A stretch of DNA of 64,000 nt from Verrucomicrobiota bacterium (lineage in GTDB: Bacteria; Verrucomicrobiota; Verrucomicrobiia; Limisphaerales; Palsa-1400), in contig JBEKYR010000008.1 of assembly GCA_049510745.1 (NCBI GenBank), forward strand, positions 64,001 to 128,000, read 5' to 3'. The position numbers and the translations under genes are program-made. Below, in pieces: positions 1-64,000 of the stretch. A model generated the notes under the pieces. That model worked only from the letters and a program-made list of their open reading frames with translations, was not told the origin of the DNA and did not search any database. The first letter of the stretch is position 1. Each line of letters begins with the position of its first letter.

Positions 1-227
1 GAGGCCGTGATTTCTCTGGCAAACCGCGCCGCGTCACGACTCCGGAGCAGCGCGACAACAGAACGGCTCACCGCCCCAAACTCGTCCTCGGCGGGCTTGA
101 CTGCCTTCGGCGCCAAAGGAGTCGAACTCCCCGCCGGTGTTTGCGGCGCAAACAGACCAAGAGAAACGACAGCCAGACCAAGCGAAAGCCGAAGCTGAAG
201 GCCGTGGCGAAACTTTTGCGGATTCAT
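1..227 (-). CDS. 5' part of a probable secreted protein (runs off the window edge)
   Basis: ATG at 227 preceded by a GGAGGGA RBS; reads MNPQKFRHGLQLRLSLGLAVVSLGLFAPQTPA..., signal-peptide-like and open to the edge. Confidence 0.6.
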   Translation of the reverse strand, partial: MNPQKFRHGLQLRLSLGLAVVSLGLFAPQTPAGSSTPLAPKAVKPAEDEFGAVSRSVVALLRSRDAARFAREITA

Positions 228-313
228 AGAATCCCTCCTATAGCAGACAGCATCCTGACGCAAGGGAAATCCCGGCGTCGAACCCTTTGACCTCATTTAT
301 CTCGTTCGAACAG

Positions 314-347
314 AAAAAATGAAATTTCGTTGACGAGGCCGCCTTCC
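314..347 (+). repeat. 34-bp direct repeat, left copy
   Basis: AAAAAATGAAATTTCGTTGACGAGGCCGCCTTCC, identical to 5980-6013. Confidence 0.95.
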
Positions 348-392
348 TTGCCCCACTCACTGATTCACTGACTCACTCATTCTTAAATTCCC

Positions 393-565
393 TTTTTTTT
401 CCTTCCGTAGGTTTTTCGCCTTGACGCCCCTGTGTTGTAATCGGGCCAGGATGACTACAAGCCATCTCATACAGGGGCATCGAGGGAGCGGCCGGAGAAC
501 TGAGCCGGCCAACAGGCGCAAGCCGGGCCTGTTTGCCGTAGCTCGGTCCCGCCGGGCGAAGGCGG
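393..565 (+). repeat. Repeat A copy 1 (promoter/leader of terL)
   Basis: Highly similar to 4998-5180; contains TTCCTTCCGTAGGTTTTTC, TTGACG, the ATG of MTTSHL and a terminal GCCGTAGCT...GCGAAGGCGG hairpin-type repeat. Confidence 0.9.
399..452 (+). promoter_or_regulatory. Conserved 19-bp motif plus TTGACG-N20-CAGGAT putative promoter
   Basis: Same arrangement at 5004-5057 (+) and 51067-51120 (-). Confidence 0.55.
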
Positions 566-2064
566 ATGCCTGTGAAAACCCACAATTTCAACTCCGCCAA
601 CAGCTTCTCGGATACCAGAAAGATTGGGTTGACGACCTCTCCCGCTTCAAATTCGGCCTCATGGCCCGCCAAACCGGCAAGGACTTCTCCGCCGCCTACG
701 AAGGCGTCTTTGACTGCCTCCTCCACGACGCCAAGGGCCAAAAAACAGACTGGCTTATCGCCGCCCCCTCCGAGCGCCAATCCCTCGAATCCCTCGAAAA
801 ATGGAAAACTTGGGCGGCCACCTTCAAATCCGCCATCGCCAACTACGAAGAGGAGCGATCCGGCGCCGGAGAAAGCCTCTTATTATCCGCCGCCATCACC
901 TTTCCCCACGGCAGCCGCGTCATCGCCGTCCCCGGAAAACCCGAAACCGTCCGCGGCTTCAGCGCCAACGTCTTACTCACCGAGTTCGCCTTCTTCGAGG
1001 ACCCCGACGCCACCTGGCGCGCCATCGCCCCCAGCATCACCAACCCGCTCCGTGGCGGCGAAAAAAAAGTCAGAATCATCACCACTCCCAACGGCATCGG
1101 CAACAGAGCTTACGACCTCTGGATTAAAAACTATAAGCCAATCAGTGAAGGGAGAATCAGTGAATCAGAGAATGCCCGGCAACTGACTTCCCAATTCACT
1201 GATTCACTGATTCAAACTTCAAAATTGTCTCCGATCTGGTCCTGCCACCTCATTGACATAGAAACCGCCAAAGCTCACGGCCTTCCCGTCGATCTGGACC
1301 AACTCCGCGCCGCCCTCGACGACCCGGACGGCTGGCCCCAGGAATTTGAATGCCAGTTCATCGACGTTCAAACCGTCCTCCTCACCTACGAAACCATCGC
1401 CAGTTGCGAAAGCACGGAGGCTACCAACACCGTCCCGCCCGATTTCTGGTTCGCCAACCGCCACGCCGCCCCACCCCTCGTCATGGGCATCGATTTTGGC
1501 CGCCGCCGCGACCTCACCGTCGCCTGGACCAACCAGCGGCTTGGCGACGTTCAGCAAACCGTCGAAGTCCTCGAACTCGATAATATGTCCACTCCCCTCC
1601 AGGTCGAAATCCTCCGCACCAGAATCAGAAACGTCCACCGAGTCTGTCTCGACTACACCGGCGCAGGCGTCGGCCTTGGCGATTATCTCGCCGGGGAATT
1701 CGGCGAGTGGAACCCCGCCCGGCACAAATTCGGCAAAATCGAGCTTTGCGTCTTCACCCAGCCATTCAAAGTCGAAATCTTTTCAAAACTCCGCATGGCC
1801 TTTGACCAGCGCCTGCTCCGCATCCCCATCTGCCGCGCCATCCGCGAAGACCTCCACACCGTCAACCGCGTCACCAGCCCTAGCGGCCATATCACCTACC
1901 GCGCTACGCACAGTCCGGACGGCCACGCCGACAGATGCACCGCCCTCGCCCTCGCCTGGCGCGCACATCCGGCAACCACCGTCATCGCAGCGTGCGCCGG
2001 CATCCGCCGCCTGCCACCCCACCCCGGAAACCTCTGCCTCGGAAAAGCCGACTACATCCTCTGA
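451..2064 (+). CDS. Mu gp28-like terminase large subunit
   Basis: LLGYQ Q-motif, Walker A ARQTGKD, Walker B-like VLLTEFAF, ITTPNG coupling motif, RNase H-like nuclease motifs GIDFG, LDYTG and HADR; start uncertain (421 or 451). Confidence 0.88.
   Translation: MTTSHLIQGHRGSGRRTEPANRRKPGLFAVARSRRAKADACENPQFQLRQQLLGYQKDWVDDLSRFKFGLMARQTGKDFSAAYEGVFDCLLHDAKGQKTDWLIAAPSERQSLESLEKWKTWAATFKSAIANYEEERSGAGESLLLSAAITFPHGSRVIAVPGKPETVRGFSANVLLTEFAFFEDPDATWRAIAPSITNPLRGGEKKVRIITTPNGIGNRAYDLWIKNYKPISEGRISESENARQLTSQFTDSLIQTSKLSPIWSCHLIDIETAKAHGLPVDLDQLRAALDDPDGWPQEFECQFIDVQTVLLTYETIASCESTEATNTVPPDFWFANRHAAPPLVMGIDFGRRRDLTVAWTNQRLGDVQQTVEVLELDNMSTPLQVEILRTRIRNVHRVCLDYTGAGVGLGDYLAGEFGEWNPARHKFGKIELCVFTQPFKVEIFSKLRMAFDQRLLRIPICRAIREDLHTVNRVTSPSGHITYRATHSPDGHADRCTALALAWRAHPATTVIAACAGIRRLPPHPGNLCLGKADYIL
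1154..1213. repeat. 60-bp palindrome of GAATCAGT 8-mers, in frame inside terL
   Basis: GAATCAGTGAATCAGAGAAT (1154-1173) pairs 19/20 with ATTCACTGATTCACTGATTC (1194-1213). Confidence 0.9.
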
Positions 2065-2065
2065 A

Positions 2066-2180
2066 TGAAAACCGCAGTCTGGTTCAGCAGAGTGTGCGTC
2101 CGTGTTTGTCCGTGCCCATCCTTTCCGTCCTTTTCGTCCTTTTCGTCCCATTTGTCCCATCGCCGTGACCGCCTGGTACC
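2066..2180 (+). repeat. Repeat B copy 1 (10-mer TGTCCGTGTT and 9-mer TTCGTCCT(T/A) arrays)
   Basis: Similar to 4767-4880, including the CAGCAGAGTGT start and CCCATCGCCGTG..CTGGTAC end. Confidence 0.85.
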
Positions 2181-2250
2181 CCAGCCCATCGCTCCAAAAA
2201 ACACGCCCACTTCATCCTTCATCCTTCATCCTTTCCCCCATTCATTGCCC

Positions 2251-2387
2251 CCCAAAATCCCAAGAACCGTCGCAGTACATCCCGGGGAGCGCGCGCGCCC
2301 TCGCGTGCAGCGGTCGGCGCCCCCGCCGACCGCTTCTTCGCTCATAGGCCATCGCTCGGCGGTAAGACCGCGTACGAGAGAGTTGGG
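2251..2387 (-). repeat. REP/MITE-like element family C, copy 1
   Basis: Reverse complement of 50086-50230 and 52453-52590; internal perfect stem GCGGTCGGCG/CGCCGACCGC. Confidence 0.9.
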
Positions 2388-2437
2388 CGCCCCATTCTGG
2401 GTTGACAGGGGGCGCCGCAGGGGGCATTGTCCGAACA

Positions 2438-2544
2438 TGGCGCGAAAGCTTCGCCTGCAATATCCGGGCGCGATTTATCACCCGATGAGCCGCGGCGACC
2501 ACCAGGAGCCGGTCTTTTCCGGCGGTTGCGGCGGGAAACGATGA
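2438..2544 (+). pseudogene. 5' stub of REP-associated tyrosine transposase (RAYT, Y1/HUH)
   Basis: MARKLRLQYPGAIYHPMSRGDHQEPVF matches the typical RAYT N-terminus, then stops; TTGACA upstream at 2402. Confidence 0.8.
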
Positions 2545-2596
2545 TGCCGCTCAAATCAAGTTCAATACTTGTTGCTGGAGAACCCTAAGAAACATC

Positions 2597-3979
2597 ATGC
2601 AACCGGTTCGCAAAACAAAAACGCATTTTGGGATTCCTTACGTTTGGACTCCTGCTGATAAGTCCGCTCAAGCGGCGCTTGAAAAGCAGCGAGGATCAGC
2701 TAGCACGGCTTGGGATGATTATTTGGGGGATCACCAGCAGAATGACTATTTTGGCGACTTGCTAGCCGCTGGAGTTATTAATGGGAAACAGAAGTGGTCT
2801 CAGCGTCCAGAAGAACCTGAACAACGCTTGGCTTTGCTTCAAGCCGACGAACGGCTGTTCCGAAATTGCCAGTTGCGCCTTGATTCGTCTTTGCAGGACG
2901 GACTCTTGCGACTGATTCCAAACGGAATATCCAAACGCGGTGGTTTTCTCTACTACACAGATCGTTTGGATCGGTGCATAGTCTACGACTATCGTATCCC
3001 GCATCATTCACAAAGAGCAGCAAAGGTCATTTCTCTTGTGGACATTCCAGAGCCGGAGTTTCTTTACGATATTGCGACCGCGATTCCCAATGCAGACGAT
3101 GACGTGCGATCTGCGTTGAAAAATGCGCTTGTATATGGGCACAAAATCGTCGTGCATCGTAACACTTTTGTACACGTAGATCGTCGGCGAGACGAGGGAA
3201 CTGCCGGGCCATTTATCGACACACTTATTTTGAACGAGATGCTTCACAAATATGTTTATGAGCATTTTCAAGATTTTGCTGTCGAACGACAGTTTGAAAA
3301 GGCGATGGAGGTCGGAACGGGCAGCGGGATGCTCATTGCCGCGTGCTTCCAAAACCTTCCAGGCATTCGAAGAGTCGTTGCTTTGGACACGGTAATGGAA
3401 TCAGTTCATTGTGCCTACAGGAATGTTCTTGCCAACCATCCTGCATACGGAAAGCTCAGACCAAGCGAGTATTTTGTCTGCGGAAGATTTGATACTGACA
3501 CTTGGCACAAGTACGATGTGGTGTTGTGCAATCCGCCGTATATTCCTCTGAAACCTGGAGCAGAATTAAGCCCGAATGCTACAAGTGCTGTTGGAGGCAC
3601 AGATTTGATGAGTAGCGTTATTTCTGATGCCCCGCTACTCTTGAGTGACCGCGGTTTTCTGTTCATGATTTTTAGCTCGCTCGCGGATTCTGAATTCAAC
3701 CAAGCAATCAACAAAGCCGGCGTGGAATACGCGAACCTTGGACCGCCAACTGGATTCGAGGTGAGATTCGAGGTCGAGGAGGTTTTTGGGGATGGAGACT
3801 GGTTAAACTTTTTAGTTAACGAACGTGGCCTTGTGCATAAGAAGGGGCAATTTCTTCATACCCTTCGATGTGTAGCCATTCATAAGAGCAAAGAACAAGA
3901 ATTCGCCGACGACACCGCCTTATTGGAACGTATGAAACAACTGAACCAAACCTTCGCGGCGATAACGGATGCTAATTGA
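2597..3979 (+). CDS. Class I SAM-dependent methyltransferase, HemK/PrmC-like, with ~190-aa unrecognised N-terminal region
   Basis: Motif I EVGTGSG, motif IV NPPY, P.IDTLIL and GGTDLM..LLSDRG segments; GC visibly lower than host. Confidence 0.8.
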   Translation: MQPVRKTKTHFGIPYVWTPADKSAQAALEKQRGSASTAWDDYLGDHQQNDYFGDLLAAGVINGKQKWSQRPEEPEQRLALLQADERLFRNCQLRLDSSLQDGLLRLIPNGISKRGGFLYYTDRLDRCIVYDYRIPHHSQRAAKVISLVDIPEPEFLYDIATAIPNADDDVRSALKNALVYGHKIVVHRNTFVHVDRRRDEGTAGPFIDTLILNEMLHKYVYEHFQDFAVERQFEKAMEVGTGSGMLIAACFQNLPGIRRVVALDTVMESVHCAYRNVLANHPAYGKLRPSEYFVCGRFDTDTWHKYDVVLCNPPYIPLKPGAELSPNATSAVGGTDLMSSVISDAPLLLSDRGFLFMIFSSLADSEFNQAINKAGVEYANLGPPTGFEVRFEVEEVFGDGDWLNFLVNERGLVHKKGQFLHTLRCVAIHKSKEQEFADDTALLERMKQLNQTFAAITDAN

Positions 3980-3980
3980 T

Positions 3981-4505
3981 ATGAAAGATACAGTAATGTT
4001 GTGTTTTCGAGATCTTATCACAGCGCCTGGAGATTCTATCGCGCAACATAAGAGATTGATCGACGATTACGGGTATTGTTGGTGGGGATGGTGGATGAAG
4101 CCCATTGAGGACGTTCCTAATGAGCTGCTTCTCAAAATCGTTCGCACAAATTCAAACCATGGCAGTGATATATTCTTATACGATTGCGGCCAATATGGTT
4201 TATACCGTGCTACGCTCACCGATGTGGCAATTTCACCAACGAATGTGGGCATGTCTTCCCCCGGAATTGAGCAGACGCCGGAATATTATGTTCACGTCAA
4301 ATGTCGCGCTTGGTTCAAGCTTGAGGGAATAGATCTAGTGCCAGAAAGCGATGCGAAGCTACACCTCATAAAGTATGTAGATTTTCCAAGCTGGCGGCTT
4401 GAGGAGACTCACGACCATTTCAAGGGAAAGAATATCAGCAACTTTCAAGAACTCGACCAAATGGCGGTAACGCTTTGGCATATTGAACTTCCTGAAAATT
4501 TGTGA
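3981..4505 (+). CDS. Hypothetical protein with a GYCWWGWW motif
   Basis: Low-GC ORF starting 1 bp after the methyltransferase stop (alternative overlapping start at 3969). Confidence 0.75.
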   Translation: MKDTVMLCFRDLITAPGDSIAQHKRLIDDYGYCWWGWWMKPIEDVPNELLLKIVRTNSNHGSDIFLYDCGQYGLYRATLTDVAISPTNVGMSSPGIEQTPEYYVHVKCRAWFKLEGIDLVPESDAKLHLIKYVDFPSWRLEETHDHFKGKNISNFQELDQMAVTLWHIELPENL

Positions 4506-4617
4506 TTGCGTCTCCCGCGGCCGTGATTGAGTGAATGAAGGGGTCATGAAGGGGTCAGTTCCTAGCAATGCCGCATTGTGAGTTGACAGGGAGGAGCGGG
4601 AGGGTGCATTTCCGAGC

Positions 4618-4760
4618 ATGGCGCGAAAGCTTCGCCTGCAATATCCGGGCGCGGTTTATCACCTGATGCGCCGCGGCGGCCACCGGGAGCCGCTCTTCCT
4701 GGAGAAGTCCGACCGGCCAATGTTTCCGTCCACCCTGGGCGAGGCTCCTGCCGAGCCGCT
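4618..4760 (+). pseudogene. Second 5' stub of RAYT transposase
   Basis: MARKLRLQYPGAVYHLMRRGGHREPLFLEKSDRPMFPSTLGEA, then runs into repeat B; direct repeat of 2393-2520. Confidence 0.8.
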
Positions 4761-4766
4761 TTGGCA

Positions 4767-4930
4767 AACCGCGCTGTGCCTCAGCAGAGTGTCCGTCCAT
4801 GTTTGTCCGTGTTTGTCCATGCCCGTCCATTTCGTCCTATTCGTCCTATTCGTCCCATCGCCGTGGCCGTCTGGTACGAGCTTATATTTTTTTTGTGATC
4901 TTTGTGATTTTTTGCGGCAATTCATCTTTG
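4767..4930 (+). repeat. Repeat B copy 2 followed by a 9-mer array ending TTGCGGCAAT
   Basis: Similar to 2066-2180; the 9-mer module resembles the reverse complement of 51215-51250. Confidence 0.8.
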
Positions 4931-4997
4931 GTTGCGGCTTGCCGCGCCGTGAAAATCTGTGTCCATCTGTGGCCCGCACCCTTGGCCAATTTTTCTC

Positions 4998-5180
4998 TTT
5001 TTTTTCCTTCCGTAGGTTTTTCGCCTTGACGCCCCTGTGCTGTAATCGGGCCAGGATGACAACAAGCCATCTCATGCAGGGCCATCGAGGGAGCGCCGAG
5101 CGAACCGGGCCGGCCAACAGCCGCAAGCCGGGCCGCTCCGCCGGCCTGTCCGCCGTCGCTCGCTCCCGCCGGGCGAAGGC
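4998..5180 (+). repeat. Repeat A copy 2 (promoter/leader of Gp27-like gene)
   Basis: Highly similar to 393-565. Confidence 0.9.
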
Positions 5181-5224
5181 CGGCAAATCCCGTCAACCCT
5201 CACGCACCAACGAAAGCACATAAT

Positions 5225-5971
5225 ATGTCACGCACTGGAAAAATAGCCCGCCTCCCAACCGCCATCAGGGAACAACTCAACGCCAGAATCGAACAAGGCG
5301 AGCCGTCAATTCACCTCGTCGATTGGCTTAACTCCCTGCCCTCCGTCAATGCCGTCCTCGACACATACTTCGCCGGCCGCCCCGTCACCGACGGCAACCT
5401 CTCTGACTGGAAACACGGCGGCTACAAGGACTGGAAGGCCGAACAAGCCGCCGCCGCCATGTTCGAGAAACTGTGCCAGACTCCTGCCGAAAAACTCACC
5501 GCTCTCCAAAGCGGCCTGATCGACCAGATGGCCACCCTCTACGCCGCCCAACTCCTCTCCGAGATGCAAAAACCAGCGCCCCACGCGGACGACGCCGCCC
5601 GCGCCAAAATTTGGCGCGAATTCCGCCAGGCCTTCGCCTCTCTGCGACGTTACCAGTTCGCCACCCTCGCCATCCAGGACCGCCTCAAGTTCCAGCCCAT
5701 CGAGACCGAAGCCACAGAATCATTCCAACTCACCGAAGACGACAAACGCCGTCGCGTTGAACATCTCCTCGGCGTCGCGGGCGGCCCCGACGCCAACAGA
5801 TTCGACGTAAAAACTCAAACCTGGTCCGGTCCAAACGCCGCTGTCATGAACCGGCAACACCGGAAACTGCTCCTGAAAGCCGCCAAAGAAGCCGGAATCG
5901 ACCTGGAAAACGAAACCCAAAACCCGGACAAATCCGGAGAAATCCGGCCAATTCCGGCCAAATCCGGCTAA
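5225..5971 (+). CDS. Mu Gp27/DUF3486-like (small terminase-like) protein
   Basis: N-terminus GKIARLP..IREQLN.R..GE....LVDWLNS..NLSDWKHGGY; paralogue at 50419-51036; lies in the same island as terL. Confidence 0.65.
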   Translation: MSRTGKIARLPTAIREQLNARIEQGEPSIHLVDWLNSLPSVNAVLDTYFAGRPVTDGNLSDWKHGGYKDWKAEQAAAAMFEKLCQTPAEKLTALQSGLIDQMATLYAAQLLSEMQKPAPHADDAARAKIWREFRQAFASLRRYQFATLAIQDRLKFQPIETEATESFQLTEDDKRRRVEHLLGVAGGPDANRFDVKTQTWSGPNAAVMNRQHRKLLLKAAKEAGIDLENETQNPDKSGEIRPIPAKSG

Positions 5972-5980
5972 ATCGGGCCA
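5921..5980 (+). repeat. 10-bp tandem array (AATCCGGCCA-like, 6 units)
   Basis: AACCCGGACA AATCCGGAGA AATCCGGCCA ATTCCGGCCA AATCCGGCTA AATCGGGCCA. Confidence 0.9.
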
Positions 5981-6013
5981 AAAAATGAAATTTCGTTGAC
6001 GAGGCCGCCTTCC
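5980..6013 (+). repeat. 34-bp direct repeat, right copy
   Basis: Identical to 314-347; contains the gap -35 box. Confidence 0.95.
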
Positions 6014-6023
6014 CGGCTAAAAT
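5996..6023 (+). promoter_or_regulatory. sigma70-type promoter of gap
   Basis: TTGACG-N16-TAAAAT. Confidence 0.65.
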
Positions 6024-6042
6024 TTGTGGCCAACTTCGGTGA

Positions 6043-7125
<1,083 letters not shown>

Positions 7126-7132
7126 TCCTCCC

Positions 7133-7717
7133 ATGCGCATCATCGCGGGCAGCGCCGGGGGGACGATTCTGCGGGCGCCCAAGGGCTTCGACGTGCGGCC
7201 CACGCCCGACCTGGTTCGGCAGGCGGTCTTCAACAGCCTGGGCCGGTGGGTGGCGGGGGCGCGCGTGCTGGAATTGTTCGCCGGCACGGGCGCGCTCAGT
7301 TTGGAGTGCCTGAGCCGCGGCGCCGCGCTGGCTGTTTGCGTCGAGAAATCCAGCCGCCACGCCCAATTCATCCGGCTCAACCTCGAACACTCCCGCCTGC
7401 CCGCCGCCGCGCTGCAAATCCAGGCGCGGGACGCCTTCGCCGCCGTCCGCCAACTGGCCGCCGAGAATCGACAATTCGATTTGGTCCTGGCCGACCCGCC
7501 CTACGGCGAAAAAAACGTCGGCCGGCGCTCGACCTCGTACGCCCAACAACTGCTCGACGATCCCGATCTGCCCAAATTATTGCGCCGCGGCGGCCTGTTC
7601 ATTTTGGGCCACACCAAGCGCGACACCCTGAGCCTTCCGGCAAGCTGGGAGGAAACAAAGATGCTAAAACACGGCGACACCGTGATGCGCTTTCTGCGGA
7701 GCCACTTTGAACCTTAA
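7133..7717 (+). CDS. rsmD: 16S rRNA m2G966 methyltransferase
   Basis: MRIIAG, RPT...R.AVFN, LFAGTG, DPPY. Confidence 0.92.
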   Translation: MRIIAGSAGGTILRAPKGFDVRPTPDLVRQAVFNSLGRWVAGARVLELFAGTGALSLECLSRGAALAVCVEKSSRHAQFIRLNLEHSRLPAAALQIQARDAFAAVRQLAAENRQFDLVLADPPYGEKNVGRRSTSYAQQLLDDPDLPKLLRRGGLFILGHTKRDTLSLPASWEETKMLKHGDTVMRFLRSHFEP

Positions 7718-7755
7718 ACTTTGAACTTTGAACTTTGAACTTTGAACTTTAAACT
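7705..7755 (+). repeat. Heptamer tandem repeat (CTTTGAA, ~7 units)
   Basis: Read directly; spans the rsmD stop and the intergenic region. Confidence 0.95.
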
Positions 7756-7761
7756 CATCCC

Positions 7762-8133
7762 ATGCAGTTCCAAATCATCTTCAATCCGACCAGCGCGGCC
7801 GAGTTGGCGAAAATGCCGCGGGAATTGCAGCTTCACATCTTGGGTGAATTCCGCGGCCTGCCGCACGAGGTCTTGAAAAGCGACCCGCATCACTTCGGCC
7901 GCCTGGAGCGCGCGGGCAAGACCCTCCATCGGTTTCGCCTGGGCGACTACCGCGTCTATTTCGAGCGGCACGAACTGGGGGTGGTGGTCCACCGCATCCT
8001 CAGCCGCAACACGCTCAAGGATTTCCTCTTTCGTTCCAGCCTGCCCACCGGCGAGGACGAAGCCTTGCAGGAAAACCCGAAGTTTTGGGAAATGATCGAA
8101 TCCGCCCGCCTGACCCCGCCCAGGAAAGACTGA
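7762..8133 (+). CDS. RelE/ParE-like protein
   Basis: A..EL.K.P and LHRFRLGDYRVYF RelE-type signature. Confidence 0.7.
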   Translation: MQFQIIFNPTSAAELAKMPRELQLHILGEFRGLPHEVLKSDPHHFGRLERAGKTLHRFRLGDYRVYFERHELGVVVHRILSRNTLKDFLFRSSLPTGEDEALQENPKFWEMIESARLTPPRKD

Positions 8134-8158
8134 CAGGGCTTGTCAACGAAAGCCGCCC

Positions 8159-8776
8159 CTACCCGGCATCCTCGCCCAATTCGACGTTCCAATAGGCCAG
8201 GTCCAGGAAGTGTTTCCAACTGTCGTGTTGGATGCCCACGTTGACCTGGACAAACGGACGCCATTTGGGCCGCTTGGGTTTGCGCACCAGGTGCATGCCC
8301 GCCTCCTGCGGCGTGGAGTTGGCCTTCTGCGTGTTGCAGCGGATGCACGAGCAAACGATGTTTTCCCAGGTCGTCGGGCCGCCCCGGTCGCGCGGGATGA
8401 CGTGATCGAGGTTCAAATCCTTCCGCTCAAAAACCTCTCCGCAGTACTGGCAGGTGTTGCGGTCGCGCTCGAAGATGTTGTGCCGGGTGAATTTGACCTC
8501 CTTCTTGGGCAGGCGGTCGAACATGATCAACAGAATCACCCGCGGGACGCGGATTTTGAACGAGACGGTGGCGATGGTTTCCGGATGCGGCTCCTGCGCC
8601 GAGAAATCGCGCCATTGGCTGAAACTGAACGTCTGAAACACCCCGTCGCCGTCGCTCAACACCACCTGGGCATGGCCTTCGAAGAGAAGGGTCAGCGCGC
8701 GGCGGGCGGTGCAGACATTGACCGCCTGCCAGAGGCGGTTGAGCACCAGCACGTGTTGGTTGAGGAAACAACTCAT
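8159..8776 (-). CDS. HNH endonuclease
   Basis: VLVLN, RD..TCQYCG, DHVIP..RGG..WENIVCSC..CN. Confidence 0.9.
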   Translation of the reverse strand: MSCFLNQHVLVLNRLWQAVNVCTARRALTLLFEGHAQVVLSDGDGVFQTFSFSQWRDFSAQEPHPETIATVSFKIRVPRVILLIMFDRLPKKEVKFTRHNIFERDRNTCQYCGEVFERKDLNLDHVIPRDRGGPTTWENIVCSCIRCNTQKANSTPQEAGMHLVRKPKRPKWRPFVQVNVGIQHDSWKHFLDLAYWNVELGEDAG

Positions 8777-8872
8777 AACCAATAACTTCGACGCGCAGAA
8801 TAGCACAGGGCGTTCCCCGATGTCAACGCGCACTTGCCAACGCCCCCGCGGCGGAGTTAAGATGCCGGCCTT

Positions 8873-10339
8873 ATGAGATTGTTTGCAGTGCTGGCGCTGT
8901 CTCTGGTTTGCGCACTCGCGGCCCGCGCGGCCGGACCGGATGAACAGTATCTGGATATTTACAACGAGATTCTACAGGCCGACAGCCTCCAGCAAAACGG
9001 AAGATCGGCCCTCGCCGCCGAGAAATACGCCGAGGCCCAATCCACTCTGCAAAAGCTCCAGACGGATTACCCGCGCTGGAACCCGGACATCGTCCATTTC
9101 CGGCTCGATTACCTGGCCGAACGATTGCAGGAGCTGGCGAAGTTTGCGCCGCCTTCCAGTGCTCACGCGCCGGCCGCCCTCGCTCCCACCAACCTGCCGG
9201 CCGCCACGGCGCAGCAGGAGATTGCGGTTTTGCAGGAGCAACTTCGCGCTTTGACCGCGGCCAACGGCGAGTTGGAGAACAAACTCAAAGAGGCCCTTTC
9301 CGTCCAGCCCGCCGCTGTCAGCCCCCGCGAACTCATCAAAGCCGGCGAAAGAATTGTCGAGTTGGAAAAGGAGTGCGATTTGCTCAAGACCGATCTGGAG
9401 CAGGCCAAAGCCTCCAAGGCCGCATCCGGCGCGCCCGCCGAGGCGAAAGCCCTCGCCGCCGAGCGCGACAAATTAAAGGAGGAATTGGCGGCGCGAACGA
9501 AGGAGTTGGCCGATGCCAAGGCGCGTGGCAAGGCGGACTTGCTGGCGGCGCGCGCCGCCCTCAAAGATGCCCAGCGGGAGAGGGACGAATTGGCGAAGAA
9601 ACTGGCGGCCACCCAGCCCGGCGGGGACAACTCGAAGTCACGCGCCCCGTCACCCGTTGAGCCGGTCAAACCGGTGGCGCCGGCCAATCCGCCCCCACCG
9701 AACGACCCTCCCGCGCCCGCCGCGCCAGCCACGAACGCCGCGCCGGCACACGTCATTCACACCAGCAAGGATTTGCCGCCTGGCGCCGGCCCGTTGATGG
9801 CCGATGCCATGCGCGCCTCGATGGAGCGGGATTTCGCCAGAGCCGAGCAGAAGTACCAGGAGATCCTGCGCCAGGATGAGAACAATGTTTATGTTTTGGC
9901 CCACCTGGCCAACGCGCAGTTTGCCGGGGGCCACCTGGACCAGTGTGAGAAAACCGTGCTCAAGGCGCTGGCTTTGGACGCGGACGACGCGGCCAGTTTG
10001 TACTTGCTCGGCATCCTGCGCTATCGCCAGGAAAAACTGGACGCCGCTCTGGATGCCCTCAACCGCTCCGCCAAGTTCAATCCCACCAACGCCGGCACGC
10101 AGAATTACCTCGGCTGCGTCCTGGCCGACAAAGGATTGCGCTCCGCCGCCGAATCCGCGCTGCGCAAGGCGCTGCAACTGGACCCCGACTACGCCGACGC
10201 GCATTACAATCTGGCCCTTGTCTATGCGGGCGAGCAACCGCCCTCGCCGTCACTGGCCCGCTGGCATTACGACCGGGCGGTGACCCTGGGCCACGCCAGG
10301 AATCCCGATTTCGAAAAAACCCTCCCGGCCGCGAAATAA
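8873..10339 (+). CDS. Secreted coiled-coil and tetratricopeptide-repeat protein
   Basis: Signal peptide, coiled coil, C-terminal TPRs (YADAHYNLA). Confidence 0.85.
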   Translation: MRLFAVLALSLVCALAARAAGPDEQYLDIYNEILQADSLQQNGRSALAAEKYAEAQSTLQKLQTDYPRWNPDIVHFRLDYLAERLQELAKFAPPSSAHAPAALAPTNLPAATAQQEIAVLQEQLRALTAANGELENKLKEALSVQPAAVSPRELIKAGERIVELEKECDLLKTDLEQAKASKAASGAPAEAKALAAERDKLKEELAARTKELADAKARGKADLLAARAALKDAQRERDELAKKLAATQPGGDNSKSRAPSPVEPVKPVAPANPPPPNDPPAPAAPATNAAPAHVIHTSKDLPPGAGPLMADAMRASMERDFARAEQKYQEILRQDENNVYVLAHLANAQFAGGHLDQCEKTVLKALALDADDAASLYLLGILRYRQEKLDAALDALNRSAKFNPTNAGTQNYLGCVLADKGLRSAAESALRKALQLDPDYADAHYNLALVYAGEQPPSPSLARWHYDRAVTLGHARNPDFEKTLPAAK

Positions 10340-10365
10340 TCTCAACCTCCCAAATTGTTTCACCT

Positions 10366-10809
10366 ATGAATGCACCTGACCTGACACAACGTCCGCCGCG
10401 CAGCCCGCGCGTGCGCCTGGGCGGCTACGCCATTTTGCCGAGAATGCTTGACAAAGGGCGGGCCACCGTTGCCGGCAAAAACGGCGAGTTTCACTACAAC
10501 TGCCCGCTCGACCAGCAATTCCTCAACTTCGCCGGCATTGACGCCGCCAATCTGAAAAAACAACTGGCCCAGGGCAAGGGCGACGGCCAAATCCTGGAGT
10601 GGATCGAGAAGAACGCCAAATTCAAACGGTCGCCGCTGGAAATTGCCGCCTGGTCGAAGTTCCAGGACCGGCGGGCGCCCACCGACGTTGAATCGCGCCA
10701 GTTCTTCCAGGAGTACCATACCAAACTCGCCCCCGGCCGAAACGACGTGGGGACGTGGTTTGACATACTTGACATCGACGACCACGTGACCTTCGGCGGC
10801 AAGGCCTGA
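10366..10809 (+). CDS. DUF5069 family protein
   Basis: DL..RPPRSPR..LGGY..LPRMLDK.RA and YNCPLD. Confidence 0.8.
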   Translation: MNAPDLTQRPPRSPRVRLGGYAILPRMLDKGRATVAGKNGEFHYNCPLDQQFLNFAGIDAANLKKQLAQGKGDGQILEWIEKNAKFKRSPLEIAAWSKFQDRRAPTDVESRQFFQEYHTKLAPGRNDVGTWFDILDIDDHVTFGGKA

Positions 10810-10815
10810 CGCGCC

Positions 10816-11121
10816 TCAACCGCCCTGGGCTGCCAGCCGCGCCAGGCACTCGAAAGAGAAGATGCCGGCGGCATGACCATCGGCCCAAACGGGCTGGATG
10901 CCGTAACCGCCCACCGGCGTGAAGCGGGTCATTTGAAACGAGCGGGGCGTCAGCGCAACCTCCGGCCCCTTGTGCAGATGGCCCATGACGTCGGTTTCCC
11001 CCATGCAGCCGGCGCACGGGCAAGCCCGCCGCAGTCTTTCCAGGGCAATGAAGCTTTCCCGGCCATCTTCCCATTTGATGGCCAATTCCGTTCCAATGAG
11101 TTGCAAGTCCGCCGGACGCAT
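10816..11121 (-). CDS. DUF971 / GBBH-like N-terminal domain protein
   Basis: LRRACPCAGC, VGGYG...WADGH..GIF; start at MRPADL. Confidence 0.85.
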   Translation of the reverse strand: MRPADLQLIGTELAIKWEDGRESFIALERLRRACPCAGCMGETDVMGHLHKGPEVALTPRSFQMTRFTPVGGYGIQPVWADGHAAGIFSFECLARLAAQGG

Positions 11122-11213
11122 CAGGCAGTTTAGGCCAGGCGGCTGGCGAAAGAAACCGAAAAACAGCCGTTCCTCGCCCGAGTGCGCTTTGAATCCCAAT
11201 CCCAAGAAGTCGC

Positions 11214-11241
11214 TTGACAAAAGGTTAGTATTCACTAACTT
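11214..11241 (+). promoter_or_regulatory. Promoter with overlapping TetR-type operator
   Basis: TTGACA-N16-TAACTT with palindrome GTTAGT-ATTC-ACTAAC (11224-11239); related site ATGGTTAGTAAATGTTCACCAT at 11952-11973. Confidence 0.7.
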
Positions 11242-11247
11242 GGCGGC

Positions 11248-11952
11248 GTGACAAAAAAAACGCGGCTCTCGGCGCAAGAGCGGAAGGCGGCCATCGTCCA
11301 AGCCGCGCTGCCGCTCTTTGCCCGCCAGGGCTACGCGGAAACGACTACCAAGGACCTCGCCCGCGCCGCCGGAGTTTCGGAACCGCTGCTCTACAAGCAT
11401 TTTCCGAGCAAGGAGGCACTTTACCTCGAGATCCAGAACCTCTGCTGCCAGGGAAATGATCCCGCCACCCGCAAATTCATCCACTTGATCACCGAGTTGG
11501 AGCCGTCCGCCTCGACCCTGGTCCATCTGGTCTATTATCTGGTTTGCGTCCAGGTGCTGGGCAAACCCGCCGGCTCTGTCGAGTGGGAGACCTGGCAGCG
11601 CCTGATGTTGAAAAGCTTCCTCGAAGACGGCGCATTCGCCCGCACCATGTATCAAAACAGGTTTGATTATTTCTGCGCCCGCATCGAGGCGTGCATCGAC
11701 GCGGCCATCGCGGCCGGAGAGGCGGTCCAGACGCCGTTGTCCCCCGGAAACCGCGCCCGCTTCGGGCATCATCTGGCCGCCTGGCTCGCGGTGGTTCATT
11801 TGCCGCCGAAGCCCGCCATCAATTACAAGGTTTCCCGCGAGGAACTCATTCACCAGGCGGTCTGGTTCATTCTGCGCGGCATGGGCATGACACGCAAAGC
11901 CATCGCCACTTATTTCAATCCCAAGGCGCTGAGCCTGTTTTTCAACGCCTGA
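11248..11952 (+). CDS. TetR/AcrR family transcriptional regulator
   Basis: HTH LFARQGY..TT..LARAAGVSE.LLYKHFPSKEAL. Confidence 0.93.
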   Translation: MTKKTRLSAQERKAAIVQAALPLFARQGYAETTTKDLARAAGVSEPLLYKHFPSKEALYLEIQNLCCQGNDPATRKFIHLITELEPSASTLVHLVYYLVCVQVLGKPAGSVEWETWQRLMLKSFLEDGAFARTMYQNRFDYFCARIEACIDAAIAAGEAVQTPLSPGNRARFGHHLAAWLAVVHLPPKPAINYKVSREELIHQAVWFILRGMGMTRKAIATYFNPKALSLFFNA

Positions 11953-11962
11953 TGGTTAGTAA

Positions 11963-13228
11963 ATGTTCACCATGTGGAAAATTGTGAAAACTCGATTTGT
12001 TCCGGCCGCGCCGGCGGCGGCCCGATTGGATCATCCTGATGTTTTTATCAGATGGAAGACGTTCCTGGCGGCACTTTTTTGCGGGCTGTCCATGACCGCC
12101 TGCAACCGCCAGGCCCAAGCTCCACCGGCCCCCGTGCCGGAAGTGGCGACGGTTACGGTGGCCCGGCAACGGGTGGCGCTGGCGACCGAACTGCCGGGGC
12201 GCACCGCGCCGTACCGCATGGCCGAGATCCGCCCGCAGGTCAACGGCCTCATCCAGAAACGCCTCTTTACCGAAGGTTCGGATGTCCAGGCCGGCCAGGC
12301 GCTTTACCAGATTGATCCGGCGCCCTTCCAGGCGGCGCTCGACAATGCCAGGGCCGCCCTTGGCCGGGCTGAAGCCAATCTGCCTGCCCTTCAATTGAGG
12401 GCGGATCGCTACAAGGAAGCCCTGGCCGACAAAGCGGTTGCCCAGCAGGACCTGGATGATGCCACAGCCGCCTTGAAACAGGCCGAAGCTGATATTGCGT
12501 ATTACCAGGCGATGGTGGAGACGGCCCGCATCAACCTTGGATACACGCGGGTGGTCTCACCGATCACCGGCCGGATTGGAAGGTCCTCGGTGACGGATGG
12601 CGCCATCGCGACGGCTTATCAACCCACGGCCCTGGCCACTATTCAGCAACTGGACCCCATTTATGTGGATGTGCCCCAATCCACCACGGAACTGCTCCGG
12701 TTGCAGCGCCGCTTGGAGGAAAGGCGGATGAACCGTGACGGGACAAACGCGAACCAAGTGGAACTCATCCTCGATGACGCCACCAAATATCCCTTGGAGG
12801 GGACCCTTCAGTTCCGCGACGTCTCGGTGGATCCGACAACCGCCTCTGTGATCTTGCGGATGGTGTTCCCCAATCCGAACGGAGTTCTCCTGCCGGGCAT
12901 GTTCGTTCGCGCGGTGGTGAAAGAAGGGGTCAATGAGCAGGGCATTTTGATTCCGCAGCAAGCCGTGTCTCGCGATCCAAAGGGCAATCCAGTGGCATTG
13001 ATTGTGAACGCTTCCGGCAAAGTTGAGCAACGGATGCTCAGTCTTGACCGGGCCATTGGCGACCAATGGCTCGTCTCCTCGGGCCTTTCGCCCGGCGACC
13101 GGGTCATCGCCGAGGGCATGCAAAGAGTCCAACCCGGCGCTTTGGTCAAAGAGGTCCCCTTTGATGACGGTCGGAAACCGGAGACAAAACCAGGGAACAT
13201 GGCCCAGCCAGCCTCGACCTCGAATTGA
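11963..13228 (+). CDS. RND efflux periplasmic adaptor (AcrA/MexA-like)
   Basis: Lipobox-like MTAC, AEIRPQVNG, LYQIDP, SPITGRIGRS; start uncertain. Confidence 0.93.
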   Translation: MFTMWKIVKTRFVPAAPAAARLDHPDVFIRWKTFLAALFCGLSMTACNRQAQAPPAPVPEVATVTVARQRVALATELPGRTAPYRMAEIRPQVNGLIQKRLFTEGSDVQAGQALYQIDPAPFQAALDNARAALGRAEANLPALQLRADRYKEALADKAVAQQDLDDATAALKQAEADIAYYQAMVETARINLGYTRVVSPITGRIGRSSVTDGAIATAYQPTALATIQQLDPIYVDVPQSTTELLRLQRRLEERRMNRDGTNANQVELILDDATKYPLEGTLQFRDVSVDPTTASVILRMVFPNPNGVLLPGMFVRAVVKEGVNEQGILIPQQAVSRDPKGNPVALIVNASGKVEQRMLSLDRAIGDQWLVSSGLSPGDRVIAEGMQRVQPGALVKEVPFDDGRKPETKPGNMAQPASTSN

Positions 13229-13240
13229 CGGAGGCCCGCC

Positions 13241-16200
13241 ATGTTATCGAGGTTTTTCCTGAAGCGTCCGGTCTTCGCCTGGGTCATCGCCATCATCCTG
13301 ATGGTGGCGGGTGGCTTGGCGATTTTCAGTCTGCCCATCTCGCAGTATCCGCCCATCGCTCCCCCTTCCATCGCCATCACCGCGTTTTATCCGGGTGCCT
13401 CGGCGGAGACGGTTGAAAACAGCGTGACGCAGATTATCGAGCAGAAGATGTCCGGCTTCGACATGATGCTGTACTTGTCCGCCACCAGCGATTCGTCCGG
13501 CAATGCCCGTGTTGAGCTGACGTTTGCTCCCGGCACCGATCCGGACCTGGCCTGGGCCCAGGTGCAGAACAAGCTCCAGCTCGCCACGGCCAGCCTGCCG
13601 GAGGTGGTACAGCGCCAAGGCGTGATGGTGAGCAAATCGACTCGAAACTACCTGTTGGTCGTCGGCCTGATCTCGGAAGACGGGAGCATGGATGGGAATG
13701 ACTTGCGGGACTATGCCCAGTCCAGCTTGGAGAAGGTGCTTTCGCGGGTGCCGGGGGTGGGTGAAGTGGACGAATTCGGCAGCCAGTATTCGATGCGCAT
13801 CTGGCTCAATCCGGACAAGCTGACCGAGTATAACATGACGATTCAGGATGTGACCGCAGCGCTGCAAGCCTACAACGTGGAAGTGTCCGCAGGGCAGTTC
13901 GGCGGAGCGCCGGCGGAGAAAGGCCAGCGCCTGAACGCCTCCATCATTGTCCAAAGCCTGCTCAAGACACCCGAGGAGTTTGCCTCCATCCCAATCCGCA
14001 CGAATCCCGATGGCTCCCGGGTGCGGATCAAGGATGTGGGACGGACGGAACTGGGGACTGAATCCTACGATGTCGAAGTCTTTCACAATGGCAAGCCCGC
14101 CGCCGGCATGGCCATCCGGCAGGCCGCCGGCGCCAACGCCTTGGACACGGCCAATGCCATCAGGGCCAAGCTGGTAGAGATGAGCCACTACTTTCCCCCC
14201 GGCATGAAGGTCGTTTATCCCTATGACACCACGCCCTTTGTCAGGGTGGCCATCGGCGAGGTGGTCAAGACTCTGTTCGAGGCGGTCGCGCTGGTTTTCC
14301 TGGTGATGTATCTGTTTATGGGAACCATGCGGGCCACGTTGATTCCGACCATCGCTGTGCCCGTGGTGCTCCTCGGAACTTTCGCGGTCTTGGGGCTTCT
14401 CGGCTTTTCCATCAACATGCTCACCATGTTCGCCATGGTGCTGGCCATCGGCCTTCTGGTGGACGATGCCATTGTCGTTGTGGAAAACGTGGAGCGCATC
14501 ATGAGCGAGGAAGGGCTTTCACCGTTGGAGGCCACTCGGAAGTCCATGGACCAAATCACCAGCGCCTTGATCGGCATCGGCCTGGTGCTCTCGGCCGTCT
14601 TCGGCCCCATGGCGTTTTTTAAAGGCTCCACCGGGGTCATTTACCGTCAGTTTTCCGTAACCATCATCGCTTCCATGCTTCTTTCGGTCGTCGTAGCCCT
14701 GGTCTTGACTCCGGTGCTGTGCGCCTCGTTTCTCAAGCCGGTGGCCAAGGGGCACGAAGCGGCTGAAGGGGGAGTCTGGTTTCTGCGGCCGTTCTTTCTA
14801 GGGTTCGACCGCGTCTTTTTTCGGACCAGAGACCGCTATCTGCAACTGGTGGGCCGGTCCCTTTTCAAGAAGGTCCGCTATGTGGTCATTTTCCTGCTGA
14901 TCGTGGTGGCCATGGGATTTCTCTTCAGGCGGATGCCCACGGCTTATCTCCCAGACGAAGACCAGGGAATCCTGATCGTGCAGGCCATGCTCCCGGCGAA
15001 CTCGACGCTGGAGCAGACCGAAACGGTGATGGATGGAGTCAATGACTATTTTCTCAACCATGAGAAAGACGCGGTTGAATCCTGCCTGACGGTCTCCGGG
15101 ATGAACCTCTCCGGCCAGGGACAGAATGGGGGCATGGCCTTCGTCAAACTGAAGGATTGGAATCTGCGCGAACGCGCGGATCTGAAAGTGGATGCCGTGG
15201 TCGGACGAGCCATGGGGAAATTTTCCCAGATCCGCAACGCCATGGTGTTTGCCTTCGCGCCGCCGGCGGTGGTGGAACTGGGCATCGCCAAGGGGTTTGA
15301 TTTTCAGTTGCTGGATCGCGGCGGTCTGGGCCACGCCCAACTGGTGGCCGCCCGCAACCAACTCCTGGGCATGGCGGCACAGGACCCGGTATTGGCCAAG
15401 GTTCGGCCCAATGGTTTTGAAGATGTCCCCGAGTATCGGGTGGACGTGGACTGGGAGAAGGCTGGCGCGATGGGGGTGCCGATCAGCGACATTCACAACA
15501 CGATCTCGACCGCCTTCGGCAGTGCGTATGTCAATGACTTCATCCAAGGCGGCCGTGTCAAGAGGGTATTTGTCCAAGCCGACGCCCCCTACCGCATGTT
15601 GCCCAAAGACCTGGAAAAACTTTACGTGCGCAACAACGTCGGCAGGATGGTTCCCTTTTCTTCCTTTGCCTCCGGGCACTGGACTTCCGGCTCTCCGAGG
15701 CTGGAGCGATTCAACAGCTTTCCGTCCATAAACATTTTGGGCGAGTCGGCGCCGGGGAGGAGTTCCGGAGAGGCCATGCAAGCCATGGAAGGATTCGTCA
15801 AAAAGTTGCCGCGGGGCGCCGGTTTTGACTGGAACGGGCTTTCCTACCAGGAACGACAAGCCGGTTCCCAGACGGCTCCCATTTACGCCTTTTCCATCCT
15901 TGTGATCTTCCTTTGCCTGGCAGCCCTGTATGAGAGTTGGCCGATTCCCATTTCGATCCTCCTGGCCCTGCCCCTGGGAGCCATTGGCGGCGTGATCGCC
16001 TCGTCGCTCCGGGGATTGCCCAATGACATCTATTTCCAGATCGGGCTGTTGACCACCCTTGGCCTGACGACCAAGAACGCCATCCTGATCGTGCAGTTTG
16101 CCAAGTCACGAGTAGATGAAGGGATGGGACTGATCGAGGCGACTCTGGAAGCCGCCAAACTGAGGTTGCGTCCTATTATCATGACCTCGCTGGCGTTCGG

Positions 16201-16414
16201 GTTCGGGGTCCTGCCGCTGGCCTTGGCAGGGGGGGCGGGTTCAGGCGCTCAAAAGGCCATCGGCACCGCCGTGCTGGGCGGAGTGGTCACCTCCACCTTC
16301 CTGGTCACCCTGTTTGCGCCGCTGTTCTATGTGTTAATCCAGAAGAACTTTGGCAAACGCCGTCAGCCTCCGGCGGCGGCGAATGCCGGGGCCGCTCCCT
16401 CCAGCGATCATTGA
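13241..16414 (+). CDS. HAE1 RND efflux transporter (AcrB/MexB-like)
   Basis: RPVFAWVIAI, GLLVDDAIVVVENVER, RLRPIIMTSLAF. Confidence 0.97.
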   Translation: MLSRFFLKRPVFAWVIAIILMVAGGLAIFSLPISQYPPIAPPSIAITAFYPGASAETVENSVTQIIEQKMSGFDMMLYLSATSDSSGNARVELTFAPGTDPDLAWAQVQNKLQLATASLPEVVQRQGVMVSKSTRNYLLVVGLISEDGSMDGNDLRDYAQSSLEKVLSRVPGVGEVDEFGSQYSMRIWLNPDKLTEYNMTIQDVTAALQAYNVEVSAGQFGGAPAEKGQRLNASIIVQSLLKTPEEFASIPIRTNPDGSRVRIKDVGRTELGTESYDVEVFHNGKPAAGMAIRQAAGANALDTANAIRAKLVEMSHYFPPGMKVVYPYDTTPFVRVAIGEVVKTLFEAVALVFLVMYLFMGTMRATLIPTIAVPVVLLGTFAVLGLLGFSINMLTMFAMVLAIGLLVDDAIVVVENVERIMSEEGLSPLEATRKSMDQITSALIGIGLVLSAVFGPMAFFKGSTGVIYRQFSVTIIASMLLSVVVALVLTPVLCASFLKPVAKGHEAAEGGVWFLRPFFLGFDRVFFRTRDRYLQLVGRSLFKKVRYVVIFLLIVVAMGFLFRRMPTAYLPDEDQGILIVQAMLPANSTLEQTETVMDGVNDYFLNHEKDAVESCLTVSGMNLSGQGQNGGMAFVKLKDWNLRERADLKVDAVVGRAMGKFSQIRNAMVFAFAPPAVVELGIAKGFDFQLLDRGGLGHAQLVAARNQLLGMAAQDPVLAKVRPNGFEDVPEYRVDVDWEKAGAMGVPISDIHNTISTAFGSAYVNDFIQGGRVKRVFVQADAPYRMLPKDLEKLYVRNNVGRMVPFSSFASGHWTSGSPRLERFNSFPSINILGESAPGRSSGEAMQAMEGFVKKLPRGAGFDWNGLSYQERQAGSQTAPIYAFSILVIFLCLAALYESWPIPISILLALPLGAIGGVIASSLRGLPNDIYFQIGLLTTLGLTTKNAILIVQFAKSRVDEGMGLIEATLEAAKLRLRPIIMTSLAFGFGVLPLALAGGAGSGAQKAIGTAVLGGVVTSTFLVTLFAPLFYVLIQKNFGKRRQPPAAANAGAAPSSDH

Positions 16415-16415
16415 A

Positions 16416-17849
16416 ATGAATAAGAACCTCTTTCTTCTTCTGCTTGGCCTGGCCATCGTCCCGGCCGGCTGCACGCTGGCTCCGAAATACACCCAGCCCA
16501 AAGCGCCGGTCCCCGCCGACTGGCCCACGGGCACAGCGTACCAGCGCATCCAGCCGACCAATGCGGAGGAGGCGCGGCCACTGCGCTGGCGGGAATTCTT
16601 CACCGACGAAAAACTGCAACAAATCATCGCGGCGGCCTTGACGAACAACCGCGATCTGCGGATTGCCGCCCTGAATGTGGAGATGGCCCGCGCGCAGTAC
16701 GGCATTCAAAGAGCCGAACTGCTGCCAACGGTCAATGCGACCGGCAGCTTTGCCAAACAACGGATTCCCGCCTATGTCGAGGGCTTCCCGGAACCGATGA
16801 CGATCAAAAGCTACGGTGTCAATCTCGGCGTCGCCTCCTGGGAGATCGACTTCTTCGGCCGCATCCGCAGCCTGAAGGATCACGCGCTGCAGGAGTACCT
16901 GGCGACGGAGCAGGCCCGCCGCAGCGCGCAGATTCTGCTGGTGTCGTCGGTCGCCCGGGCGTATCTGGCGCTGGCGGCGGATCGGGAGAGTCTGGCCGTG
17001 GCGGAAAACACACTGGCGGCGCAGCGGAGCACTTACAACATGGTCAAGCGGCGCCATGACCTGGGCCTTGCGGGAGATTTGGATGTCGAGCGCGCGCAAA
17101 CGCAGGTGGCCGGCGCTCGCCGGGACATCGCCAGCTTCCAACAACTGATCGCGCAGGATGAAAACGCTTTGAACCTTTTGGCCGGCTCACCGGCGCCGGG
17201 CAACCTCCTGCCGGCGGAGTTGGGGCAAGTCACGCCTCCCAAGGAACTCAGCGCGGGCGTGTCCTCCGACGTGCTCTTGCGCCGGCCGGACGTGGTTCAA
17301 GCCGAAGACCTGCTCAAAGCGGCCAACGCCGATATCGGCGCGGCGCGGGCGGCATTTTTCCCGCAAATTTCCCTGACCTCCGCCATTGGCACCGCCAGCA
17401 GCGATCTCTCCGGACTGTTCAAACCCGGCTCAAGCGCGTGGAATTTTGCGCCGCAGATTGTCATGCCGATTTTCGATGCGCGCACGTGGTCGGCGCACAA
17501 GGCCGCCAAAGTGCAATGTGAGATCGCCCTGACCCAGTACGAGAAGGCGATTCAGAGCGCCTTCCGGGAGGTGGCCGACGCCCTTGCCATCCGCGGCACC
17601 GTGGACCAGCAGATCGAGGCGCAACAATCCCTGGTTCAGGCCGTGGCGGAAACGTATCGGTTGTCCAATTCCCGTTACAACATGGGGATCGACAGCTACC
17701 TGAGCGTCCTTGACGCGCAACGGTCCCTCTACGCCGCGCAGCAGGGGCTGGTCTCCCTCCGCCTGGCAAAGCTGGCCAACCGGGTGACGCTTTACGCGGC
17801 GCTCGGCGGCGGCTGGGAGCCGCCGGCCCCGTCTGAAAAACGGAACTGA
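16416..17849 (+). CDS. Efflux outer-membrane lipoprotein (OprM/NodT family)
   Basis: AGCTLAPKY lipobox, RRPDV..AE, LY.ALGGGW. Confidence 0.95.
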   Translation: MNKNLFLLLLGLAIVPAGCTLAPKYTQPKAPVPADWPTGTAYQRIQPTNAEEARPLRWREFFTDEKLQQIIAAALTNNRDLRIAALNVEMARAQYGIQRAELLPTVNATGSFAKQRIPAYVEGFPEPMTIKSYGVNLGVASWEIDFFGRIRSLKDHALQEYLATEQARRSAQILLVSSVARAYLALAADRESLAVAENTLAAQRSTYNMVKRRHDLGLAGDLDVERAQTQVAGARRDIASFQQLIAQDENALNLLAGSPAPGNLLPAELGQVTPPKELSAGVSSDVLLRRPDVVQAEDLLKAANADIGAARAAFFPQISLTSAIGTASSDLSGLFKPGSSAWNFAPQIVMPIFDARTWSAHKAAKVQCEIALTQYEKAIQSAFREVADALAIRGTVDQQIEAQQSLVQAVAETYRLSNSRYNMGIDSYLSVLDAQRSLYAAQQGLVSLRLAKLANRVTLYAALGGGWEPPAPSEKRN

Positions 17850-17961
17850 GCGTATTACCCATACTAATTATCATTTTAAGACGCGCTCTTATGGCATGGC
17901 GGGGCCGCCGGAGACAGGCACAAACCTTGAATTCACGGCGGATTCTGGTTAAATCGCGGGC

Positions 17962-19032
17962 ATGTCTTCACGGATGGGAAGCCCTTATGAGGCCGGCGTC
18001 AAACCGGCCCGCCGCCAGTTCGCCAGCGACAACTACGCCGGGATTTGTCCCGAAGCGTGGGCGGCGATGGAACAAGCCAATCACGGCCATGCCGCCGCCT
18101 ACGGGAACGACTCGTGGACGCAAGAGGCCGCGGACCTGATCCGCGACATCTTTGAAACCCGCTGCGAAGTGTTTTTCGTCTTCAACGGCACGGCCGCCAA
18201 CTCGCTTTCGCTGGCGTCGTTGTGCCAATCCTATCACAGCATCATCTGCCACGAGTTGGCGCACGTCGAAACCGACGAGTGCGGCGCGCCCGAGTTTTTT
18301 TCCAACGGCACAAAGGTGCTCACCGTCGGCGGCGCCGGGGGCAAAATGACGCCCGACGCCATCCAACGCATCGTCGAGCGGCGGTCCGATATTCATTATC
18401 CCAAGCCGCGCGCCGTGAGCCTGACGCAGGCGACGGAAGTCGGCACGGTTTATTCGGCGGATGAACTCAAAGCCATTTGGGCGGTCGCCAAGTCGCTCGG
18501 CTTGCGCATCCACATGGATGGCGCGCGCTTTGCCAATGCCGTCGTCTCGCTCGGTGTCAAGCCGAAGGAAATCACGTGGCAGGCGGGGGTGGACGTGCTC
18601 TGCTTTGGCGGGAGCAAGAACGGGGTGGGCATCGGCGACGCGGTGGTGTTTTTCGACGTGAAGCTGGCCGAGGAGTTCGCCTACCGCTGCAAACAGGCGG
18701 GACAGCTTGCCTCGAAAATGCGCTACCTGTCCGCGCCGTGGCTGGGACTGTTGCGGGAGGGGGCCTGGCTGCGGCACGCCGCGCACGCCAACCGCATGGC
18801 CGCCCGGCTCGAAGCCGGCCTGCGCCGGAGCGCCGGGGTCAAATTCCTTTTTCCGCGCCAGGCCAACGCCGTCTTTGCCGAAATCCCCCCCGCCGCCGTG
18901 GATGGCATGTGGAAAAAGGGCTGGCTGTTTTACACGTTCATCGGGAGCGGCGGCTGCCGGCTGATGTGCGCCTGGGACACCACGGAGGCCGACGTGGACG
19001 CCTTTCTCGGCGACTTGAATTCGGTATTGTGA
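17962..19032 (+). CDS. ltaE: Low-specificity L-threonine aldolase
   Basis: FASDNYAG, HMDGARFANA, FGGSKNG PLP lysine. Confidence 0.9.
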   Translation: MSSRMGSPYEAGVKPARRQFASDNYAGICPEAWAAMEQANHGHAAAYGNDSWTQEAADLIRDIFETRCEVFFVFNGTAANSLSLASLCQSYHSIICHELAHVETDECGAPEFFSNGTKVLTVGGAGGKMTPDAIQRIVERRSDIHYPKPRAVSLTQATEVGTVYSADELKAIWAVAKSLGLRIHMDGARFANAVVSLGVKPKEITWQAGVDVLCFGGSKNGVGIGDAVVFFDVKLAEEFAYRCKQAGQLASKMRYLSAPWLGLLREGAWLRHAAHANRMAARLEAGLRRSAGVKFLFPRQANAVFAEIPPAAVDGMWKKGWLFYTFIGSGGCRLMCAWDTTEADVDAFLGDLNSVL

Positions 19033-19094
19033 GTTTTGCGGTTTGCCGCCGCGATGGGGCCGGATGTGGTCAAATTTAGCCATCGGCGAGTGGT

Positions 19095-19190
19095 GGATAC
19101 CCCACCCCCCCCTGTTGTTTGGGGTTTGATTTGGTTTGATTTAGTTTGATTTGGTTTGATTTTCGCTTGATTTGCCTTGACCGAAATCTG
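19095..19190 (-). repeat. Orphan 10-bp array (TTTGATTTRG) with C-tract, like the tail of the Gp27-like gene at 50311-50375
   Basis: CCCCCCCCTGTTGTTTGGGGTTTGATTTGGTTTGATTTAGTTTGAT versus CCCCCCTTGTCGTGGGGTCTGATTTAGTTTGATTTAGT. Confidence 0.8.
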
Positions 19191-19345
19191 CCGGAGGGGC
19201 CGGACGGGCAGAATCTGCCGGTGGACCGCCGGCCCGGATGCAAGCCGCCGGGTTGGCAGCGGATCGGCTGGAGCCGGACCGCGTCCTCCCCCATGTGATG
19301 ATTCCAGTTTTCATCGATGGATGTGATACCACAGGATAATGGAGT

Positions 19346-19600
19346 TTGGCAAGAACTTTTTCAGGAAAAGAGGATTTAACCGCATCCTCCTTCGCTGAAG
19401 CTATGGAGGACGGGGAGAGCGCAGCGCGGCCACTCAGCGCGTCGCTTATCAAGTATCTGGCCGATAAAAAAGCCGGCAAAGGCGTCTATCACGAGGCGTC
19501 TTGTCCGATGGCCGAGGCCAGTTGGCTGCAAATGAGCAAGGACATCCGAAACCCCTACATGGGCAAGGAAATGGCCGACTGCGGCGAGCTGAAGAATCAG
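19346..19600 (+). pseudogene. DUF3347-like C-terminal remnant
   Basis: CPMA.ASWLQ....IRNPYMG..M..CG motif with no intact N-terminus or signal peptide. Confidence 0.6.
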
Positions 19601-19787
19601 CCGGCGGATTTCCGCAACGGGATGGACGGCTTGGCGCAAGTGCTCCAGAGACAGTTCAATGACGGCCCAATGGCGGGCGTCTCGGTGGTTGTTTAGCCAT
19701 ATCTTGTCAGGCAGAGCGCAAATTCTGTTTGCTTTTTGGCGGTGGACACGGTATTTTTTTGCTTCCGATGCCAATAAATCAAATCCC

Positions 19788-22700
19788 ATGAAGAAATGCG
19801 TTTTAATCCTGCTCCCCTTGGTCCTGCTCACCATCACCCCCAGCCTGCCCGCCCAGGGCACGGCCTTCACCTATCAAGGCCAGCTCCAAAACAACGGCAG
19901 CCCGGCCGACGGCCATTACGACTTCACCTTCGCGCTGTTCGATAACAGCAGCACCAACACCGGCCAGCAGGTCGGCGTCACGAAGACCAACCTCGACGTC
20001 GGCGTGACCAACGGCCTGTTCACCGTCACGCTCGAGTTCGGCGAGAACTTTCCCGGCGCGAGCCGCTGGCTGGCCATTGGTGTGCGCACCAACGGCGGCG
20101 GCACGTTCACCCCGCTGGCGCCGCTCCAGCCGTTGACGCCCACGCCCTATGCCATTTACTCGCCCAATGCGGGGGCGGCGGCGAGCGCGAACTCGGTGGC
20201 GGGGTCGAACGTCGTGGGGAGCATCCCGGTGGGCGGACTGCCGGCCATTGTCCTGACCAATGGCGCGAGCGGGGTGAACATTTCCGGGGCGTTCAGTGGC
20301 AATGTCACTGCCACGAGCCTGCAAATGGCGCCCTTGACGGTGGTTTCCTCCACCAACTATGCCACCAATGGAACCTATACGTTCACCGTGCCCCCTTCGG
20401 TGACGGGCATGGTTGTCAAACTCTGGGGCGCAGGTGGAGGCGGGGGAGATTTTACTTCCGGCGGCGGCGGCGCCTTCTCGCAAGTATCGCTTAATGTGAC
20501 ACCCGGGGACACCTACGTGGTAGTGGTCGGCCAGGGGGGCGGCACCTATGCAGGTAACGATGCCGGTGGAGGAGCAGGATCTAATGATGGCAGTGGCGGC
20601 GCTGGCAATAATCTTGCCGGCGGCGGAGGCCAGGCCAGTTCGCTTTTCCATTACACCGGTTCGGCCTACATCATGCAAGCGGTGGCGGGCGGCGGCAGCG
20701 GCGGCTCAGATATAATCGCTGGCGCTGGAGGCCAGGCCAGCGGCTCCGGCGCCGGCTACGCTGCCGACGCGACGACGACTGGCGTAACCAATCTGGATTT
20801 GGTGGGTGGGGATGGACAGAGTCCGCCCAACCAAGCTACTGGCGGTGGCGGGGGCGGATACGGAGGCGGCGCGTCCCAGGGCTACCCCGGCAACTTTGTC
20901 TTTGGCGGTGGCTCGTATGGAGACGTAACTTTGGGCGGCGGCAACGTCACCCCCGGAAACACTGCTGATACCAACTATCTGGCCGGCTCGGGCATTGGCG
21001 GCAGCACAACGCCAACGAGCGGCGGGGACGGGTTGGCGGTAGTTCTCTTTGGCACAGGGGGTGGGTTGGGCGTCACCACGCTAACGGTGGGCGGCAGGAT
21101 CGGCATTGGCACCTCCGACCCCCAGCAAAAGCTGGATGTCAATGGGAATATCAATGCCAGCGGGGCCGTCACAGCCGCGAGCATTTCCGGCAATGTCGCA
21201 GCCGCGAGCCTGCAAATTGCGCCCTTGACGGTGGTGTCATCCACAACCTATGCCGCCAATGGAATCTATGCGTTCACCGTGCCGCCTTCCGTAACGAGTA
21301 TGGTCGTCAAGCTCTGGGGCGCAGGCGGCGGCGGAGGAGATTACACTTCCGGCGGCGGCGGCGCCTTCTCGCTGGTTTCGCTTAATGTGACGCCCGGAGA
21401 CACTTACGTGGTGGTGGTCGGCCAGGGCGGTGGCACCTATTCTAATAATGTTTCGGGAGGTGGAGCCGGAGCCAACGATGGCAGTGGCGGAGCCGGGTTT
21501 ATTAGCGGCACTGCCTATGCCGGCACTGGAGGCCAGGCCAGTTCGCTGTTCCTTTACAACGGCTTGGCCTACATCATGCAAGCGGTGGCGGGCGGCGGCG
21601 GCGCCGGCTCGGACTCTTGGGAGGCCACAGGGGGTCAGGCCGGCGGCTCCGGCAGCGGATACGCTGCCAACGCGACGACGACTGGCGTAACCAATCTGGA
21701 TCTGGTGGGCGGGGATGGACAGGCTGCGGATTTCATCGATACTGGCGGTTGCGGCGGCGGTTACGGAGGCGGCATCTTGTATGGTGAAACCAGCCAGGGC
21801 GGTGGCTCCTATGGGAACTTTACCATCGGCGGCAGCGTGGTCAGCCCCGGGAACACCGCTGATTCCAACTATCTCGCCGGCTCCGGCATCGGCGGCGGCA
21901 GCGGCGGTATCAACGCCACAGCCGGCAGCGACGGATTGGCGGTGGTTCTCTTTGGCACAGGGGGTGTCAATGGGAACCTCAACGCCAACGGGGCCGTCAC
22001 GGCCGCGACCTTTTCCGGCGACGGCGGCGGCTTGACGGACTTGAATGCGGCCAATCTCACCGGCGCACTGCCGGCCATCAGCGGGGCCAATCTGACGAGT
22101 TTGACGGCGGCCAATCTCCTCGGCCCACTGCCAGCCATCAGCGGCGCGAATCTGACGGACTTGAATGCGGCCAAGCTCACTGGCCCACTGCCGGCCATCA
22201 GCGGCGCGAATCTCACCGCCCTGCCCACCAACGCCGCGTTGCTCTCTTCCAACCAGACCTTTACCGGGCTGAATACTTTCAGTGCCGTGGCCGTCTTTAA
22301 TGGCGGAATTTCCAACAACAACGCAAACGGCTATGAGCAGAGTTCGCTGGGTGCGTTTAACATTGATGCCTCGGGCTTGACGGGCGGACGAATGACCGTG
22401 ACCACCGGCGGCCTGGTCGGCATCGGCACGAACAATCCTTCGACCCGATTGAATGTTGTCGGCACTGGCGTCACGGACGATGGCAAGTTGTTGATTCAGA
22501 CAACCGGCGGGTCTTTTGGGCCCCAGTTGCGCCTTAACAAGGGAGGAACCGGCGGGCAAGAATGGGTCTTCGTGGCAAATGGCACGGCCAATGGGGCGGT
22601 CGGCGCGTTGCAGATTGTTGAGTCCGGGCTCGGGACGCGCCTGATGATCGCGACCAATGGCGACGTGGGCATTGGCACGACCAGTCCCGACTCGCTCCTG

Positions 22701-23147
22701 ACCGTCGATGGCACGGCGGACAAACCCGGCGGCGGTTCGTGGAACACGTTTTCGGACGCGCGGTTGAAAGATGTCGGCGCTGCTTTCACCCACGGGATGG
22801 AGGCGTTGGCAGCGCTACAGCCCGTCCACTACCATTACAAGCCGGAAAATCCGCTGAATCTTCCTTCCCAGCCGGATTACATCGGCGTAGTCGCCCAGCA
22901 GGTGCAAGGCGTCATTCCCGAAGCCGTCCAGAAGAATCAAGACGGCTACCTCACCGTCAATAACGACCCGATTATCTGGACCATGGTCAATGCCATCAAG
23001 GAGTTGAATCAAAAGCACGAGGCCGAAGAGAAGGAAAAGGACGCGGAGATTGCCGCGCTGAAGTCCAAAGCCGACAAAGTGGATGCGCTTCAAAATCGTC
23101 TGGATGAACTGGAAACGACGGTAAGAGCGCTCGCTGAAAAGAAATGA
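19788..23147 (+). CDS. Secreted Gly-rich fibre-like protein with C-terminal peptidase S74 intramolecular chaperone
   Basis: Signal peptide, QGTAFTYQGQL, VGIGT..P repeats, FSDARLK cleavage motif, GVVAQQVQ..PEAV, terminal coiled coil. Confidence 0.88.
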   Translation: MKKCVLILLPLVLLTITPSLPAQGTAFTYQGQLQNNGSPADGHYDFTFALFDNSSTNTGQQVGVTKTNLDVGVTNGLFTVTLEFGENFPGASRWLAIGVRTNGGGTFTPLAPLQPLTPTPYAIYSPNAGAAASANSVAGSNVVGSIPVGGLPAIVLTNGASGVNISGAFSGNVTATSLQMAPLTVVSSTNYATNGTYTFTVPPSVTGMVVKLWGAGGGGGDFTSGGGGAFSQVSLNVTPGDTYVVVVGQGGGTYAGNDAGGGAGSNDGSGGAGNNLAGGGGQASSLFHYTGSAYIMQAVAGGGSGGSDIIAGAGGQASGSGAGYAADATTTGVTNLDLVGGDGQSPPNQATGGGGGGYGGGASQGYPGNFVFGGGSYGDVTLGGGNVTPGNTADTNYLAGSGIGGSTTPTSGGDGLAVVLFGTGGGLGVTTLTVGGRIGIGTSDPQQKLDVNGNINASGAVTAASISGNVAAASLQIAPLTVVSSTTYAANGIYAFTVPPSVTSMVVKLWGAGGGGGDYTSGGGGAFSLVSLNVTPGDTYVVVVGQGGGTYSNNVSGGGAGANDGSGGAGFISGTAYAGTGGQASSLFLYNGLAYIMQAVAGGGGAGSDSWEATGGQAGGSGSGYAANATTTGVTNLDLVGGDGQAADFIDTGGCGGGYGGGILYGETSQGGGSYGNFTIGGSVVSPGNTADSNYLAGSGIGGGSGGINATAGSDGLAVVLFGTGGVNGNLNANGAVTAATFSGDGGGLTDLNAANLTGALPAISGANLTSLTAANLLGPLPAISGANLTDLNAAKLTGPLPAISGANLTALPTNAALLSSNQTFTGLNTFSAVAVFNGGISNNNANGYEQSSLGAFNIDASGLTGGRMTVTTGGLVGIGTNNPSTRLNVVGTGVTDDGKLLIQTTGGSFGPQLRLNKGGTGGQEWVFVANGTANGAVGALQIVESGLGTRLMIATNGDVGIGTTSPDSLLTVDGTADKPGGGSWNTFSDARLKDVGAAFTHGMEALAALQPVHYHYKPENPLNLPSQPDYIGVVAQQVQGVIPEAVQKNQDGYLTVNNDPIIWTMVNAIKELNQKHEAEEKEKDAEIAALKSKADKVDALQNRLDELETTVRALAEKK
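20295..21965 (+). repeat. Intragenic tandem duplication of a ~255-aa Gly-rich module
   Basis: 20295-21062 versus 21186-21965 (SGNV.A.SLQ.APL ... LAVVLFGTGG). Confidence 0.9.
22033..22220 (+). repeat. Three 60-bp coding repeats (L.AANL.G.LPAISGANLT)
   Basis: Seen directly in DNA and protein. Confidence 0.9.
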
Positions 23148-23190
23148 GGCAAGCCCGGAGAATTTATTCTCCCCGGCCAATCCCAGGGAA

Positions 23191-23586
23191 TCAGGCGGCC
23201 ACTTCCTCGTCGGCGAGTTTGCGGCAGAGGGTGGCCACGCTGAGGTTGAGGAGTTGGGCGGCTTTTTCCTTGTCGCCACCGGCCAGGGCCAGGGCGCGGT
23301 TGACGTAAAATTGCTGGGAGAGGGGATGGCCGGCGCTTTCCGCAGGGCCGGCGGGTGACACGGGCAGACCGGGGGTATCCCCGGGCGCGGTGTCGGGAAT
23401 TTCCACCAGTTCCTCGCTGTCGTCGCTGGGGGCCTGGCGGCGCACGGCGGGGGGCAGATCGGCCACCTTGATGGTGCCGGCTTCGCACAGGGCGCAGGCG
23501 CGTTCGATGGTGTTTTCCAGTTCGCGCACGTTCCCCGGCCAGTCATGCGCCGAAAGCACCTCCAGGGCGTTGCGCATCGCGGCCAA
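23191..23586 (-). pseudogene. C-terminal remnant of a sigma54 enhancer-binding protein
   Basis: HDWPGNVRELEN.IERA and Fis HTH (AAQLLNLS.ATL.RKL); AAA+ core missing. Confidence 0.8.
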
Positions 23587-23673
23587 TCTGGGGGTGGAAA
23601 GTCGCTGGCTGATCCCCGCCTACGAGGACGTTTTTTATTACACTTGGAAGGAACGCCGGCTGCCGTCCAACGT

Positions 23674-23745
23674 GGCGAGGCGCCGAACACGGCGGGCGAG
23701 GGCGCCCGCGCTCCCCAAAACCCCTACGCCTCAGCGGCTACAGTT
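23674..23745 (+). repeat. REP family D, partial copy
   Basis: 72 bp identical to 62766-62837. Confidence 0.95.
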
Positions 23746-23759
23746 TTCATGAAATTGCT

Positions 23760-25187
23760 CTAATCCTCCGCCCCTTCCTCCGGCCGCAGGCCAAAGGCAG
23801 TCAGTTTCTCGCGCATGGTGATGCGGGAGACGCCGAGCCAGCGGGCGGCTTTGGCCTGGTTGCCGTGGGCCAGGTGGATGGCTTGGGCGAATAACTCGCG
23901 CTCAAGAGCGTCAATGACTTTGCCATGCACGCGGTCCAGTTCGCCGGAGCGGGCTTTCATGAGGAAATCCGAAACCCACGCGGCCATGGAGGCGTCGGGG
24001 CTTTCGGGGGGGCGGCTCATCTTGGCGAGGACCTGGCGGACATGGTCCAGGGTGATGGTGTACTTGCGGGCCAGGAGGAGGGCCTGGCGGACGACGTTTT
24101 CCAATTGCCGGATGTTGCCCGGCCAGGGCTGCTCGCAGAGGAAGGCGATGGCCTCGGGCTGGATGGCGGGGGACTGCACGCCAAGTTCGGCGCCGTACTT
24201 GCGGAGGAAGTATTTGACAAGGCTGGGAACGTCCTCCGCCCGCTGGCGCAGGGGCGGCAGTTGCACCTGCACGACGTTGAGCCGGTAGAACAAGTCCTCG
24301 CGGAATTGCCTGTCGCGCATGGCCCCTTCCAGGTCGCGATGGGTGGCGGCGATGACGCGGACGTTGATGGGGATGGATTCCTTGCCGCCGAGGCGTTCGA
24401 GGGATTTTTCCTGGAGGACGCGGAGGAATTTCGCCTGGGTGTTCAGGCTCATGTCGCCGATTTCATCGAGGAAGACGGTGCCGTTGTTGGCCTGCTCGAA
24501 GCGGCCAATGCGCCGGGTCTCCGCCCCGGTGAAGGCGCCGCGCTCGTGCCCGAAGAGTTCGCTCTCCAGCAACGTCTCCGGGATGGCGGCGCAATTGACG
24601 GCGACAAAGGGAGCGGCGGCGCGGTCGCTGTGCTGGTAAATGGCGCGCGCGATCAATTCCTTGCCGGTGCCGGTTTCGCCGCGAATGAGGACGGTGACGG
24701 GGCGCTCGGCAATGCGGCCGATTTCCTTGTAAATTTCCTGCATGCTGCGGCTGTTGCCGATGAGGGCGTCGCGGGCGGAGTCGGCCGCGCCGATTTCGAC
24801 GACCTCGGACATGAGGCGGCTGCTGGCAACGGCTTTGGCGACCAGCTCGAGCAGTTCCTCCATCTCGAAGGGCTTGAGCAAATAATCGTAAGCGCCCAGC
24901 TTGGTGGCTTCGATGGCGATGTCGGTCGTGCCGTGGGCGGTCATGAGGATGACGGGCAGGCGGGGCTTGGTGGCGTGGACTTGGCGGACGACTTCCAATC
25001 CGTTGAGGCCGGGCAATTTGAAATCACTCACGACCAGGTCGAAGTCCTGGGCGCAGGCTTCGGCCAGGCCGGTGTCGCCGCGGGTGGCGATGTGGACGCG
25101 GTAATCCTCGTCGCGCAGGACGCGTTCCAGGGCGGCGGAGGCGCTGGGGTCGTCTTCAATGAGCAGGATTTTAGGCGCCGTTGTCAT
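23760..25187 (-). CDS. sigma54-dependent response regulator (NtrC family)
   Basis: REC domain, GETGTGKE, GAFTGA, WPGNIRQL, Fis HTH. Confidence 0.96.
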   Translation of the reverse strand: MTTAPKILLIEDDPSASAALERVLRDEDYRVHIATRGDTGLAEACAQDFDLVVSDFKLPGLNGLEVVRQVHATKPRLPVILMTAHGTTDIAIEATKLGAYDYLLKPFEMEELLELVAKAVASSRLMSEVVEIGAADSARDALIGNSRSMQEIYKEIGRIAERPVTVLIRGETGTGKELIARAIYQHSDRAAAPFVAVNCAAIPETLLESELFGHERGAFTGAETRRIGRFEQANNGTVFLDEIGDMSLNTQAKFLRVLQEKSLERLGGKESIPINVRVIAATHRDLEGAMRDRQFREDLFYRLNVVQVQLPPLRQRAEDVPSLVKYFLRKYGAELGVQSPAIQPEAIAFLCEQPWPGNIRQLENVVRQALLLARKYTITLDHVRQVLAKMSRPPESPDASMAAWVSDFLMKARSGELDRVHGKVIDALERELFAQAIHLAHGNQAKAARWLGVSRITMREKLTAFGLRPEEGAED

Positions 25188-26535
25188 GAGGGGAGCAAGT
25201 GGGAAGGATGACCCCGAAGGTGGTGCCGCGATGGGGGCTGGTCTGGAATTCGAGCAGTCCGCCGTGTTTTTCGACGATGCGGGCGGCGATGGAAAGGCCC
25301 AGGCCGGTGCCGGATTCCTTGGTGGAAAAGAACGGATCGAACAAGCGTTTCTGCACGTCGGCGGGAATGCCCTTGCCGTTGTCTTCGGTTTCCAAAAAGA
25401 TGGCGCGCCGGTGCTGTCCGCCCAGGCGGGCGGCGCCCTCGCGGGCGCGCAAGGTGATCTGGCCGTTGCGGCCGATGCTTTCGGCGGCGTTCTGCACCAG
25501 GTTGATGAGCACCTGTTTGAGCTGTTGCGGATCGGCCCGGAAATGGCCGGTGGATTGGATGTCGAGTTTGAGTTGGATGGCCAGCTTCTCGCATTGCGGG
25601 GCCAACAGATCGCGCACTTCCGCCAGCGTCTTTTCCGGCGTGAGAGTCGCCAGGCGCGGTTCAGAGGGGCGGGCGAATTGGAGGAAATCCTGGACAATGC
25701 GCTCCAGACGGTTGAGTTCGTTGCCAATGACCAGCGCATCGCGGTATTCGGGCGAATTGCGGTCGAAGGAACGCTGGTGGCTGAAGAGGCGCGCCTTGAG
25801 GGCGGTGAGGGGATTGCGGATTTCGTGGGCGACACCGGCGGCCAGCACGCCGAGCGAGGCGAGTTTTTCCTGGCGTTCGATGATTTCCTTGCTTTGCACC
25901 AGTTGCAAGCGCAGGGGCATGATCATTTCGCGGTAAACGGTCATCGAGAGCCAGGCGAGGGAGCCGAGCAACAGGAGGATCGAACCGAAGATGAGCCAGC
26001 GCAGGACGGAAACGGATTTTTGCGAGGCGAGCAGCGAATCCTCCAGCAGTTGGCGGTGGGCGTCCTCCAGGCGATAGCCCAGTTCCAGGAGCGGCTGGGC
26101 GGCTTTTTGAATGCCCTCGATGTGCCGCAGTTTGGCCTCCTCGCTTTGGGCGGCTTGATCGAGGCCGTTGGTGGCGGCAACCAAAAAGATGTCGTAAGCG
26201 CGGTCGATCTGGTTCAATACCTCCAACTCGGCCGGCCGCAGAACCGGTTTTTGGGCGTCAATCCAGTTATTGAGTTCGGCGCTTTCCAGGCGGTAGTTCT
26301 GCAATTCCTTTGCGTCCGGCTGCAGATCGTATCGGACCAGCCGGCTGTAGAGGCGCAGAGTTTCGTCCTGCACGTGGTCGGCAATTTCAAAACTGCGCAA
26401 GTGCCCCGTGCTCAGGCTGGCGCGCAAGCGGCTGACTTCCCGCCAACTGTCAAACGCCGCCCATCCAATCAGCGCCGCCAAGACCCCGATGGACAGTCCG
26501 AAAGCCGCCAGCCGGATTTTCAAGGCCCGGTTCAT
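25171..26535 (-). CDS. Membrane sensor histidine kinase
   Basis: Two TM segments, AHEIRNPL H-box, NLVQNA, GTGLGL. Confidence 0.95.
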   Translation of the reverse strand: MNRALKIRLAAFGLSIGVLAALIGWAAFDSWREVSRLRASLSTGHLRSFEIADHVQDETLRLYSRLVRYDLQPDAKELQNYRLESAELNNWIDAQKPVLRPAELEVLNQIDRAYDIFLVAATNGLDQAAQSEEAKLRHIEGIQKAAQPLLELGYRLEDAHRQLLEDSLLASQKSVSVLRWLIFGSILLLLGSLAWLSMTVYREMIMPLRLQLVQSKEIIERQEKLASLGVLAAGVAHEIRNPLTALKARLFSHQRSFDRNSPEYRDALVIGNELNRLERIVQDFLQFARPSEPRLATLTPEKTLAEVRDLLAPQCEKLAIQLKLDIQSTGHFRADPQQLKQVLINLVQNAAESIGRNGQITLRAREGAARLGGQHRRAIFLETEDNGKGIPADVQKRLFDPFFSTKESGTGLGLSIAARIVEKHGGLLEFQTSPHRGTTFGVILPTCSPHDNGA

Positions 26536-26652
26536 TGTGGAAACCAAGTTACCAGCAGTGGAAAGCAAATGACAAGGGTGGCGTGGGCGGCGGAAAACCG
26601 CTTCGCAAATAATGCGTTGGAAATCAGGCACTTGCAGCTTTAGGCATCCTGC

Positions 26653-26668
26653 TGGCACACGCGCTGCT
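26653..26668 (+). promoter_or_regulatory. sigma54 -24/-12 promoter
   Basis: TGGCAC-ACGCG-CTGC (GG-N10-GC) upstream of the RND operon, divergent from the NtrC-like pair. Confidence 0.7.
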
Positions 26669-26758
26669 TTGAAGGAAGGTTCATGGTTTTATTCGCAACC
26701 AAACGGCGGCTTGAACCGCGCTTGTCTGGATTGCGGAACGGGCCGTCCCGAATTTACA

Positions 26759-27970
26759 ATGAAGAATCCATTACCGATTGGCAGCCGAGCAGCCGCAGCA
26801 GCACTGACGGTTGGGATTATTGTTTTCGCAACTGTCCTTCTGAAATCCGGGTCCGGCCAGCCGGCGAACACGAACCCGGCGCCAAGGCCAGGTTCAGTTT
26901 CCAACGCCGTTCCCTCCGAAGCGACGGTGGATTTGTCGCCGGGCCAACTGAACGCGATCAAAATCGAGGCGGTTGGAACTTATCTTTTTCCTGTTGAGAA
27001 AGAGGCGGTCGGGAACATCGCTTTTGTCGATGATCTGTCGGTCCAGGTCTTTCCGCCCTATCAGGGAAAGCTCCTCAAGACTTTCGTCGAGCTGGGGGAC
27101 GACGTGCAAAAGGGACAGCCGCTTTATACAATTGACAGTCCCGACCTCATCCAGGCCGAATCGACCTTGATCGGGGCCGCCGCCACGCTTGATCTGACCA
27201 GCAAAGAACTGGCGCGCGCCAAGGAGCTTTATGGAACCAACGGAGTATCCGAACGAGAGAAGGAACAGGCGACCTCCGATGAACAGACGGCCGAAGGCGC
27301 CCTCAAAGCGGCCCGGGACGCGGTCCGGGTCTTCGGAAAAACCGAGGCCGAAATCGATCAGATTGTCGCCACGCGCAAGATTGACCCCGCCCTGGTCGTG
27401 CCCAGCCCGGTGACCGGTCAGATCACATCCATGAATGCGCCGCCGGGGCTATTGGTGCAGCCGGGAACCGCGCCGGCGCCCTATTCGGTCGCCGACATCT
27501 CGGTCAAATGGATGCTGGCCAGTGTCACCGAAAGCGACAGCCCGCTTTATCACGCGGGGCAGCCGGTTGAAGTCAAGGTGATGGCCTATCCCGGCCGCGT
27601 GTTCAAAGGCACGATTTCAAAAATATACGCGACAGTAGATCCGAGCACCCATAGAGTCATGATCCGCTCTGAAATCGCGGACCCCAGACATGAGTTGCGT
27701 CCCGGAATGCTGGCCAACTTCGCGATTCGAGTCCAGGAGCCGGTGGAGTCTGTCGCCCTGCCGATGAATGGGGCGGTTCGAAATGGCGATGGCACGATGG
27801 CGGCCTGGGTGACGACCGACCGCCACCGCTTTTCACAACGAATCATCAAGGTTGGTCTGCAACGAGACGGTCGCTATCAGGTTCTCGAAGGATTGCAGCG
27901 GGGAGAACTGGCCGTCACGGATGGGGCCGTTTTTCTCAGCAACATCCTATACGCGCCGCCGACCGACTAG
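26759..27970 (+). CDS. RND periplasmic adaptor (CzcB/CusB-like)
   Basis: N-terminal TM, LGD.V.KGQPL..IDSPDL, LRPGMLA. Confidence 0.9.
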   Translation: MKNPLPIGSRAAAAALTVGIIVFATVLLKSGSGQPANTNPAPRPGSVSNAVPSEATVDLSPGQLNAIKIEAVGTYLFPVEKEAVGNIAFVDDLSVQVFPPYQGKLLKTFVELGDDVQKGQPLYTIDSPDLIQAESTLIGAAATLDLTSKELARAKELYGTNGVSEREKEQATSDEQTAEGALKAARDAVRVFGKTEAEIDQIVATRKIDPALVVPSPVTGQITSMNAPPGLLVQPGTAPAPYSVADISVKWMLASVTESDSPLYHAGQPVEVKVMAYPGRVFKGTISKIYATVDPSTHRVMIRSEIADPRHELRPGMLANFAIRVQEPVESVALPMNGAVRNGDGTMAAWVTTDRHRFSQRIIKVGLQRDGRYQVLEGLQRGELAVTDGAVFLSNILYAPPTD

Positions 27971-28006
27971 CTGACTCCCAAGCCAATGACTCAATAAAGC
28001 CCAGTC

Positions 28007-31000
28007 ATGCTCAAGTCTCTTATTTCAGCCTGCCTCAGCCGACGCGCGATTGTTGTGTTCGCGTTGCTGGCGTTTGCGGGGGCAGGCTGCTTCGCTTTCA
28101 AGAAGCTCAACATTGAGGCCTATCCAAACCCGACGCCGGTCATCCTGGAAATCACGGCGCAGGCGGCGGGTCTCTCCGCCGAGGAGATGGAGCGTTACTA
28201 CACGATTCCAATAGAGATCGGGCTTTACACGACGCCTGGCATTGAGGTCATCCGTTCCACTTCTTTCTACGGGCTATCGTTTATCCGTGTGGTGTTCAAG
28301 TATGGGATTGACTATCACTTCGCTTACGCCCAGGCGGATATAGCGATACAACAAAATGTCACCCTTCCCGGCAATCAGACACCTCAAATCCAACAGAACA
28401 GCTCGACCGGGGAGATCTATCGTTACCAGGTGGTCGGTCCGAAGCGTTTTGGGCTGACCAATCTCCGCACGGTGCAGGATTGGATCGTGTTGCGCCGGCT
28501 CTCGACCATACCCGGCATCGTGCAGGTCAACAGTTGGGGCGGCACGACCAAGGAATTTGACGTCGAGGTGGACCCTCAGAAACTGGAAGCCTACAACGTC
28601 ACCGTGCCGCAAGTTTTGACTGCGCTGGGCAACGCGAACATCAACGTCGGCGGGCGCGAGATTCGCATCGGCCAGCAGTCCATCAACATCCGGGGCGTCG
28701 GTTTGATTGATGACGGCGGCGGCGATGATCTGACCCAGGGCTACAAGGTGGATGACATCGAGAACGCTGTCCTGACCCAGGCAAACGGCGTTCCGGTGCT
28801 GGTGAAAGACGTGGCGAAAGTGAAGGTGGGCTATGTGCCGAGGCTGGGCATTTGCGGGCGGGACCAGGAGGACGACGTGGCAGCGTCCATTGTGGTGATG
28901 AGCCGGGTGGAGCAAACCGCCAAAATGCTGCCCAAGGTCAAGGCCGAAGTGGCCAAAATGAACAGGGATGGAAGCCTGCCGCCAGGAGTCAAGCTGGTTC
29001 CCTTTTATGATCGCGGCTCGCTCATCGCGCTGACGACCCACACCGTTCTGCACAATCTCATTTTTGGATGCCTGCTGGTGTTCCTAATCCAGTGGATATT
29101 CCTGGGAGACCTCCGCAGCGCGGTCATCGTGGGAGTGAATATCCCGTTTGCGTTGTTCTTTGCCATCATGCTGCTGGTGGCACAGGGAGAAAGCGCCAAC
29201 CTGCTGTCGGTCGGCGCTGTTGATTTTGGCATCATTGTGGATTCGGCTGTGATCCTGGTCGAGAATATCTTCCGAAATTTCCAAAGGTCCGCGGAAGAAA
29301 GGAAGGGCCTGCTGGCGCGTCTGACGGACGGCTTTTATGGGCCGGACCCGACGAACGAGCTGCATTCCCGGCCCGGCCACAGTTGGACCGAGCGCCTGCG
29401 GCTGATTCTGGTCAGTGCGCTGCAGGTGGACAGGGCGGTCTTCTTCTCGGCGCTCATCACCGTGGCCGGTTTCGTGCCGCTGTTCACCATGCAGGGAGTC
29501 GAGGGCCAGATTTTTGCCCCCATGGCGCGCACCTACGGATACGCGCTGGCAGGGGCCTTGATCGCGACCTTCACGGTCACGCCCGTGCTCGCCTCGTTTT
29601 TTCTGCCCCAGCGTGTGGAGGAAGCCGAGACGCTAGTCGTGCGCCTCCTGCACCGTGTCTATAATCCGACGCTGCGTTTCGCGTTGGGCCACCGCGCCCT
29701 CATGGTCGGCGTCGGAATTGTCTTTCTTGCCGCGACCGCGTTCCTGTCGCTGCGGCTGGGGAGCGAGTTTCTCCCGCAACTGGAAGAGGGCAATTTTTGG
29801 ATTCGCGCCTCGATGCCGATGACGCTCTCCCTGGAAGACGGGGAAGCGGCGACGAGAAAAATGCGGCTGATTCTTTTGAAATATCCGGAAGTGGTGACAG
29901 TCGTTTCGCAGCATGGCCGGCCCGATAACGGGAGCGACGCATCGCCGTTCTCCAATGTCGAGTTGTTCGTGCCGCTGAAGCCGTTGGACGAATGGCCGAA
30001 GGGTTTGACCAAGGAGAAGCTGACGGAGCAGGTGCAGAAGGAGTTCCAAAACGAATTGCCGGGAGTGACTTTCAATTTTTCTCAATACATCCAGGACAAC
30101 ATTGAGGAGGCGATCTCCGGGGTCAAAGGGGCCAATTCCGTCAAGATTATCGGTCCCAATCTCGGGATGTTGGAGAAGTTTGCCGCGCAAGTCAGGGACG
30201 AGATGAGCCAGGTTCGCGGAGTTGCCGATCTGGGAATCTTCCCGGTCCTTGGGCAGCCGAACCTGAATATCAAGGTGGATCGGGCCAAGGCGGCGCGATA
30301 CGGCCTGAACTCCGGCGACGTGACCGCAGTGATCCAGGCGGCGCTGGGCGGGGCGGCGGCCAGCACGGTCCTGGAGGGGGATCGCCAGTTCGGCCTGGTC
30401 GTCCGTTTTGCGCCCGAATACCGGGACAGCATCGAAAAGATTCGCAACATCAAGGTGGGCTATCAGACGGGCAGCGGCGCCAACGCCTATATCCCGTTGC
30501 GCGAACTGGCGACGATCACGTTGGACACCGGGGCGGCCTGGATTTATCACGAGAGCACGCAGCGCTTTATCCCGATCAAGTTCAGTGTGCGGGGTCGCGA
30601 TCTGGGGAGCACCGTGGCCGAGGCGCAGGCGCGCTTGGCGAAGAAAGTGAAACTTCCCAGCGGCTATCGCATGGTCTGGGCGGGCGAGTTCGAAGACCTT
30701 CAGCTTGCCAAAGAGCGCCTGGAACTGGTGGTGCCGGTCAGCTTGGCGCTCATCATTGGGTTGCTCTATTGCCTGTTCAATTCGCTGCTGGAGTGCGTCC
30801 TGACGCTTTCCGGCATTCCGTTCGCGATTGCCGGCGGCGTGCTGGCACTCTATGTCTCCGGCCTCAATTTCAGCATCTCCGCCGCCATCGGCTTCGTTTC
30901 ACTCTTTGGCGTGTCGGTCATGAATGGCATTCTGTTAATCACCTATTTCAACCAGGCAAGGCTTCACGGCTGGACGCCCGTGGAATCGATGTTTCACGCC

Positions 31001-31243
31001 GCCTCCACCCGCATGCGGCCGCTGCTGATGACGAGCTTCTCGGCCTGTATCGGCCTGTTTCCGGCGGCGATTTCCACCGGCATTGGAAGCCAGGTGCAGC
31101 GCCCGCTGGCCACAGTGATCGTGGGCGGCATGCTGGTCGGACCCATCATGCTGCTGATCGTTGTGCCGGCGCTGAAAATTGTGTTTCTGGGGCGTGGAGA
31201 CGATAAACCCCTGGCAGAATCTCAATCCCTGGAATCCATATGA
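28007..31243 (+). CDS. CusA/CzcA family RND transporter
   Basis: IEAYP, GAVDFGIIVD, EFLPQLEEG, GSQVQRPLATV. Confidence 0.95.
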   Translation: MLKSLISACLSRRAIVVFALLAFAGAGCFAFKKLNIEAYPNPTPVILEITAQAAGLSAEEMERYYTIPIEIGLYTTPGIEVIRSTSFYGLSFIRVVFKYGIDYHFAYAQADIAIQQNVTLPGNQTPQIQQNSSTGEIYRYQVVGPKRFGLTNLRTVQDWIVLRRLSTIPGIVQVNSWGGTTKEFDVEVDPQKLEAYNVTVPQVLTALGNANINVGGREIRIGQQSINIRGVGLIDDGGGDDLTQGYKVDDIENAVLTQANGVPVLVKDVAKVKVGYVPRLGICGRDQEDDVAASIVVMSRVEQTAKMLPKVKAEVAKMNRDGSLPPGVKLVPFYDRGSLIALTTHTVLHNLIFGCLLVFLIQWIFLGDLRSAVIVGVNIPFALFFAIMLLVAQGESANLLSVGAVDFGIIVDSAVILVENIFRNFQRSAEERKGLLARLTDGFYGPDPTNELHSRPGHSWTERLRLILVSALQVDRAVFFSALITVAGFVPLFTMQGVEGQIFAPMARTYGYALAGALIATFTVTPVLASFFLPQRVEEAETLVVRLLHRVYNPTLRFALGHRALMVGVGIVFLAATAFLSLRLGSEFLPQLEEGNFWIRASMPMTLSLEDGEAATRKMRLILLKYPEVVTVVSQHGRPDNGSDASPFSNVELFVPLKPLDEWPKGLTKEKLTEQVQKEFQNELPGVTFNFSQYIQDNIEEAISGVKGANSVKIIGPNLGMLEKFAAQVRDEMSQVRGVADLGIFPVLGQPNLNIKVDRAKAARYGLNSGDVTAVIQAALGGAAASTVLEGDRQFGLVVRFAPEYRDSIEKIRNIKVGYQTGSGANAYIPLRELATITLDTGAAWIYHESTQRFIPIKFSVRGRDLGSTVAEAQARLAKKVKLPSGYRMVWAGEFEDLQLAKERLELVVPVSLALIIGLLYCLFNSLLECVLTLSGIPFAIAGGVLALYVSGLNFSISAAIGFVSLFGVSVMNGILLITYFNQARLHGWTPVESMFHAASTRMRPLLMTSFSACIGLFPAAISTGIGSQVQRPLATVIVGGMLVGPIMLLIVVPALKIVFLGRGDDKPLAESQSLESI

Positions 31244-31767
31244 AAGCGGCGCGTTTCCTTTTCACAATAATTGGCTTTGGCGCATTAACGCATGGGGTGG
31301 GTTTTGCCGGCGAACCATCCAGTCAACCATCCGAGCCGGTTTTCCATGCGAATCATACAACCGGTGATCGTTCGGCCAAGCCAGCGCATGGCAACCCAGT
31401 GCGCGCCAAAACAGATCAGACGGACGGAAATCATTCCAACCCCAAGGACGATGGCCACGCCTCCGCAAAGAGCAGCCAGGCCGGCCCGGTGAATGCCCAG
31501 ACCAAACCCACGTCGGGAAATGAGCTTCATCAACCCGGGCTGAAAAAAGCCGCCACCGCCGCAAACGATGCATTGATGAAGAACAGAATCGCAAACCACC
31601 GCGAACAACCTGCCAAGTTGCCGGTTGGCAGCGGGACCACCGCGTCTTTGCCCGGCGTAGTTCGCAGCCGAAGCGCCTCCACGGCCGTCGTCGGTGGAGC
31701 GGCGGCCACCAACGCCAAACACTCGGCGGCGGTGGTCAATGGCACCGACATGAGGAGGAAGCCTTAG
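31240..31767 (+). CDS. Secreted low-complexity hypothetical protein
   Basis: ATGA overlap with the RND gene, signal peptide, position inside the operon. Confidence 0.65.
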   Translation: MKAARFLFTIIGFGALTHGVGFAGEPSSQPSEPVFHANHTTGDRSAKPAHGNPVRAKTDQTDGNHSNPKDDGHASAKSSQAGPVNAQTKPTSGNELHQPGLKKAATAANDALMKNRIANHREQPAKLPVGSGTTASLPGVVRSRSASTAVVGGAAATNAKHSAAVVNGTDMRRKP

Positions 31768-31780
31768 CTCATTTGAGGTT

Positions 31781-33265
31781 ATGACACCATCTCGCAAGCC
31801 GCACGTAATATGTTTGACGATGCTCGCCGCTTCGGCGCTTCTGACCAATTGCGCGGTGGGGCCTGACTTCAAGAGGCCTGCGGCGCCACAGGTCAATGGC
31901 TATACTCCGGGACCGGTTTCGACCACCGGCAGTGCGACCAACGTGGCCGGTGGAGAAGCCCAACGCTTTGTCACGGGTCAGGATATTGCGGGAGATTGGT
32001 GGACACTGTTCCACTCCAAGCCGCTCAATGCTATGATTGAGCGTTCGCTCAAGGCCAATCCAAGCCTCAAGGCGGCGCAAGCGGCATTGGCGGTGGCGCG
32101 GGAGACGGTCAAGGCCCAGTACGGCGCTTATTATCCCGGCGTCGCCGGTAGTTTCTCCGCGGCCCGCCAGAAGACAGCCGGCACAATTTCGCCCACGCCC
32201 AACTCCGGGGCATTATATTTCGATCTTTATACGCCCCAGGTCAGCGTGTCGTACGTGCCGGATGTGTTTGGGCTCAACCGGCGAACCGTGGAATCCCTCA
32301 AGGCGCAGGAGCAACAAGCGCGCTTCGCCCTGGTGGCGTCGGATATCGCGCTGAGCGCCAATGTGGTTGCCGCGGCCATCCAGGAGGCCTCCTTGCGGGA
32401 GCAGATTGACGCGACCCATCATCTCATCGAGATCAACACCAACATGCTTCGAATACTGCGCACCCAGTTTGCCAAGGGTTATGCCAGCAGGCTCGATGTC
32501 GCGGCGCAGGAATCACAGCTCGCGCAGATCGTTGCCACACTGCCGCCGCTGCTTAAACAACTGGCGCAACAACGCGATCTTTTGGCGGCGCTCTCCGGGG
32601 GCTTTCCCAGCGAGGGACCGGCTGAGGAGTTTGAGCTTTCGACTTTGCAACTCCCGCGGGAGTTGCCGTTGAGCCTGCCGTCGCAACTGGTGGCGCAACG
32701 CCCGGATGTGCGTCAAGCCGAAGAAAACATGCACGCCGCCAGCGCGCAGGTTGGGATCGCCGTTGCCAACCGGCTGCCGACTTTTATGCTGAGTGCGGAT
32801 CTCGGCTCTGACGCGCTGGCCTTCGGCCAAATGTTCTCTTCTGGGACGGGCTTTTGGACCTTGGCCGGATCCGTGACGCAACCGCTTTTCCAGGGTGGGA
32901 CCTTGCTCCATCGGGAGCGGGCCGCCCGGGCGGCCTATACTAATGCCACCGAACTATATCGCAGCGCCGTCATCACCGCCTTTGAGAACGTAGCCGACAC
33001 GTTGGCTGCGCTCGAAGAGGATGCCGATGGGCTGCAGGCCGCCGCTGCCGCCAGGGATGCCGCCAAGGTCACGCTTGATCTGTCCATGCAACAATGGCGG
33101 ACGGGCTACGCCAGCTACCTGGCGCTGTTAAGCGCCGAACAAGCCTATAACCAAGCCGTGATCAACTTCGTTCAGGCCCAGGCCAATCGCTTTGCCGATA
33201 CGGCGGCACTCTTTGAGGCTCTGGGCGGCGGATGGTGGAACCGCGCCGATTTCACCAAAAAGTAA
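31781..33265 (+). CDS. Efflux outer-membrane lipoprotein (NodT family)
   Basis: CAVGPDF lipobox, QRPDV.QAE, ALGGGWW. Confidence 0.94.
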   Translation: MTPSRKPHVICLTMLAASALLTNCAVGPDFKRPAAPQVNGYTPGPVSTTGSATNVAGGEAQRFVTGQDIAGDWWTLFHSKPLNAMIERSLKANPSLKAAQAALAVARETVKAQYGAYYPGVAGSFSAARQKTAGTISPTPNSGALYFDLYTPQVSVSYVPDVFGLNRRTVESLKAQEQQARFALVASDIALSANVVAAAIQEASLREQIDATHHLIEINTNMLRILRTQFAKGYASRLDVAAQESQLAQIVATLPPLLKQLAQQRDLLAALSGGFPSEGPAEEFELSTLQLPRELPLSLPSQLVAQRPDVRQAEENMHAASAQVGIAVANRLPTFMLSADLGSDALAFGQMFSSGTGFWTLAGSVTQPLFQGGTLLHRERAARAAYTNATELYRSAVITAFENVADTLAALEEDADGLQAAAAARDAAKVTLDLSMQQWRTGYASYLALLSAEQAYNQAVINFVQAQANRFADTAALFEALGGGWWNRADFTKK

Positions 33266-33453
33266 TTGGTGAAACCGCCCGCCCGTTTGCCCTGGTCATC
33301 ATTGGCGGATTGATCTCGGGCACCGTGCTGACGCTTTTCATTCTGCCGCTGCTTTATCCCTGGTTCGAGTCCAGACAAGATGAACAACTCGCGGCGGAGA
33401 TCGAACGGGAAACCCACCGCCCCCTCGGCCCGCAACCCCCGCCGGCGGCGTAG
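33265..33453 (+). pseudogene. C-terminal remnant of a second CzcA-type RND gene
   Basis: ETARPFALVIIGGLISGTVLTLFILPLLY matches the last TM helix of this family. Confidence 0.7.
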
Positions 33454-33524
33454 GGGATGATCCGCAAACGAACGGAGCGCCTGCCAGACGTGACGATTCA
33501 GGGCGGCCACTGTCAAAAGAAACC

Positions 33525-36320
33525 GTGATGAAGTCTCTGGAACGAGGGAGCCAAGCGGGCGTATTCACGGTGCCATTGGGCGCGGTCCGCCTCAAGGATT
33601 TACCGCGCGCCGGGGGCAAGGCGGCTCATCTTGGGGAGATGATCGCCGCCGGGCTGCCGGTCCCGTCCGGATTTGTCGTCACGACGGAGGCCTGCAAGCG
33701 GTTCCTGCAATCCGATAGCCGGATTGGGGATTGGTTGGAGCGATTGGAGAGGTGCGATCCTCGAGATGCGGCAGCCCTGCGCGCCGCCGCGGAAGAGGTG
33801 AGGCAGCAGTTAAGCGCAATCGTGGCGCCAGGCGAGGTGGCGGACGCCATCGCGGCGGCCCTGGCGGCCGAACCTGGCGGCGCCCGGGCCGTGCGTTCGA
33901 GCGCGACGGTCGAAGACCTGCCGGAGGCGTCGTTCGCCGGCCAGCACGATTCGTTTCTCAACGTGCTTGGACGCGAGGCGGTCCTAGGGGCGGTGAAACG
34001 TTGCTGGCTTTCGTTGTTCTCCGAGCGGGCCATTTCATACCGGATGCGAAAAGGTGTCGCGCCCGGCCGCGCGCAGATGGCCGTCATCGTCCAGCAATTG
34101 ATTGACGCCGAAGCCGCCGGCGTGATGTTCACCACCGATCCGGCGGGCGGCGATTCCGACAGCATCGTCATCGAAGCCGCGTTTGGGTTGGGCGAAGCGG
34201 TGGTTCAGGGCAAGGTGGCGCCCGACCGCGTCGAAGTGTCGCGTTCGGGGCTGCAGGTGGTCCGGCGTGATACAGGCTCGAAGCGAATGCAGATCGTGGC
34301 CGCGAAAGAGGGCGTCCGCGAAGAACTGCTGGCGGCGGAAAAGGCGGGCGCTCCAGTGCTGGATGACGAGACGGCGGCAAGGTTGGCGCGGTTGGGGCTT
34401 GAGGTGGAGCGGGTCCTGGGCGGTCCGCAAGACATCGAGTGGGGCGTGCGCGGCAAGGAAATTTGGCTCTTGCAGGCGCGAGCGGTGACCACATTGCGGC
34501 CCGGGCGGACGGCCAGTTTCGAGGACCGCCAGGTGTGGACGAACGCCGGCACGGGCGAGGTGCTGCCGGATGTGGTGACCCCGGTGACGTGGTCGCTTTT
34601 GCGGCTGTTCTGCCGCGATTATCTGGACGGCTCAATTCGGGCTTGTGGCATCCGGCTTAAGGCCGAGCAGGCGAATGGCCTGGTTGCGGGGCGGGTGTAT
34701 TTCAACTTCAACACGGCGTGCGCGCTGGCGCGCCTGGTGCCGGGATTGAAAGAGCGAAGCATGGAAAAGCTCACCGGTGGCCGTCAGGAAACCATGCTGG
34801 CGCTGAAACAGATCAGGATCTCGGAAGCCGATCTGCCCCGGATTGAGATTCGGCGCTGGAAGGCGGCGGCGGCCCTTCCGGTTGTTGCGTTGCGATTTCT
34901 TTTCTACTCGCCCAAGTGCGGTCAAGCAACGGTGGACAAGTTCTGGCGGCTCGACGAAGACTTGGCCCGCATCAATCCCGGCTCGCTTTCCGACGGCGCA
35001 TTGCTGGCCGCGATACATGAGTCATTTTCCCCCGCGGCGTTGAACGGGTTGAACGTGCTCGACGAAGTAGTCAGCGTGGCCAGCTTGTTCTTCGTCCATA
35101 GTTCGCTTCTATTCACCCTGTGCGAGCGATGGTTCGGCCAGGAGGGGCGCAGGATGGCGAACCGGCTGCTAACAGGCATGGGCGACATGAATGACGCGGC
35201 GGCGGGTCATGAACTGTGGCTGCTGGCGGAGCAGGCGGCTCGGGACCCGGACATCAAAACCGTTCTGCTCGGGGAGCGCGCATTCTCCGTCGTTGCCTCG
35301 CGGCTGGAGGGTTGCCGGGGCGGCCGGGCTTTCCGCGTCCAGTGGGACTCCTTCATGCATCGGCATGGACACCATACGCGCGGCGAGATCGAGTTGTTCA
35401 ACCCGCGCTGGTCGGAATGCCCCGACCTCGTGCTGGGCATGGTGCGCGGCTACGTTGAAGCCATCAACGCAGGGCACCCCGGCCCGGTCGTCCGCCGGGA
35501 CGCATTGGCCAGTGAGCGCGTTGCCCTGGAGAATGAGTGCCTCGGCAGACTGAGGAATCCTTTGAAACGGGCATTGTTCCGGTTTGTCCTGCATCGCGGG
35601 CAGAAAGGCGGCCAACTCCGGGAGAATCTCAAAAGCGAGATGATCCGATGGCTGACGTTTCTGCGCTGTTTTCTGCTGGAGTTGGGCCGGCGCCTGGCGG
35701 CGCGCGGGCGGCTGGCGGATGCGAGCGATATCTTTTTTCTGGAAATCGAGGAACTACAGAGCGGCTCTTTGTTGGACCCGGGCACAGATCTGCGCGCGCT
35801 CGTCGCCGGGCGGCGGGCGGAGTATGAGCGAAATCTGAAACTGACTCCACCCGCCGTGGTCGTCGGCCGGTTTGATCCCGACCGCTTTGCGCCCGAAGTG
35901 GTGGATCGCGGGACGAAGGTGTTCCATGGGCTTGGCGTGAGCGCGGGCGTTGCGACCGGCCGCGCGCGCGTGGTGCTGCGGTCAGACGCCAACGAACGCG
36001 TGCAGGCGGGAGAGATCCTGGTGGCCCCGTTTACCGATCCGGGCTGGACGCCTTATTTTGTCGCGGCTGCCGGCATCGTGACGGACTTGGGTGGCATGTT
36101 GAGCCACGGCAGCATCGTGGCGCGCGAATATGGGATTCCGGCGGTGGTCAACGTGGGGCCGGCGACGCAAATCATCCGGACCGGGCAATGGCTCGAAGTG
36201 GACGCGGATCGGGGCGTGGTGAAGGTGCTCGACACGGCGCCGGAGACACCGGCAACGATCGGGAGCTCAGCCCCGCCGGTGCCGGGTTTTCAGGTGACTT
36301 TGGCTGAAAAGGAGTTATAG
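33525..36320 (+). CDS. PEP-utilising enzyme with rifampin phosphotransferase-like architecture
   Basis: ATP-grasp (GGKA, AVRSSAT.ED..SFAGQ, LLQAR), long central domain, swivel TDPGWTP..SHGSIVARE. Confidence 0.88.
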   Translation: MMKSLERGSQAGVFTVPLGAVRLKDLPRAGGKAAHLGEMIAAGLPVPSGFVVTTEACKRFLQSDSRIGDWLERLERCDPRDAAALRAAAEEVRQQLSAIVAPGEVADAIAAALAAEPGGARAVRSSATVEDLPEASFAGQHDSFLNVLGREAVLGAVKRCWLSLFSERAISYRMRKGVAPGRAQMAVIVQQLIDAEAAGVMFTTDPAGGDSDSIVIEAAFGLGEAVVQGKVAPDRVEVSRSGLQVVRRDTGSKRMQIVAAKEGVREELLAAEKAGAPVLDDETAARLARLGLEVERVLGGPQDIEWGVRGKEIWLLQARAVTTLRPGRTASFEDRQVWTNAGTGEVLPDVVTPVTWSLLRLFCRDYLDGSIRACGIRLKAEQANGLVAGRVYFNFNTACALARLVPGLKERSMEKLTGGRQETMLALKQIRISEADLPRIEIRRWKAAAALPVVALRFLFYSPKCGQATVDKFWRLDEDLARINPGSLSDGALLAAIHESFSPAALNGLNVLDEVVSVASLFFVHSSLLFTLCERWFGQEGRRMANRLLTGMGDMNDAAAGHELWLLAEQAARDPDIKTVLLGERAFSVVASRLEGCRGGRAFRVQWDSFMHRHGHHTRGEIELFNPRWSECPDLVLGMVRGYVEAINAGHPGPVVRRDALASERVALENECLGRLRNPLKRALFRFVLHRGQKGGQLRENLKSEMIRWLTFLRCFLLELGRRLAARGRLADASDIFFLEIEELQSGSLLDPGTDLRALVAGRRAEYERNLKLTPPAVVVGRFDPDRFAPEVVDRGTKVFHGLGVSAGVATGRARVVLRSDANERVQAGEILVAPFTDPGWTPYFVAAAGIVTDLGGMLSHGSIVAREYGIPAVVNVGPATQIIRTGQWLEVDADRGVVKVLDTAPETPATIGSSAPPVPGFQVTLAEKEL

Positions 36321-36328
36321 TTGAGGAT

Positions 36329-37513
36329 ATGTTGGGCGAGTTTCTTGTGCGGCGATGTCTGCTGTGCGCGGGTGCGCTGGTGATGGGCGGGTTCATTGCC
36401 CGCGCCGACGTGGAGAGAGCCGTGCCGCTGTCGCCCTTTGTCAGCGTGCAGGCGACCGAGCCGCTGGCGACGGAGCCCGGCTCGCATCCGGGGGCGTTCA
36501 CGATTTCCCGGGCGGACGGCGCCGGCTCGGCGTTGACCCTTTCCTTCGCCCTGGGCGGCACCGCGAGCAACGGGGTCGATTACGCCGCCGTCCCGACCTC
36601 GGTCACTCTGGCCGCCGGGCAGTTGTCCACGAACATCGTCATCACACCAATCAGCCAGCCGCAGGCGGGCGGATACAAGACAGTCAGTTTGACCCTGCCT
36701 CGCCACGCCCTGGCAAGCCCACCGGCCCCCCCGGTCTTTATCGTCGGTTCTCTGAATCGGGCGGTGGTTTATATTGTCTATAATTACACCAATGTGCCGC
36801 CCAAGGTCGTGTTGGTGACGCCGACCGATGGCGCGTCATTTCTGTCGCGGCCGAATATCGAGCTGGGGGCCAACGCGTCGGATTCCAACGGGTGGGTGAC
36901 GGCGGTTGAGTTTTTCGCCAACGGCAAGAGCCTTGGCGCGGTGACGAACAACCCGTTTCCGCCCGGCTCGGCGGAGCCGCTGGCGGTGCGGGAGTCGCAC
37001 GGATCAATCGAGCCGATGTTGCCGGGCGTGCGGGTGAGGCGGTTCCAATTTGTCTGGACCAACGTTCCTCCGGGAACCTACGCGCTGACGGCTGTGGCCA
37101 CGGATAATGCCGGGCTGCAAGCCACCTCTGAAACGGTCAACCTCTCCGTCACGACCAACCTGCCGGCGCCGCAGGTGCGGATCGTCAACCCGGCCAGGGG
37201 CGCGGATTTTCCGGATTTGGCCGCGATCAACATCTACGCGGCGGCGGGCGAAGCCGGGGGCGTGGTCGATGCGGTGGAATTCTTTGCCAACGGCGTCAGC
37301 CTGGGCTTGGCGACCAACTACCTGGCCGCCGAACCGAGCATCCAGTTCCATCTCCGTCTGCAACGGCTGCCCTATTACTTCCGGTGGACCAACGCTCCGG
37401 TGGGCAGCAATGTGCTGACCGCGGTCGCCATCGACAACAACGGCACGCTGGCCACTTCCGCGCCCGTCACAATCAACGTGACGACCAATATCTATCACCG
37501 CCGCCACGAATGA
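36329..37513 (+). CDS. Secreted Calx-beta and Ig-like domain protein
   Basis: GTASNGVDY, two VEFFANG...LTAVA.DN Ig repeats. Confidence 0.85.
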   Translation: MLGEFLVRRCLLCAGALVMGGFIARADVERAVPLSPFVSVQATEPLATEPGSHPGAFTISRADGAGSALTLSFALGGTASNGVDYAAVPTSVTLAAGQLSTNIVITPISQPQAGGYKTVSLTLPRHALASPPAPPVFIVGSLNRAVVYIVYNYTNVPPKVVLVTPTDGASFLSRPNIELGANASDSNGWVTAVEFFANGKSLGAVTNNPFPPGSAEPLAVRESHGSIEPMLPGVRVRRFQFVWTNVPPGTYALTAVATDNAGLQATSETVNLSVTTNLPAPQVRIVNPARGADFPDLAAINIYAAAGEAGGVVDAVEFFANGVSLGLATNYLAAEPSIQFHLRLQRLPYYFRWTNAPVGSNVLTAVAIDNNGTLATSAPVTINVTTNIYHRRHE

Positions 37514-37631
37514 CGGGGGAGATGCCAATTCCATCCAAAGGCGGCCCAGGAATTCGAGGAAGCGGTTCGCCATCACCGTCAACGCGCTGACAAACTTTGA
37601 ACACCTTGCGCAGTCCGGCGGGCGGGCGATA

Positions 37632-40253
37632 ATGAGAGCGATGGAAGTCCTGGCCACCAGCGCGGAAAGAGAAGTCATCGCCATTCAAGGGGCGCGCGAG
37701 CACAACTTGAAAAACATCTCGCTGGAGGTGCCGCGCAACCAATTGGTGGTGGTGACGGGGGTGAGCGGCTCGGGCAAAAGCACGCTGGCCTATGACCTTC
37801 TATTTGCCGAAGGCCAGCGCCGCTTTTTGGATTCGATGAACCTTTATGCGCGCCAGTTCGTCCCGCAGCCGCCCCGCCCGGAGGTCGATCTGATCACCGG
37901 CATCCCGCCCTCCGTCAGCATTGAACAGCGGCAGTCGCGCGGCGGCGGCAAGAGCACCGTCGCCACCATCACCGAAATCTACCATTTCCTGCGCTTGCTT
38001 TTCGCCCGGCTCGGCACGCTCCATTGCCCGCGCTGCCAATGCCCGGTCCAGGCGCAGACGCGCGACGCGGTGGGCCGGAAGTTGGAGCAGGAGAGGAGAC
38101 GGCGCGGCCCGTTGCTCCTGCTGGCGCCCGTGGTCAAGAATCGGAAAGGCTTTCACACCGAAGTGGCCGCCTGGGCCGCCCAACACGGCTACGCCGAGGT
38201 CCGGGCCGACGGGAAAATCCATCCGACGGCGGAGCCGCTGCGGCTGGACCGTTTTCGCGAGCATGACGTGGAAATCGTCGTGGGCGTCCTGGAAAGAAGC
38301 CGCGGAGGCGCGCGCCCGGAATTGATCGACCAAGCCCTGGAATTGGGCCGCGGCCAACTTTACGCGCTGGGGAAGGACCGGCAAACGAGCGTCCATTCCA
38401 CCGAGCGGACGTGTCCCCAATGCGGGCAATCCTTCGGGCCGCTGGACCCGAAGATGTTCAGCTTCAATTCCCCGCGGGGCTGGTGCCCGGCCTGCCGGGG
38501 TTTTGGCGAGCGGTTTTACCTGCCCGACGTCGAGCGCGGGGCGCGGGCGGAGGCGATCGAGGAATCCTGGTTCGAGTGGCAGGAGGGCAAGCGGGAACCC
38601 TGCGGCGCCTGCCAGGGCGCGCGCTTGAACGAAATCGCCCGCGCCGTGCGTCTGCGCCTTGGCGCCCGGCAAAAGCACGGGCTGGGAAATTCCCCCACCA
38701 TCGTCGATGTTTCCAATGCCTCGGTTGATGCCGCCCTGGCCTGGTGCGGCGGGCTGCGCTGGGAGGGACGGGAAGCGGCCATCGGGCGGGACATTCTGCC
38801 CGAAATCCGCGGGCGCTTGAAGTTCCTGCGCGAAGTGGGGCTGGGCTACCTGCAATTGGGCCGCGGCGCCACGACCCTCTCCGGCGGCGAGGCGCAGCGC
38901 ATCCGGCTGGCGGCGCAGCTCGGGTCCAATCTCAGCGGCGTGCTTTACATTTTGGATGAACCGACCATCGGGCTGCACGCGCGCGACACGGCGAAGCTGC
39001 TGGCGGCGCTGGAGACGCTCAAGGGGCGCGGCAACTCGCTGCTGGTGGTCGAACACGACGTGGAAACGATGCGCCGGGCGGATTACATCGTTGATCTGGG
39101 GCCGGGCGCCGGGGTCCACGGCGGGGAAGTGGTGGCCAGCGGCACGCTCCGGGAATTGATGGCGCACGAGGACTCGATCACCGCGCGCTGCCTGCGCTGC
39201 CGCAAAACCTATCCGGCGCGCGGCCGGCGGCGGCCCGTCGCGCCGGGCCGGAAACAGGAGAGCCTGGTGCTGTCGGGGGCCCGGCGGCACAATCTGAAGG
39301 ACCTGACGGTGGCCTTCCCGCTGCGGCGCTTTATATGTTTGACTGGTGTGAGCGGGTCGGGCAAGAGCACGCTGTTGCGGGATTGCCTTTGGCCGGCCCT
39401 GCGCGGGGCGGGGGTGGAGGGGGCCGGGAAGGTTTCCGGGCACGAATCGCTGCGGGCGGTCCACGAGGTGGACCAATCGCCCATCGGCCGGACGCTGCGC
39501 TCGGTGCCGGCCACCTACGCCGGGTTTTTCGACGACATCCGGCAACTTTTCGCGCAGACGCCCGAGGCGCGCCTGCGCGGTTACGCGGCGGCCCGTTTCT
39601 CGTTTAACAGCGGGCCGGGGCGGTGTCCGGAATGCCTGGGGGCGGCCATCAACAAGCTGGAAATGAATTTCCTGCCGACGGCCTGCGTGCGGTGCGAAAC
39701 CTGCCAGGGCGCGCGCTTCAACCGCGAAACGCTGGACGTGCAGTTTCGGGGACTGAACATCGCCCAGGTGCTCGACTTGACTGTGGAACAGGCGCTGGAG
39801 ACCTTCGGCGCCTTTCCCCGCATCGCGCGGGCCTTGGCGGCGCTGCGCGACACCGGGCTGGGTTACGTCAAGCTGGGCCAGCCCAGCCCCACGTTGAGCG
39901 GCGGCGAAGCGCAGCGGCTGAAGCTGGTCACCCATTTGTTGACAGGTTTCGGCCCGGCGGACGAGGCCCGCCCCCGCTGCTGCCTGTTCCTGGTGGAGGA
40001 GCCGACGATCGGGCTGCACATGGCGGACGTAACGCGGCTGGTCGAGGTGCTGCAACGGCTGGTCGATGCCGGGCACACGGTCATTGTGATCGAGCATAAC
40101 CTGGAACTGATCGCCGAAGCCGACTGGATCATTGACCTGGGGCCCGAGGGCGGAGAGGGAGGGGGGCGGATTGTCGCCCAGGGCACGCCGGAAGCGGTGG
40201 CCAAAAACCGGCAATCGCACACTGGACGATTTCTCCGATCCCTGCTTCAATAG
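37632..40253 (+). CDS. uvrA: Excinuclease ABC subunit A, unit 1
   Basis: GAREHNLK, two GVSGSGKS, LSGGEAQR, zinc fingers; final Walker B reads LVEEP. Confidence 0.9.
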   Translation: MRAMEVLATSAEREVIAIQGAREHNLKNISLEVPRNQLVVVTGVSGSGKSTLAYDLLFAEGQRRFLDSMNLYARQFVPQPPRPEVDLITGIPPSVSIEQRQSRGGGKSTVATITEIYHFLRLLFARLGTLHCPRCQCPVQAQTRDAVGRKLEQERRRRGPLLLLAPVVKNRKGFHTEVAAWAAQHGYAEVRADGKIHPTAEPLRLDRFREHDVEIVVGVLERSRGGARPELIDQALELGRGQLYALGKDRQTSVHSTERTCPQCGQSFGPLDPKMFSFNSPRGWCPACRGFGERFYLPDVERGARAEAIEESWFEWQEGKREPCGACQGARLNEIARAVRLRLGARQKHGLGNSPTIVDVSNASVDAALAWCGGLRWEGREAAIGRDILPEIRGRLKFLREVGLGYLQLGRGATTLSGGEAQRIRLAAQLGSNLSGVLYILDEPTIGLHARDTAKLLAALETLKGRGNSLLVVEHDVETMRRADYIVDLGPGAGVHGGEVVASGTLRELMAHEDSITARCLRCRKTYPARGRRRPVAPGRKQESLVLSGARRHNLKDLTVAFPLRRFICLTGVSGSGKSTLLRDCLWPALRGAGVEGAGKVSGHESLRAVHEVDQSPIGRTLRSVPATYAGFFDDIRQLFAQTPEARLRGYAAARFSFNSGPGRCPECLGAAINKLEMNFLPTACVRCETCQGARFNRETLDVQFRGLNIAQVLDLTVEQALETFGAFPRIARALAALRDTGLGYVKLGQPSPTLSGGEAQRLKLVTHLLTGFGPADEARPRCCLFLVEEPTIGLHMADVTRLVEVLQRLVDAGHTVIVIEHNLELIAEADWIIDLGPEGGEGGGRIVAQGTPEAVAKNRQSHTGRFLRSLLQ

Positions 40254-40271
40254 CGCCGACGCCACCATGCC

Positions 40272-40742
40272 ATGAGCGCTGCTTACGAAGAAATTTTCGA
40301 GGGTCAAACGCTGTTGCGCGCGCCGCCCGGCCCGCGCCACGAACAAATCTGCGCCCGCCTCCATGCGCGTGTGGCCGGGGGGTTGGAGGACAGTGCGGTG
40401 ACGCGTCTGCTCAGTCCGCGCTCCCTGGTGCAGTTGTCGGCCGCCACCCGGATTCGGCCGGATTTGGCGCTGGTCACAATCGCCACCGGCAAACTCTGGA
40501 TGGCGGTGGAGATCATCGACTCGGCGGACCACCATCCGGACACGGTGTTGAAGAAAAGCATTTACGAAGATTTCAAAGTGACGCGTTTATGGGTGATTGA
40601 TCCGCGCTATGACAACGTCGAGCTTTACCACGGCACGAGCTACGGACTGGCGTTGCGGGGCATCCTGGCCGGGCGGGAGCGGTTGCAGGAACCGCTGCTG
40701 CCGCGGTTCGATATGACGGTGGCGGAACTCTTTGAAAGATAG
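40272..40742 (+). CDS. Uma2 family endonuclease
   Basis: P...H..I, RPDL, AVEII, K...Y, LWVIDP. Confidence 0.85.
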   Translation: MSAAYEEIFEGQTLLRAPPGPRHEQICARLHARVAGGLEDSAVTRLLSPRSLVQLSAATRIRPDLALVTIATGKLWMAVEIIDSADHHPDTVLKKSIYEDFKVTRLWVIDPRYDNVELYHGTSYGLALRGILAGRERLQEPLLPRFDMTVAELFER

Positions 40743-40771
40743 GAAACGCAAGCGCCCCGCGGCCGGCCGGA

Positions 40772-41545
40772 TCAACGATTGCCGGAGGCGTCACCCAGCG
40801 AGGAGGCGGGAAGGGTTTGCATCGAACCGATGGACCGCCACACCACCGAGCCGTTGAGGAAACCGGCATTGCCGCCTTCGGCGCCAACGCCGGCGCTGTT
40901 GGTGGCGCCGTGTGAGGACACCGCAAAGGAAGAACCCTGGGACATGGCGGCGCCCGCCACGCCATGTGGAGAAACCGTCATGGCGGCGGGGAAATAGGTC
41001 GAGGCGGCCTGGTTGGGCGTCCAATAATTGGCGTCTGTAATCAAGGCGTTGGTGGACAGGGTCGGATCGGTCGATTTGCTGGGCAGAACGAAATAGTCGG
41101 GGCCTTTGATGTTGCCGACGATGGCCCCCGCCCAGTAACTATAGCCGATGACGTAGCCGTACTTGGTATGCCGGGCCACCGAATTGGCGCCGGGGCCAAA
41201 AACGATATTGGGACAGTAAAAAATGTTCGAACTCCCGGAGGCCAGATCGACCAGATTGGTAAAGGTCTCGTCGGAAAGGATGATGGAATGGTAATAGCCG
41301 GCATTGTCCGCCGAGCTGGGAAGAAGCTGCGAGTTGTCATCGGCGTAAATTTCCAGCACTTGCACCAGTTGGCGAAGGTTGCTTTTGCAGACGGCGCGGC
41401 GGGATTTTTCCTTGGCGCTGGACAACGCGGGCAGCATCAGGGCGCTTAAAATCGAGGCGATGGCAATAACCACCATCAGTTCCACGAGGGTAAACCCTGC
41501 GAGCTTGGCATGCCTGTCTTTCCCGAGGTTAAGAACTACCGGCAT
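40772..41545 (-). CDS. Prepilin-type N-terminal cleavage/methylation domain protein
   Basis: GFTLVELMVVIAI..IL.ALMLPAL..AK, C.SNLRQ, terminal H..GN..F.NGSV. Confidence 0.9.
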   Translation of the reverse strand: MPVVLNLGKDRHAKLAGFTLVELMVVIAIASILSALMLPALSSAKEKSRRAVCKSNLRQLVQVLEIYADDNSQLLPSSADNAGYYHSIILSDETFTNLVDLASGSSNIFYCPNIVFGPGANSVARHTKYGYVIGYSYWAGAIVGNIKGPDYFVLPSKSTDPTLSTNALITDANYWTPNQAASTYFPAAMTVSPHGVAGAAMSQGSSFAVSSHGATNSAGVGAEGGNAGFLNGSVVWRSIGSMQTLPASSLGDASGNR

Positions 41546-41645
41546 ATACGTTGTCTTATGTGCTGTTCATGTATCAATATGCAGCACAAAGGGGGTAAAA
41601 TGCAACAAAAATCTTTTGTGAGGCAATCCCTTACAGCAGAGGGGT

Positions 41646-41673
41646 TTGACACGGGGCATTGCCGGGTTACTTT
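41646..41673 (+). promoter_or_regulatory. Putative sigma70 promoter of the second uvrA
   Basis: TTGACA-N16-TACTTT. Confidence 0.5.
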
Positions 41674-41680
41674 TCGCTTG

Positions 41681-44638
41681 ATGTCCGCACCGCCACGCGC
41701 CTGCATTCGCCTCCGGGGAGTGCGGCAAAACAACCTGAAAAACGTCGATCTGGACCTGCCGCTGCGCCAATTGGTCGTCCTGGCTGGTTTAAGCGGCTCC
41801 GGCAAGAGTTCGCTGGCATTCGACACCCTTTTTGCCGAGGGACAACGCCGCTATATCGAAACCTTTTCCCCATACGCCCGCCAGTTTCTGGACCGGATGG
41901 ACAAGCCGCAGGCCGACAGCATCGAAGGCATTCCCCCCGCCATCGCCATCGAGCAGCGCAACACGGTCAAATCCACCCGCTCGACGGTCGGAACGATGAC
42001 GGAAATCACCGATTTCAGCAAGTCATTCTGGCCGCAGGTGGCGCAACTTTACTGCCGCAATTGCGGCCAGCCGGTGCAAAAGGACACGCCCGCCCAAATC
42101 TGGTCCGCCACGCGCGCCAAGCTGGGAGAGGCCGAGGTCCTGGTGACTTTTGACCTGGCCCTGAGCGCGAAGTTTTCGATGGAAGACTCGCTGGCGCTGG
42201 TCGCCCGCCAAGGCTACCGGCGGCTCTTGCTGGAAGGGGCCGTCATCCCGTTGGAGGAAGCCGCCAGCCGGCTGAAATCTGCGCCGGGGGCGTCTCTGAC
42301 AGTCCTCCAGGACCGTGTCAAGTTAAGCGGGCCGAACCGGGCGCGCTTTGTGGAAGCCTGCGAGCAAGCCTATCATTTTGGCCAGGGCAAACTGGCGGCG
42401 CGGCCGGTCCCGCTGGGCGCCCCGGAGGCGGCCGCTCCGCTGCTCCTGTTTTCCCGCGGATGGCACTGCGCCCAGTGCGACATCGAATATAGGGAACCGG
42501 CGCCGGCCATGTTCAGTTTCAATCATCCCCTGGGCGCCTGCCCGGCCTGCCGCGGGTTCGGACGCATCATCGCCATCGACTATGAGGCGGCCATTCCCGA
42601 CGAGGCGAAGAGCCTGGCCGGCGGAGCGGTCAAACCGTGGCAAACCCCCGCCAACGCGGAATGTCAAGACGATTTAATGAGGTTCGCCCGCCGGCGCAAT
42701 GTGCCGGTCGATGTCCCCTTTGCCGAGCTGCCCCGCGAGTGCCGCGATTGGGTCATCGAAGGCGACCCCGGTTACGGCCAGGATGCCGCCCACCAGTGGC
42801 CGCGCGCCTGGTACGGAGTCAAGGGTTACTTCCGCTGGCTGGAATCCAGGGCCTACAAAATGCACGTCCGCGTGGCGCTCTCGCGTTACCGGATTTACAA
42901 AATCTGCCCCGACTGCCAGGGGACCCGGTTCCGCCCCGAACCGCTGCTTTACCGCGCCGGCGGGCTTACCCTGGCCGAGTTTTACCGCTTGCCGGTCCGC
43001 CGGGCGCTGGAGTTCATCGACTCTCTGCTGGCGGGGTGGAAGCGGCCAAACACCCCGGACCCGGTGGCCCTGGCACTGGGCGAAGTGCGCTCGCGCCTGG
43101 CTTATCTGGAGGGGGCCGGCCTGGGTTACTTGAGCCTGGACCGCGCCACCCGCTCGCTTTCCGGCGGAGAAACGGAGCGGGTCAACCTCACCGCCTGCCT
43201 CGGCTCGCGTCTTGTCAATACTCTGTTTGTTCTGGATGAGCCGAGCGTCGGGTTGCATCCGCGCGACACCGCCCGCCTGGTGCGCCTGGTCCGGCAATTG
43301 CGCGACGCCGGCAACACGGTGGTGGTCGTCGAGCACGAGGCCAGCGTCATGCGGGCCGCCGACCAGATCGTCGAGTTAGGCCCGGGTCATGGCGAATCCG
43401 GCGGGGAAATTGTTTTCCAGGGGACCTGCCGCGAGATTTTGCGGGCGCCAAAGTCGTTGACCGGCGCCTACCTCTCCGGACGCAGGCAGATTGAAGTTCC
43501 GCGCCGGCGTCCGGTGGATTTGAAGGGCGGGAGCAGATTGGCGTTGCGCCACGCCACCCTGCACAATTTGCGCGATCTCACCGTCGAAATTCCGTTGGGC
43601 CGCCTGGTGGGAGTCACCGGGGTGAGCGGGTCGGGCAAAAGCACGCTGATTACCGAGCTGCTGGCGCCGGCTCTCGCGGCCAGGTTGCAACCCGGCGCGG
43701 CCGCCGCGGCGGAGGAAAGCGATGACGAGGTGGCGGACGAAGCCGGTTTGCGGGGTTCGCGTGGCTCCGGGCCAATCGTTGAAGGGCACGAAAACCTCGG
43801 CCGGGTCGTTGCGGTGACCCAATCGCTTCTGGGCCGCACCCCTCGTTCCAATCCGGCGGTGTATATCGGGGCATTCGATGAAATCCGCGCCTTTTTCGCG
43901 CAAACGGATGCCGCCCGACAAAGGGGCCTCGGCCCCAGCGCGTTCAGCTTCAATTCCGCCCAAGGCCAATGCGAGCGGTGCCGCGGGGCCGGCTTTGAGA
44001 AGATCGAAATGCAGTTTCTGAGCGATGTCTTCGTTCGATGTCCCGAATGCAACAGCCGCCGTTACCGGGCGCATATCCTGGAGGTCGAAGCCACGCGGCC
44101 CGCCTCATCGCCGCGGCAAAGCTGGAGCATCGCCGACCTGTTGGAGGCGACGGTGGATGAGGCTGTCGGTTTTTTGGGCGCATTTTCCGGATGCCGCCCC
44201 GCCGCCAGGGCGGTGGAGAGTTTGAAATGGTTGCAGGAGGCCGGCTTGGGGTATCTCCGGCTTGGCCAGCCCATCAATACCCTCTCGGGCGGCGAGAGTC
44301 AGCGGCTTAAACTGGTGAAGCATCTGGCGGAGGCCGGCCAAAACGCAGGGGGGCCAGCAGGCAAACCGATTCTCTTTATCTTCGACGAACCGACGACCGG
44401 CCTCCATTTCGACGATGTCCGCATTCTCCTGGCAGTGTTCCAGCGCCTGGTGGATGGGGGCCATTCTGTCCTGGTTATCGAGCACAATCTGGATGTCATC
44501 AAGTCCGCGGACTGGCTCATCGACCTTGGGCCGGAGGCGGGAGAAGAAGGCGGGCGGATAGTGGTCCAAGGAACGCCCGAAGAAGTGGCGGCTTGCGGCA
44601 TCAGCCATACCGGGCAGGCGCTGGCCGGGACGTTATAA
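41681..44638 (+). CDS. uvrA: Excinuclease ABC subunit A, unit 2
   Basis: GVRQNNLK, GLSGSGKS, EGQRRYIET, LSGGE, FDEPTTGLH. Confidence 0.92.
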   Translation: MSAPPRACIRLRGVRQNNLKNVDLDLPLRQLVVLAGLSGSGKSSLAFDTLFAEGQRRYIETFSPYARQFLDRMDKPQADSIEGIPPAIAIEQRNTVKSTRSTVGTMTEITDFSKSFWPQVAQLYCRNCGQPVQKDTPAQIWSATRAKLGEAEVLVTFDLALSAKFSMEDSLALVARQGYRRLLLEGAVIPLEEAASRLKSAPGASLTVLQDRVKLSGPNRARFVEACEQAYHFGQGKLAARPVPLGAPEAAAPLLLFSRGWHCAQCDIEYREPAPAMFSFNHPLGACPACRGFGRIIAIDYEAAIPDEAKSLAGGAVKPWQTPANAECQDDLMRFARRRNVPVDVPFAELPRECRDWVIEGDPGYGQDAAHQWPRAWYGVKGYFRWLESRAYKMHVRVALSRYRIYKICPDCQGTRFRPEPLLYRAGGLTLAEFYRLPVRRALEFIDSLLAGWKRPNTPDPVALALGEVRSRLAYLEGAGLGYLSLDRATRSLSGGETERVNLTACLGSRLVNTLFVLDEPSVGLHPRDTARLVRLVRQLRDAGNTVVVVEHEASVMRAADQIVELGPGHGESGGEIVFQGTCREILRAPKSLTGAYLSGRRQIEVPRRRPVDLKGGSRLALRHATLHNLRDLTVEIPLGRLVGVTGVSGSGKSTLITELLAPALAARLQPGAAAAAEESDDEVADEAGLRGSRGSGPIVEGHENLGRVVAVTQSLLGRTPRSNPAVYIGAFDEIRAFFAQTDAARQRGLGPSAFSFNSAQGQCERCRGAGFEKIEMQFLSDVFVRCPECNSRRYRAHILEVEATRPASSPRQSWSIADLLEATVDEAVGFLGAFSGCRPAARAVESLKWLQEAGLGYLRLGQPINTLSGGESQRLKLVKHLAEAGQNAGGPAGKPILFIFDEPTTGLHFDDVRILLAVFQRLVDGGHSVLVIEHNLDVIKSADWLIDLGPEAGEEGGRIVVQGTPEEVAACGISHTGQALAGTL

Positions 44639-44757
44639 AGTAAAGTGCCATTCGGGAGGCATTTGCCGGGCTAATGTTTGGTCAATTTGCAAGTTTCATC
44701 GGATTAAGCACTTACAATTTATTCATTAAAAATTGCGCAAAATCTGTCGGTCTTCCT

Positions 44758-44785
44758 TTGACAGAAACGCTTACTTATGTATTCT
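44758..44785 (+). promoter_or_regulatory. Putative sigma70 promoter of rpoD
   Basis: TTGACA-N16-TATTCT in an AT-rich intergenic region. Confidence 0.6.
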
Positions 44786-44916
44786 AAGGCGGCACGGGCT
44801 TCAAATTTCGATTAGCGCGAAAAAGTAACCGAAAAAAGAGGCGCCGTGCCTTTCAAATCGGCCAATATGCCGTAGGTTTGAATGAACCTTAACGTTGCAA
44901 TGGTGTCCGAGTTAAT

Positions 44917-46770
44917 ATGTTGCGAAACAGAGTTTATGGGGTAAACAGCCCAAAAGCAGCGCCCAAAGCGGCGCCTGGATTGAAGAAAGGCGCCAAGGAG
45001 GCGCGTTTTACCCTTCAATCCCAGACGCATGACAAGGCTGCGCCCCGCAAAAATGGCTCCTCCGCCGCGGGGGGAGGCTTGCAGCCGCCCCAGCCGGCCA
45101 CGCCGGCTTTGGCCGTCTCCCATCTGCCGGCCACGATTGATTCGCCTGTCGTGGCCGATAAAGTCAACGAATTGCTGCGTTTGGCCCAGGAACAGGGCTA
45201 CTTGACTTACGACGACATTAACGACGCTTTGCCCGATGAATTTGTCACGCCGGAACTGCTCGACGCCATCTATTCCAAGTTGCGCGGATTCGAGGTCGAA
45301 ATTGTCGAGGCGCCCGATTTGGAGCGGGCCAAACCGCAGGCCGAGCCGGAGGAAGAAGACGAGAGCCGCCTGGACATCCTGGACGACCCCGTCCAGATGT
45401 ATCTCCGGCAAATGGGCAAAGTCCCTCTCCTGACCCGCGAGCAGGAAGTCCAGATTTGCAAGCGAATCGAGGAAGGCGAAACCGAAGGGCGCCGCATCCT
45501 CTTTGGTTTCGGGTTCACCGGCAAGGAACACATTGCGCTGGCCGAAAAACTCTTGTGCGATCCGCCCCGCGAACGCTTCGACCGCGTCATTGTCGATAAG
45601 AAAGTCGAAAGCCGCGCCTCGCATCTGAGCGCGTTGCGGCGCCTCATCAAACGCACCCGCGCCCTGGACCAACAACTGGACAAGGCTTACGACCAGATTT
45701 ACGCGGCCCGCGGGAAAGGCCCGACGCCCCAGACTTTGGCCAAGTACCAAAGGCTGCAAAAGGCCCTGCAAGCCACCTTCCCCAAGTTCTATTACAAGCC
45801 CAAGGTGGCGGAGGAAATCATGGCCGTCTCCCACAACGTCGCCGACCAGATCAAATCCACGCTGCGCGCGACCGAGGCGCTGCAACAGCATCGCAAATCC
45901 GCCTCGAACACCGCCCAGCTGGCCGCCGAACGCCAGAAGCTGGCCGCCTTGGAGAAATTTGTCCGCCTGCCGCGCGATCAATTCCTGGTCGCGCACGAGG
46001 CCATGAAAAAAGCGGCCGGGCGGGCCGACGAAGCCAAGTGCGAAATGGCGGCGGCCAATCTGCGCCTGGTCATTTCCATCGCCAAGAAGCACACCAACCG
46101 CGGCCTCTCCTTTTTGGACCTCATCCAGGAAGGCAACATGGGCCTGATGAAAGGCGTCGAGAAATTCGAGTACCAGCGCGGTTACAAGTTTTCCACCTAC
46201 GCCATTTGGTGGATTCGCCAGGCCATCACCCGCGCCGTGGCCGATCAAGCCCGCACCGTCCGCATCCCGGTCCACATGATCGAAGTCATCAACCGCCTGA
46301 TGCGCGTGCAGAAGCGCCTCATGCAGGAGTTGGGCCGCGAAGCGGAGCCGGAGGAAATTGCCGATGAATTGAACCTCCCGGTCGAGAGGGTGCGTTCCAT
46401 CCTGAAAATGGCCCAGCAATCCGTCTCGTTGCAGGCGCCGGTCGGCGACGGGGACGACGCCAGCGTCGGCGATTTCATCGAAGACAAGAAAGCCGCCAAC
46501 CCGTCCGATGTGACCAGCTACAGCCTGCTCAAAGACACGTTGGGCGATGTGCTGGCGACGTTGACCGAGCGCGAGCGCAAGATCGTCGAAATGCGTTTCG
46601 GCCTGGTGGACGGCTACGAACGGACCCTGGAAGAAATCGGCCGTCAGTACAATGTGACCCGCGAGCGCATCCGCCAGATCGAAGCCAAAGCCCTGCGCAA
46701 AATGCGGCATCCGACCCGCCTGCGCCACCTGCAAGGCTTCCTCGACAGCGAAGAAACGATCTTCCAGTAA
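44917..46770 (+). CDS. rpoD: RNA polymerase sigma factor RpoD-type
   Basis: Region 1.1 GYLTYDDIN, 1.2 DPVQMYL, 2 [10 protein letters not shown] and [11 protein letters not shown], 4 TRERIRQIE. Confidence 0.93.
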
Positions 46771-46794
46771 GATGGCACCTCTGAGGGGCGCGCC

Positions 46795-47277
46795 ATGTAT
46801 GCGCGAGCATTCATTGCGTTTGTTGCCTTGCCCGGCGTGGTCGCCGGAGTGGTGCCCGCTTTGCTTGCGTCGGCAGATACGCACCGCCGCGGCGGCCTGG
46901 CTTTCGGTTTCGTATTGCTGGTGCTCGGTCTTGTTCTTCTCCTTTTGTGCGTGAGAGATTTCTTCGTCTCAGGGAGAGGGACGCTCGCGCCCTGGGACCC
47001 GCCAAAACGCTTGGTCGTAGTCGGACTTTACCGGTTTGTGCGCAATCCCATGTATATCGCTGTTCTGGCGCTGCTGGTGGGTTGGTGTCTGGCTGCCGGG
47101 TCTCGTTTGCTTGCGGGGTATGCGGCTGTGGTGGCGCTCGCGTTCCACCTCCGCGTGATCTATCATGAAGAGCCTTGGCTGCGGCGGCAATTCGGAGCCG
47201 AATGGGAGGCTTATTCCGCATCTGTCCCGCGCTGGCTTCCTCGTTTGCATCCGTGGAGCTGTGACAAGCGCACCTGA
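46795..47277 (+). CDS. Isoprenylcysteine carboxylmethyltransferase family membrane protein
   Basis: GTLAPWDPP, GLYRFVRNPMY, EEP.L...FG. Confidence 0.88.
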   Translation: MYARAFIAFVALPGVVAGVVPALLASADTHRRGGLAFGFVLLVLGLVLLLLCVRDFFVSGRGTLAPWDPPKRLVVVGLYRFVRNPMYIAVLALLVGWCLAAGSRLLAGYAAVVALAFHLRVIYHEEPWLRRQFGAEWEAYSASVPRWLPRLHPWSCDKRT

Positions 47278-47453
47278 CCTTTCCGCGCGCGGCGCGCCGC
47301 CGCACCGCAGTGCCTTCGCCTTTCGCAAGGCGGCTTTTGCCAACAGGCCCATCGCCAAGCTGGGGCTTGCAAAAAAAACGCCGAATAGGACTTTACAGGG
47401 GCGGCGGTCGAATTTAAACTGCGGGTTCATAAAAGAACTGATCGAATAGAAAT

Positions 47454-47708
47454 ATGGAAAAAGGCAAGACGATTGCAGGATTCCGATTGCACGAGAGCGA
47501 CACAGGGTCCGCTGACGTGCAAGTGGCCCTTTTGACCGAACGCATAAATCATCTGACCGACCATCTGCAAAAAAATATCAAGGACCACAGCTCCCGCCGT
47601 GGCCTGCTGAAAATGGTCGGCCAGCGGCGCCGATTGCTGGATTATCTCCATTCAACCGACCTGGCGCGTTACCAAACGGTCACCAAGAAGCTCAAGCTCC
47701 GGCACTGA
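47454..47708 (+). CDS. rpsO: 30S ribosomal protein S15
   Basis: [24 protein letters not shown]. Confidence 0.98.
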
Positions 47709-47939
47709 CAGTCTTTTCTCTGGGAAGGTTCTATCCTCGACCACGGACGTGGTCCGATCAGTTTCGTCGGCCCGGAAACGCGAACGGTCCGATGGGCAAG
47801 AGTAACTTCGCGGAAATGAGTTCCGCTGAATCGAGAAATTTCAATCAGCACCGGTCGGGGCGCGCGGGCGGGGCGCCGGCGTCCCGGTTTTGATTGAAGT
47901 TCCTCCACGTCAGCGGGTCGATAACAGTACAGTTCATTT

Positions 47940-50072
47940 ATGGCAGAAAGAGTCACAGCCCTCGTCGGGGGGCATCAAATCATCATCGAAACCGGCAAAT
48001 TGGCAAATCAAGCGGACGGCGCCGTCACCGTGCAACTGGGAGAAACCATTGTCCTGGTCGCGGCCGTGGCGGCCAGCAAGGCGAAAGCGGGCCAGGAATT
48101 TTTCCCATTGACGGTCGATTACCGAGAAAAGGCGGCGGCGGCGGGCAAGTTCCCGGGCGGCTACTTCAAACGCGAAGGCCGGCCCACCGAGAAGGAAATC
48201 CTCACCAGCCGCCTGACCGACCGCCCCATCCGCCCGCTCTTCCCCAAAGGGTGGTTCAACGAAGTCCAGGTGCAGAGCGTGCTGTTGAGCGCCGATGGCG
48301 AAAATGATTCCGACATCCTGACCATTCTGGGCGCTTCGGCGGCGCTGACCGTCAGCGACATTCCCTGGGAGGGGCCGCTGGGCGCCGTGCGCATTGGCCG
48401 GCTGAAGGGACAGTTCGTGGCCAATCCGACCCACAGCCAGATGCGCGACAGCGACCTGGACCTGATCTACGTGGGCAACACCGCTGACACGGTCATGTTC
48501 GAGGGCGCGGCCAAGGAAATTTCCGACGCGGATTTTGTCGCCGCGCTCAAATTCGGCCACGACTGCTGCCAGCCTCTGATCCAGGCGCAACAGGAATTGG
48601 CCGCGCGCGCCGCCAGGAAGAAGCGCGACATTACCGTCAGCGTCGTGCCCGAGGACGTCTTGGCAGAAGCCAAGAAGCTGGCGGGCGATCGGCTGGTTCC
48701 CGCGCTCCTGACCCACAAGAAACTCGAGCGCGAGGCCGAGGTCAAAGCCGTCATGGACGAAATCGGGGCGAAGCTGGTGGAAAAATTCGGCGCGGAGAAG
48801 GTGACCGAAAACGTGCTCAGAGAGGCGTTCTATTATATCCAGAAGGAAACCGTGCGCGGCTTGATCATGAACGAGAACAAGCGTCTGGATGGCCGCGGTT
48901 TTGATGTCGTCCGCCCCATTACGTGCGAGGTGGGCCTGTTGCCGCGGGCGCACGGCTCGGCGTTGTTCAGCCGCGGGGAAACGCAGGCGATCGCGCTGGT
49001 CACGCTCGGCACGACCGAGGACGCGCAGGAATTTGATTCCTACACCGGCGGCGAAACGGAGAAGAAATTCATCCTCCATTACAATTTCCCCACCTACTCC
49101 GTGGGCGAAACCGGGCGCATCAGCGGCCCGGGCCGGCGGGAGATCGGCCACGGCGCGCTGGCCGAGCGGTCGCTGGAACCGATGCTGCCGCTGGAGACGT
49201 ATCCTTACGCCGTGCGGGTGACGGCCGAGATCATGGAGTCCAACGGCTCGACCTCGATGGCCTCCGTCTGCGGCGGGACGCTGGCGCTGATGGATGCGGG
49301 CGTGCCCATGGCGCGGCCCGTGGCGGGCATCAGCATCGGCATCTGCACCGAGCACGACGAGAAGGACAAAATCTCCGCTTACAAATTGTTGACCGACATC
49401 ATCGGCTGGGAGGACGCGTTTTGCGACATGGATTGCAAGATCGCGGGGACGGAAAAGGGCATCACCGGGTTTCAACTGGACCTGAAGCTGCGCGGGCTGC
49501 CCATCGCCATCATTGGCGAGGCCCTGGAGAAGGCGCGCGTGGCCCGGCTGGACATCCTGAAGATCATGGCCGGGACTCTGGCCGCGCCGCGCCCGGAGAT
49601 GAGCAAGTACGCGCCGCGCATCGTCCAGGTCAAGATCAACCCGGAGAAGATCGGGGCGCTCATCGGCCCCGGCGGCAAGAACATCAAGCGCCTGGTCGAG
49701 GAATCCGGCTGCGAGATCAACATCGACGACGACGGCACGGTCAACATCTATTCCGTCTCGGCGGAAGGGATGAAGATCGCGCGCGACGCCATCGAGGGGA
49801 TGACGGCGGAGGCGGAAATCGGCAAGCTCTATCGGGGCAAGGTGGTGACGATCAAGGAATTCGGGGCGTTTGTCGAGTTCCTGCCGGGCCGGGACGGCCT
49901 GGTGCATATCAGCGAACTGGCCAATTTCCGTGTCAAGCAGACCGAAGACATTGTCAAGATGGGCGACGAAATCTGGGTCAAGTGCCTGGGCGTCGATGAA
50001 AAAGGCCGCGTGCGGCTGTCGCGCAAAGCGGCGATGGAAGAGCGCGAGCGCGAAATGGCGCCGAAGACCTGA
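47940..50072 (+). CDS. pnp: Polyribonucleotide nucleotidyltransferase
   Basis: [22 protein letters not shown] and S1 domains; follows rpsO. Confidence 0.98.
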
Positions 50073-50085
50073 GATTGAGCCGGGT

Positions 50086-50230
50086 CCCAAATCCTCGCCC
50101 AACGCGGCCTTACCGCCGAGCGATGACCTATACAAATTGGATGGGAGAGCGAAGAAGCGGTCGGCGGGGGCGCCGACCGCCCCACGCGAGGGCGCATGCG
50201 CTCCCCGGGATGTACTGCAACGGTTCTTCG
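50086..50230 (+). repeat. REP/MITE-like element family C, copy 2
   Basis: Direct repeat of 52453-52590. Confidence 0.9.
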
Positions 50231-50335
50231 GCATCTTCGGAGTTTCCTCCACTTTTTCGGACGGTTGGGGGGTGCCCAGATGTTCTTCTGGTCGGATTCG
50301 GTCGGGCCAAGCCCCCCCTCCCCCCCTTGTCGTGG

Positions 50336-50373
50336 GGTCTGATTTAGTTTGATTTAGTCTGATTTAGTTTGAT
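50336..50373 (-). repeat. 10-bp tandem array (AAATCARACT) downstream of the Gp27-like gene
   Basis: GTCTGATTTAGTTTGATTTAGTCTGATTTAGTTTGAT. Confidence 0.9.
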
Positions 50374-50418
50374 AAAGCATGGTTGGGAACCGCCGCGGAG
50401 GCGGCTTTTCCCGGTTCT

Positions 50419-51036
50419 TCACGCGATTTCAAGAAGCTCCTTGAGGCGCCTTTGCTTGTCTTCCTCGGTGAGAGGGGGCGGGTGCAGTTTGGCTTGATTG
50501 ACTGCCTTTTTGCCCCACTTGACGAACTGCTTTTCGCGTTCGGCCAAGGCGTTGTCGCGCTGGAATTTGAGGCGCTCGCGCTCGAGTTGCACCCAGTCGG
50601 CAGCGTTGTCGGATCGGGAGAGGGTGGCCATTTGCGAGAACAACAAGCGCCAAAGGAGGCGCTTTTCGGGGCCGTCCTGGAGGGAATCGAGACGATGCAG
50701 TTCCAGGGCCAGGCGGGCGGCGCAGAAGGCGCGCAAGCGTTCGTTGAGGGGGCCTTTGGCCGCTTGGGCGAGTTCGGTGGTGCCCTCGATGAGGGAGAGG
50801 GCGGCGTCGGCAGCCTGGTTTTGGGCCAGCCAATCCCGGTAACCGCCCTGGGTCCACTCGGAAAGGTTCTGCGGGCTGATAGGCTGGCTTGCGAAATGGG
50901 CCTTCATTGCGGCCTGGACTGCGGGCTGGGAATTGAGCCATTGGACGAGGGACTCGCCTTTCTCGCCGTCTTGCAGGCGTTGGTTGAGCTGGTCGCGGAT
51001 GGCCAGGGGCAGCCGGGCGATTTTGCCGTTTCTCAT
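50419..51036 (-). CDS. Second Mu Gp27/DUF3486-like protein
   Basis: MRNGKIARLPLAIRDQLNQRLQDGE..LVQWLNS..NLSEWTQGGY; C-terminal LTEEDKQRR shared with the paralogue; GGAGG RBS. Confidence 0.7.
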   Translation of the reverse strand: MRNGKIARLPLAIRDQLNQRLQDGEKGESLVQWLNSQPAVQAAMKAHFASQPISPQNLSEWTQGGYRDWLAQNQAADAALSLIEGTTELAQAAKGPLNERLRAFCAARLALELHRLDSLQDGPEKRLLWRLLFSQMATLSRSDNAADWVQLERERLKFQRDNALAEREKQFVKWGKKAVNQAKLHPPPLTEEDKQRRLKELLEIA

Positions 51037-51066
51037 GCCAACCTCCAGATATTAAAGTCTGAACGT

Positions 51067-51120
51067 ATCATGGCCGGATTTGAGCACCGTTCAGTCAAAA
51101 GGAAAAACCTACGGAAGGAA
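51067..51120 (-). promoter_or_regulatory. Third copy of the 19-bp motif plus TTGACT-N20-CATGAT
   Basis: Reverse complement reads TTCCTTCCGTAGGTTTTTCCTTTTGACTGAACGGTGCTCAAATCCGGCCATGAT. Confidence 0.6.
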
Positions 51121-51123
51121 GGA

Positions 51124-51465
51124 AAGTGAATATAAGAATAAGTGAATCAGTGAATCAGTGAATGGATGCACACGGACGCTCACGGACGCACACGGACGCA
51201 CAGGGACGAAGGAAGAGATTGCCGCAAAGAGCGCAAAGAGCACAGAGATAAGGAGTTATGGATTTTTTGAGGGCCGCAGACCTGAACGTTTTCGGGGTGC
51301 AACAAAGTGAATATAAGAATGAGTGAATCAGTGAATCAGTGAATGGACGCACAGGGACGCACACGGACGAAGGAAGAGATTGCCGCAAGAGAGCGCAAAG
51401 AGCACATAGATAAGGAGTTATGGATTCTTTAAGGACCGCAGCCCCGAATGTTTTCGGGGTGCAAC
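51124..51465. repeat. Two tandem units (~180 and ~160 bp) built from 8-, 10- and 9-mer arrays
   Basis: AAGTGAATATAAGAAT...TTTTCGGGGTGCAACA occurs twice; units differ in CACGGACGCA copy number. Confidence 0.92.
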
Positions 51466-51566
51466 ACGCAGAGCACGCAGAGGCGGCTGAAAGAGGAACT
51501 TTTTCCGCGAAACGCAGTTAAAAACACCGGAAACCGCAGCGCGGCCAGTTGCAATCAAAAAAAGAC

Positions 51567-51655
51567 GGACAGGATGAACAGGATTAACAGGATTGAGAAC
51601 AGGTTCAGAAAAGAGAATTCCCCTCTTTATCCTGTGCATCTTGTTCATCCTGTCT
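51567..51655. repeat. Palindrome of 9-mer arrays
   Basis: GACAGGATGAACAGGATTAACAGGAT ... ATCCTGTGCATCTTGTTCATCCTGTC. Confidence 0.88.
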
Positions 51656-51944
51656 GAAAATTTTGTCAATAAAACAAACTTTTTCAGGATAGCAGGACGA
51701 GGAATTTCGACCGGGGCAGTATGGGTGAGATGCTCACGCGTGTTGCCCATTTGTCTTTCTCCACGGCTCAAGCTTGCTCCTCGCTGAGGGGGGCGAAACT
51801 ACAGTTTGACCCGTTCGTATAACAAATACCAATTCCCTAGGCCCCTTCACCTTCACTGTCGAGATGCTCCGTCGCCGCAGTCACGCGGGACGAGATTCGA
51901 TCTAAACTATTACACCCCTTCACGTCTGAACCGCAACAGTGTCA

Positions 51945-52232
51945 CTACGGCGAATCTTTATTCGTCGGGGATTTGTTGTGCGAATTGGCCATGGAATCCA
52001 CCTTCTCCCGTAGCAATCTTACTTCCTTGATGAGTTCTCTGATTTCGCTTTCATGGTTCTTGTTGGCTGATTCGAGAAAAAAACTGGAAATGTAAGCCGT
52101 AAACGTTGCAAACAGGCCGACCCCGGCAATCATCAAGAGAACCGCAACACCTCTGCCTTCGAGTGTAACCGGGTACTTATCTCCGTATCCGACTGTTGTC
52201 ACGGTTGTAATTGCCCACCATAATGCGTCGTA
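51945..52232 (-). pseudogene. C-terminal fragment of a potassium channel
   Basis: DALWWAITTVTTVGYGD pore, inner helix and coiled coil; N-terminal helices missing; low GC. Confidence 0.85.
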
Positions 52233-52244
52233 TACAACGTGCGC

Positions 52245-52380
52245 CGACGTCAACGCAGGCGTCGGGGAGTTTGGGGAGTTGTTCCAGATTGTCGCCGCAA
52301 TAAATGACGCGGGTGTCCACGAGCGCGGAGGAGGTCATCCGTGAGGGCGCGGGCGGGTTCACGTCGGATTTCGTCGCCAT
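52245..52380 (-). pseudogene. 5' stub of an N4/N6 (beta-class) DNA methyltransferase
   Basis: LVDTRVIYCGDNLEQLPKLPDACVD, truncated just before the expected DPP(F/Y) motif. Confidence 0.75.
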
Positions 52381-52452
52381 GAGGGGAGTTTAGGGAAACG
52401 GCGCGAAAAGAAAAGCATATCTCGGATCTCAAATTTCAGGGAAATGCGGCCA

Positions 52453-52590
52453 CCCAAATCCTAACGCGGCCTTACCGCCGAGCGATGACCTATACGATTA
52501 ACGAAGAAGCGGTCGGCGGGGGCGCCGACCGCCGCACGCGAGGGCGCGGGCGCTCCCCGGGATGTACTGCTACGGTTCTTTGGATTTGGG
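52453..52590 (+). repeat. REP/MITE-like element family C, copy 3, with 9-bp terminal inverted repeats
   Basis: CCCAAATCC ... GGATTTGGG; internal GC hairpins. Confidence 0.9.
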
Positions 52591-52594
52591 CGGG

Positions 52595-54178
52595 TCATTT
52601 CCTCTTGAACGTAAAAATGGCGTTGTCGGTTTTGCGCTCTTCTGCCGCGGCTTCCCTGCCCCAGCGGTACTCGGTGTGGGACGGGTAGATTTCCGCCACG
52701 CCGACTAAATCATACCCGGAGCCGGGGTAACGGCGGATCCAATTGAAAAGGGCCGGGTCGGCGTCCGCCCAGGTCATCCAGGAAGTGCCCGTATTGACCA
52801 CGACGAGAAACTCCGGTTTGGCCGTTTCGACATCGTGGATGAATTCCTGTTGCATGGCGCGGGCGTAGGGCTGGGGTTCAACCAGATCGTACATGTAAAT
52901 ATAGCCGCTGACGGAACGGCGCTGGGCGTAGAAATAAATCTCCGGCTCCGATCCGACCACGGCGAGGCGGTCCCGCGGCGCGGAGTGCTCGCGGATGAAG
53001 CGTCCGATCTCGAGGCATTCCACAAAGGGGCAGTTGAAGTAAATCGCGGCGGAGGCGACCGCCGGCGGCAACTCAAACCAGACGGCGCCATTCTGGTGGA
53101 CCAACCCGGCGCAAACCCCGATAAACAACCCCGCGGGAAGGAATCGCAACGGGGGAAACCGCGTCCGGGCCAGCAGGCCGGCAAAGGCCGGGACTGCCAG
53201 GCCGGCCAACAGGCTGATGGCCGGCAGCAGCACCACAAAGTAATGCTGGGCCAGGTAACGCCCGATCAAACACGCCGCGACGGAACAGATCAGGAACCCG
53301 GAAAAAAAGAATTTCCTCTCCGCCTGTCCCTTCTGGCACAACAACCACAGCAATCCCGCGACACCCATGAGAAACAACCATCGTTCGAAGCCGTGGGAAG
53401 ACATCTGCGCCAGGCGGTGCCGCACGAATCCGGCGGGCAACAATCCCGTATGCACTTGCGCATATGTAACGGTCCAAAACCAAAAGCGCCGAAAAGTTCC
53501 CGCCCGCCACAAAAGCAGGCAGGTCACGGCCAGCGGCGTGATCAGACCGGCGGAAAACAAGAACAAATTCCTGGCGCACAAGCGCCATTGCGCCACGCCC
53601 GCCACCCACGCGTCGCGCGCCAGCAGGGCGAGGGCGAAAAGGCCGAAGAACAGCCCCGGTTGTTTGCACAGGAAGGACAAGCCGAAGAGCAGGCCGCTGA
53701 GAAAGAGCGTGCTGCGTTTCCCGTTTTCGCGCGCCCGCAGCAGCAGGCACAAGCCGCCGAGGGCGTGGATGACGACCAGGTGGGTCGCGTGCGCCTGCAA
53801 TCCGAGCACTGACGAACTGAGCGAGAGCAGAACATAAGCGGCGCAGCAGACCAGGACCCCCGCCTCGTCGAACAACCGGCGGGCCAGATAGAATAACAGC
53901 GCCAGCGTGCCGAGGTTGATGAACAGAAAGCCGAGATGAATGCCGGAGGGGCTTTCGCCAAAGAGCGCCATGAGGAGCGCATAGGCGGCGTAAGTGCCGG
54001 GCATCTTGATGTTGAAGGCCAGTTGGTAAGGGGGGATGCCCTGGAGCATGAGCTGGCCCGAATAAGCGTATTCCCCTTCATCCCGTTCCAAGGGGATCGA
54101 GAGCAGGCGCAGGCGCACCCCCACCGCCAGCAACACCAGCAGGATCAAACCCGCGCTCCAGGCTTTTCGATACTTCAA
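52595..54178 (-). CDS. GT-C fold membrane glycosyltransferase (ArnT/PMT-like)
   Basis: ERDEGEYAY luminal motif, multiple TM helices, LCKQ, HYFV..LP. Confidence 0.85.
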   Translation of the reverse strand: MKYRKAWSAGLILLVLLAVGVRLRLLSIPLERDEGEYAYSGQLMLQGIPPYQLAFNIKMPGTYAAYALLMALFGESPSGIHLGFLFINLGTLALLFYLARRLFDEAGVLVCCAAYVLLSLSSSVLGLQAHATHLVVIHALGGLCLLLRARENGKRSTLFLSGLLFGLSFLCKQPGLFFGLFALALLARDAWVAGVAQWRLCARNLFLFSAGLITPLAVTCLLLWRAGTFRRFWFWTVTYAQVHTGLLPAGFVRHRLAQMSSHGFERWLFLMGVAGLLWLLCQKGQAERKFFFSGFLICSVAACLIGRYLAQHYFVVLLPAISLLAGLAVPAFAGLLARTRFPPLRFLPAGLFIGVCAGLVHQNGAVWFELPPAVASAAIYFNCPFVECLEIGRFIREHSAPRDRLAVVGSEPEIYFYAQRRSVSGYIYMYDLVEPQPYARAMQQEFIHDVETAKPEFLVVVNTGTSWMTWADADPALFNWIRRYPGSGYDLVGVAEIYPSHTEYRWGREAAAEERKTDNAIFTFKRK

Positions 54179-54241
54179 AGACAGAAATTTCGCAGACGTA
54201 TAGCAGGCGCCGCGCGCGGCGTCAAACTCCCCGCCTTGGGC

Positions 54242-55927
54242 CTACGGCGCCAGCGTCACGCCAATCATATAGAACTGCGCCGGGCCGTTGGTTGGATTAA
54301 CTGGAGTGGAGACCGTGAAAGATCCCGGGGCGAGCTGCGTCACGGTCGCGCTGAGAATGTTGGTGAAAGGGCCTTCGACGGCGCCGGCGTTTTGCAAAAC
54401 GAATTCCGAGGCGGAGTCGCTTTTTGAGCCAGTGAACTTGACCGTCACGTTTGTGCCGTCATCGGTGAAGCCGGTGATGATGGGCACAACCCGCATCAGG
54501 GCGGTGGTGCTCGTCTGGTTGGTGCCCGCGGGCGGCGAGAATACGCGCAGCCGATGCAGCGGGGCGCCTGCCGCAGCGTAGAGATTGCCCACGCTGTCCC
54601 AGGCGGTGACGAAATACTGGTTGGTTGCGTCCAGATTGGCCACCACGTTCGTCCCGGTGAGGGCGTCGAGAATGCGAATCCCGTTGGTCACGGGGCCGCC
54701 GTTGAGGGCGCAGGCGACGTATTTGGGATGCTGGCGGGAATCGATGGTCGTGTCAAAAACACCCAGGAAATTATTGTCATTGGTCCCGGCGGTCCAGCCG
54801 GTCCCATTGGTCACGGCCTCGCCGTTAAAGGCCATGCCGTCGTTCCAATTGGTAAAGACCATGCACTGGGCGTTGGTGTCGCCGGTGTTAGTTAGAAGAT
54901 ATTGGCCGACGAAAATGTCCATGTTGGCATCGACCATCAGGCCCCCCGAAGCGGCGACGCTGAGAGGGCCGCCGAGGGCGGCGGCGACGGCCCAGTTGCC
55001 GGTTTGGTCATTGGGGTCGGCGACGCCGTTGGTCAGATGCCAGTTCCAAATGCCCGCGCCCAGGAGGTCATTATCGCCCAGCCAGACCAGGCCGTTGGTC
55101 GTGCCCGCGCCGGTGATGTCCATGGAGAACCAGCCGTTGAAGCTGGAGAAGATAATGCCCGCAAACGGGTTTTGGGTGTAATTATTCTGATCCAAAACCA
55201 CTTGATAGGAGTTGAGCGTCGGATCGAAGGAGACGACTTCGCCCCATTCGGTCAAGTCATTCATATAGAGCAGGTCATCGTCGGCCACCCTCATTTTGAG
55301 CGGCACATCGCTGTAGCCATCGTCGTAAATCCCGTCAAAACCGCCGGTGCCATCGGTGCCGTCGCCGGGGAAGGTGCCATCGGCGTTGAGCTTCAAAATC
55401 GTGTCCCGGTCTCCGGGCACGGTTTCGGGATGGGGGCCGGCGCCGGCGTTGCCGACAAAGATGCGGCCGCAAAAGAGGCTGTTGGAATTGTTATCGACAG
55501 CCAGGCCGCGCGGGTCAAAGACATAGTTGCCGGGATTGGTGTCGTGGCTGATTTGGGTCCAATTGGTGTAACCGGCGGCGGCCGGGGTGATGGTGATGAG
55601 GTAGTTGCCGGTGGGGACAGCGATGCCGTTGCTGTTATTGCCGTCCCAAACGAAGAGGTTGCTTCCCATGAGGGCGCCGTTGGCGCCGGGCGGGGCGGTG
55701 AGCACGCGCACCAGGTTTGAACCGGAAGTGACGGCAATGGTTGTTCCGAGAGTGGCCGGCTCGTTGAGAATGTAGGTGATGACGACGTTGCCCGGCGCCA
55801 CGCCGGTCACCAAACTGCGCGCGCCGTCCAATTGCACAGCCGTGGCATAGACGTTGGCGCGGGCGCTGGAGAGCAGCAGCGGGGCGGCCATGACAACGGC
55901 AAGCAACCTCCCAATAAATTTCCTCAT
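54242..55927 (-). CDS. Secreted protein with FlgD Ig-like domain and probable beta-propeller
   Basis: Signal peptide, VWDG....G..VPTG.Y, PRGLAVD, C-terminal QFY.I tail. Confidence 0.75.
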   Translation of the reverse strand: MRKFIGRLLAVVMAAPLLLSSARANVYATAVQLDGARSLVTGVAPGNVVITYILNEPATLGTTIAVTSGSNLVRVLTAPPGANGALMGSNLFVWDGNNSNGIAVPTGNYLITITPAAAGYTNWTQISHDTNPGNYVFDPRGLAVDNNSNSLFCGRIFVGNAGAGPHPETVPGDRDTILKLNADGTFPGDGTDGTGGFDGIYDDGYSDVPLKMRVADDDLLYMNDLTEWGEVVSFDPTLNSYQVVLDQNNYTQNPFAGIIFSSFNGWFSMDITGAGTTNGLVWLGDNDLLGAGIWNWHLTNGVADPNDQTGNWAVAAALGGPLSVAASGGLMVDANMDIFVGQYLLTNTGDTNAQCMVFTNWNDGMAFNGEAVTNGTGWTAGTNDNNFLGVFDTTIDSRQHPKYVACALNGGPVTNGIRILDALTGTNVVANLDATNQYFVTAWDSVGNLYAAAGAPLHRLRVFSPPAGTNQTSTTALMRVVPIITGFTDDGTNVTVKFTGSKSDSASEFVLQNAGAVEGPFTNILSATVTQLAPGSFTVSTPVNPTNGPAQFYMIGVTLAP

Positions 55928-56169
55928 GTTGACACTAATATAACGCAAAACGCGCCGCTGGTAAACAGTTTCTTGGGGTTCTGTTGGATGGCCCCGTTCT
56001 CCGTTTTGCCGACGAAGCAGTCGGCTCCGTTGGTCCCGCCGCCGGAGGTCGTGCCGCAACAACTGCCATCCCCGCCCCCAACCATGCGACTATTCTCCCG
56101 GCCTTGGCGGGATGACAAGCATTTTCGGAGTTCCCTCCAATTCCTCCAGGACGGGCCTTGTTCGGGATG

Positions 56170-56901
56170 CTATGCACCTGACTTTACTTTCAAGTGTTGT
56201 TCGATAATCTCTTTCACATAGCCGGGAATATTTTTTTGAAGCTCGAGAGTTTGTCGCTTCAACTTCTCATAAATGTCCACTTCCGATTCCATCTACAGAA
56301 TATCGGCGCGACGAATCTGCCGCATGGCGACGTGCGTGTAATTTTCGGGGAATGCCCAGTAACAATTCCGGCAAATTTCGAGCTTCTTCAATTCGAGCCA
56401 GTTGACGCAATGCTCGCAAGACCAGGATTTCGCACGATTTGCCGAACCGCAGAGCAGCATGTAATCAGGCACAGCCATTTCAGCGCCGCGAACGTCGCCC
56501 AAAACTTCAAATGGAACACGATGGTCAATTTGCAGTTCGCGCTCGGGAAAGGGCGTCATGTAAATCGCACAACGTTGACCGTGCAGCGCAATCAACTTTT
56601 GTTTTAATTCTCTGCCCAAAACCGTTCGGCCAACCTGGCTTCCAAATCTCGCCTTGCGCGGATCGCCAAAGCGATAAGCGGCAATCTTTCGACCATCGCT
56701 GCCTGCGACTCGAAACATCTCGATGGGGATGCCGTGCTCCTTCACATCTCGAACAGCGCGAGGCGGATGGTTGTAGCCGTATTTGTCTTTCAATTCCTGG
56801 GTCGTGATGAAACCGTGTTTGAGAATATGCGTGATGACCGTCCGAGGACGTTTGGCTTTGACCGCTTTGCATAGTTTCAAAAACTCTGAAGGGAGTTTCA
56901 T
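56170..56901 (-). pseudogene. HNH-type restriction endonuclease with in-frame TAG at 56293-56295
   Basis: LQIDHRVP..LCGSANRAKSWSCEHC..C..C; the frame continues 40 codons past the TAG (MESEVDIYEKLK...KSGA); ATGA-coupled to the methylase. Confidence 0.7.
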
Positions 56902-57812
56902 TTCGCTTTCTCCTCCAGCAATGCCAATTGCTTTGCGGAATCGCGCGGGTAACGTCGGGCAAGATGCAGGGATTCCGCCAAGGCGGGCGACAAGTAAAGC
57001 GACTCGATGGTGATTTCCGCGCGGCCTAACAGCGTGGCCTGGGACGAGCGTCCGGCGCGTAATTCGACATGATGCAGCCGCAAACGCTCCGGCAACTTGC
57101 GTCCATGCACGCGCTCGCCCGTCCGTCCGTCGTAGCTGACAAGGTATTTGATGTCGCGATAATTGAGCGTTTCCAACACTTCGACAAATTCATTGAACAA
57201 GACGCCTTGAAGATAACGCGGGTCGCGTTCGCCGCAGACGCCTTGATACGGCGGGTCTAAATAAAGGAGATCGTCTGGCGTGGTTCGCGCGACAATTTCC
57301 TTGTAATCACTGGCGATGCAGGCGGTTTTCCCCCGGAGCAAATGGGACGCGCCGAGGATTTGCAGACGCATCGTTTCCGGCAGCGCGCCCATGCGGCGAT
57401 TATCCGGGCTTTGATTGAATTGGCCGCCGGCGTTGTAGCGCACGGAAGCCTTCACGCAGCGCGCCAGAAGATAAAGAAAACGATCCGGCCTGCCGGTGCG
57501 ATTGAATTGTTCGCGAACTTTGTCGTAATACTGCCGTCTGTCATCGTGCTGCGCCCGCCAAAGCGTTTCATACTGGCGGGCGAGTTTTTCGGGCGATTCG
57601 ATGATGGCACGCCATAATTCCACCAGCGGCTGATTCAGGTCGGCGATGACGTATCGCTCCGCGAGTCCGCGCGCGGCAGCCGCCAGCGTCAAGGCCGCCG
57701 AACCAGCGAACGGTTCAATCAGCGTCGCAACGTTCTGTGGAAAAAATTCCAGAATTGCCGGCGCCAGATTCCGCTTGCTGCCCTGGTAAGGAATTGGGTG
57801 CGGAACTTTCAT
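56898..57812 (-). CDS. Dam-family (D12 class) DNA adenine methylase
   Basis: PYQGSKR, EPFAGSA, YLDPPY. Confidence 0.92.
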   Translation of the reverse strand: MKVPHPIPYQGSKRNLAPAILEFFPQNVATLIEPFAGSAALTLAAAARGLAERYVIADLNQPLVELWRAIIESPEKLARQYETLWRAQHDDRRQYYDKVREQFNRTGRPDRFLYLLARCVKASVRYNAGGQFNQSPDNRRMGALPETMRLQILGASHLLRGKTACIASDYKEIVARTTPDDLLYLDPPYQGVCGERDPRYLQGVLFNEFVEVLETLNYRDIKYLVSYDGRTGERVHGRKLPERLRLHHVELRAGRSSQATLLGRAEITIESLYLSPALAESLHLARRYPRDSAKQLALLEEKAK

Positions 57813-57824
57813 ACCTTCGCAAAC

Positions 57825-57935
57825 TTAGCAGACGATTTCGTTTTGAAAATTATTTTCGCCGAAAATCTGGCCGGGCATGACGTTAACGTAGTGGCTGCCG
57901 TGCCAGTCGCAGGGGTGGTTCCAGATTGTCGCAAG
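57825..57935 (-). pseudogene. Internally deleted remnant of a beta-class DNA methyltransferase
   Basis: CDNLE followed by CDWHGSHYVNVMPGQIFGENNFQNEIVC* (57911-57825), resembling the H.VK..LD.IFG..NF.NEI.W motif. Confidence 0.7.
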
Positions 57936-58033
57936 GAGGGAAATGCGCCCAAAGTCTCCGTTGACCGGGGCGCTTTTTTGCGGTTCAATGCCCGGCACTC
58001 GGACGCCGGGGTCCCACCTGACGCCCGCGTTTG

Positions 58034-59080
58034 ATGCTCACACAACATGACATCCTGGAGGCGCTCAGGGCGGTGCGGTATCCCGGCTATTCGCGGGATG
58101 TGGTTTCGTTCGGCCTGGTCAGGAATATCGCGGTCAACGGCGGCGCGGTGAGCGTTTTCTTCCAGTTGAACGGGGGCAACGCGGAGATCGCCCGCCAAAT
58201 CAAGAGCGAGGCGGAGAGTGTCCTCCGCGCCGTCAAAGGGGTGGAGCAGTTGCACGTCGAGGTGGCGGAGACTCCCGGAGCGAAAGCCCCCGCTCCAGCC
58301 CAGAGCGCCGGGGGCCAGAGCAACCGCGTGCCGGGAATCCGGCGCATCGTCGCGGTGGCCAGCGGCAAGGGCGGCGTCGGCAAGTCCACGGTGTCGGCCA
58401 ACCTGGCCTGCGCGTTGCGGCAATTGGGCGGGGCGGTCGGGTTGCTCGATTGCGATATTTACGGGCCAAGCATCCCGCTGATGATGGGCACGCGCGACAA
58501 ACCGACCGTCAGCGAGGCGGAAAAACTGGTGCCGCCCTCCAGCCACGGCGTCAAGCTCATGAGCATGGGTTTTTTGATCGACGACAACGCGCCGGTGATT
58601 TGGCGCGGGCCGATGATTGTGAAGACGATCCAGCAATTCATCGGCGACGTGGAATGGGGCGAGTTGGATTATTTGCTGGTGGACCTGCCGCCGGGAACGG
58701 GCGACGCCCAGCTTACACTCTGCCAGACCGTCCCGCTGGACGGCGGAGTGATTGTCACCACCCCGCAGGAAGCTTCGCTGGGCGTGGTGCGCAAGGGGAT
58801 TGCCATGTTTGAGAAGCTCAACGTGCCGATCCTGGGCATCATCGAAAATATGAGCTATTACACCACGCCCACCGGGGAGCGGGTGGAGATATTTGGTCAT
58901 GGCGGGGGCAAGGCGGAGGCGGAGCGGCGCAAAGTGCCCTTTTTGGGGGAGATTCCTATCTTCGTCGAAATCCGCCGTGGCGGCGATTCCGGCGTGCCGG
59001 TCGTCGTATCAGATACGCAAGCGGCTCCGGCGCAAGCCTTTATAGGGATTGCGAAGACCTTGCGCGCCGCCTTGGGATAG
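58034..59080 (+). CDS. mrp: Mrp/NBP35 (ApbC) Fe-S carrier ATPase
   Basis: SGKGGVGKST, DIYGPS, WRGPM, DLPPGTGD, ENMS. Confidence 0.95.
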   Translation: MLTQHDILEALRAVRYPGYSRDVVSFGLVRNIAVNGGAVSVFFQLNGGNAEIARQIKSEAESVLRAVKGVEQLHVEVAETPGAKAPAPAQSAGGQSNRVPGIRRIVAVASGKGGVGKSTVSANLACALRQLGGAVGLLDCDIYGPSIPLMMGTRDKPTVSEAEKLVPPSSHGVKLMSMGFLIDDNAPVIWRGPMIVKTIQQFIGDVEWGELDYLLVDLPPGTGDAQLTLCQTVPLDGGVIVTTPQEASLGVVRKGIAMFEKLNVPILGIIENMSYYTTPTGERVEIFGHGGGKAEAERRKVPFLGEIPIFVEIRRGGDSGVPVVVSDTQAAPAQAFIGIAKTLRAALG

Positions 59081-59099
59081 GGTATCATAATAAGTGCTT

Positions 59100-59456
59100 A
59101 TGGATTCTCTTGCGAACCATGGCCAGGAAGGGAAAAAACCAAACGGGGACAGTCACGCCCTCGAGGATTTGATTTGGACGGAACTCCGTCAGTGTTATGA
59201 TCCGGAGATTCCGCTGAACATCGTCGATTTGGGCCTGGTGTACGGCGTGGCGGTCAAGGATGGCCGAGTGGATGTAAAAATGACCCTGACATCGCCGGGC
59301 TGCCACTTGGGCGGGCAGATAGCCGGCAAGGTGCAGGAGCGGGTTCTGGCTCTGGACGAGATAGAGGAGGCCAATGTGGAGTTGGTTTGGGACCCGCCTT
59401 GGCATCAAAGCATGATCAGCGCGGCGGGGCGGAGATCGCTCGGTTTGGACGGATAA
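59100..59456 (+). CDS. Metal-sulfur cluster assembly factor (DUF59/SufT-like)
   Basis: YDPEIPLNIVDLGLVY, MTLTSPGC, VWDPPW. Confidence 0.92.
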   Translation: MDSLANHGQEGKKPNGDSHALEDLIWTELRQCYDPEIPLNIVDLGLVYGVAVKDGRVDVKMTLTSPGCHLGGQIAGKVQERVLALDEIEEANVELVWDPPWHQSMISAAGRRSLGLDG

Positions 59457-59525
59457 ATTATGTTGATTTTGAAGAACCGTAACCGTATTGTCGCGCGCAC
59501 GTAACAACAAATAGACAAACCAGCT

Positions 59526-59753
59526 ATGGCCAACACAGTAGAAAACTCGACGGGCAGCGACTTGGTGAAGAAGTCCTCGCTCTACCGCGAATTTCAGGCG
59601 GAACGCGAGGAGATTTTGAAGCACAAATGGATCGAATCGGAGAAGGCCGGCCATGATATAGGCTTCGAAACCGCATTGACGGATTGGATCATCAAGCACC
59701 GCAGCAAATGGCGCAAAGGCCGCCAGCCTCCCGTTGTTTCAAACAGCATGTAA
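59526..59753 (+). CDS. DUF4032-like small protein
   Basis: EILKHKWIESEKAG.DIG. Confidence 0.75.
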   Translation: MANTVENSTGSDLVKKSSLYREFQAEREEILKHKWIESEKAGHDIGFETALTDWIIKHRSKWRKGRQPPVVSNSM

Positions 59754-59770
59754 CGCCGGTTGTCCGGCCT

Positions 59771-59804
59771 GCCTTCGAGCGCGATCCTGCGAGGTCGCAA
59801 AGGC
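59771..59804 (+). promoter_or_regulatory. PyrR-binding RNA stem-loop
   Basis: GCCTT..GCGATCCTGCGAGGTCGC.AAGGC matches the TCCNGNGAGGY binding loop. Confidence 0.85.
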
Positions 59805-59828
59805 GATGAAAATGGAAATTTTGAACAT

Positions 59829-59867
59829 CGAACCGGCCTGGATTTACCGGGTGGGTTCGGCTTTTTT
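59829..59867 (+). terminator. Attenuator terminator of pyrR-pyrB
   Basis: CGAACC..CCTGG/CCGGG..GGTTCG stem plus T6 immediately before the ATG. Confidence 0.75.
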
Positions 59868-60401
59868 ATGCCCCAGTCCGTTGTCGTCCTGAACGGAGCG
59901 GCGATGCAGCGCGTGCTCACCCGCATCGCCCACGAGATTGCCGAGCGCAATGAAAACAGCGCCGAAGTGGTGCTGGTCGGCATCCAGCGGGGCGGGGTCT
60001 TTCTGGCCCGCCGCCTGGCCGCGACGCTGCAATCGATCTGGAACCACCCCGTCCCCGTCGGCGCCCTGGACGTGGGGATGCATCGGGACGATCTGAACCA
60101 GAATGCCGCCCCGAACATGCAGCCCACCGTGATCCCATTTGATATCACCGGAAAAACGGTCATTTTGGTCGATGACGTGCTTTTTAGCGGGCGCACCACG
60201 CGCGCGGCGCTGGATGCGTTGAACGATTTTGGCCGCGCCCAGCGGATTCAGTTGGCCGTTTTGGTGGACCGCGGCCATCGTGAACTGCCGATCAAAGCGG
60301 ACTTCGTCGGGAAAAATGTCCCGACGGCCGCCCGGGAACGGGTCGATGTCCGCTTCCAAGAAGAGGGCGGCCCGGACGAAGTGGCGTTGGAACGGAACTG
60401 A
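59868..60401 (+). CDS. pyrR: Pyrimidine regulator / uracil phosphoribosyltransferase
   Basis: [28 protein letters not shown]. Confidence 0.96.
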
Positions 60402-60403
60402 AC

Positions 60404-61345
60404 ATGGCCTGGAACCGGAAACATCTTCTGGACATTCAATCGCTGGGCGCGGACGAGATCGTCACGGTGCTGGACACGGCGCGGGCGTTCAAAGCGGTCG
60501 GGGAACGGGCGATCAAGAAGGTGCCGGCCCTGCGGGGCAAGACGGTCGTCAATTTGTTCGTCGAGCCGTCCACCCGCACGCGGATCAGCTTTGAATTGGC
60601 CGAGCAGCGCCTCACGGCCGACGTGATCAACTTCTCCGCCGAAGCCTCCTCCCTGAAGAAGGGAGAGACGCTCAAAGACACGGCCCGCAATCTGGAGGCG
60701 CTCAACGCGGACTTCATCGTCATGCGCCACAGCGCCAGCGGCGCGCCGCATTTTCTTGCGCGTTTTCTGCGCTCCAGCGTGATCAACGCCGGCGACGGCG
60801 CGCACGAGCATCCGACCCAGGCGCTGCTGGACGCCTTTACCATCCGGGAGAAGCGGGGCAAGATCGAGGGATTGAAGGTGACGATCCTGGGCGACATCCT
60901 TTACAGCCGGGTGGCACGCTCGAACATCTGGGCGCTGACCAAACTGGGGGCGCGGGTGACGTTATGCGGCCCCGCCACCCTGGTGCCGCGCGTCTTCGAG
61001 AAAATGGGCTGCCGCGTCACCTACAACGTGGACGAAGCCATCGCCGAGGCGGACGTGATCAATCTGCTGCGCATTCAACACGAGCGCCAGCGCAAGACGA
61101 TGTTTCCGAGCATCGGCGAATACACCAGCCTATTCGGCCTGACCAAGGCCCGGCTGGCGCGGACCAAACCGGAAGCGCTGATCATGCACCCCGGCCCGAT
61201 CAACCGCGGGGTGGAAATCGACAGCGAGATCGCCGACTCGGCGCGGTCGCTCATCCTCGACCAGGTGACCAACGGCCTGGCCGTGCGCATGGCGGTCCTT
61301 TTCCTCATCAACGGCGGGCAAGGCCCGCAGGGCGTGGCGGCCTGA
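60404..61345 (+). CDS. pyrB: Aspartate carbamoyltransferase catalytic subunit
   Basis: [22 protein letters not shown]. Confidence 0.97.
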
Positions 61346-61437
61346 AGCCCGGGCAAGGCTCAAAAAAAAAGGACAGAATGCAGAAAAAGGGGTGGAAACC
61401 CGGAGCAAGGGCTGTATAAGATGGGGCACTTAATAAT

Positions 61438-62718
61438 ATGAATCAGAAAGCGCAATTGCAATTGGATGGCAAGGTGTACGAACTGCCGATAACGACCGGG
61501 AGCGAAGGGGAGAAGGCGGTGGATATATCGACGCTGCGGGACACGACGGGGTACATCACGCTGGATGACGGCTACGCGAACACCGGCTCGTGCAAAAGCG
61601 CGGTGACGTTTATTGACGGAGAGAAGGGGATTTTGCGGTACCGCGGCATCCCGATCGAGGAACTGGCGGTGAAATCAACGTTCATGGAGACGGCGTATTT
61701 GCTCATTTACGGGAAGCTGCCGACGCGGGAGCAGAAGACGCGGTTCTCGGATTTGTTGACACAGAACGAGAATTTGCACGAAGGAATGAAGTATCATTTC
61801 GAGGGGTTCCCCCCGTCGTCGCACCCGATGGCCATGCTCTCGGCCATGATCAACGCGAGCGGTTGTTTTTTCCCGGGATTGATGGAGCCGCCGGACTCGG
61901 AGCGTTTCGATCTTCAGGCGGCGCGGCTGATCTCGCAGGTGCGGACGATTGCGGCATTTTCGTACCGGAAATCGCTCGGGTTGCCGTTTGTCTATCCGAA
62001 GCCGAGCTACAAGTACACGGCGAACTTTCTCTACATGATGTTTTCGGATCCGTATGACAGTTATGAATTGAAGCCGGAAGTGGTGAAGGCGCTGGATTTG
62101 ATTTTTCTTCTGCACGCCGACCACGAGCAGAATTGCTCGACTTCGACCGTGCGGATGGTGGCGTCGAGCGAGGCGAATCTGTTCGCCAGCGCGGCGGCGG
62201 GGGTTTGCGCGCTGTGGGGGCCGCTGCACGGAGGGGCCAACCAGGCGGTGATCACGATGCTGGAGGCAATTCACCGCGAAGGCGACGACGGCCGGAAATT
62301 CATCACGGCGGTCAAGGACAAGAACAGCGGCAAGCGGCTGATGGGATTCGGGCACCGGGTTTACAAGAATTACGATCCGCGGGCCAAGATCATCAAGGCG
62401 GCCTGCGACGCGCTGCTGCACACGCTGCGCCGGGAGGACCCGTTGCTGGGCATCGCGCGCAAGCTGGAGGAGGCGGCGCTGCATGATTCGTATTTTGTGG
62501 AGCGCAAGCTGTATCCCAACGTTGATTTTTACAGCGGCATCATGATGCGGGCCATAGGGATTCCGACGGAGATGTTTACGGTCATGTTTGCCATCGGGCG
62601 GATGCCGGGATGGATCGCCAATTTCAAGGAGATACTGGACGAGCGGCGGAAGCGGATTTGCCGGCCCCGGCAGATCTATATCGGGCCGACGGAAACGCAT
62701 TACCTTCCGCCGGATTAG
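61438..62718 (+). CDS. gltA: Citrate synthase
   Basis: [31 protein letters not shown]. Confidence 0.98.
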
Positions 62719-62735
62719 AGCGGTTTAAGAAATAG

Positions 62736-62837
62736 TGTAGCCGGTGTTCGACGGAGAATGTGTTCGGCGAGGCGCCGAACACGGCGGGCGAGGGCGCCCG
62801 CGCTCCCCAAAACCCCTACGCCTCAGCGGCTACAGTT
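62736..62837 (+). repeat. REP family D, full copy with GTAG-containing inverted ends
   Basis: TGTAGCCG (62736-62743) ... CGGCTACA (62827-62834); lies between convergent genes. Confidence 0.9.
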
Positions 62838-62861
62838 CGCGCCGGATTGGCAAAAGGGAAT

Positions 62862-63968
62862 TCATTTTTCGATCGCTTCCTCCGGCTGGCCATGCGTGAC
62901 GGCGGCCAGAGGCTCGTTCTCGCGCAACCCCAGGTAAATCAGCCCGCCGACCAGGCTCCAAAACAGCCCCTCAGCCGAGGCGAGCAGGGAAACCGAAAGC
63001 GCCGCCGTGCGCGGCACCGCGATCACCGCCAGCATCAGCACAAAGAGATTCTCCCGCACGCCCAGGCCGTTGGGCGTGATGGGCAGGGCGGAAATGCAGA
63101 AAATAACCGGCACGATGACAAACAAGGCCATCAGCGAAATGTGCAAGTCCAGCCCGGCGCCCAAGGTCAAAACCTGCGCGACCCAGAGGACGTTGAGAAA
63201 GAGGGAAATGGCAACCGTCTTGAGCAGAAAAGTGCGTTGCTTGCCGAATTGGCGGCAGGAATCCAGCGCCCGTTCCAGCAAATCGCCCTTGGGCAAGCGG
63301 CGCAGTTGATGGCGGGCGCGGGGAAAGCGCTTCGAGACCCCGCCCCAAAAGGCCAGCCCCAGGACCACGCTCAACGCCGCCAGCATCGCCAGGATGAACA
63401 GCGCCGGCACCGCCAGATCGGGCGAGACCCGGAGCAGAGAGAAATTCGGGGGCATCATCAGGCCGGCGAACAGGAGCATCGCCCACAGTCCCACCAGCCG
63501 GTCCACAAAGACCGTTGTCACCGCCTCGGTTTTTTTGTGGTGCGTTTCTTGCGCGGCGGCGTAGGCCTTGATCAAGTCGCCGCCCGTTGAGCCAAGCAGG
63601 AATGAATTGAAAAATTGCGCCACAAACGAAATGCGCGTGGCGCGGCCCAGCGGCAGATGCAGCCCTTGCGCCTCCAGCACGATGCGCCACCGCACCACGC
63701 CGATAAACAAGGCCAGGCCGACGATCAGGGTGGAGGCAATCAGCGCCCAGAGATGAGTCATGCGGAGCGTGTGCCACAGGTCCCGCGGTCCGTTGCTCCA
63801 CGCCAGGCGCCATTGTTGCGCGCGGCTCATGGCCTGCCAATCCAGGCCGGCGCCTTGGGCGGCGAGCCTGCCTTCGTTCAGGAAAATGGAATGGAAGATC
63901 CAGAGCAACAGCAGCAGGCAGACGCCGACCCGCCATCCCACGCTCCAACAGGCCTTGAGACTCTTCAT
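62862..63968 (-). CDS. Lysylphosphatidylglycerol synthase TM-domain (UPF0104) membrane protein
   Basis: RW..VL, FFN.FL..STGGD..K, DRLVGL, LPITPNGLGVRE. Confidence 0.9.
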   Translation of the reverse strand: MKSLKACWSVGWRVGVCLLLLLWIFHSIFLNEGRLAAQGAGLDWQAMSRAQQWRLAWSNGPRDLWHTLRMTHLWALIASTLIVGLALFIGVVRWRIVLEAQGLHLPLGRATRISFVAQFFNSFLLGSTGGDLIKAYAAAQETHHKKTEAVTTVFVDRLVGLWAMLLFAGLMMPPNFSLLRVSPDLAVPALFILAMLAALSVVLGLAFWGGVSKRFPRARHQLRRLPKGDLLERALDSCRQFGKQRTFLLKTVAISLFLNVLWVAQVLTLGAGLDLHISLMALFVIVPVIFCISALPITPNGLGVRENLFVLMLAVIAVPRTAALSVSLLASAEGLFWSLVGGLIYLGLRENEPLAAVTHGQPEEAIEK

Positions 63969-64000
63969 TCTTCACCCCAAAGCTGTTTGACATGAGCCAC

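Follow-up and report, generated by a model that had tools for sequence, protein, structure and literature searches.

The terminase-related genes of the analysed window, a stretch of 64,000 nucleotides from a Verrucomicrobiota genome, are lineage-specific dispersed duplicates of a terminase module and not the core of the particle system to which this module belongs. The particle genes themselves very probably form a domesticated, Mu-derived system with a late promoter, similar to gene transfer agents (GTAs). From their sequence, the dispersed duplicates are tentatively regarded as selfish cassettes which bias packaging to their own loci. Given a domesticated system with a late promoter, the chance of such a role is about even.

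Terminase genes and motif copies in the window

A sequence-only reading of the window had described an identical 19-mer ahead of each of three genes. Exact copies are indeed present at 399 (+), 5004 (+) and 51102-51120 (-), and no match occurred in 100 shuffled sequences. The following features were identified:

314..347, +: left copy of a 34-bp direct repeat, at the start of the gapA promoter region; flanks the terL...terS composite
399..453, +: late-type promoter copy 1, with dyad 401-411, T-run, TGTGT 431-435, hexamer 436-441 and ATG 451
451..2064, +: dispersed large terminase gene terL, duplicated from the terL of the resident operon (66-68% identity); Walker A GKD, Walker B LLTE
1133..1221, no strand: palindromic repeat inside terL, an in-frame insertion; a repeat also sits at the corresponding position of the operon terL
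2065..4990, +: cargo separating the two cassettes, with a methyltransferase-like ORF (2597-3979), a Pua-like ORF (3969-4505) and two short repeats which we take to be the start of a transposase-like gene
5004..5058, +: late-type promoter copy 2; its 151-nt leader is 89% identical to copy 1
5225..5971, +: dispersed Gp27/TerS-like gene, 248 aa, N-terminal helical domain intact
5920..5982, +: 10-bp tandem array (AAATCCGGNN) where the terS-like gene ends
5980..6013, +: right copy of the 34-bp direct repeat, immediately ahead of the -10 region of gapA
50335..50377, -: 10-bp tandem array of the AAATCAGACT type, behind the third gene
50419..51036, -: dispersed Gp27/TerS-like gene, 205 aa; its last 19 aa are 95% identical to the operon TerS C-terminus
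51069..51120, -: late-type promoter copy 3, with dyad 51118-51108 and hexamer 51083-51078

The two copies of the 34-bp repeat are 100% identical, and such a repeat is unique to the window composite among the 31 modules tested. Three motif copies gave an incomplete picture, since the genome holds 26 of them; variants one mismatch from the core were not found anywhere in the genome. The genome-wide scan, which the earlier reading had proposed, revealed that the motif also stands ahead of two operons, a Mu-like one with portal, capsid and tail genes and one with the order lysis-terS-terL. The genes for portal, capsid and tail, of which the window has none, are located on another contig with the same motif upstream.

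The core particle system

The core genes are organized in three unlinked loci, namely these two operons, which share the promoter architecture, and an early locus, which contains a repressor, a MuB remnant and Gam but no transposase. Portal, protease, gp36, gp27, gp28 and Gam of the Mu type are all present (PF06074, PF10123, PF07030 and PF07352 among the profiles). MuA was found neither in this genome (94% complete; tblastn with two proviral MuA) nor in four of five relatives, and a contiguous MuA/MuB transposition module was not found in this genome. A Mu-transpos_C match was rejected; the ORF in question is unlinked and has 242 aa.

The head operon is single-copy and syntenic in four genera of one Verrucomicrobiota family. 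It is under purifying selection, with dN/dS values of 0.06-0.14 for the capsid in nine of ten comparisons and of 0.14-0.29 for the portal in 11 of 11; constraint on the dispersed genes is weak. The portal tree recovers the genera and points to vertical inheritance, with one same-genus genome breaking congruence. Two of the capsid genes are frameshifted by 1 nt as assembled. A plain decaying prophage was rejected in view of the dN/dS values and the synteny. The capsid label is based on gene position and the ESM Atlas (0.98); the protein has no match among 50,697 phage records or in Pfam/PHROGs, and prediction of its fold failed (pLDDT 37). The proposal of a packaging regulon retained by the host, split over several loci and with a shared promoter of the activator type, is supported by the two operons, the early locus without transposase, vertical inheritance and dN/dS, but does not extend to the window genes.

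Large terminase

The window terL is open as described (ATG 451-2064) and matches Terminase_6N (E 8e-9), Terminase_6C (4e-5) and phrog_2 (2e-33). The best matches among cultured phages are Mu and Mu-like phages (B3, Alteromonadaceae phage B23 and vB_RhkS_P1) with 29-34%. In the tree, the window terL and the C22 terL are nested together with operon terL from this genus (support 96/88). Both Walker motifs are deviant (GKD, LLTE). This swapped pair (GKD...TE) is common to all resident-clade TerL. The Walker B Asp is replaced by Thr/Ser in 19 of 19 of these proteins, accompanied by a change of Ser/Thr to Asp in Walker A. Paired changes of this kind would be the pattern of a compensatory swap, but the motor could also be dead. 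Three dispersed terL are intact despite about 35% amino-acid divergence and retain all catalytic motifs; their pairwise dN/dS of 0.42-0.45 indicates weak selection.

Promoter architecture

The boxes kept across genera are a dyad, 19 nt, TGTGn and a hexamer, with the dyad about 42 bp ahead of the -10-like box. The suggested -35/-10 boxes (TTGAC-20-CAKGAT) are not conserved outside the genus. Operon promoters with a match come from four genera, and in 15 of 16 of them the motif is in register; copy 1 of the window has this same register, and the two operons of any one genome carry the same motif variant. In Mu late promoters the dyad is centred at -43.5, according to the available part of the source (PMC2582627), and the geometry of the window and operon promoters is like that described there. 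The motif is probably a late promoter which was copied to the cassettes; cassettes take either the late or the early promoter. In 17 copies from one relative, the -10-like box (0.84) is better kept than the spacer (0.55); conservation of the dyad and the T-run in this comparison is circular, as both were used for selection. The value for the -10 box in a second relative is circular, too. A late activator of the Mor/C family was not detected (PF08765, 0 matches at E 0.1). The MuB remnant is the only gene common to all portal-bearing early loci, and no gene in common was found after Gam.

TerS-like genes, arrays and deleted derivatives

The two small ORFs of the window share 36% identity over 204 aa. 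Searched singly, neither matched Pfam Gp27. Their proposed relation to Gp27 was nevertheless corroborated by the TerS-like family profile, which matches five phage gp27 proteins (probability 96, E 4e-9). In addition, 20 of 30 family members match phrog_426 (terminase small subunit), and the alignment with gp27 begins at the N-terminus for both the operon and the dispersed TerS. The N-terminal domain is predicted with a pLDDT of 96-98; the predicted model has no PDB match. TerS-like copies form genome-specific clades. The operon terS slot shows rapid turnover and is empty in one genome, as expected under conflict.

A 10-bp array terminates all 23 motif sites outside the operons and terL and all five full-length dispersed terS genes, while none was found at the two operons. 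Of the 109 10-bp arrays, most lie without a late motif nearby, so that they may be generic slippage scars. Packaging of the Mu type normally starts at a genome end, and a pac role for the arrays is therefore conjecture.

Cassettes measure 0.4-2.5 kb. Of the 26 motif copies, 21 are located ahead of short deleted derivatives and not of intact genes. The derivatives are 83-93% alike and lie in intergenic DNA. Their frame is open to the TerS tail in 16 of 17 cases, and stop-making alleles are rare (2/40 versus 200/935, p 0.009 in a conservative test); a first estimate of 16.6 expected stop codons was inflated by recombination and was dropped. Since the window genes are extra copies and most motifs precede derivatives, a selfish element using helper capsids is favoured, which was one of the two options of the earlier reading.

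Spread of the cassettes and possible functions

Motif sites number 26, about 51 and 52 in three genomes and 5 in three others. Promoter and TerS-like cassettes, together with deleted derivatives, expanded independently in several genomes. A comparison of flanks at 36 loci gave a neighbour in common for only one same-genus locus. One module out of 31 showed a target duplication (control 4 of 200), and terminal inverted repeats were absent from the cassettes. Recruitment of downstream host genes by the cassettes was not supported. In the literature, we found no earlier paper on this expansion.

As selfish elements, the cassettes would be switched on together with the resident system through their copied, probable late promoter, a dimeric activator binding to the dyad. 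Particles would form and be loaded with host DNA. The TerS of each cassette would bind the adjacent array with its N-terminal domain and recruit TerL with its C-terminal helix, so that packaging would start at the cassette. New intergenic sites may be reached by microhomology or repeat-mediated recombination instead of a transposase. A more far-reaching version is rather doubtful as a whole. Cassettes of promoter, TerS (with or without TerL) and 10-bp array might be minimal intragenomic parasites of a domesticated phage, which copy an early or late promoter and hijack capsids by packaging drive. Their TerS might co-diversify with the array, with non-autonomous derivatives spawned repeatedly across this Verrucomicrobiota family from peat. 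The resident system of the host might be a Mu-derived GTA with a swapped-Walker terminase.

The same sequence evidence would fit a distributed regulon serving the host, in which many promoter/TerS/array sites are kept as packaging starts and the whole chromosome is transferred. Boxes and open frames are maintained, and a near-complete relative has one site per about 150 kb. The sites also seem to be fixed in the species: each of the 19 metagenome matches with a full promoter falls on a site which this genome has as well, and joints skipping the module were not found in four runs. The absence of insertion polymorphism in these data counts against the selfish reading. However, the spacing is random (gap CV 0.98, P 0.64), orientation is unbiased (15/23 versus 55% background), and sister genomes that share the operons show tenfold differences in sites and copy numbers, which makes this explanation fairly unlikely.

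A decoy or brake has a low probability. The activator would be titrated by the extra dyads, and packaging by the resident system or by incoming Mu-like phages would be poisoned by TerS-tail peptides or by divergent TerS/TerL. The derivatives retain promoter and frame to the TerS tail but have lost the DNA-binding end, TerS-like copies diversify fast, and related proviruses carrying MuA exist. Many copies also persist in genera without this capsid, only some of which have a substitute portal on record; this weighs against the selfish reading, too. Titration, however, requires neither a -10 box nor an ATG, and the dispersed terL keep their catalytic motifs. Moreover, the dyad was not found in seven related viral loci, and neither of two motif matches in viral contigs has the full promoter.

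It is likewise not very probable that the copies are near-neutral debris, with recombination copying repeat-rich intergenic DNA and the terminase region being merely a frequent donor. The flanks are a patchwork without fixed ends, the genome is full of other repeats, and dN/dS (0.32-0.83 for the N-terminus of dispersed terS, 0.75 for derivatives) is near 1 in parts; yet promoter and terminase units alone have multiplied, more than once and starting from two different terL lineages, the diverged terL are intact and the derivatives avoid stops. Finally, a resident system that has ceased to package DNA (its motor being altered and its particles empty or killers), with a different task for TerS/TerL, for example chromosome cutting in programmed lysis, would agree with the Walker B change, the empty terS slot and the lack of gpF/gpG-type genes between portal and protease, but is improbable given the paired Walker A change, the conservation of portal, protease, capsid and head-tail adaptor, and the retention of Gam in five genomes.

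Comparison with known systems

Phage satellites (SaPI/PICI) redirect packaging by their own TerS. Own TerS, borrowed TerL and capsid, and helper-tied expression are proposed for the selfish cassettes as well. In contrast to att-flanked single islands, these lack integrase, primase and other replication genes and an att site, and occur in many chromosomal copies; their helper would be the domesticated system of the host. With MITEs and REP-associated repeats they share short, non-autonomous, intergenic deleted derivatives, but they have no terminal inverted repeats, fixed ends or short target duplication, and they derive from a phage promoter and terS.

The resident system has the gene orders lysis-gp26-gp27-gp28 and portal-I protease-capsid-gp36 in common with Mu and Mu-like phages, as well as a repressor divergent from MuB and Gam and, as far as described in the available part of PMC2582627, several late promoters with a dyad near -43. 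It differs in the missing MuA, the cut-down MuB, three unlinked loci, inheritance by genus in single copy, the lack of a detectable Mor/C homologue, the swapped Walker pair and many extra terminase cassettes. In GTAs such as RcGTA and FpGTA of Faecalibacterium, the domesticated phage genes are spread over several operons and replication genes are missing (PMC12946183, available sections). Here, too, several operons are under purifying selection and lack replication or integration genes (no MuA by tblastn), but the ancestry is Mu, and particles and transfer are predictions. TerS of RcGTA and FpGTA is described in the available sections as having no N-terminal domain (PMC6854486; PMC12946183), whereas TerS here retains it and does not show this proposed GTA hallmark (PMC6854486). 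Multicopy cassettes are not mentioned in the same sections of these two papers.

Significance

Why GTAs stay "selfless" is an open question, and theory expects self-packaging cheats. This family offers candidate GTA cheats that number in the tens, and its genomes with naturally high and low copy numbers can be compared. It also provides a predicted activator site, and its paired TerS/array variants allow a direct test of how small terminases of the Gp27 type recognize DNA. The findings further point to a gene-transfer-like system of Mu descent in bacteria that are abundant in peat, and to a terminase whose Walker A/B pair is naturally swapped.

Genome-wide distribution of the late motif

The 19-mer described in the sequence-only reading is present at all three window sites and did not occur in 100 shuffles. 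Its core, TCCTTCCRTARGTTTT, has 26 copies in the genome, with no matches at one mismatch: two stand at the start of operons, three lie in the window and 21 stand before short derivatives of 0.2-0.45 kb. That reading had named portal, head or tail genes behind further copies as the support to look for; portal, gp36 and likely tail genes were found there on contig C23.

Features of the motif-bearing, core and dispersed loci
Window 451-2064: terL, motif at 399(+)
Window 5225-5971: terS-like gene, motif at 5004(+)
Window 50419-51036: terS-like gene, motif at 51102-51120(-)
C23, behind the motif: portal (PF06074), I protease (PF10123), putative capsid, gp36 (PF07030), likely tail genes
C10, behind the motif: lipoproteins, lipase, gp26-like gene, terS, terL
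C3, third core locus: XRE repressor divergent from a small ORF, MuB-like remnant, Gam
C22 (intact), C70 (intact), C3 (fragment): terL behind other promoters
C22, C70, C29, C54 (truncated): terS-like genes behind other promoters

Of the derivatives, 17 belong to a single type, whose end is C-terminal coding sequence of the 5225-5971 gene; another is a closer derivative of that gene and three are others. Copies of the repressor-side promoter, carrying both TGTTATCnGATAACA-type palindromes, stand upstream of the terL-terS pair on C22 and at one of the short derivatives. An orphan C-terminal half of the repressor was seen at G000:C6:33986-34255. No MuA was found in this genome (94% complete) with two proviral MuA proteins (phrog_310) as queries. 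A class 3 lipase (L002:11437-12288) occupies the position of the Mu endolysin, as in related viral contigs.

Identity of the terminase genes

The window terL is an open frame with matches to both terminase domains, as first read. The small ORFs, described there as Gp27-like, hold as Gp27/TerS relatives at the family level: 20 of 30 TerS-like members matched phrog_426 at E < 0.05 (best 4e-6), and the family profile matched five phage gp27 proteins (probability 96, E 4e-9). In one TerS-like structure model the helical domain at the N-terminus is predicted with confidence (pLDDT 96-98); the model found no match in the PDB.

The window and C22 terL cluster with this genus's operon terL (support 96/88), and C70 terL falls, at no firm position, inside the resident clade of operon-type terminases. 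All 19 resident-clade TerL carry Walker A GKD and Walker B [TS]E. Among other TerL rows Walker B is DE in 13 of 14, and Walker A is GKS/T in all four where it was captured. The GKD/[TS]E pair may be a compensatory swap; T4 terminase is reportedly killed by a single Asp-to-Thr change.

The G fraction at fourfold sites is 0.08-0.15 in all eight intact dispersed terL/terS-like genes (the three in the window and those on C22, C70 and C29), a level reached by none of 781 long ORFs; operon head genes form the G-rich extreme (0.57-0.63). Rho-related silencing is one guess at the cause of the low values. Palindromic ATCAGTGAA/TTCACTGAT repeats lie in frame inside terL and portal (window 1133-1221; L001:12690-12770; L002:14190-14265) and separate most operon genes.

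A probable late promoter

The motif is probably a late promoter. Among 27 upstream regions 16 fit the pattern, 15 of them in exact register: an 11-bp dyad (CCnACsGTnGG-like), 19 nt opening with a T-run, TGTGn and a -10-like hexamer. The 11 others are mostly portals within unsplit clusters and more distant loci. The promoter variant is identical at both operons of a genome, and the dyad is centred about 42 bp upstream of the inferred start. In Mu, protein C binds its dyad at -43.5, at promoters without -35 hexamers, according to PMC2582627. A search for a Mor/C activator gene found none. The TTGAC and CAKGAT boxes proposed earlier recur within the genus but not outside it.

Domestication of the core system

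The core system is domesticated. Of the 16 related loci from the species-wide scan, 13 bear the title Verrucomicrobiota or Limisphaerales, and the metagenomes holding the window are from peat and wetland. The portal is present in 13/30 family genomes versus 1/30 others, the capsid in 11/30 versus 1/30, and the repressor in 25/30 family genomes. The head-tail operon is collinear among relatives, with capsid identity of 84-92% in ten genomes, near that of PNPase (87-92%), and 68% in one. By a simple counting method, with dS near saturation, dN/dS is 0.06-0.14 for the capsid (outlier 0.24) and 0.14-0.29 for the portal. In the portal tree this genome pairs with one congener, and two genera represented by four genomes apiece are recovered as groups (support 100 throughout); the other congener, with an unsplit cluster, is at the base. 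The early operon shrank lineage by lineage, ten genomes retaining the MuB remnant, and MuA occurs in one of five relatives, at a separate locus. The nearest viral contigs show 63-65% capsid identity, and two contain MuA. Counting against domestication, two capsid genes have a 1-base frameshift in their assemblies and the neighbourhood of the loci is not conserved. The capsid label itself is putative, based on position and the ESM Atlas.

L080, with L242 (G016), is an unsplit cluster that shares the lysis, terL and tail genes and differs in its head module and its early operon. Other genera of the family hold a second domesticated-looking phage set with an HK97-type portal (L245:7221-11252; L271, L273).

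Expansion of the cassettes

TerS-like genes occur in 26/30 family genomes, with up to about 30 matches each, and their tree, which excludes three truncated rows, splits into genome-specific clades; one genome has three copies that are nearly identical. The genome's own promoter variant reaches about 51 sites in one relative and about 52 in another, while the count in three others is 5 (reversed-pattern controls gave 1-6), and the 40 promoter regions examined lead into terS-like genes or degenerate derivatives.

A terminal 10-bp array ends 23/23 non-operon, non-terL sites and 5/5 full-length dispersed terS genes. Its unit differs for each of these five genes, and operons have none. In all, the genome has 109 tandem arrays with a 10-bp period and phased A-tracts. 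They fall into at least 7 unit types, and for most of them the late motif is absent. The last 19 residues of operon TerS also end one dispersed TerS; in RcGTA the corresponding C-terminal region binds TerL, according to PMC6854486. The operon terS slot is barely alignable across genera and empty in one genome.

Dispersed genes are under weaker selection than the core. Selection on the cassettes is nevertheless not absent: 16/17 derivatives keep their reading frame, alleles that would create stops are depleted (p 0.009), and the -10-like box is conserved better than the spacer in a relative's 17 copies.

Where a genus lacks the Mu portal, an HK97-type portal often adjoins terL (11/30 family genomes). 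These genera also have stand-alone terS-terL pairs of another lineage, and the cassette habit is therefore convergent. In some fragmented genomes neither portal was seen. Three tandem Gp27-like ORFs, common to two genera and evolving slower than cassettes (L058:31-2112, L053:44-2109, L054:1294-3360), are possibly a host-kept locus.

Movement of copies and proposed mechanism

Copy ends are a patchwork of shared repeats without inverted termini, and site orientation and spacing are random. On either side of the 5.67-kb window composite, the terL...terS unit beside gapA, lies one copy of a 34-bp stretch from the gapA promoter region. The ends of this duplication share 9 and 11 bp with the cassette ends, a pattern that template switching would leave. 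No other case of such a flanking duplication was found among 31 tested. The composite also carries a low-GC pair of methyltransferase-like and Pua-like genes (window 2597-4505), flanked by two transposase-start remnants. The full promoter was covered in 19/120 collection matches, all 19 mapping to existing sites at >=99.8%, and no joints skipping the module were seen in four sequencing runs; the copies are thus fixed in this species.

Beyond the sequence anatomy we infer the following course as most likely. Release of the repressor would switch on the early operon, and an activator would then fire both operons and the copied promoters. Particles would form, and cassette TerS would recruit TerL at its own array, so that cassette DNA would be over-packaged and may occasionally recombine into repeat-rich intergenic sites; derivatives would ride on this packaging and recombination. 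Its rivals hold that the cassettes are host-serving packaging starts, decoys or neutral debris, or that the particle does not package.

Relation to known elements

Mu prophage, PICI and MITE were ruled out by the tested features. The core system, with its predicted packaging and transfer by particles, would work like a GTA but lacks the TerS hallmark and is not filed as one. Our searches of literature listings and open main text found no account of this system, and none of terminase cassettes in multiple copies. The novelty lies in the expansion of the cassettes.
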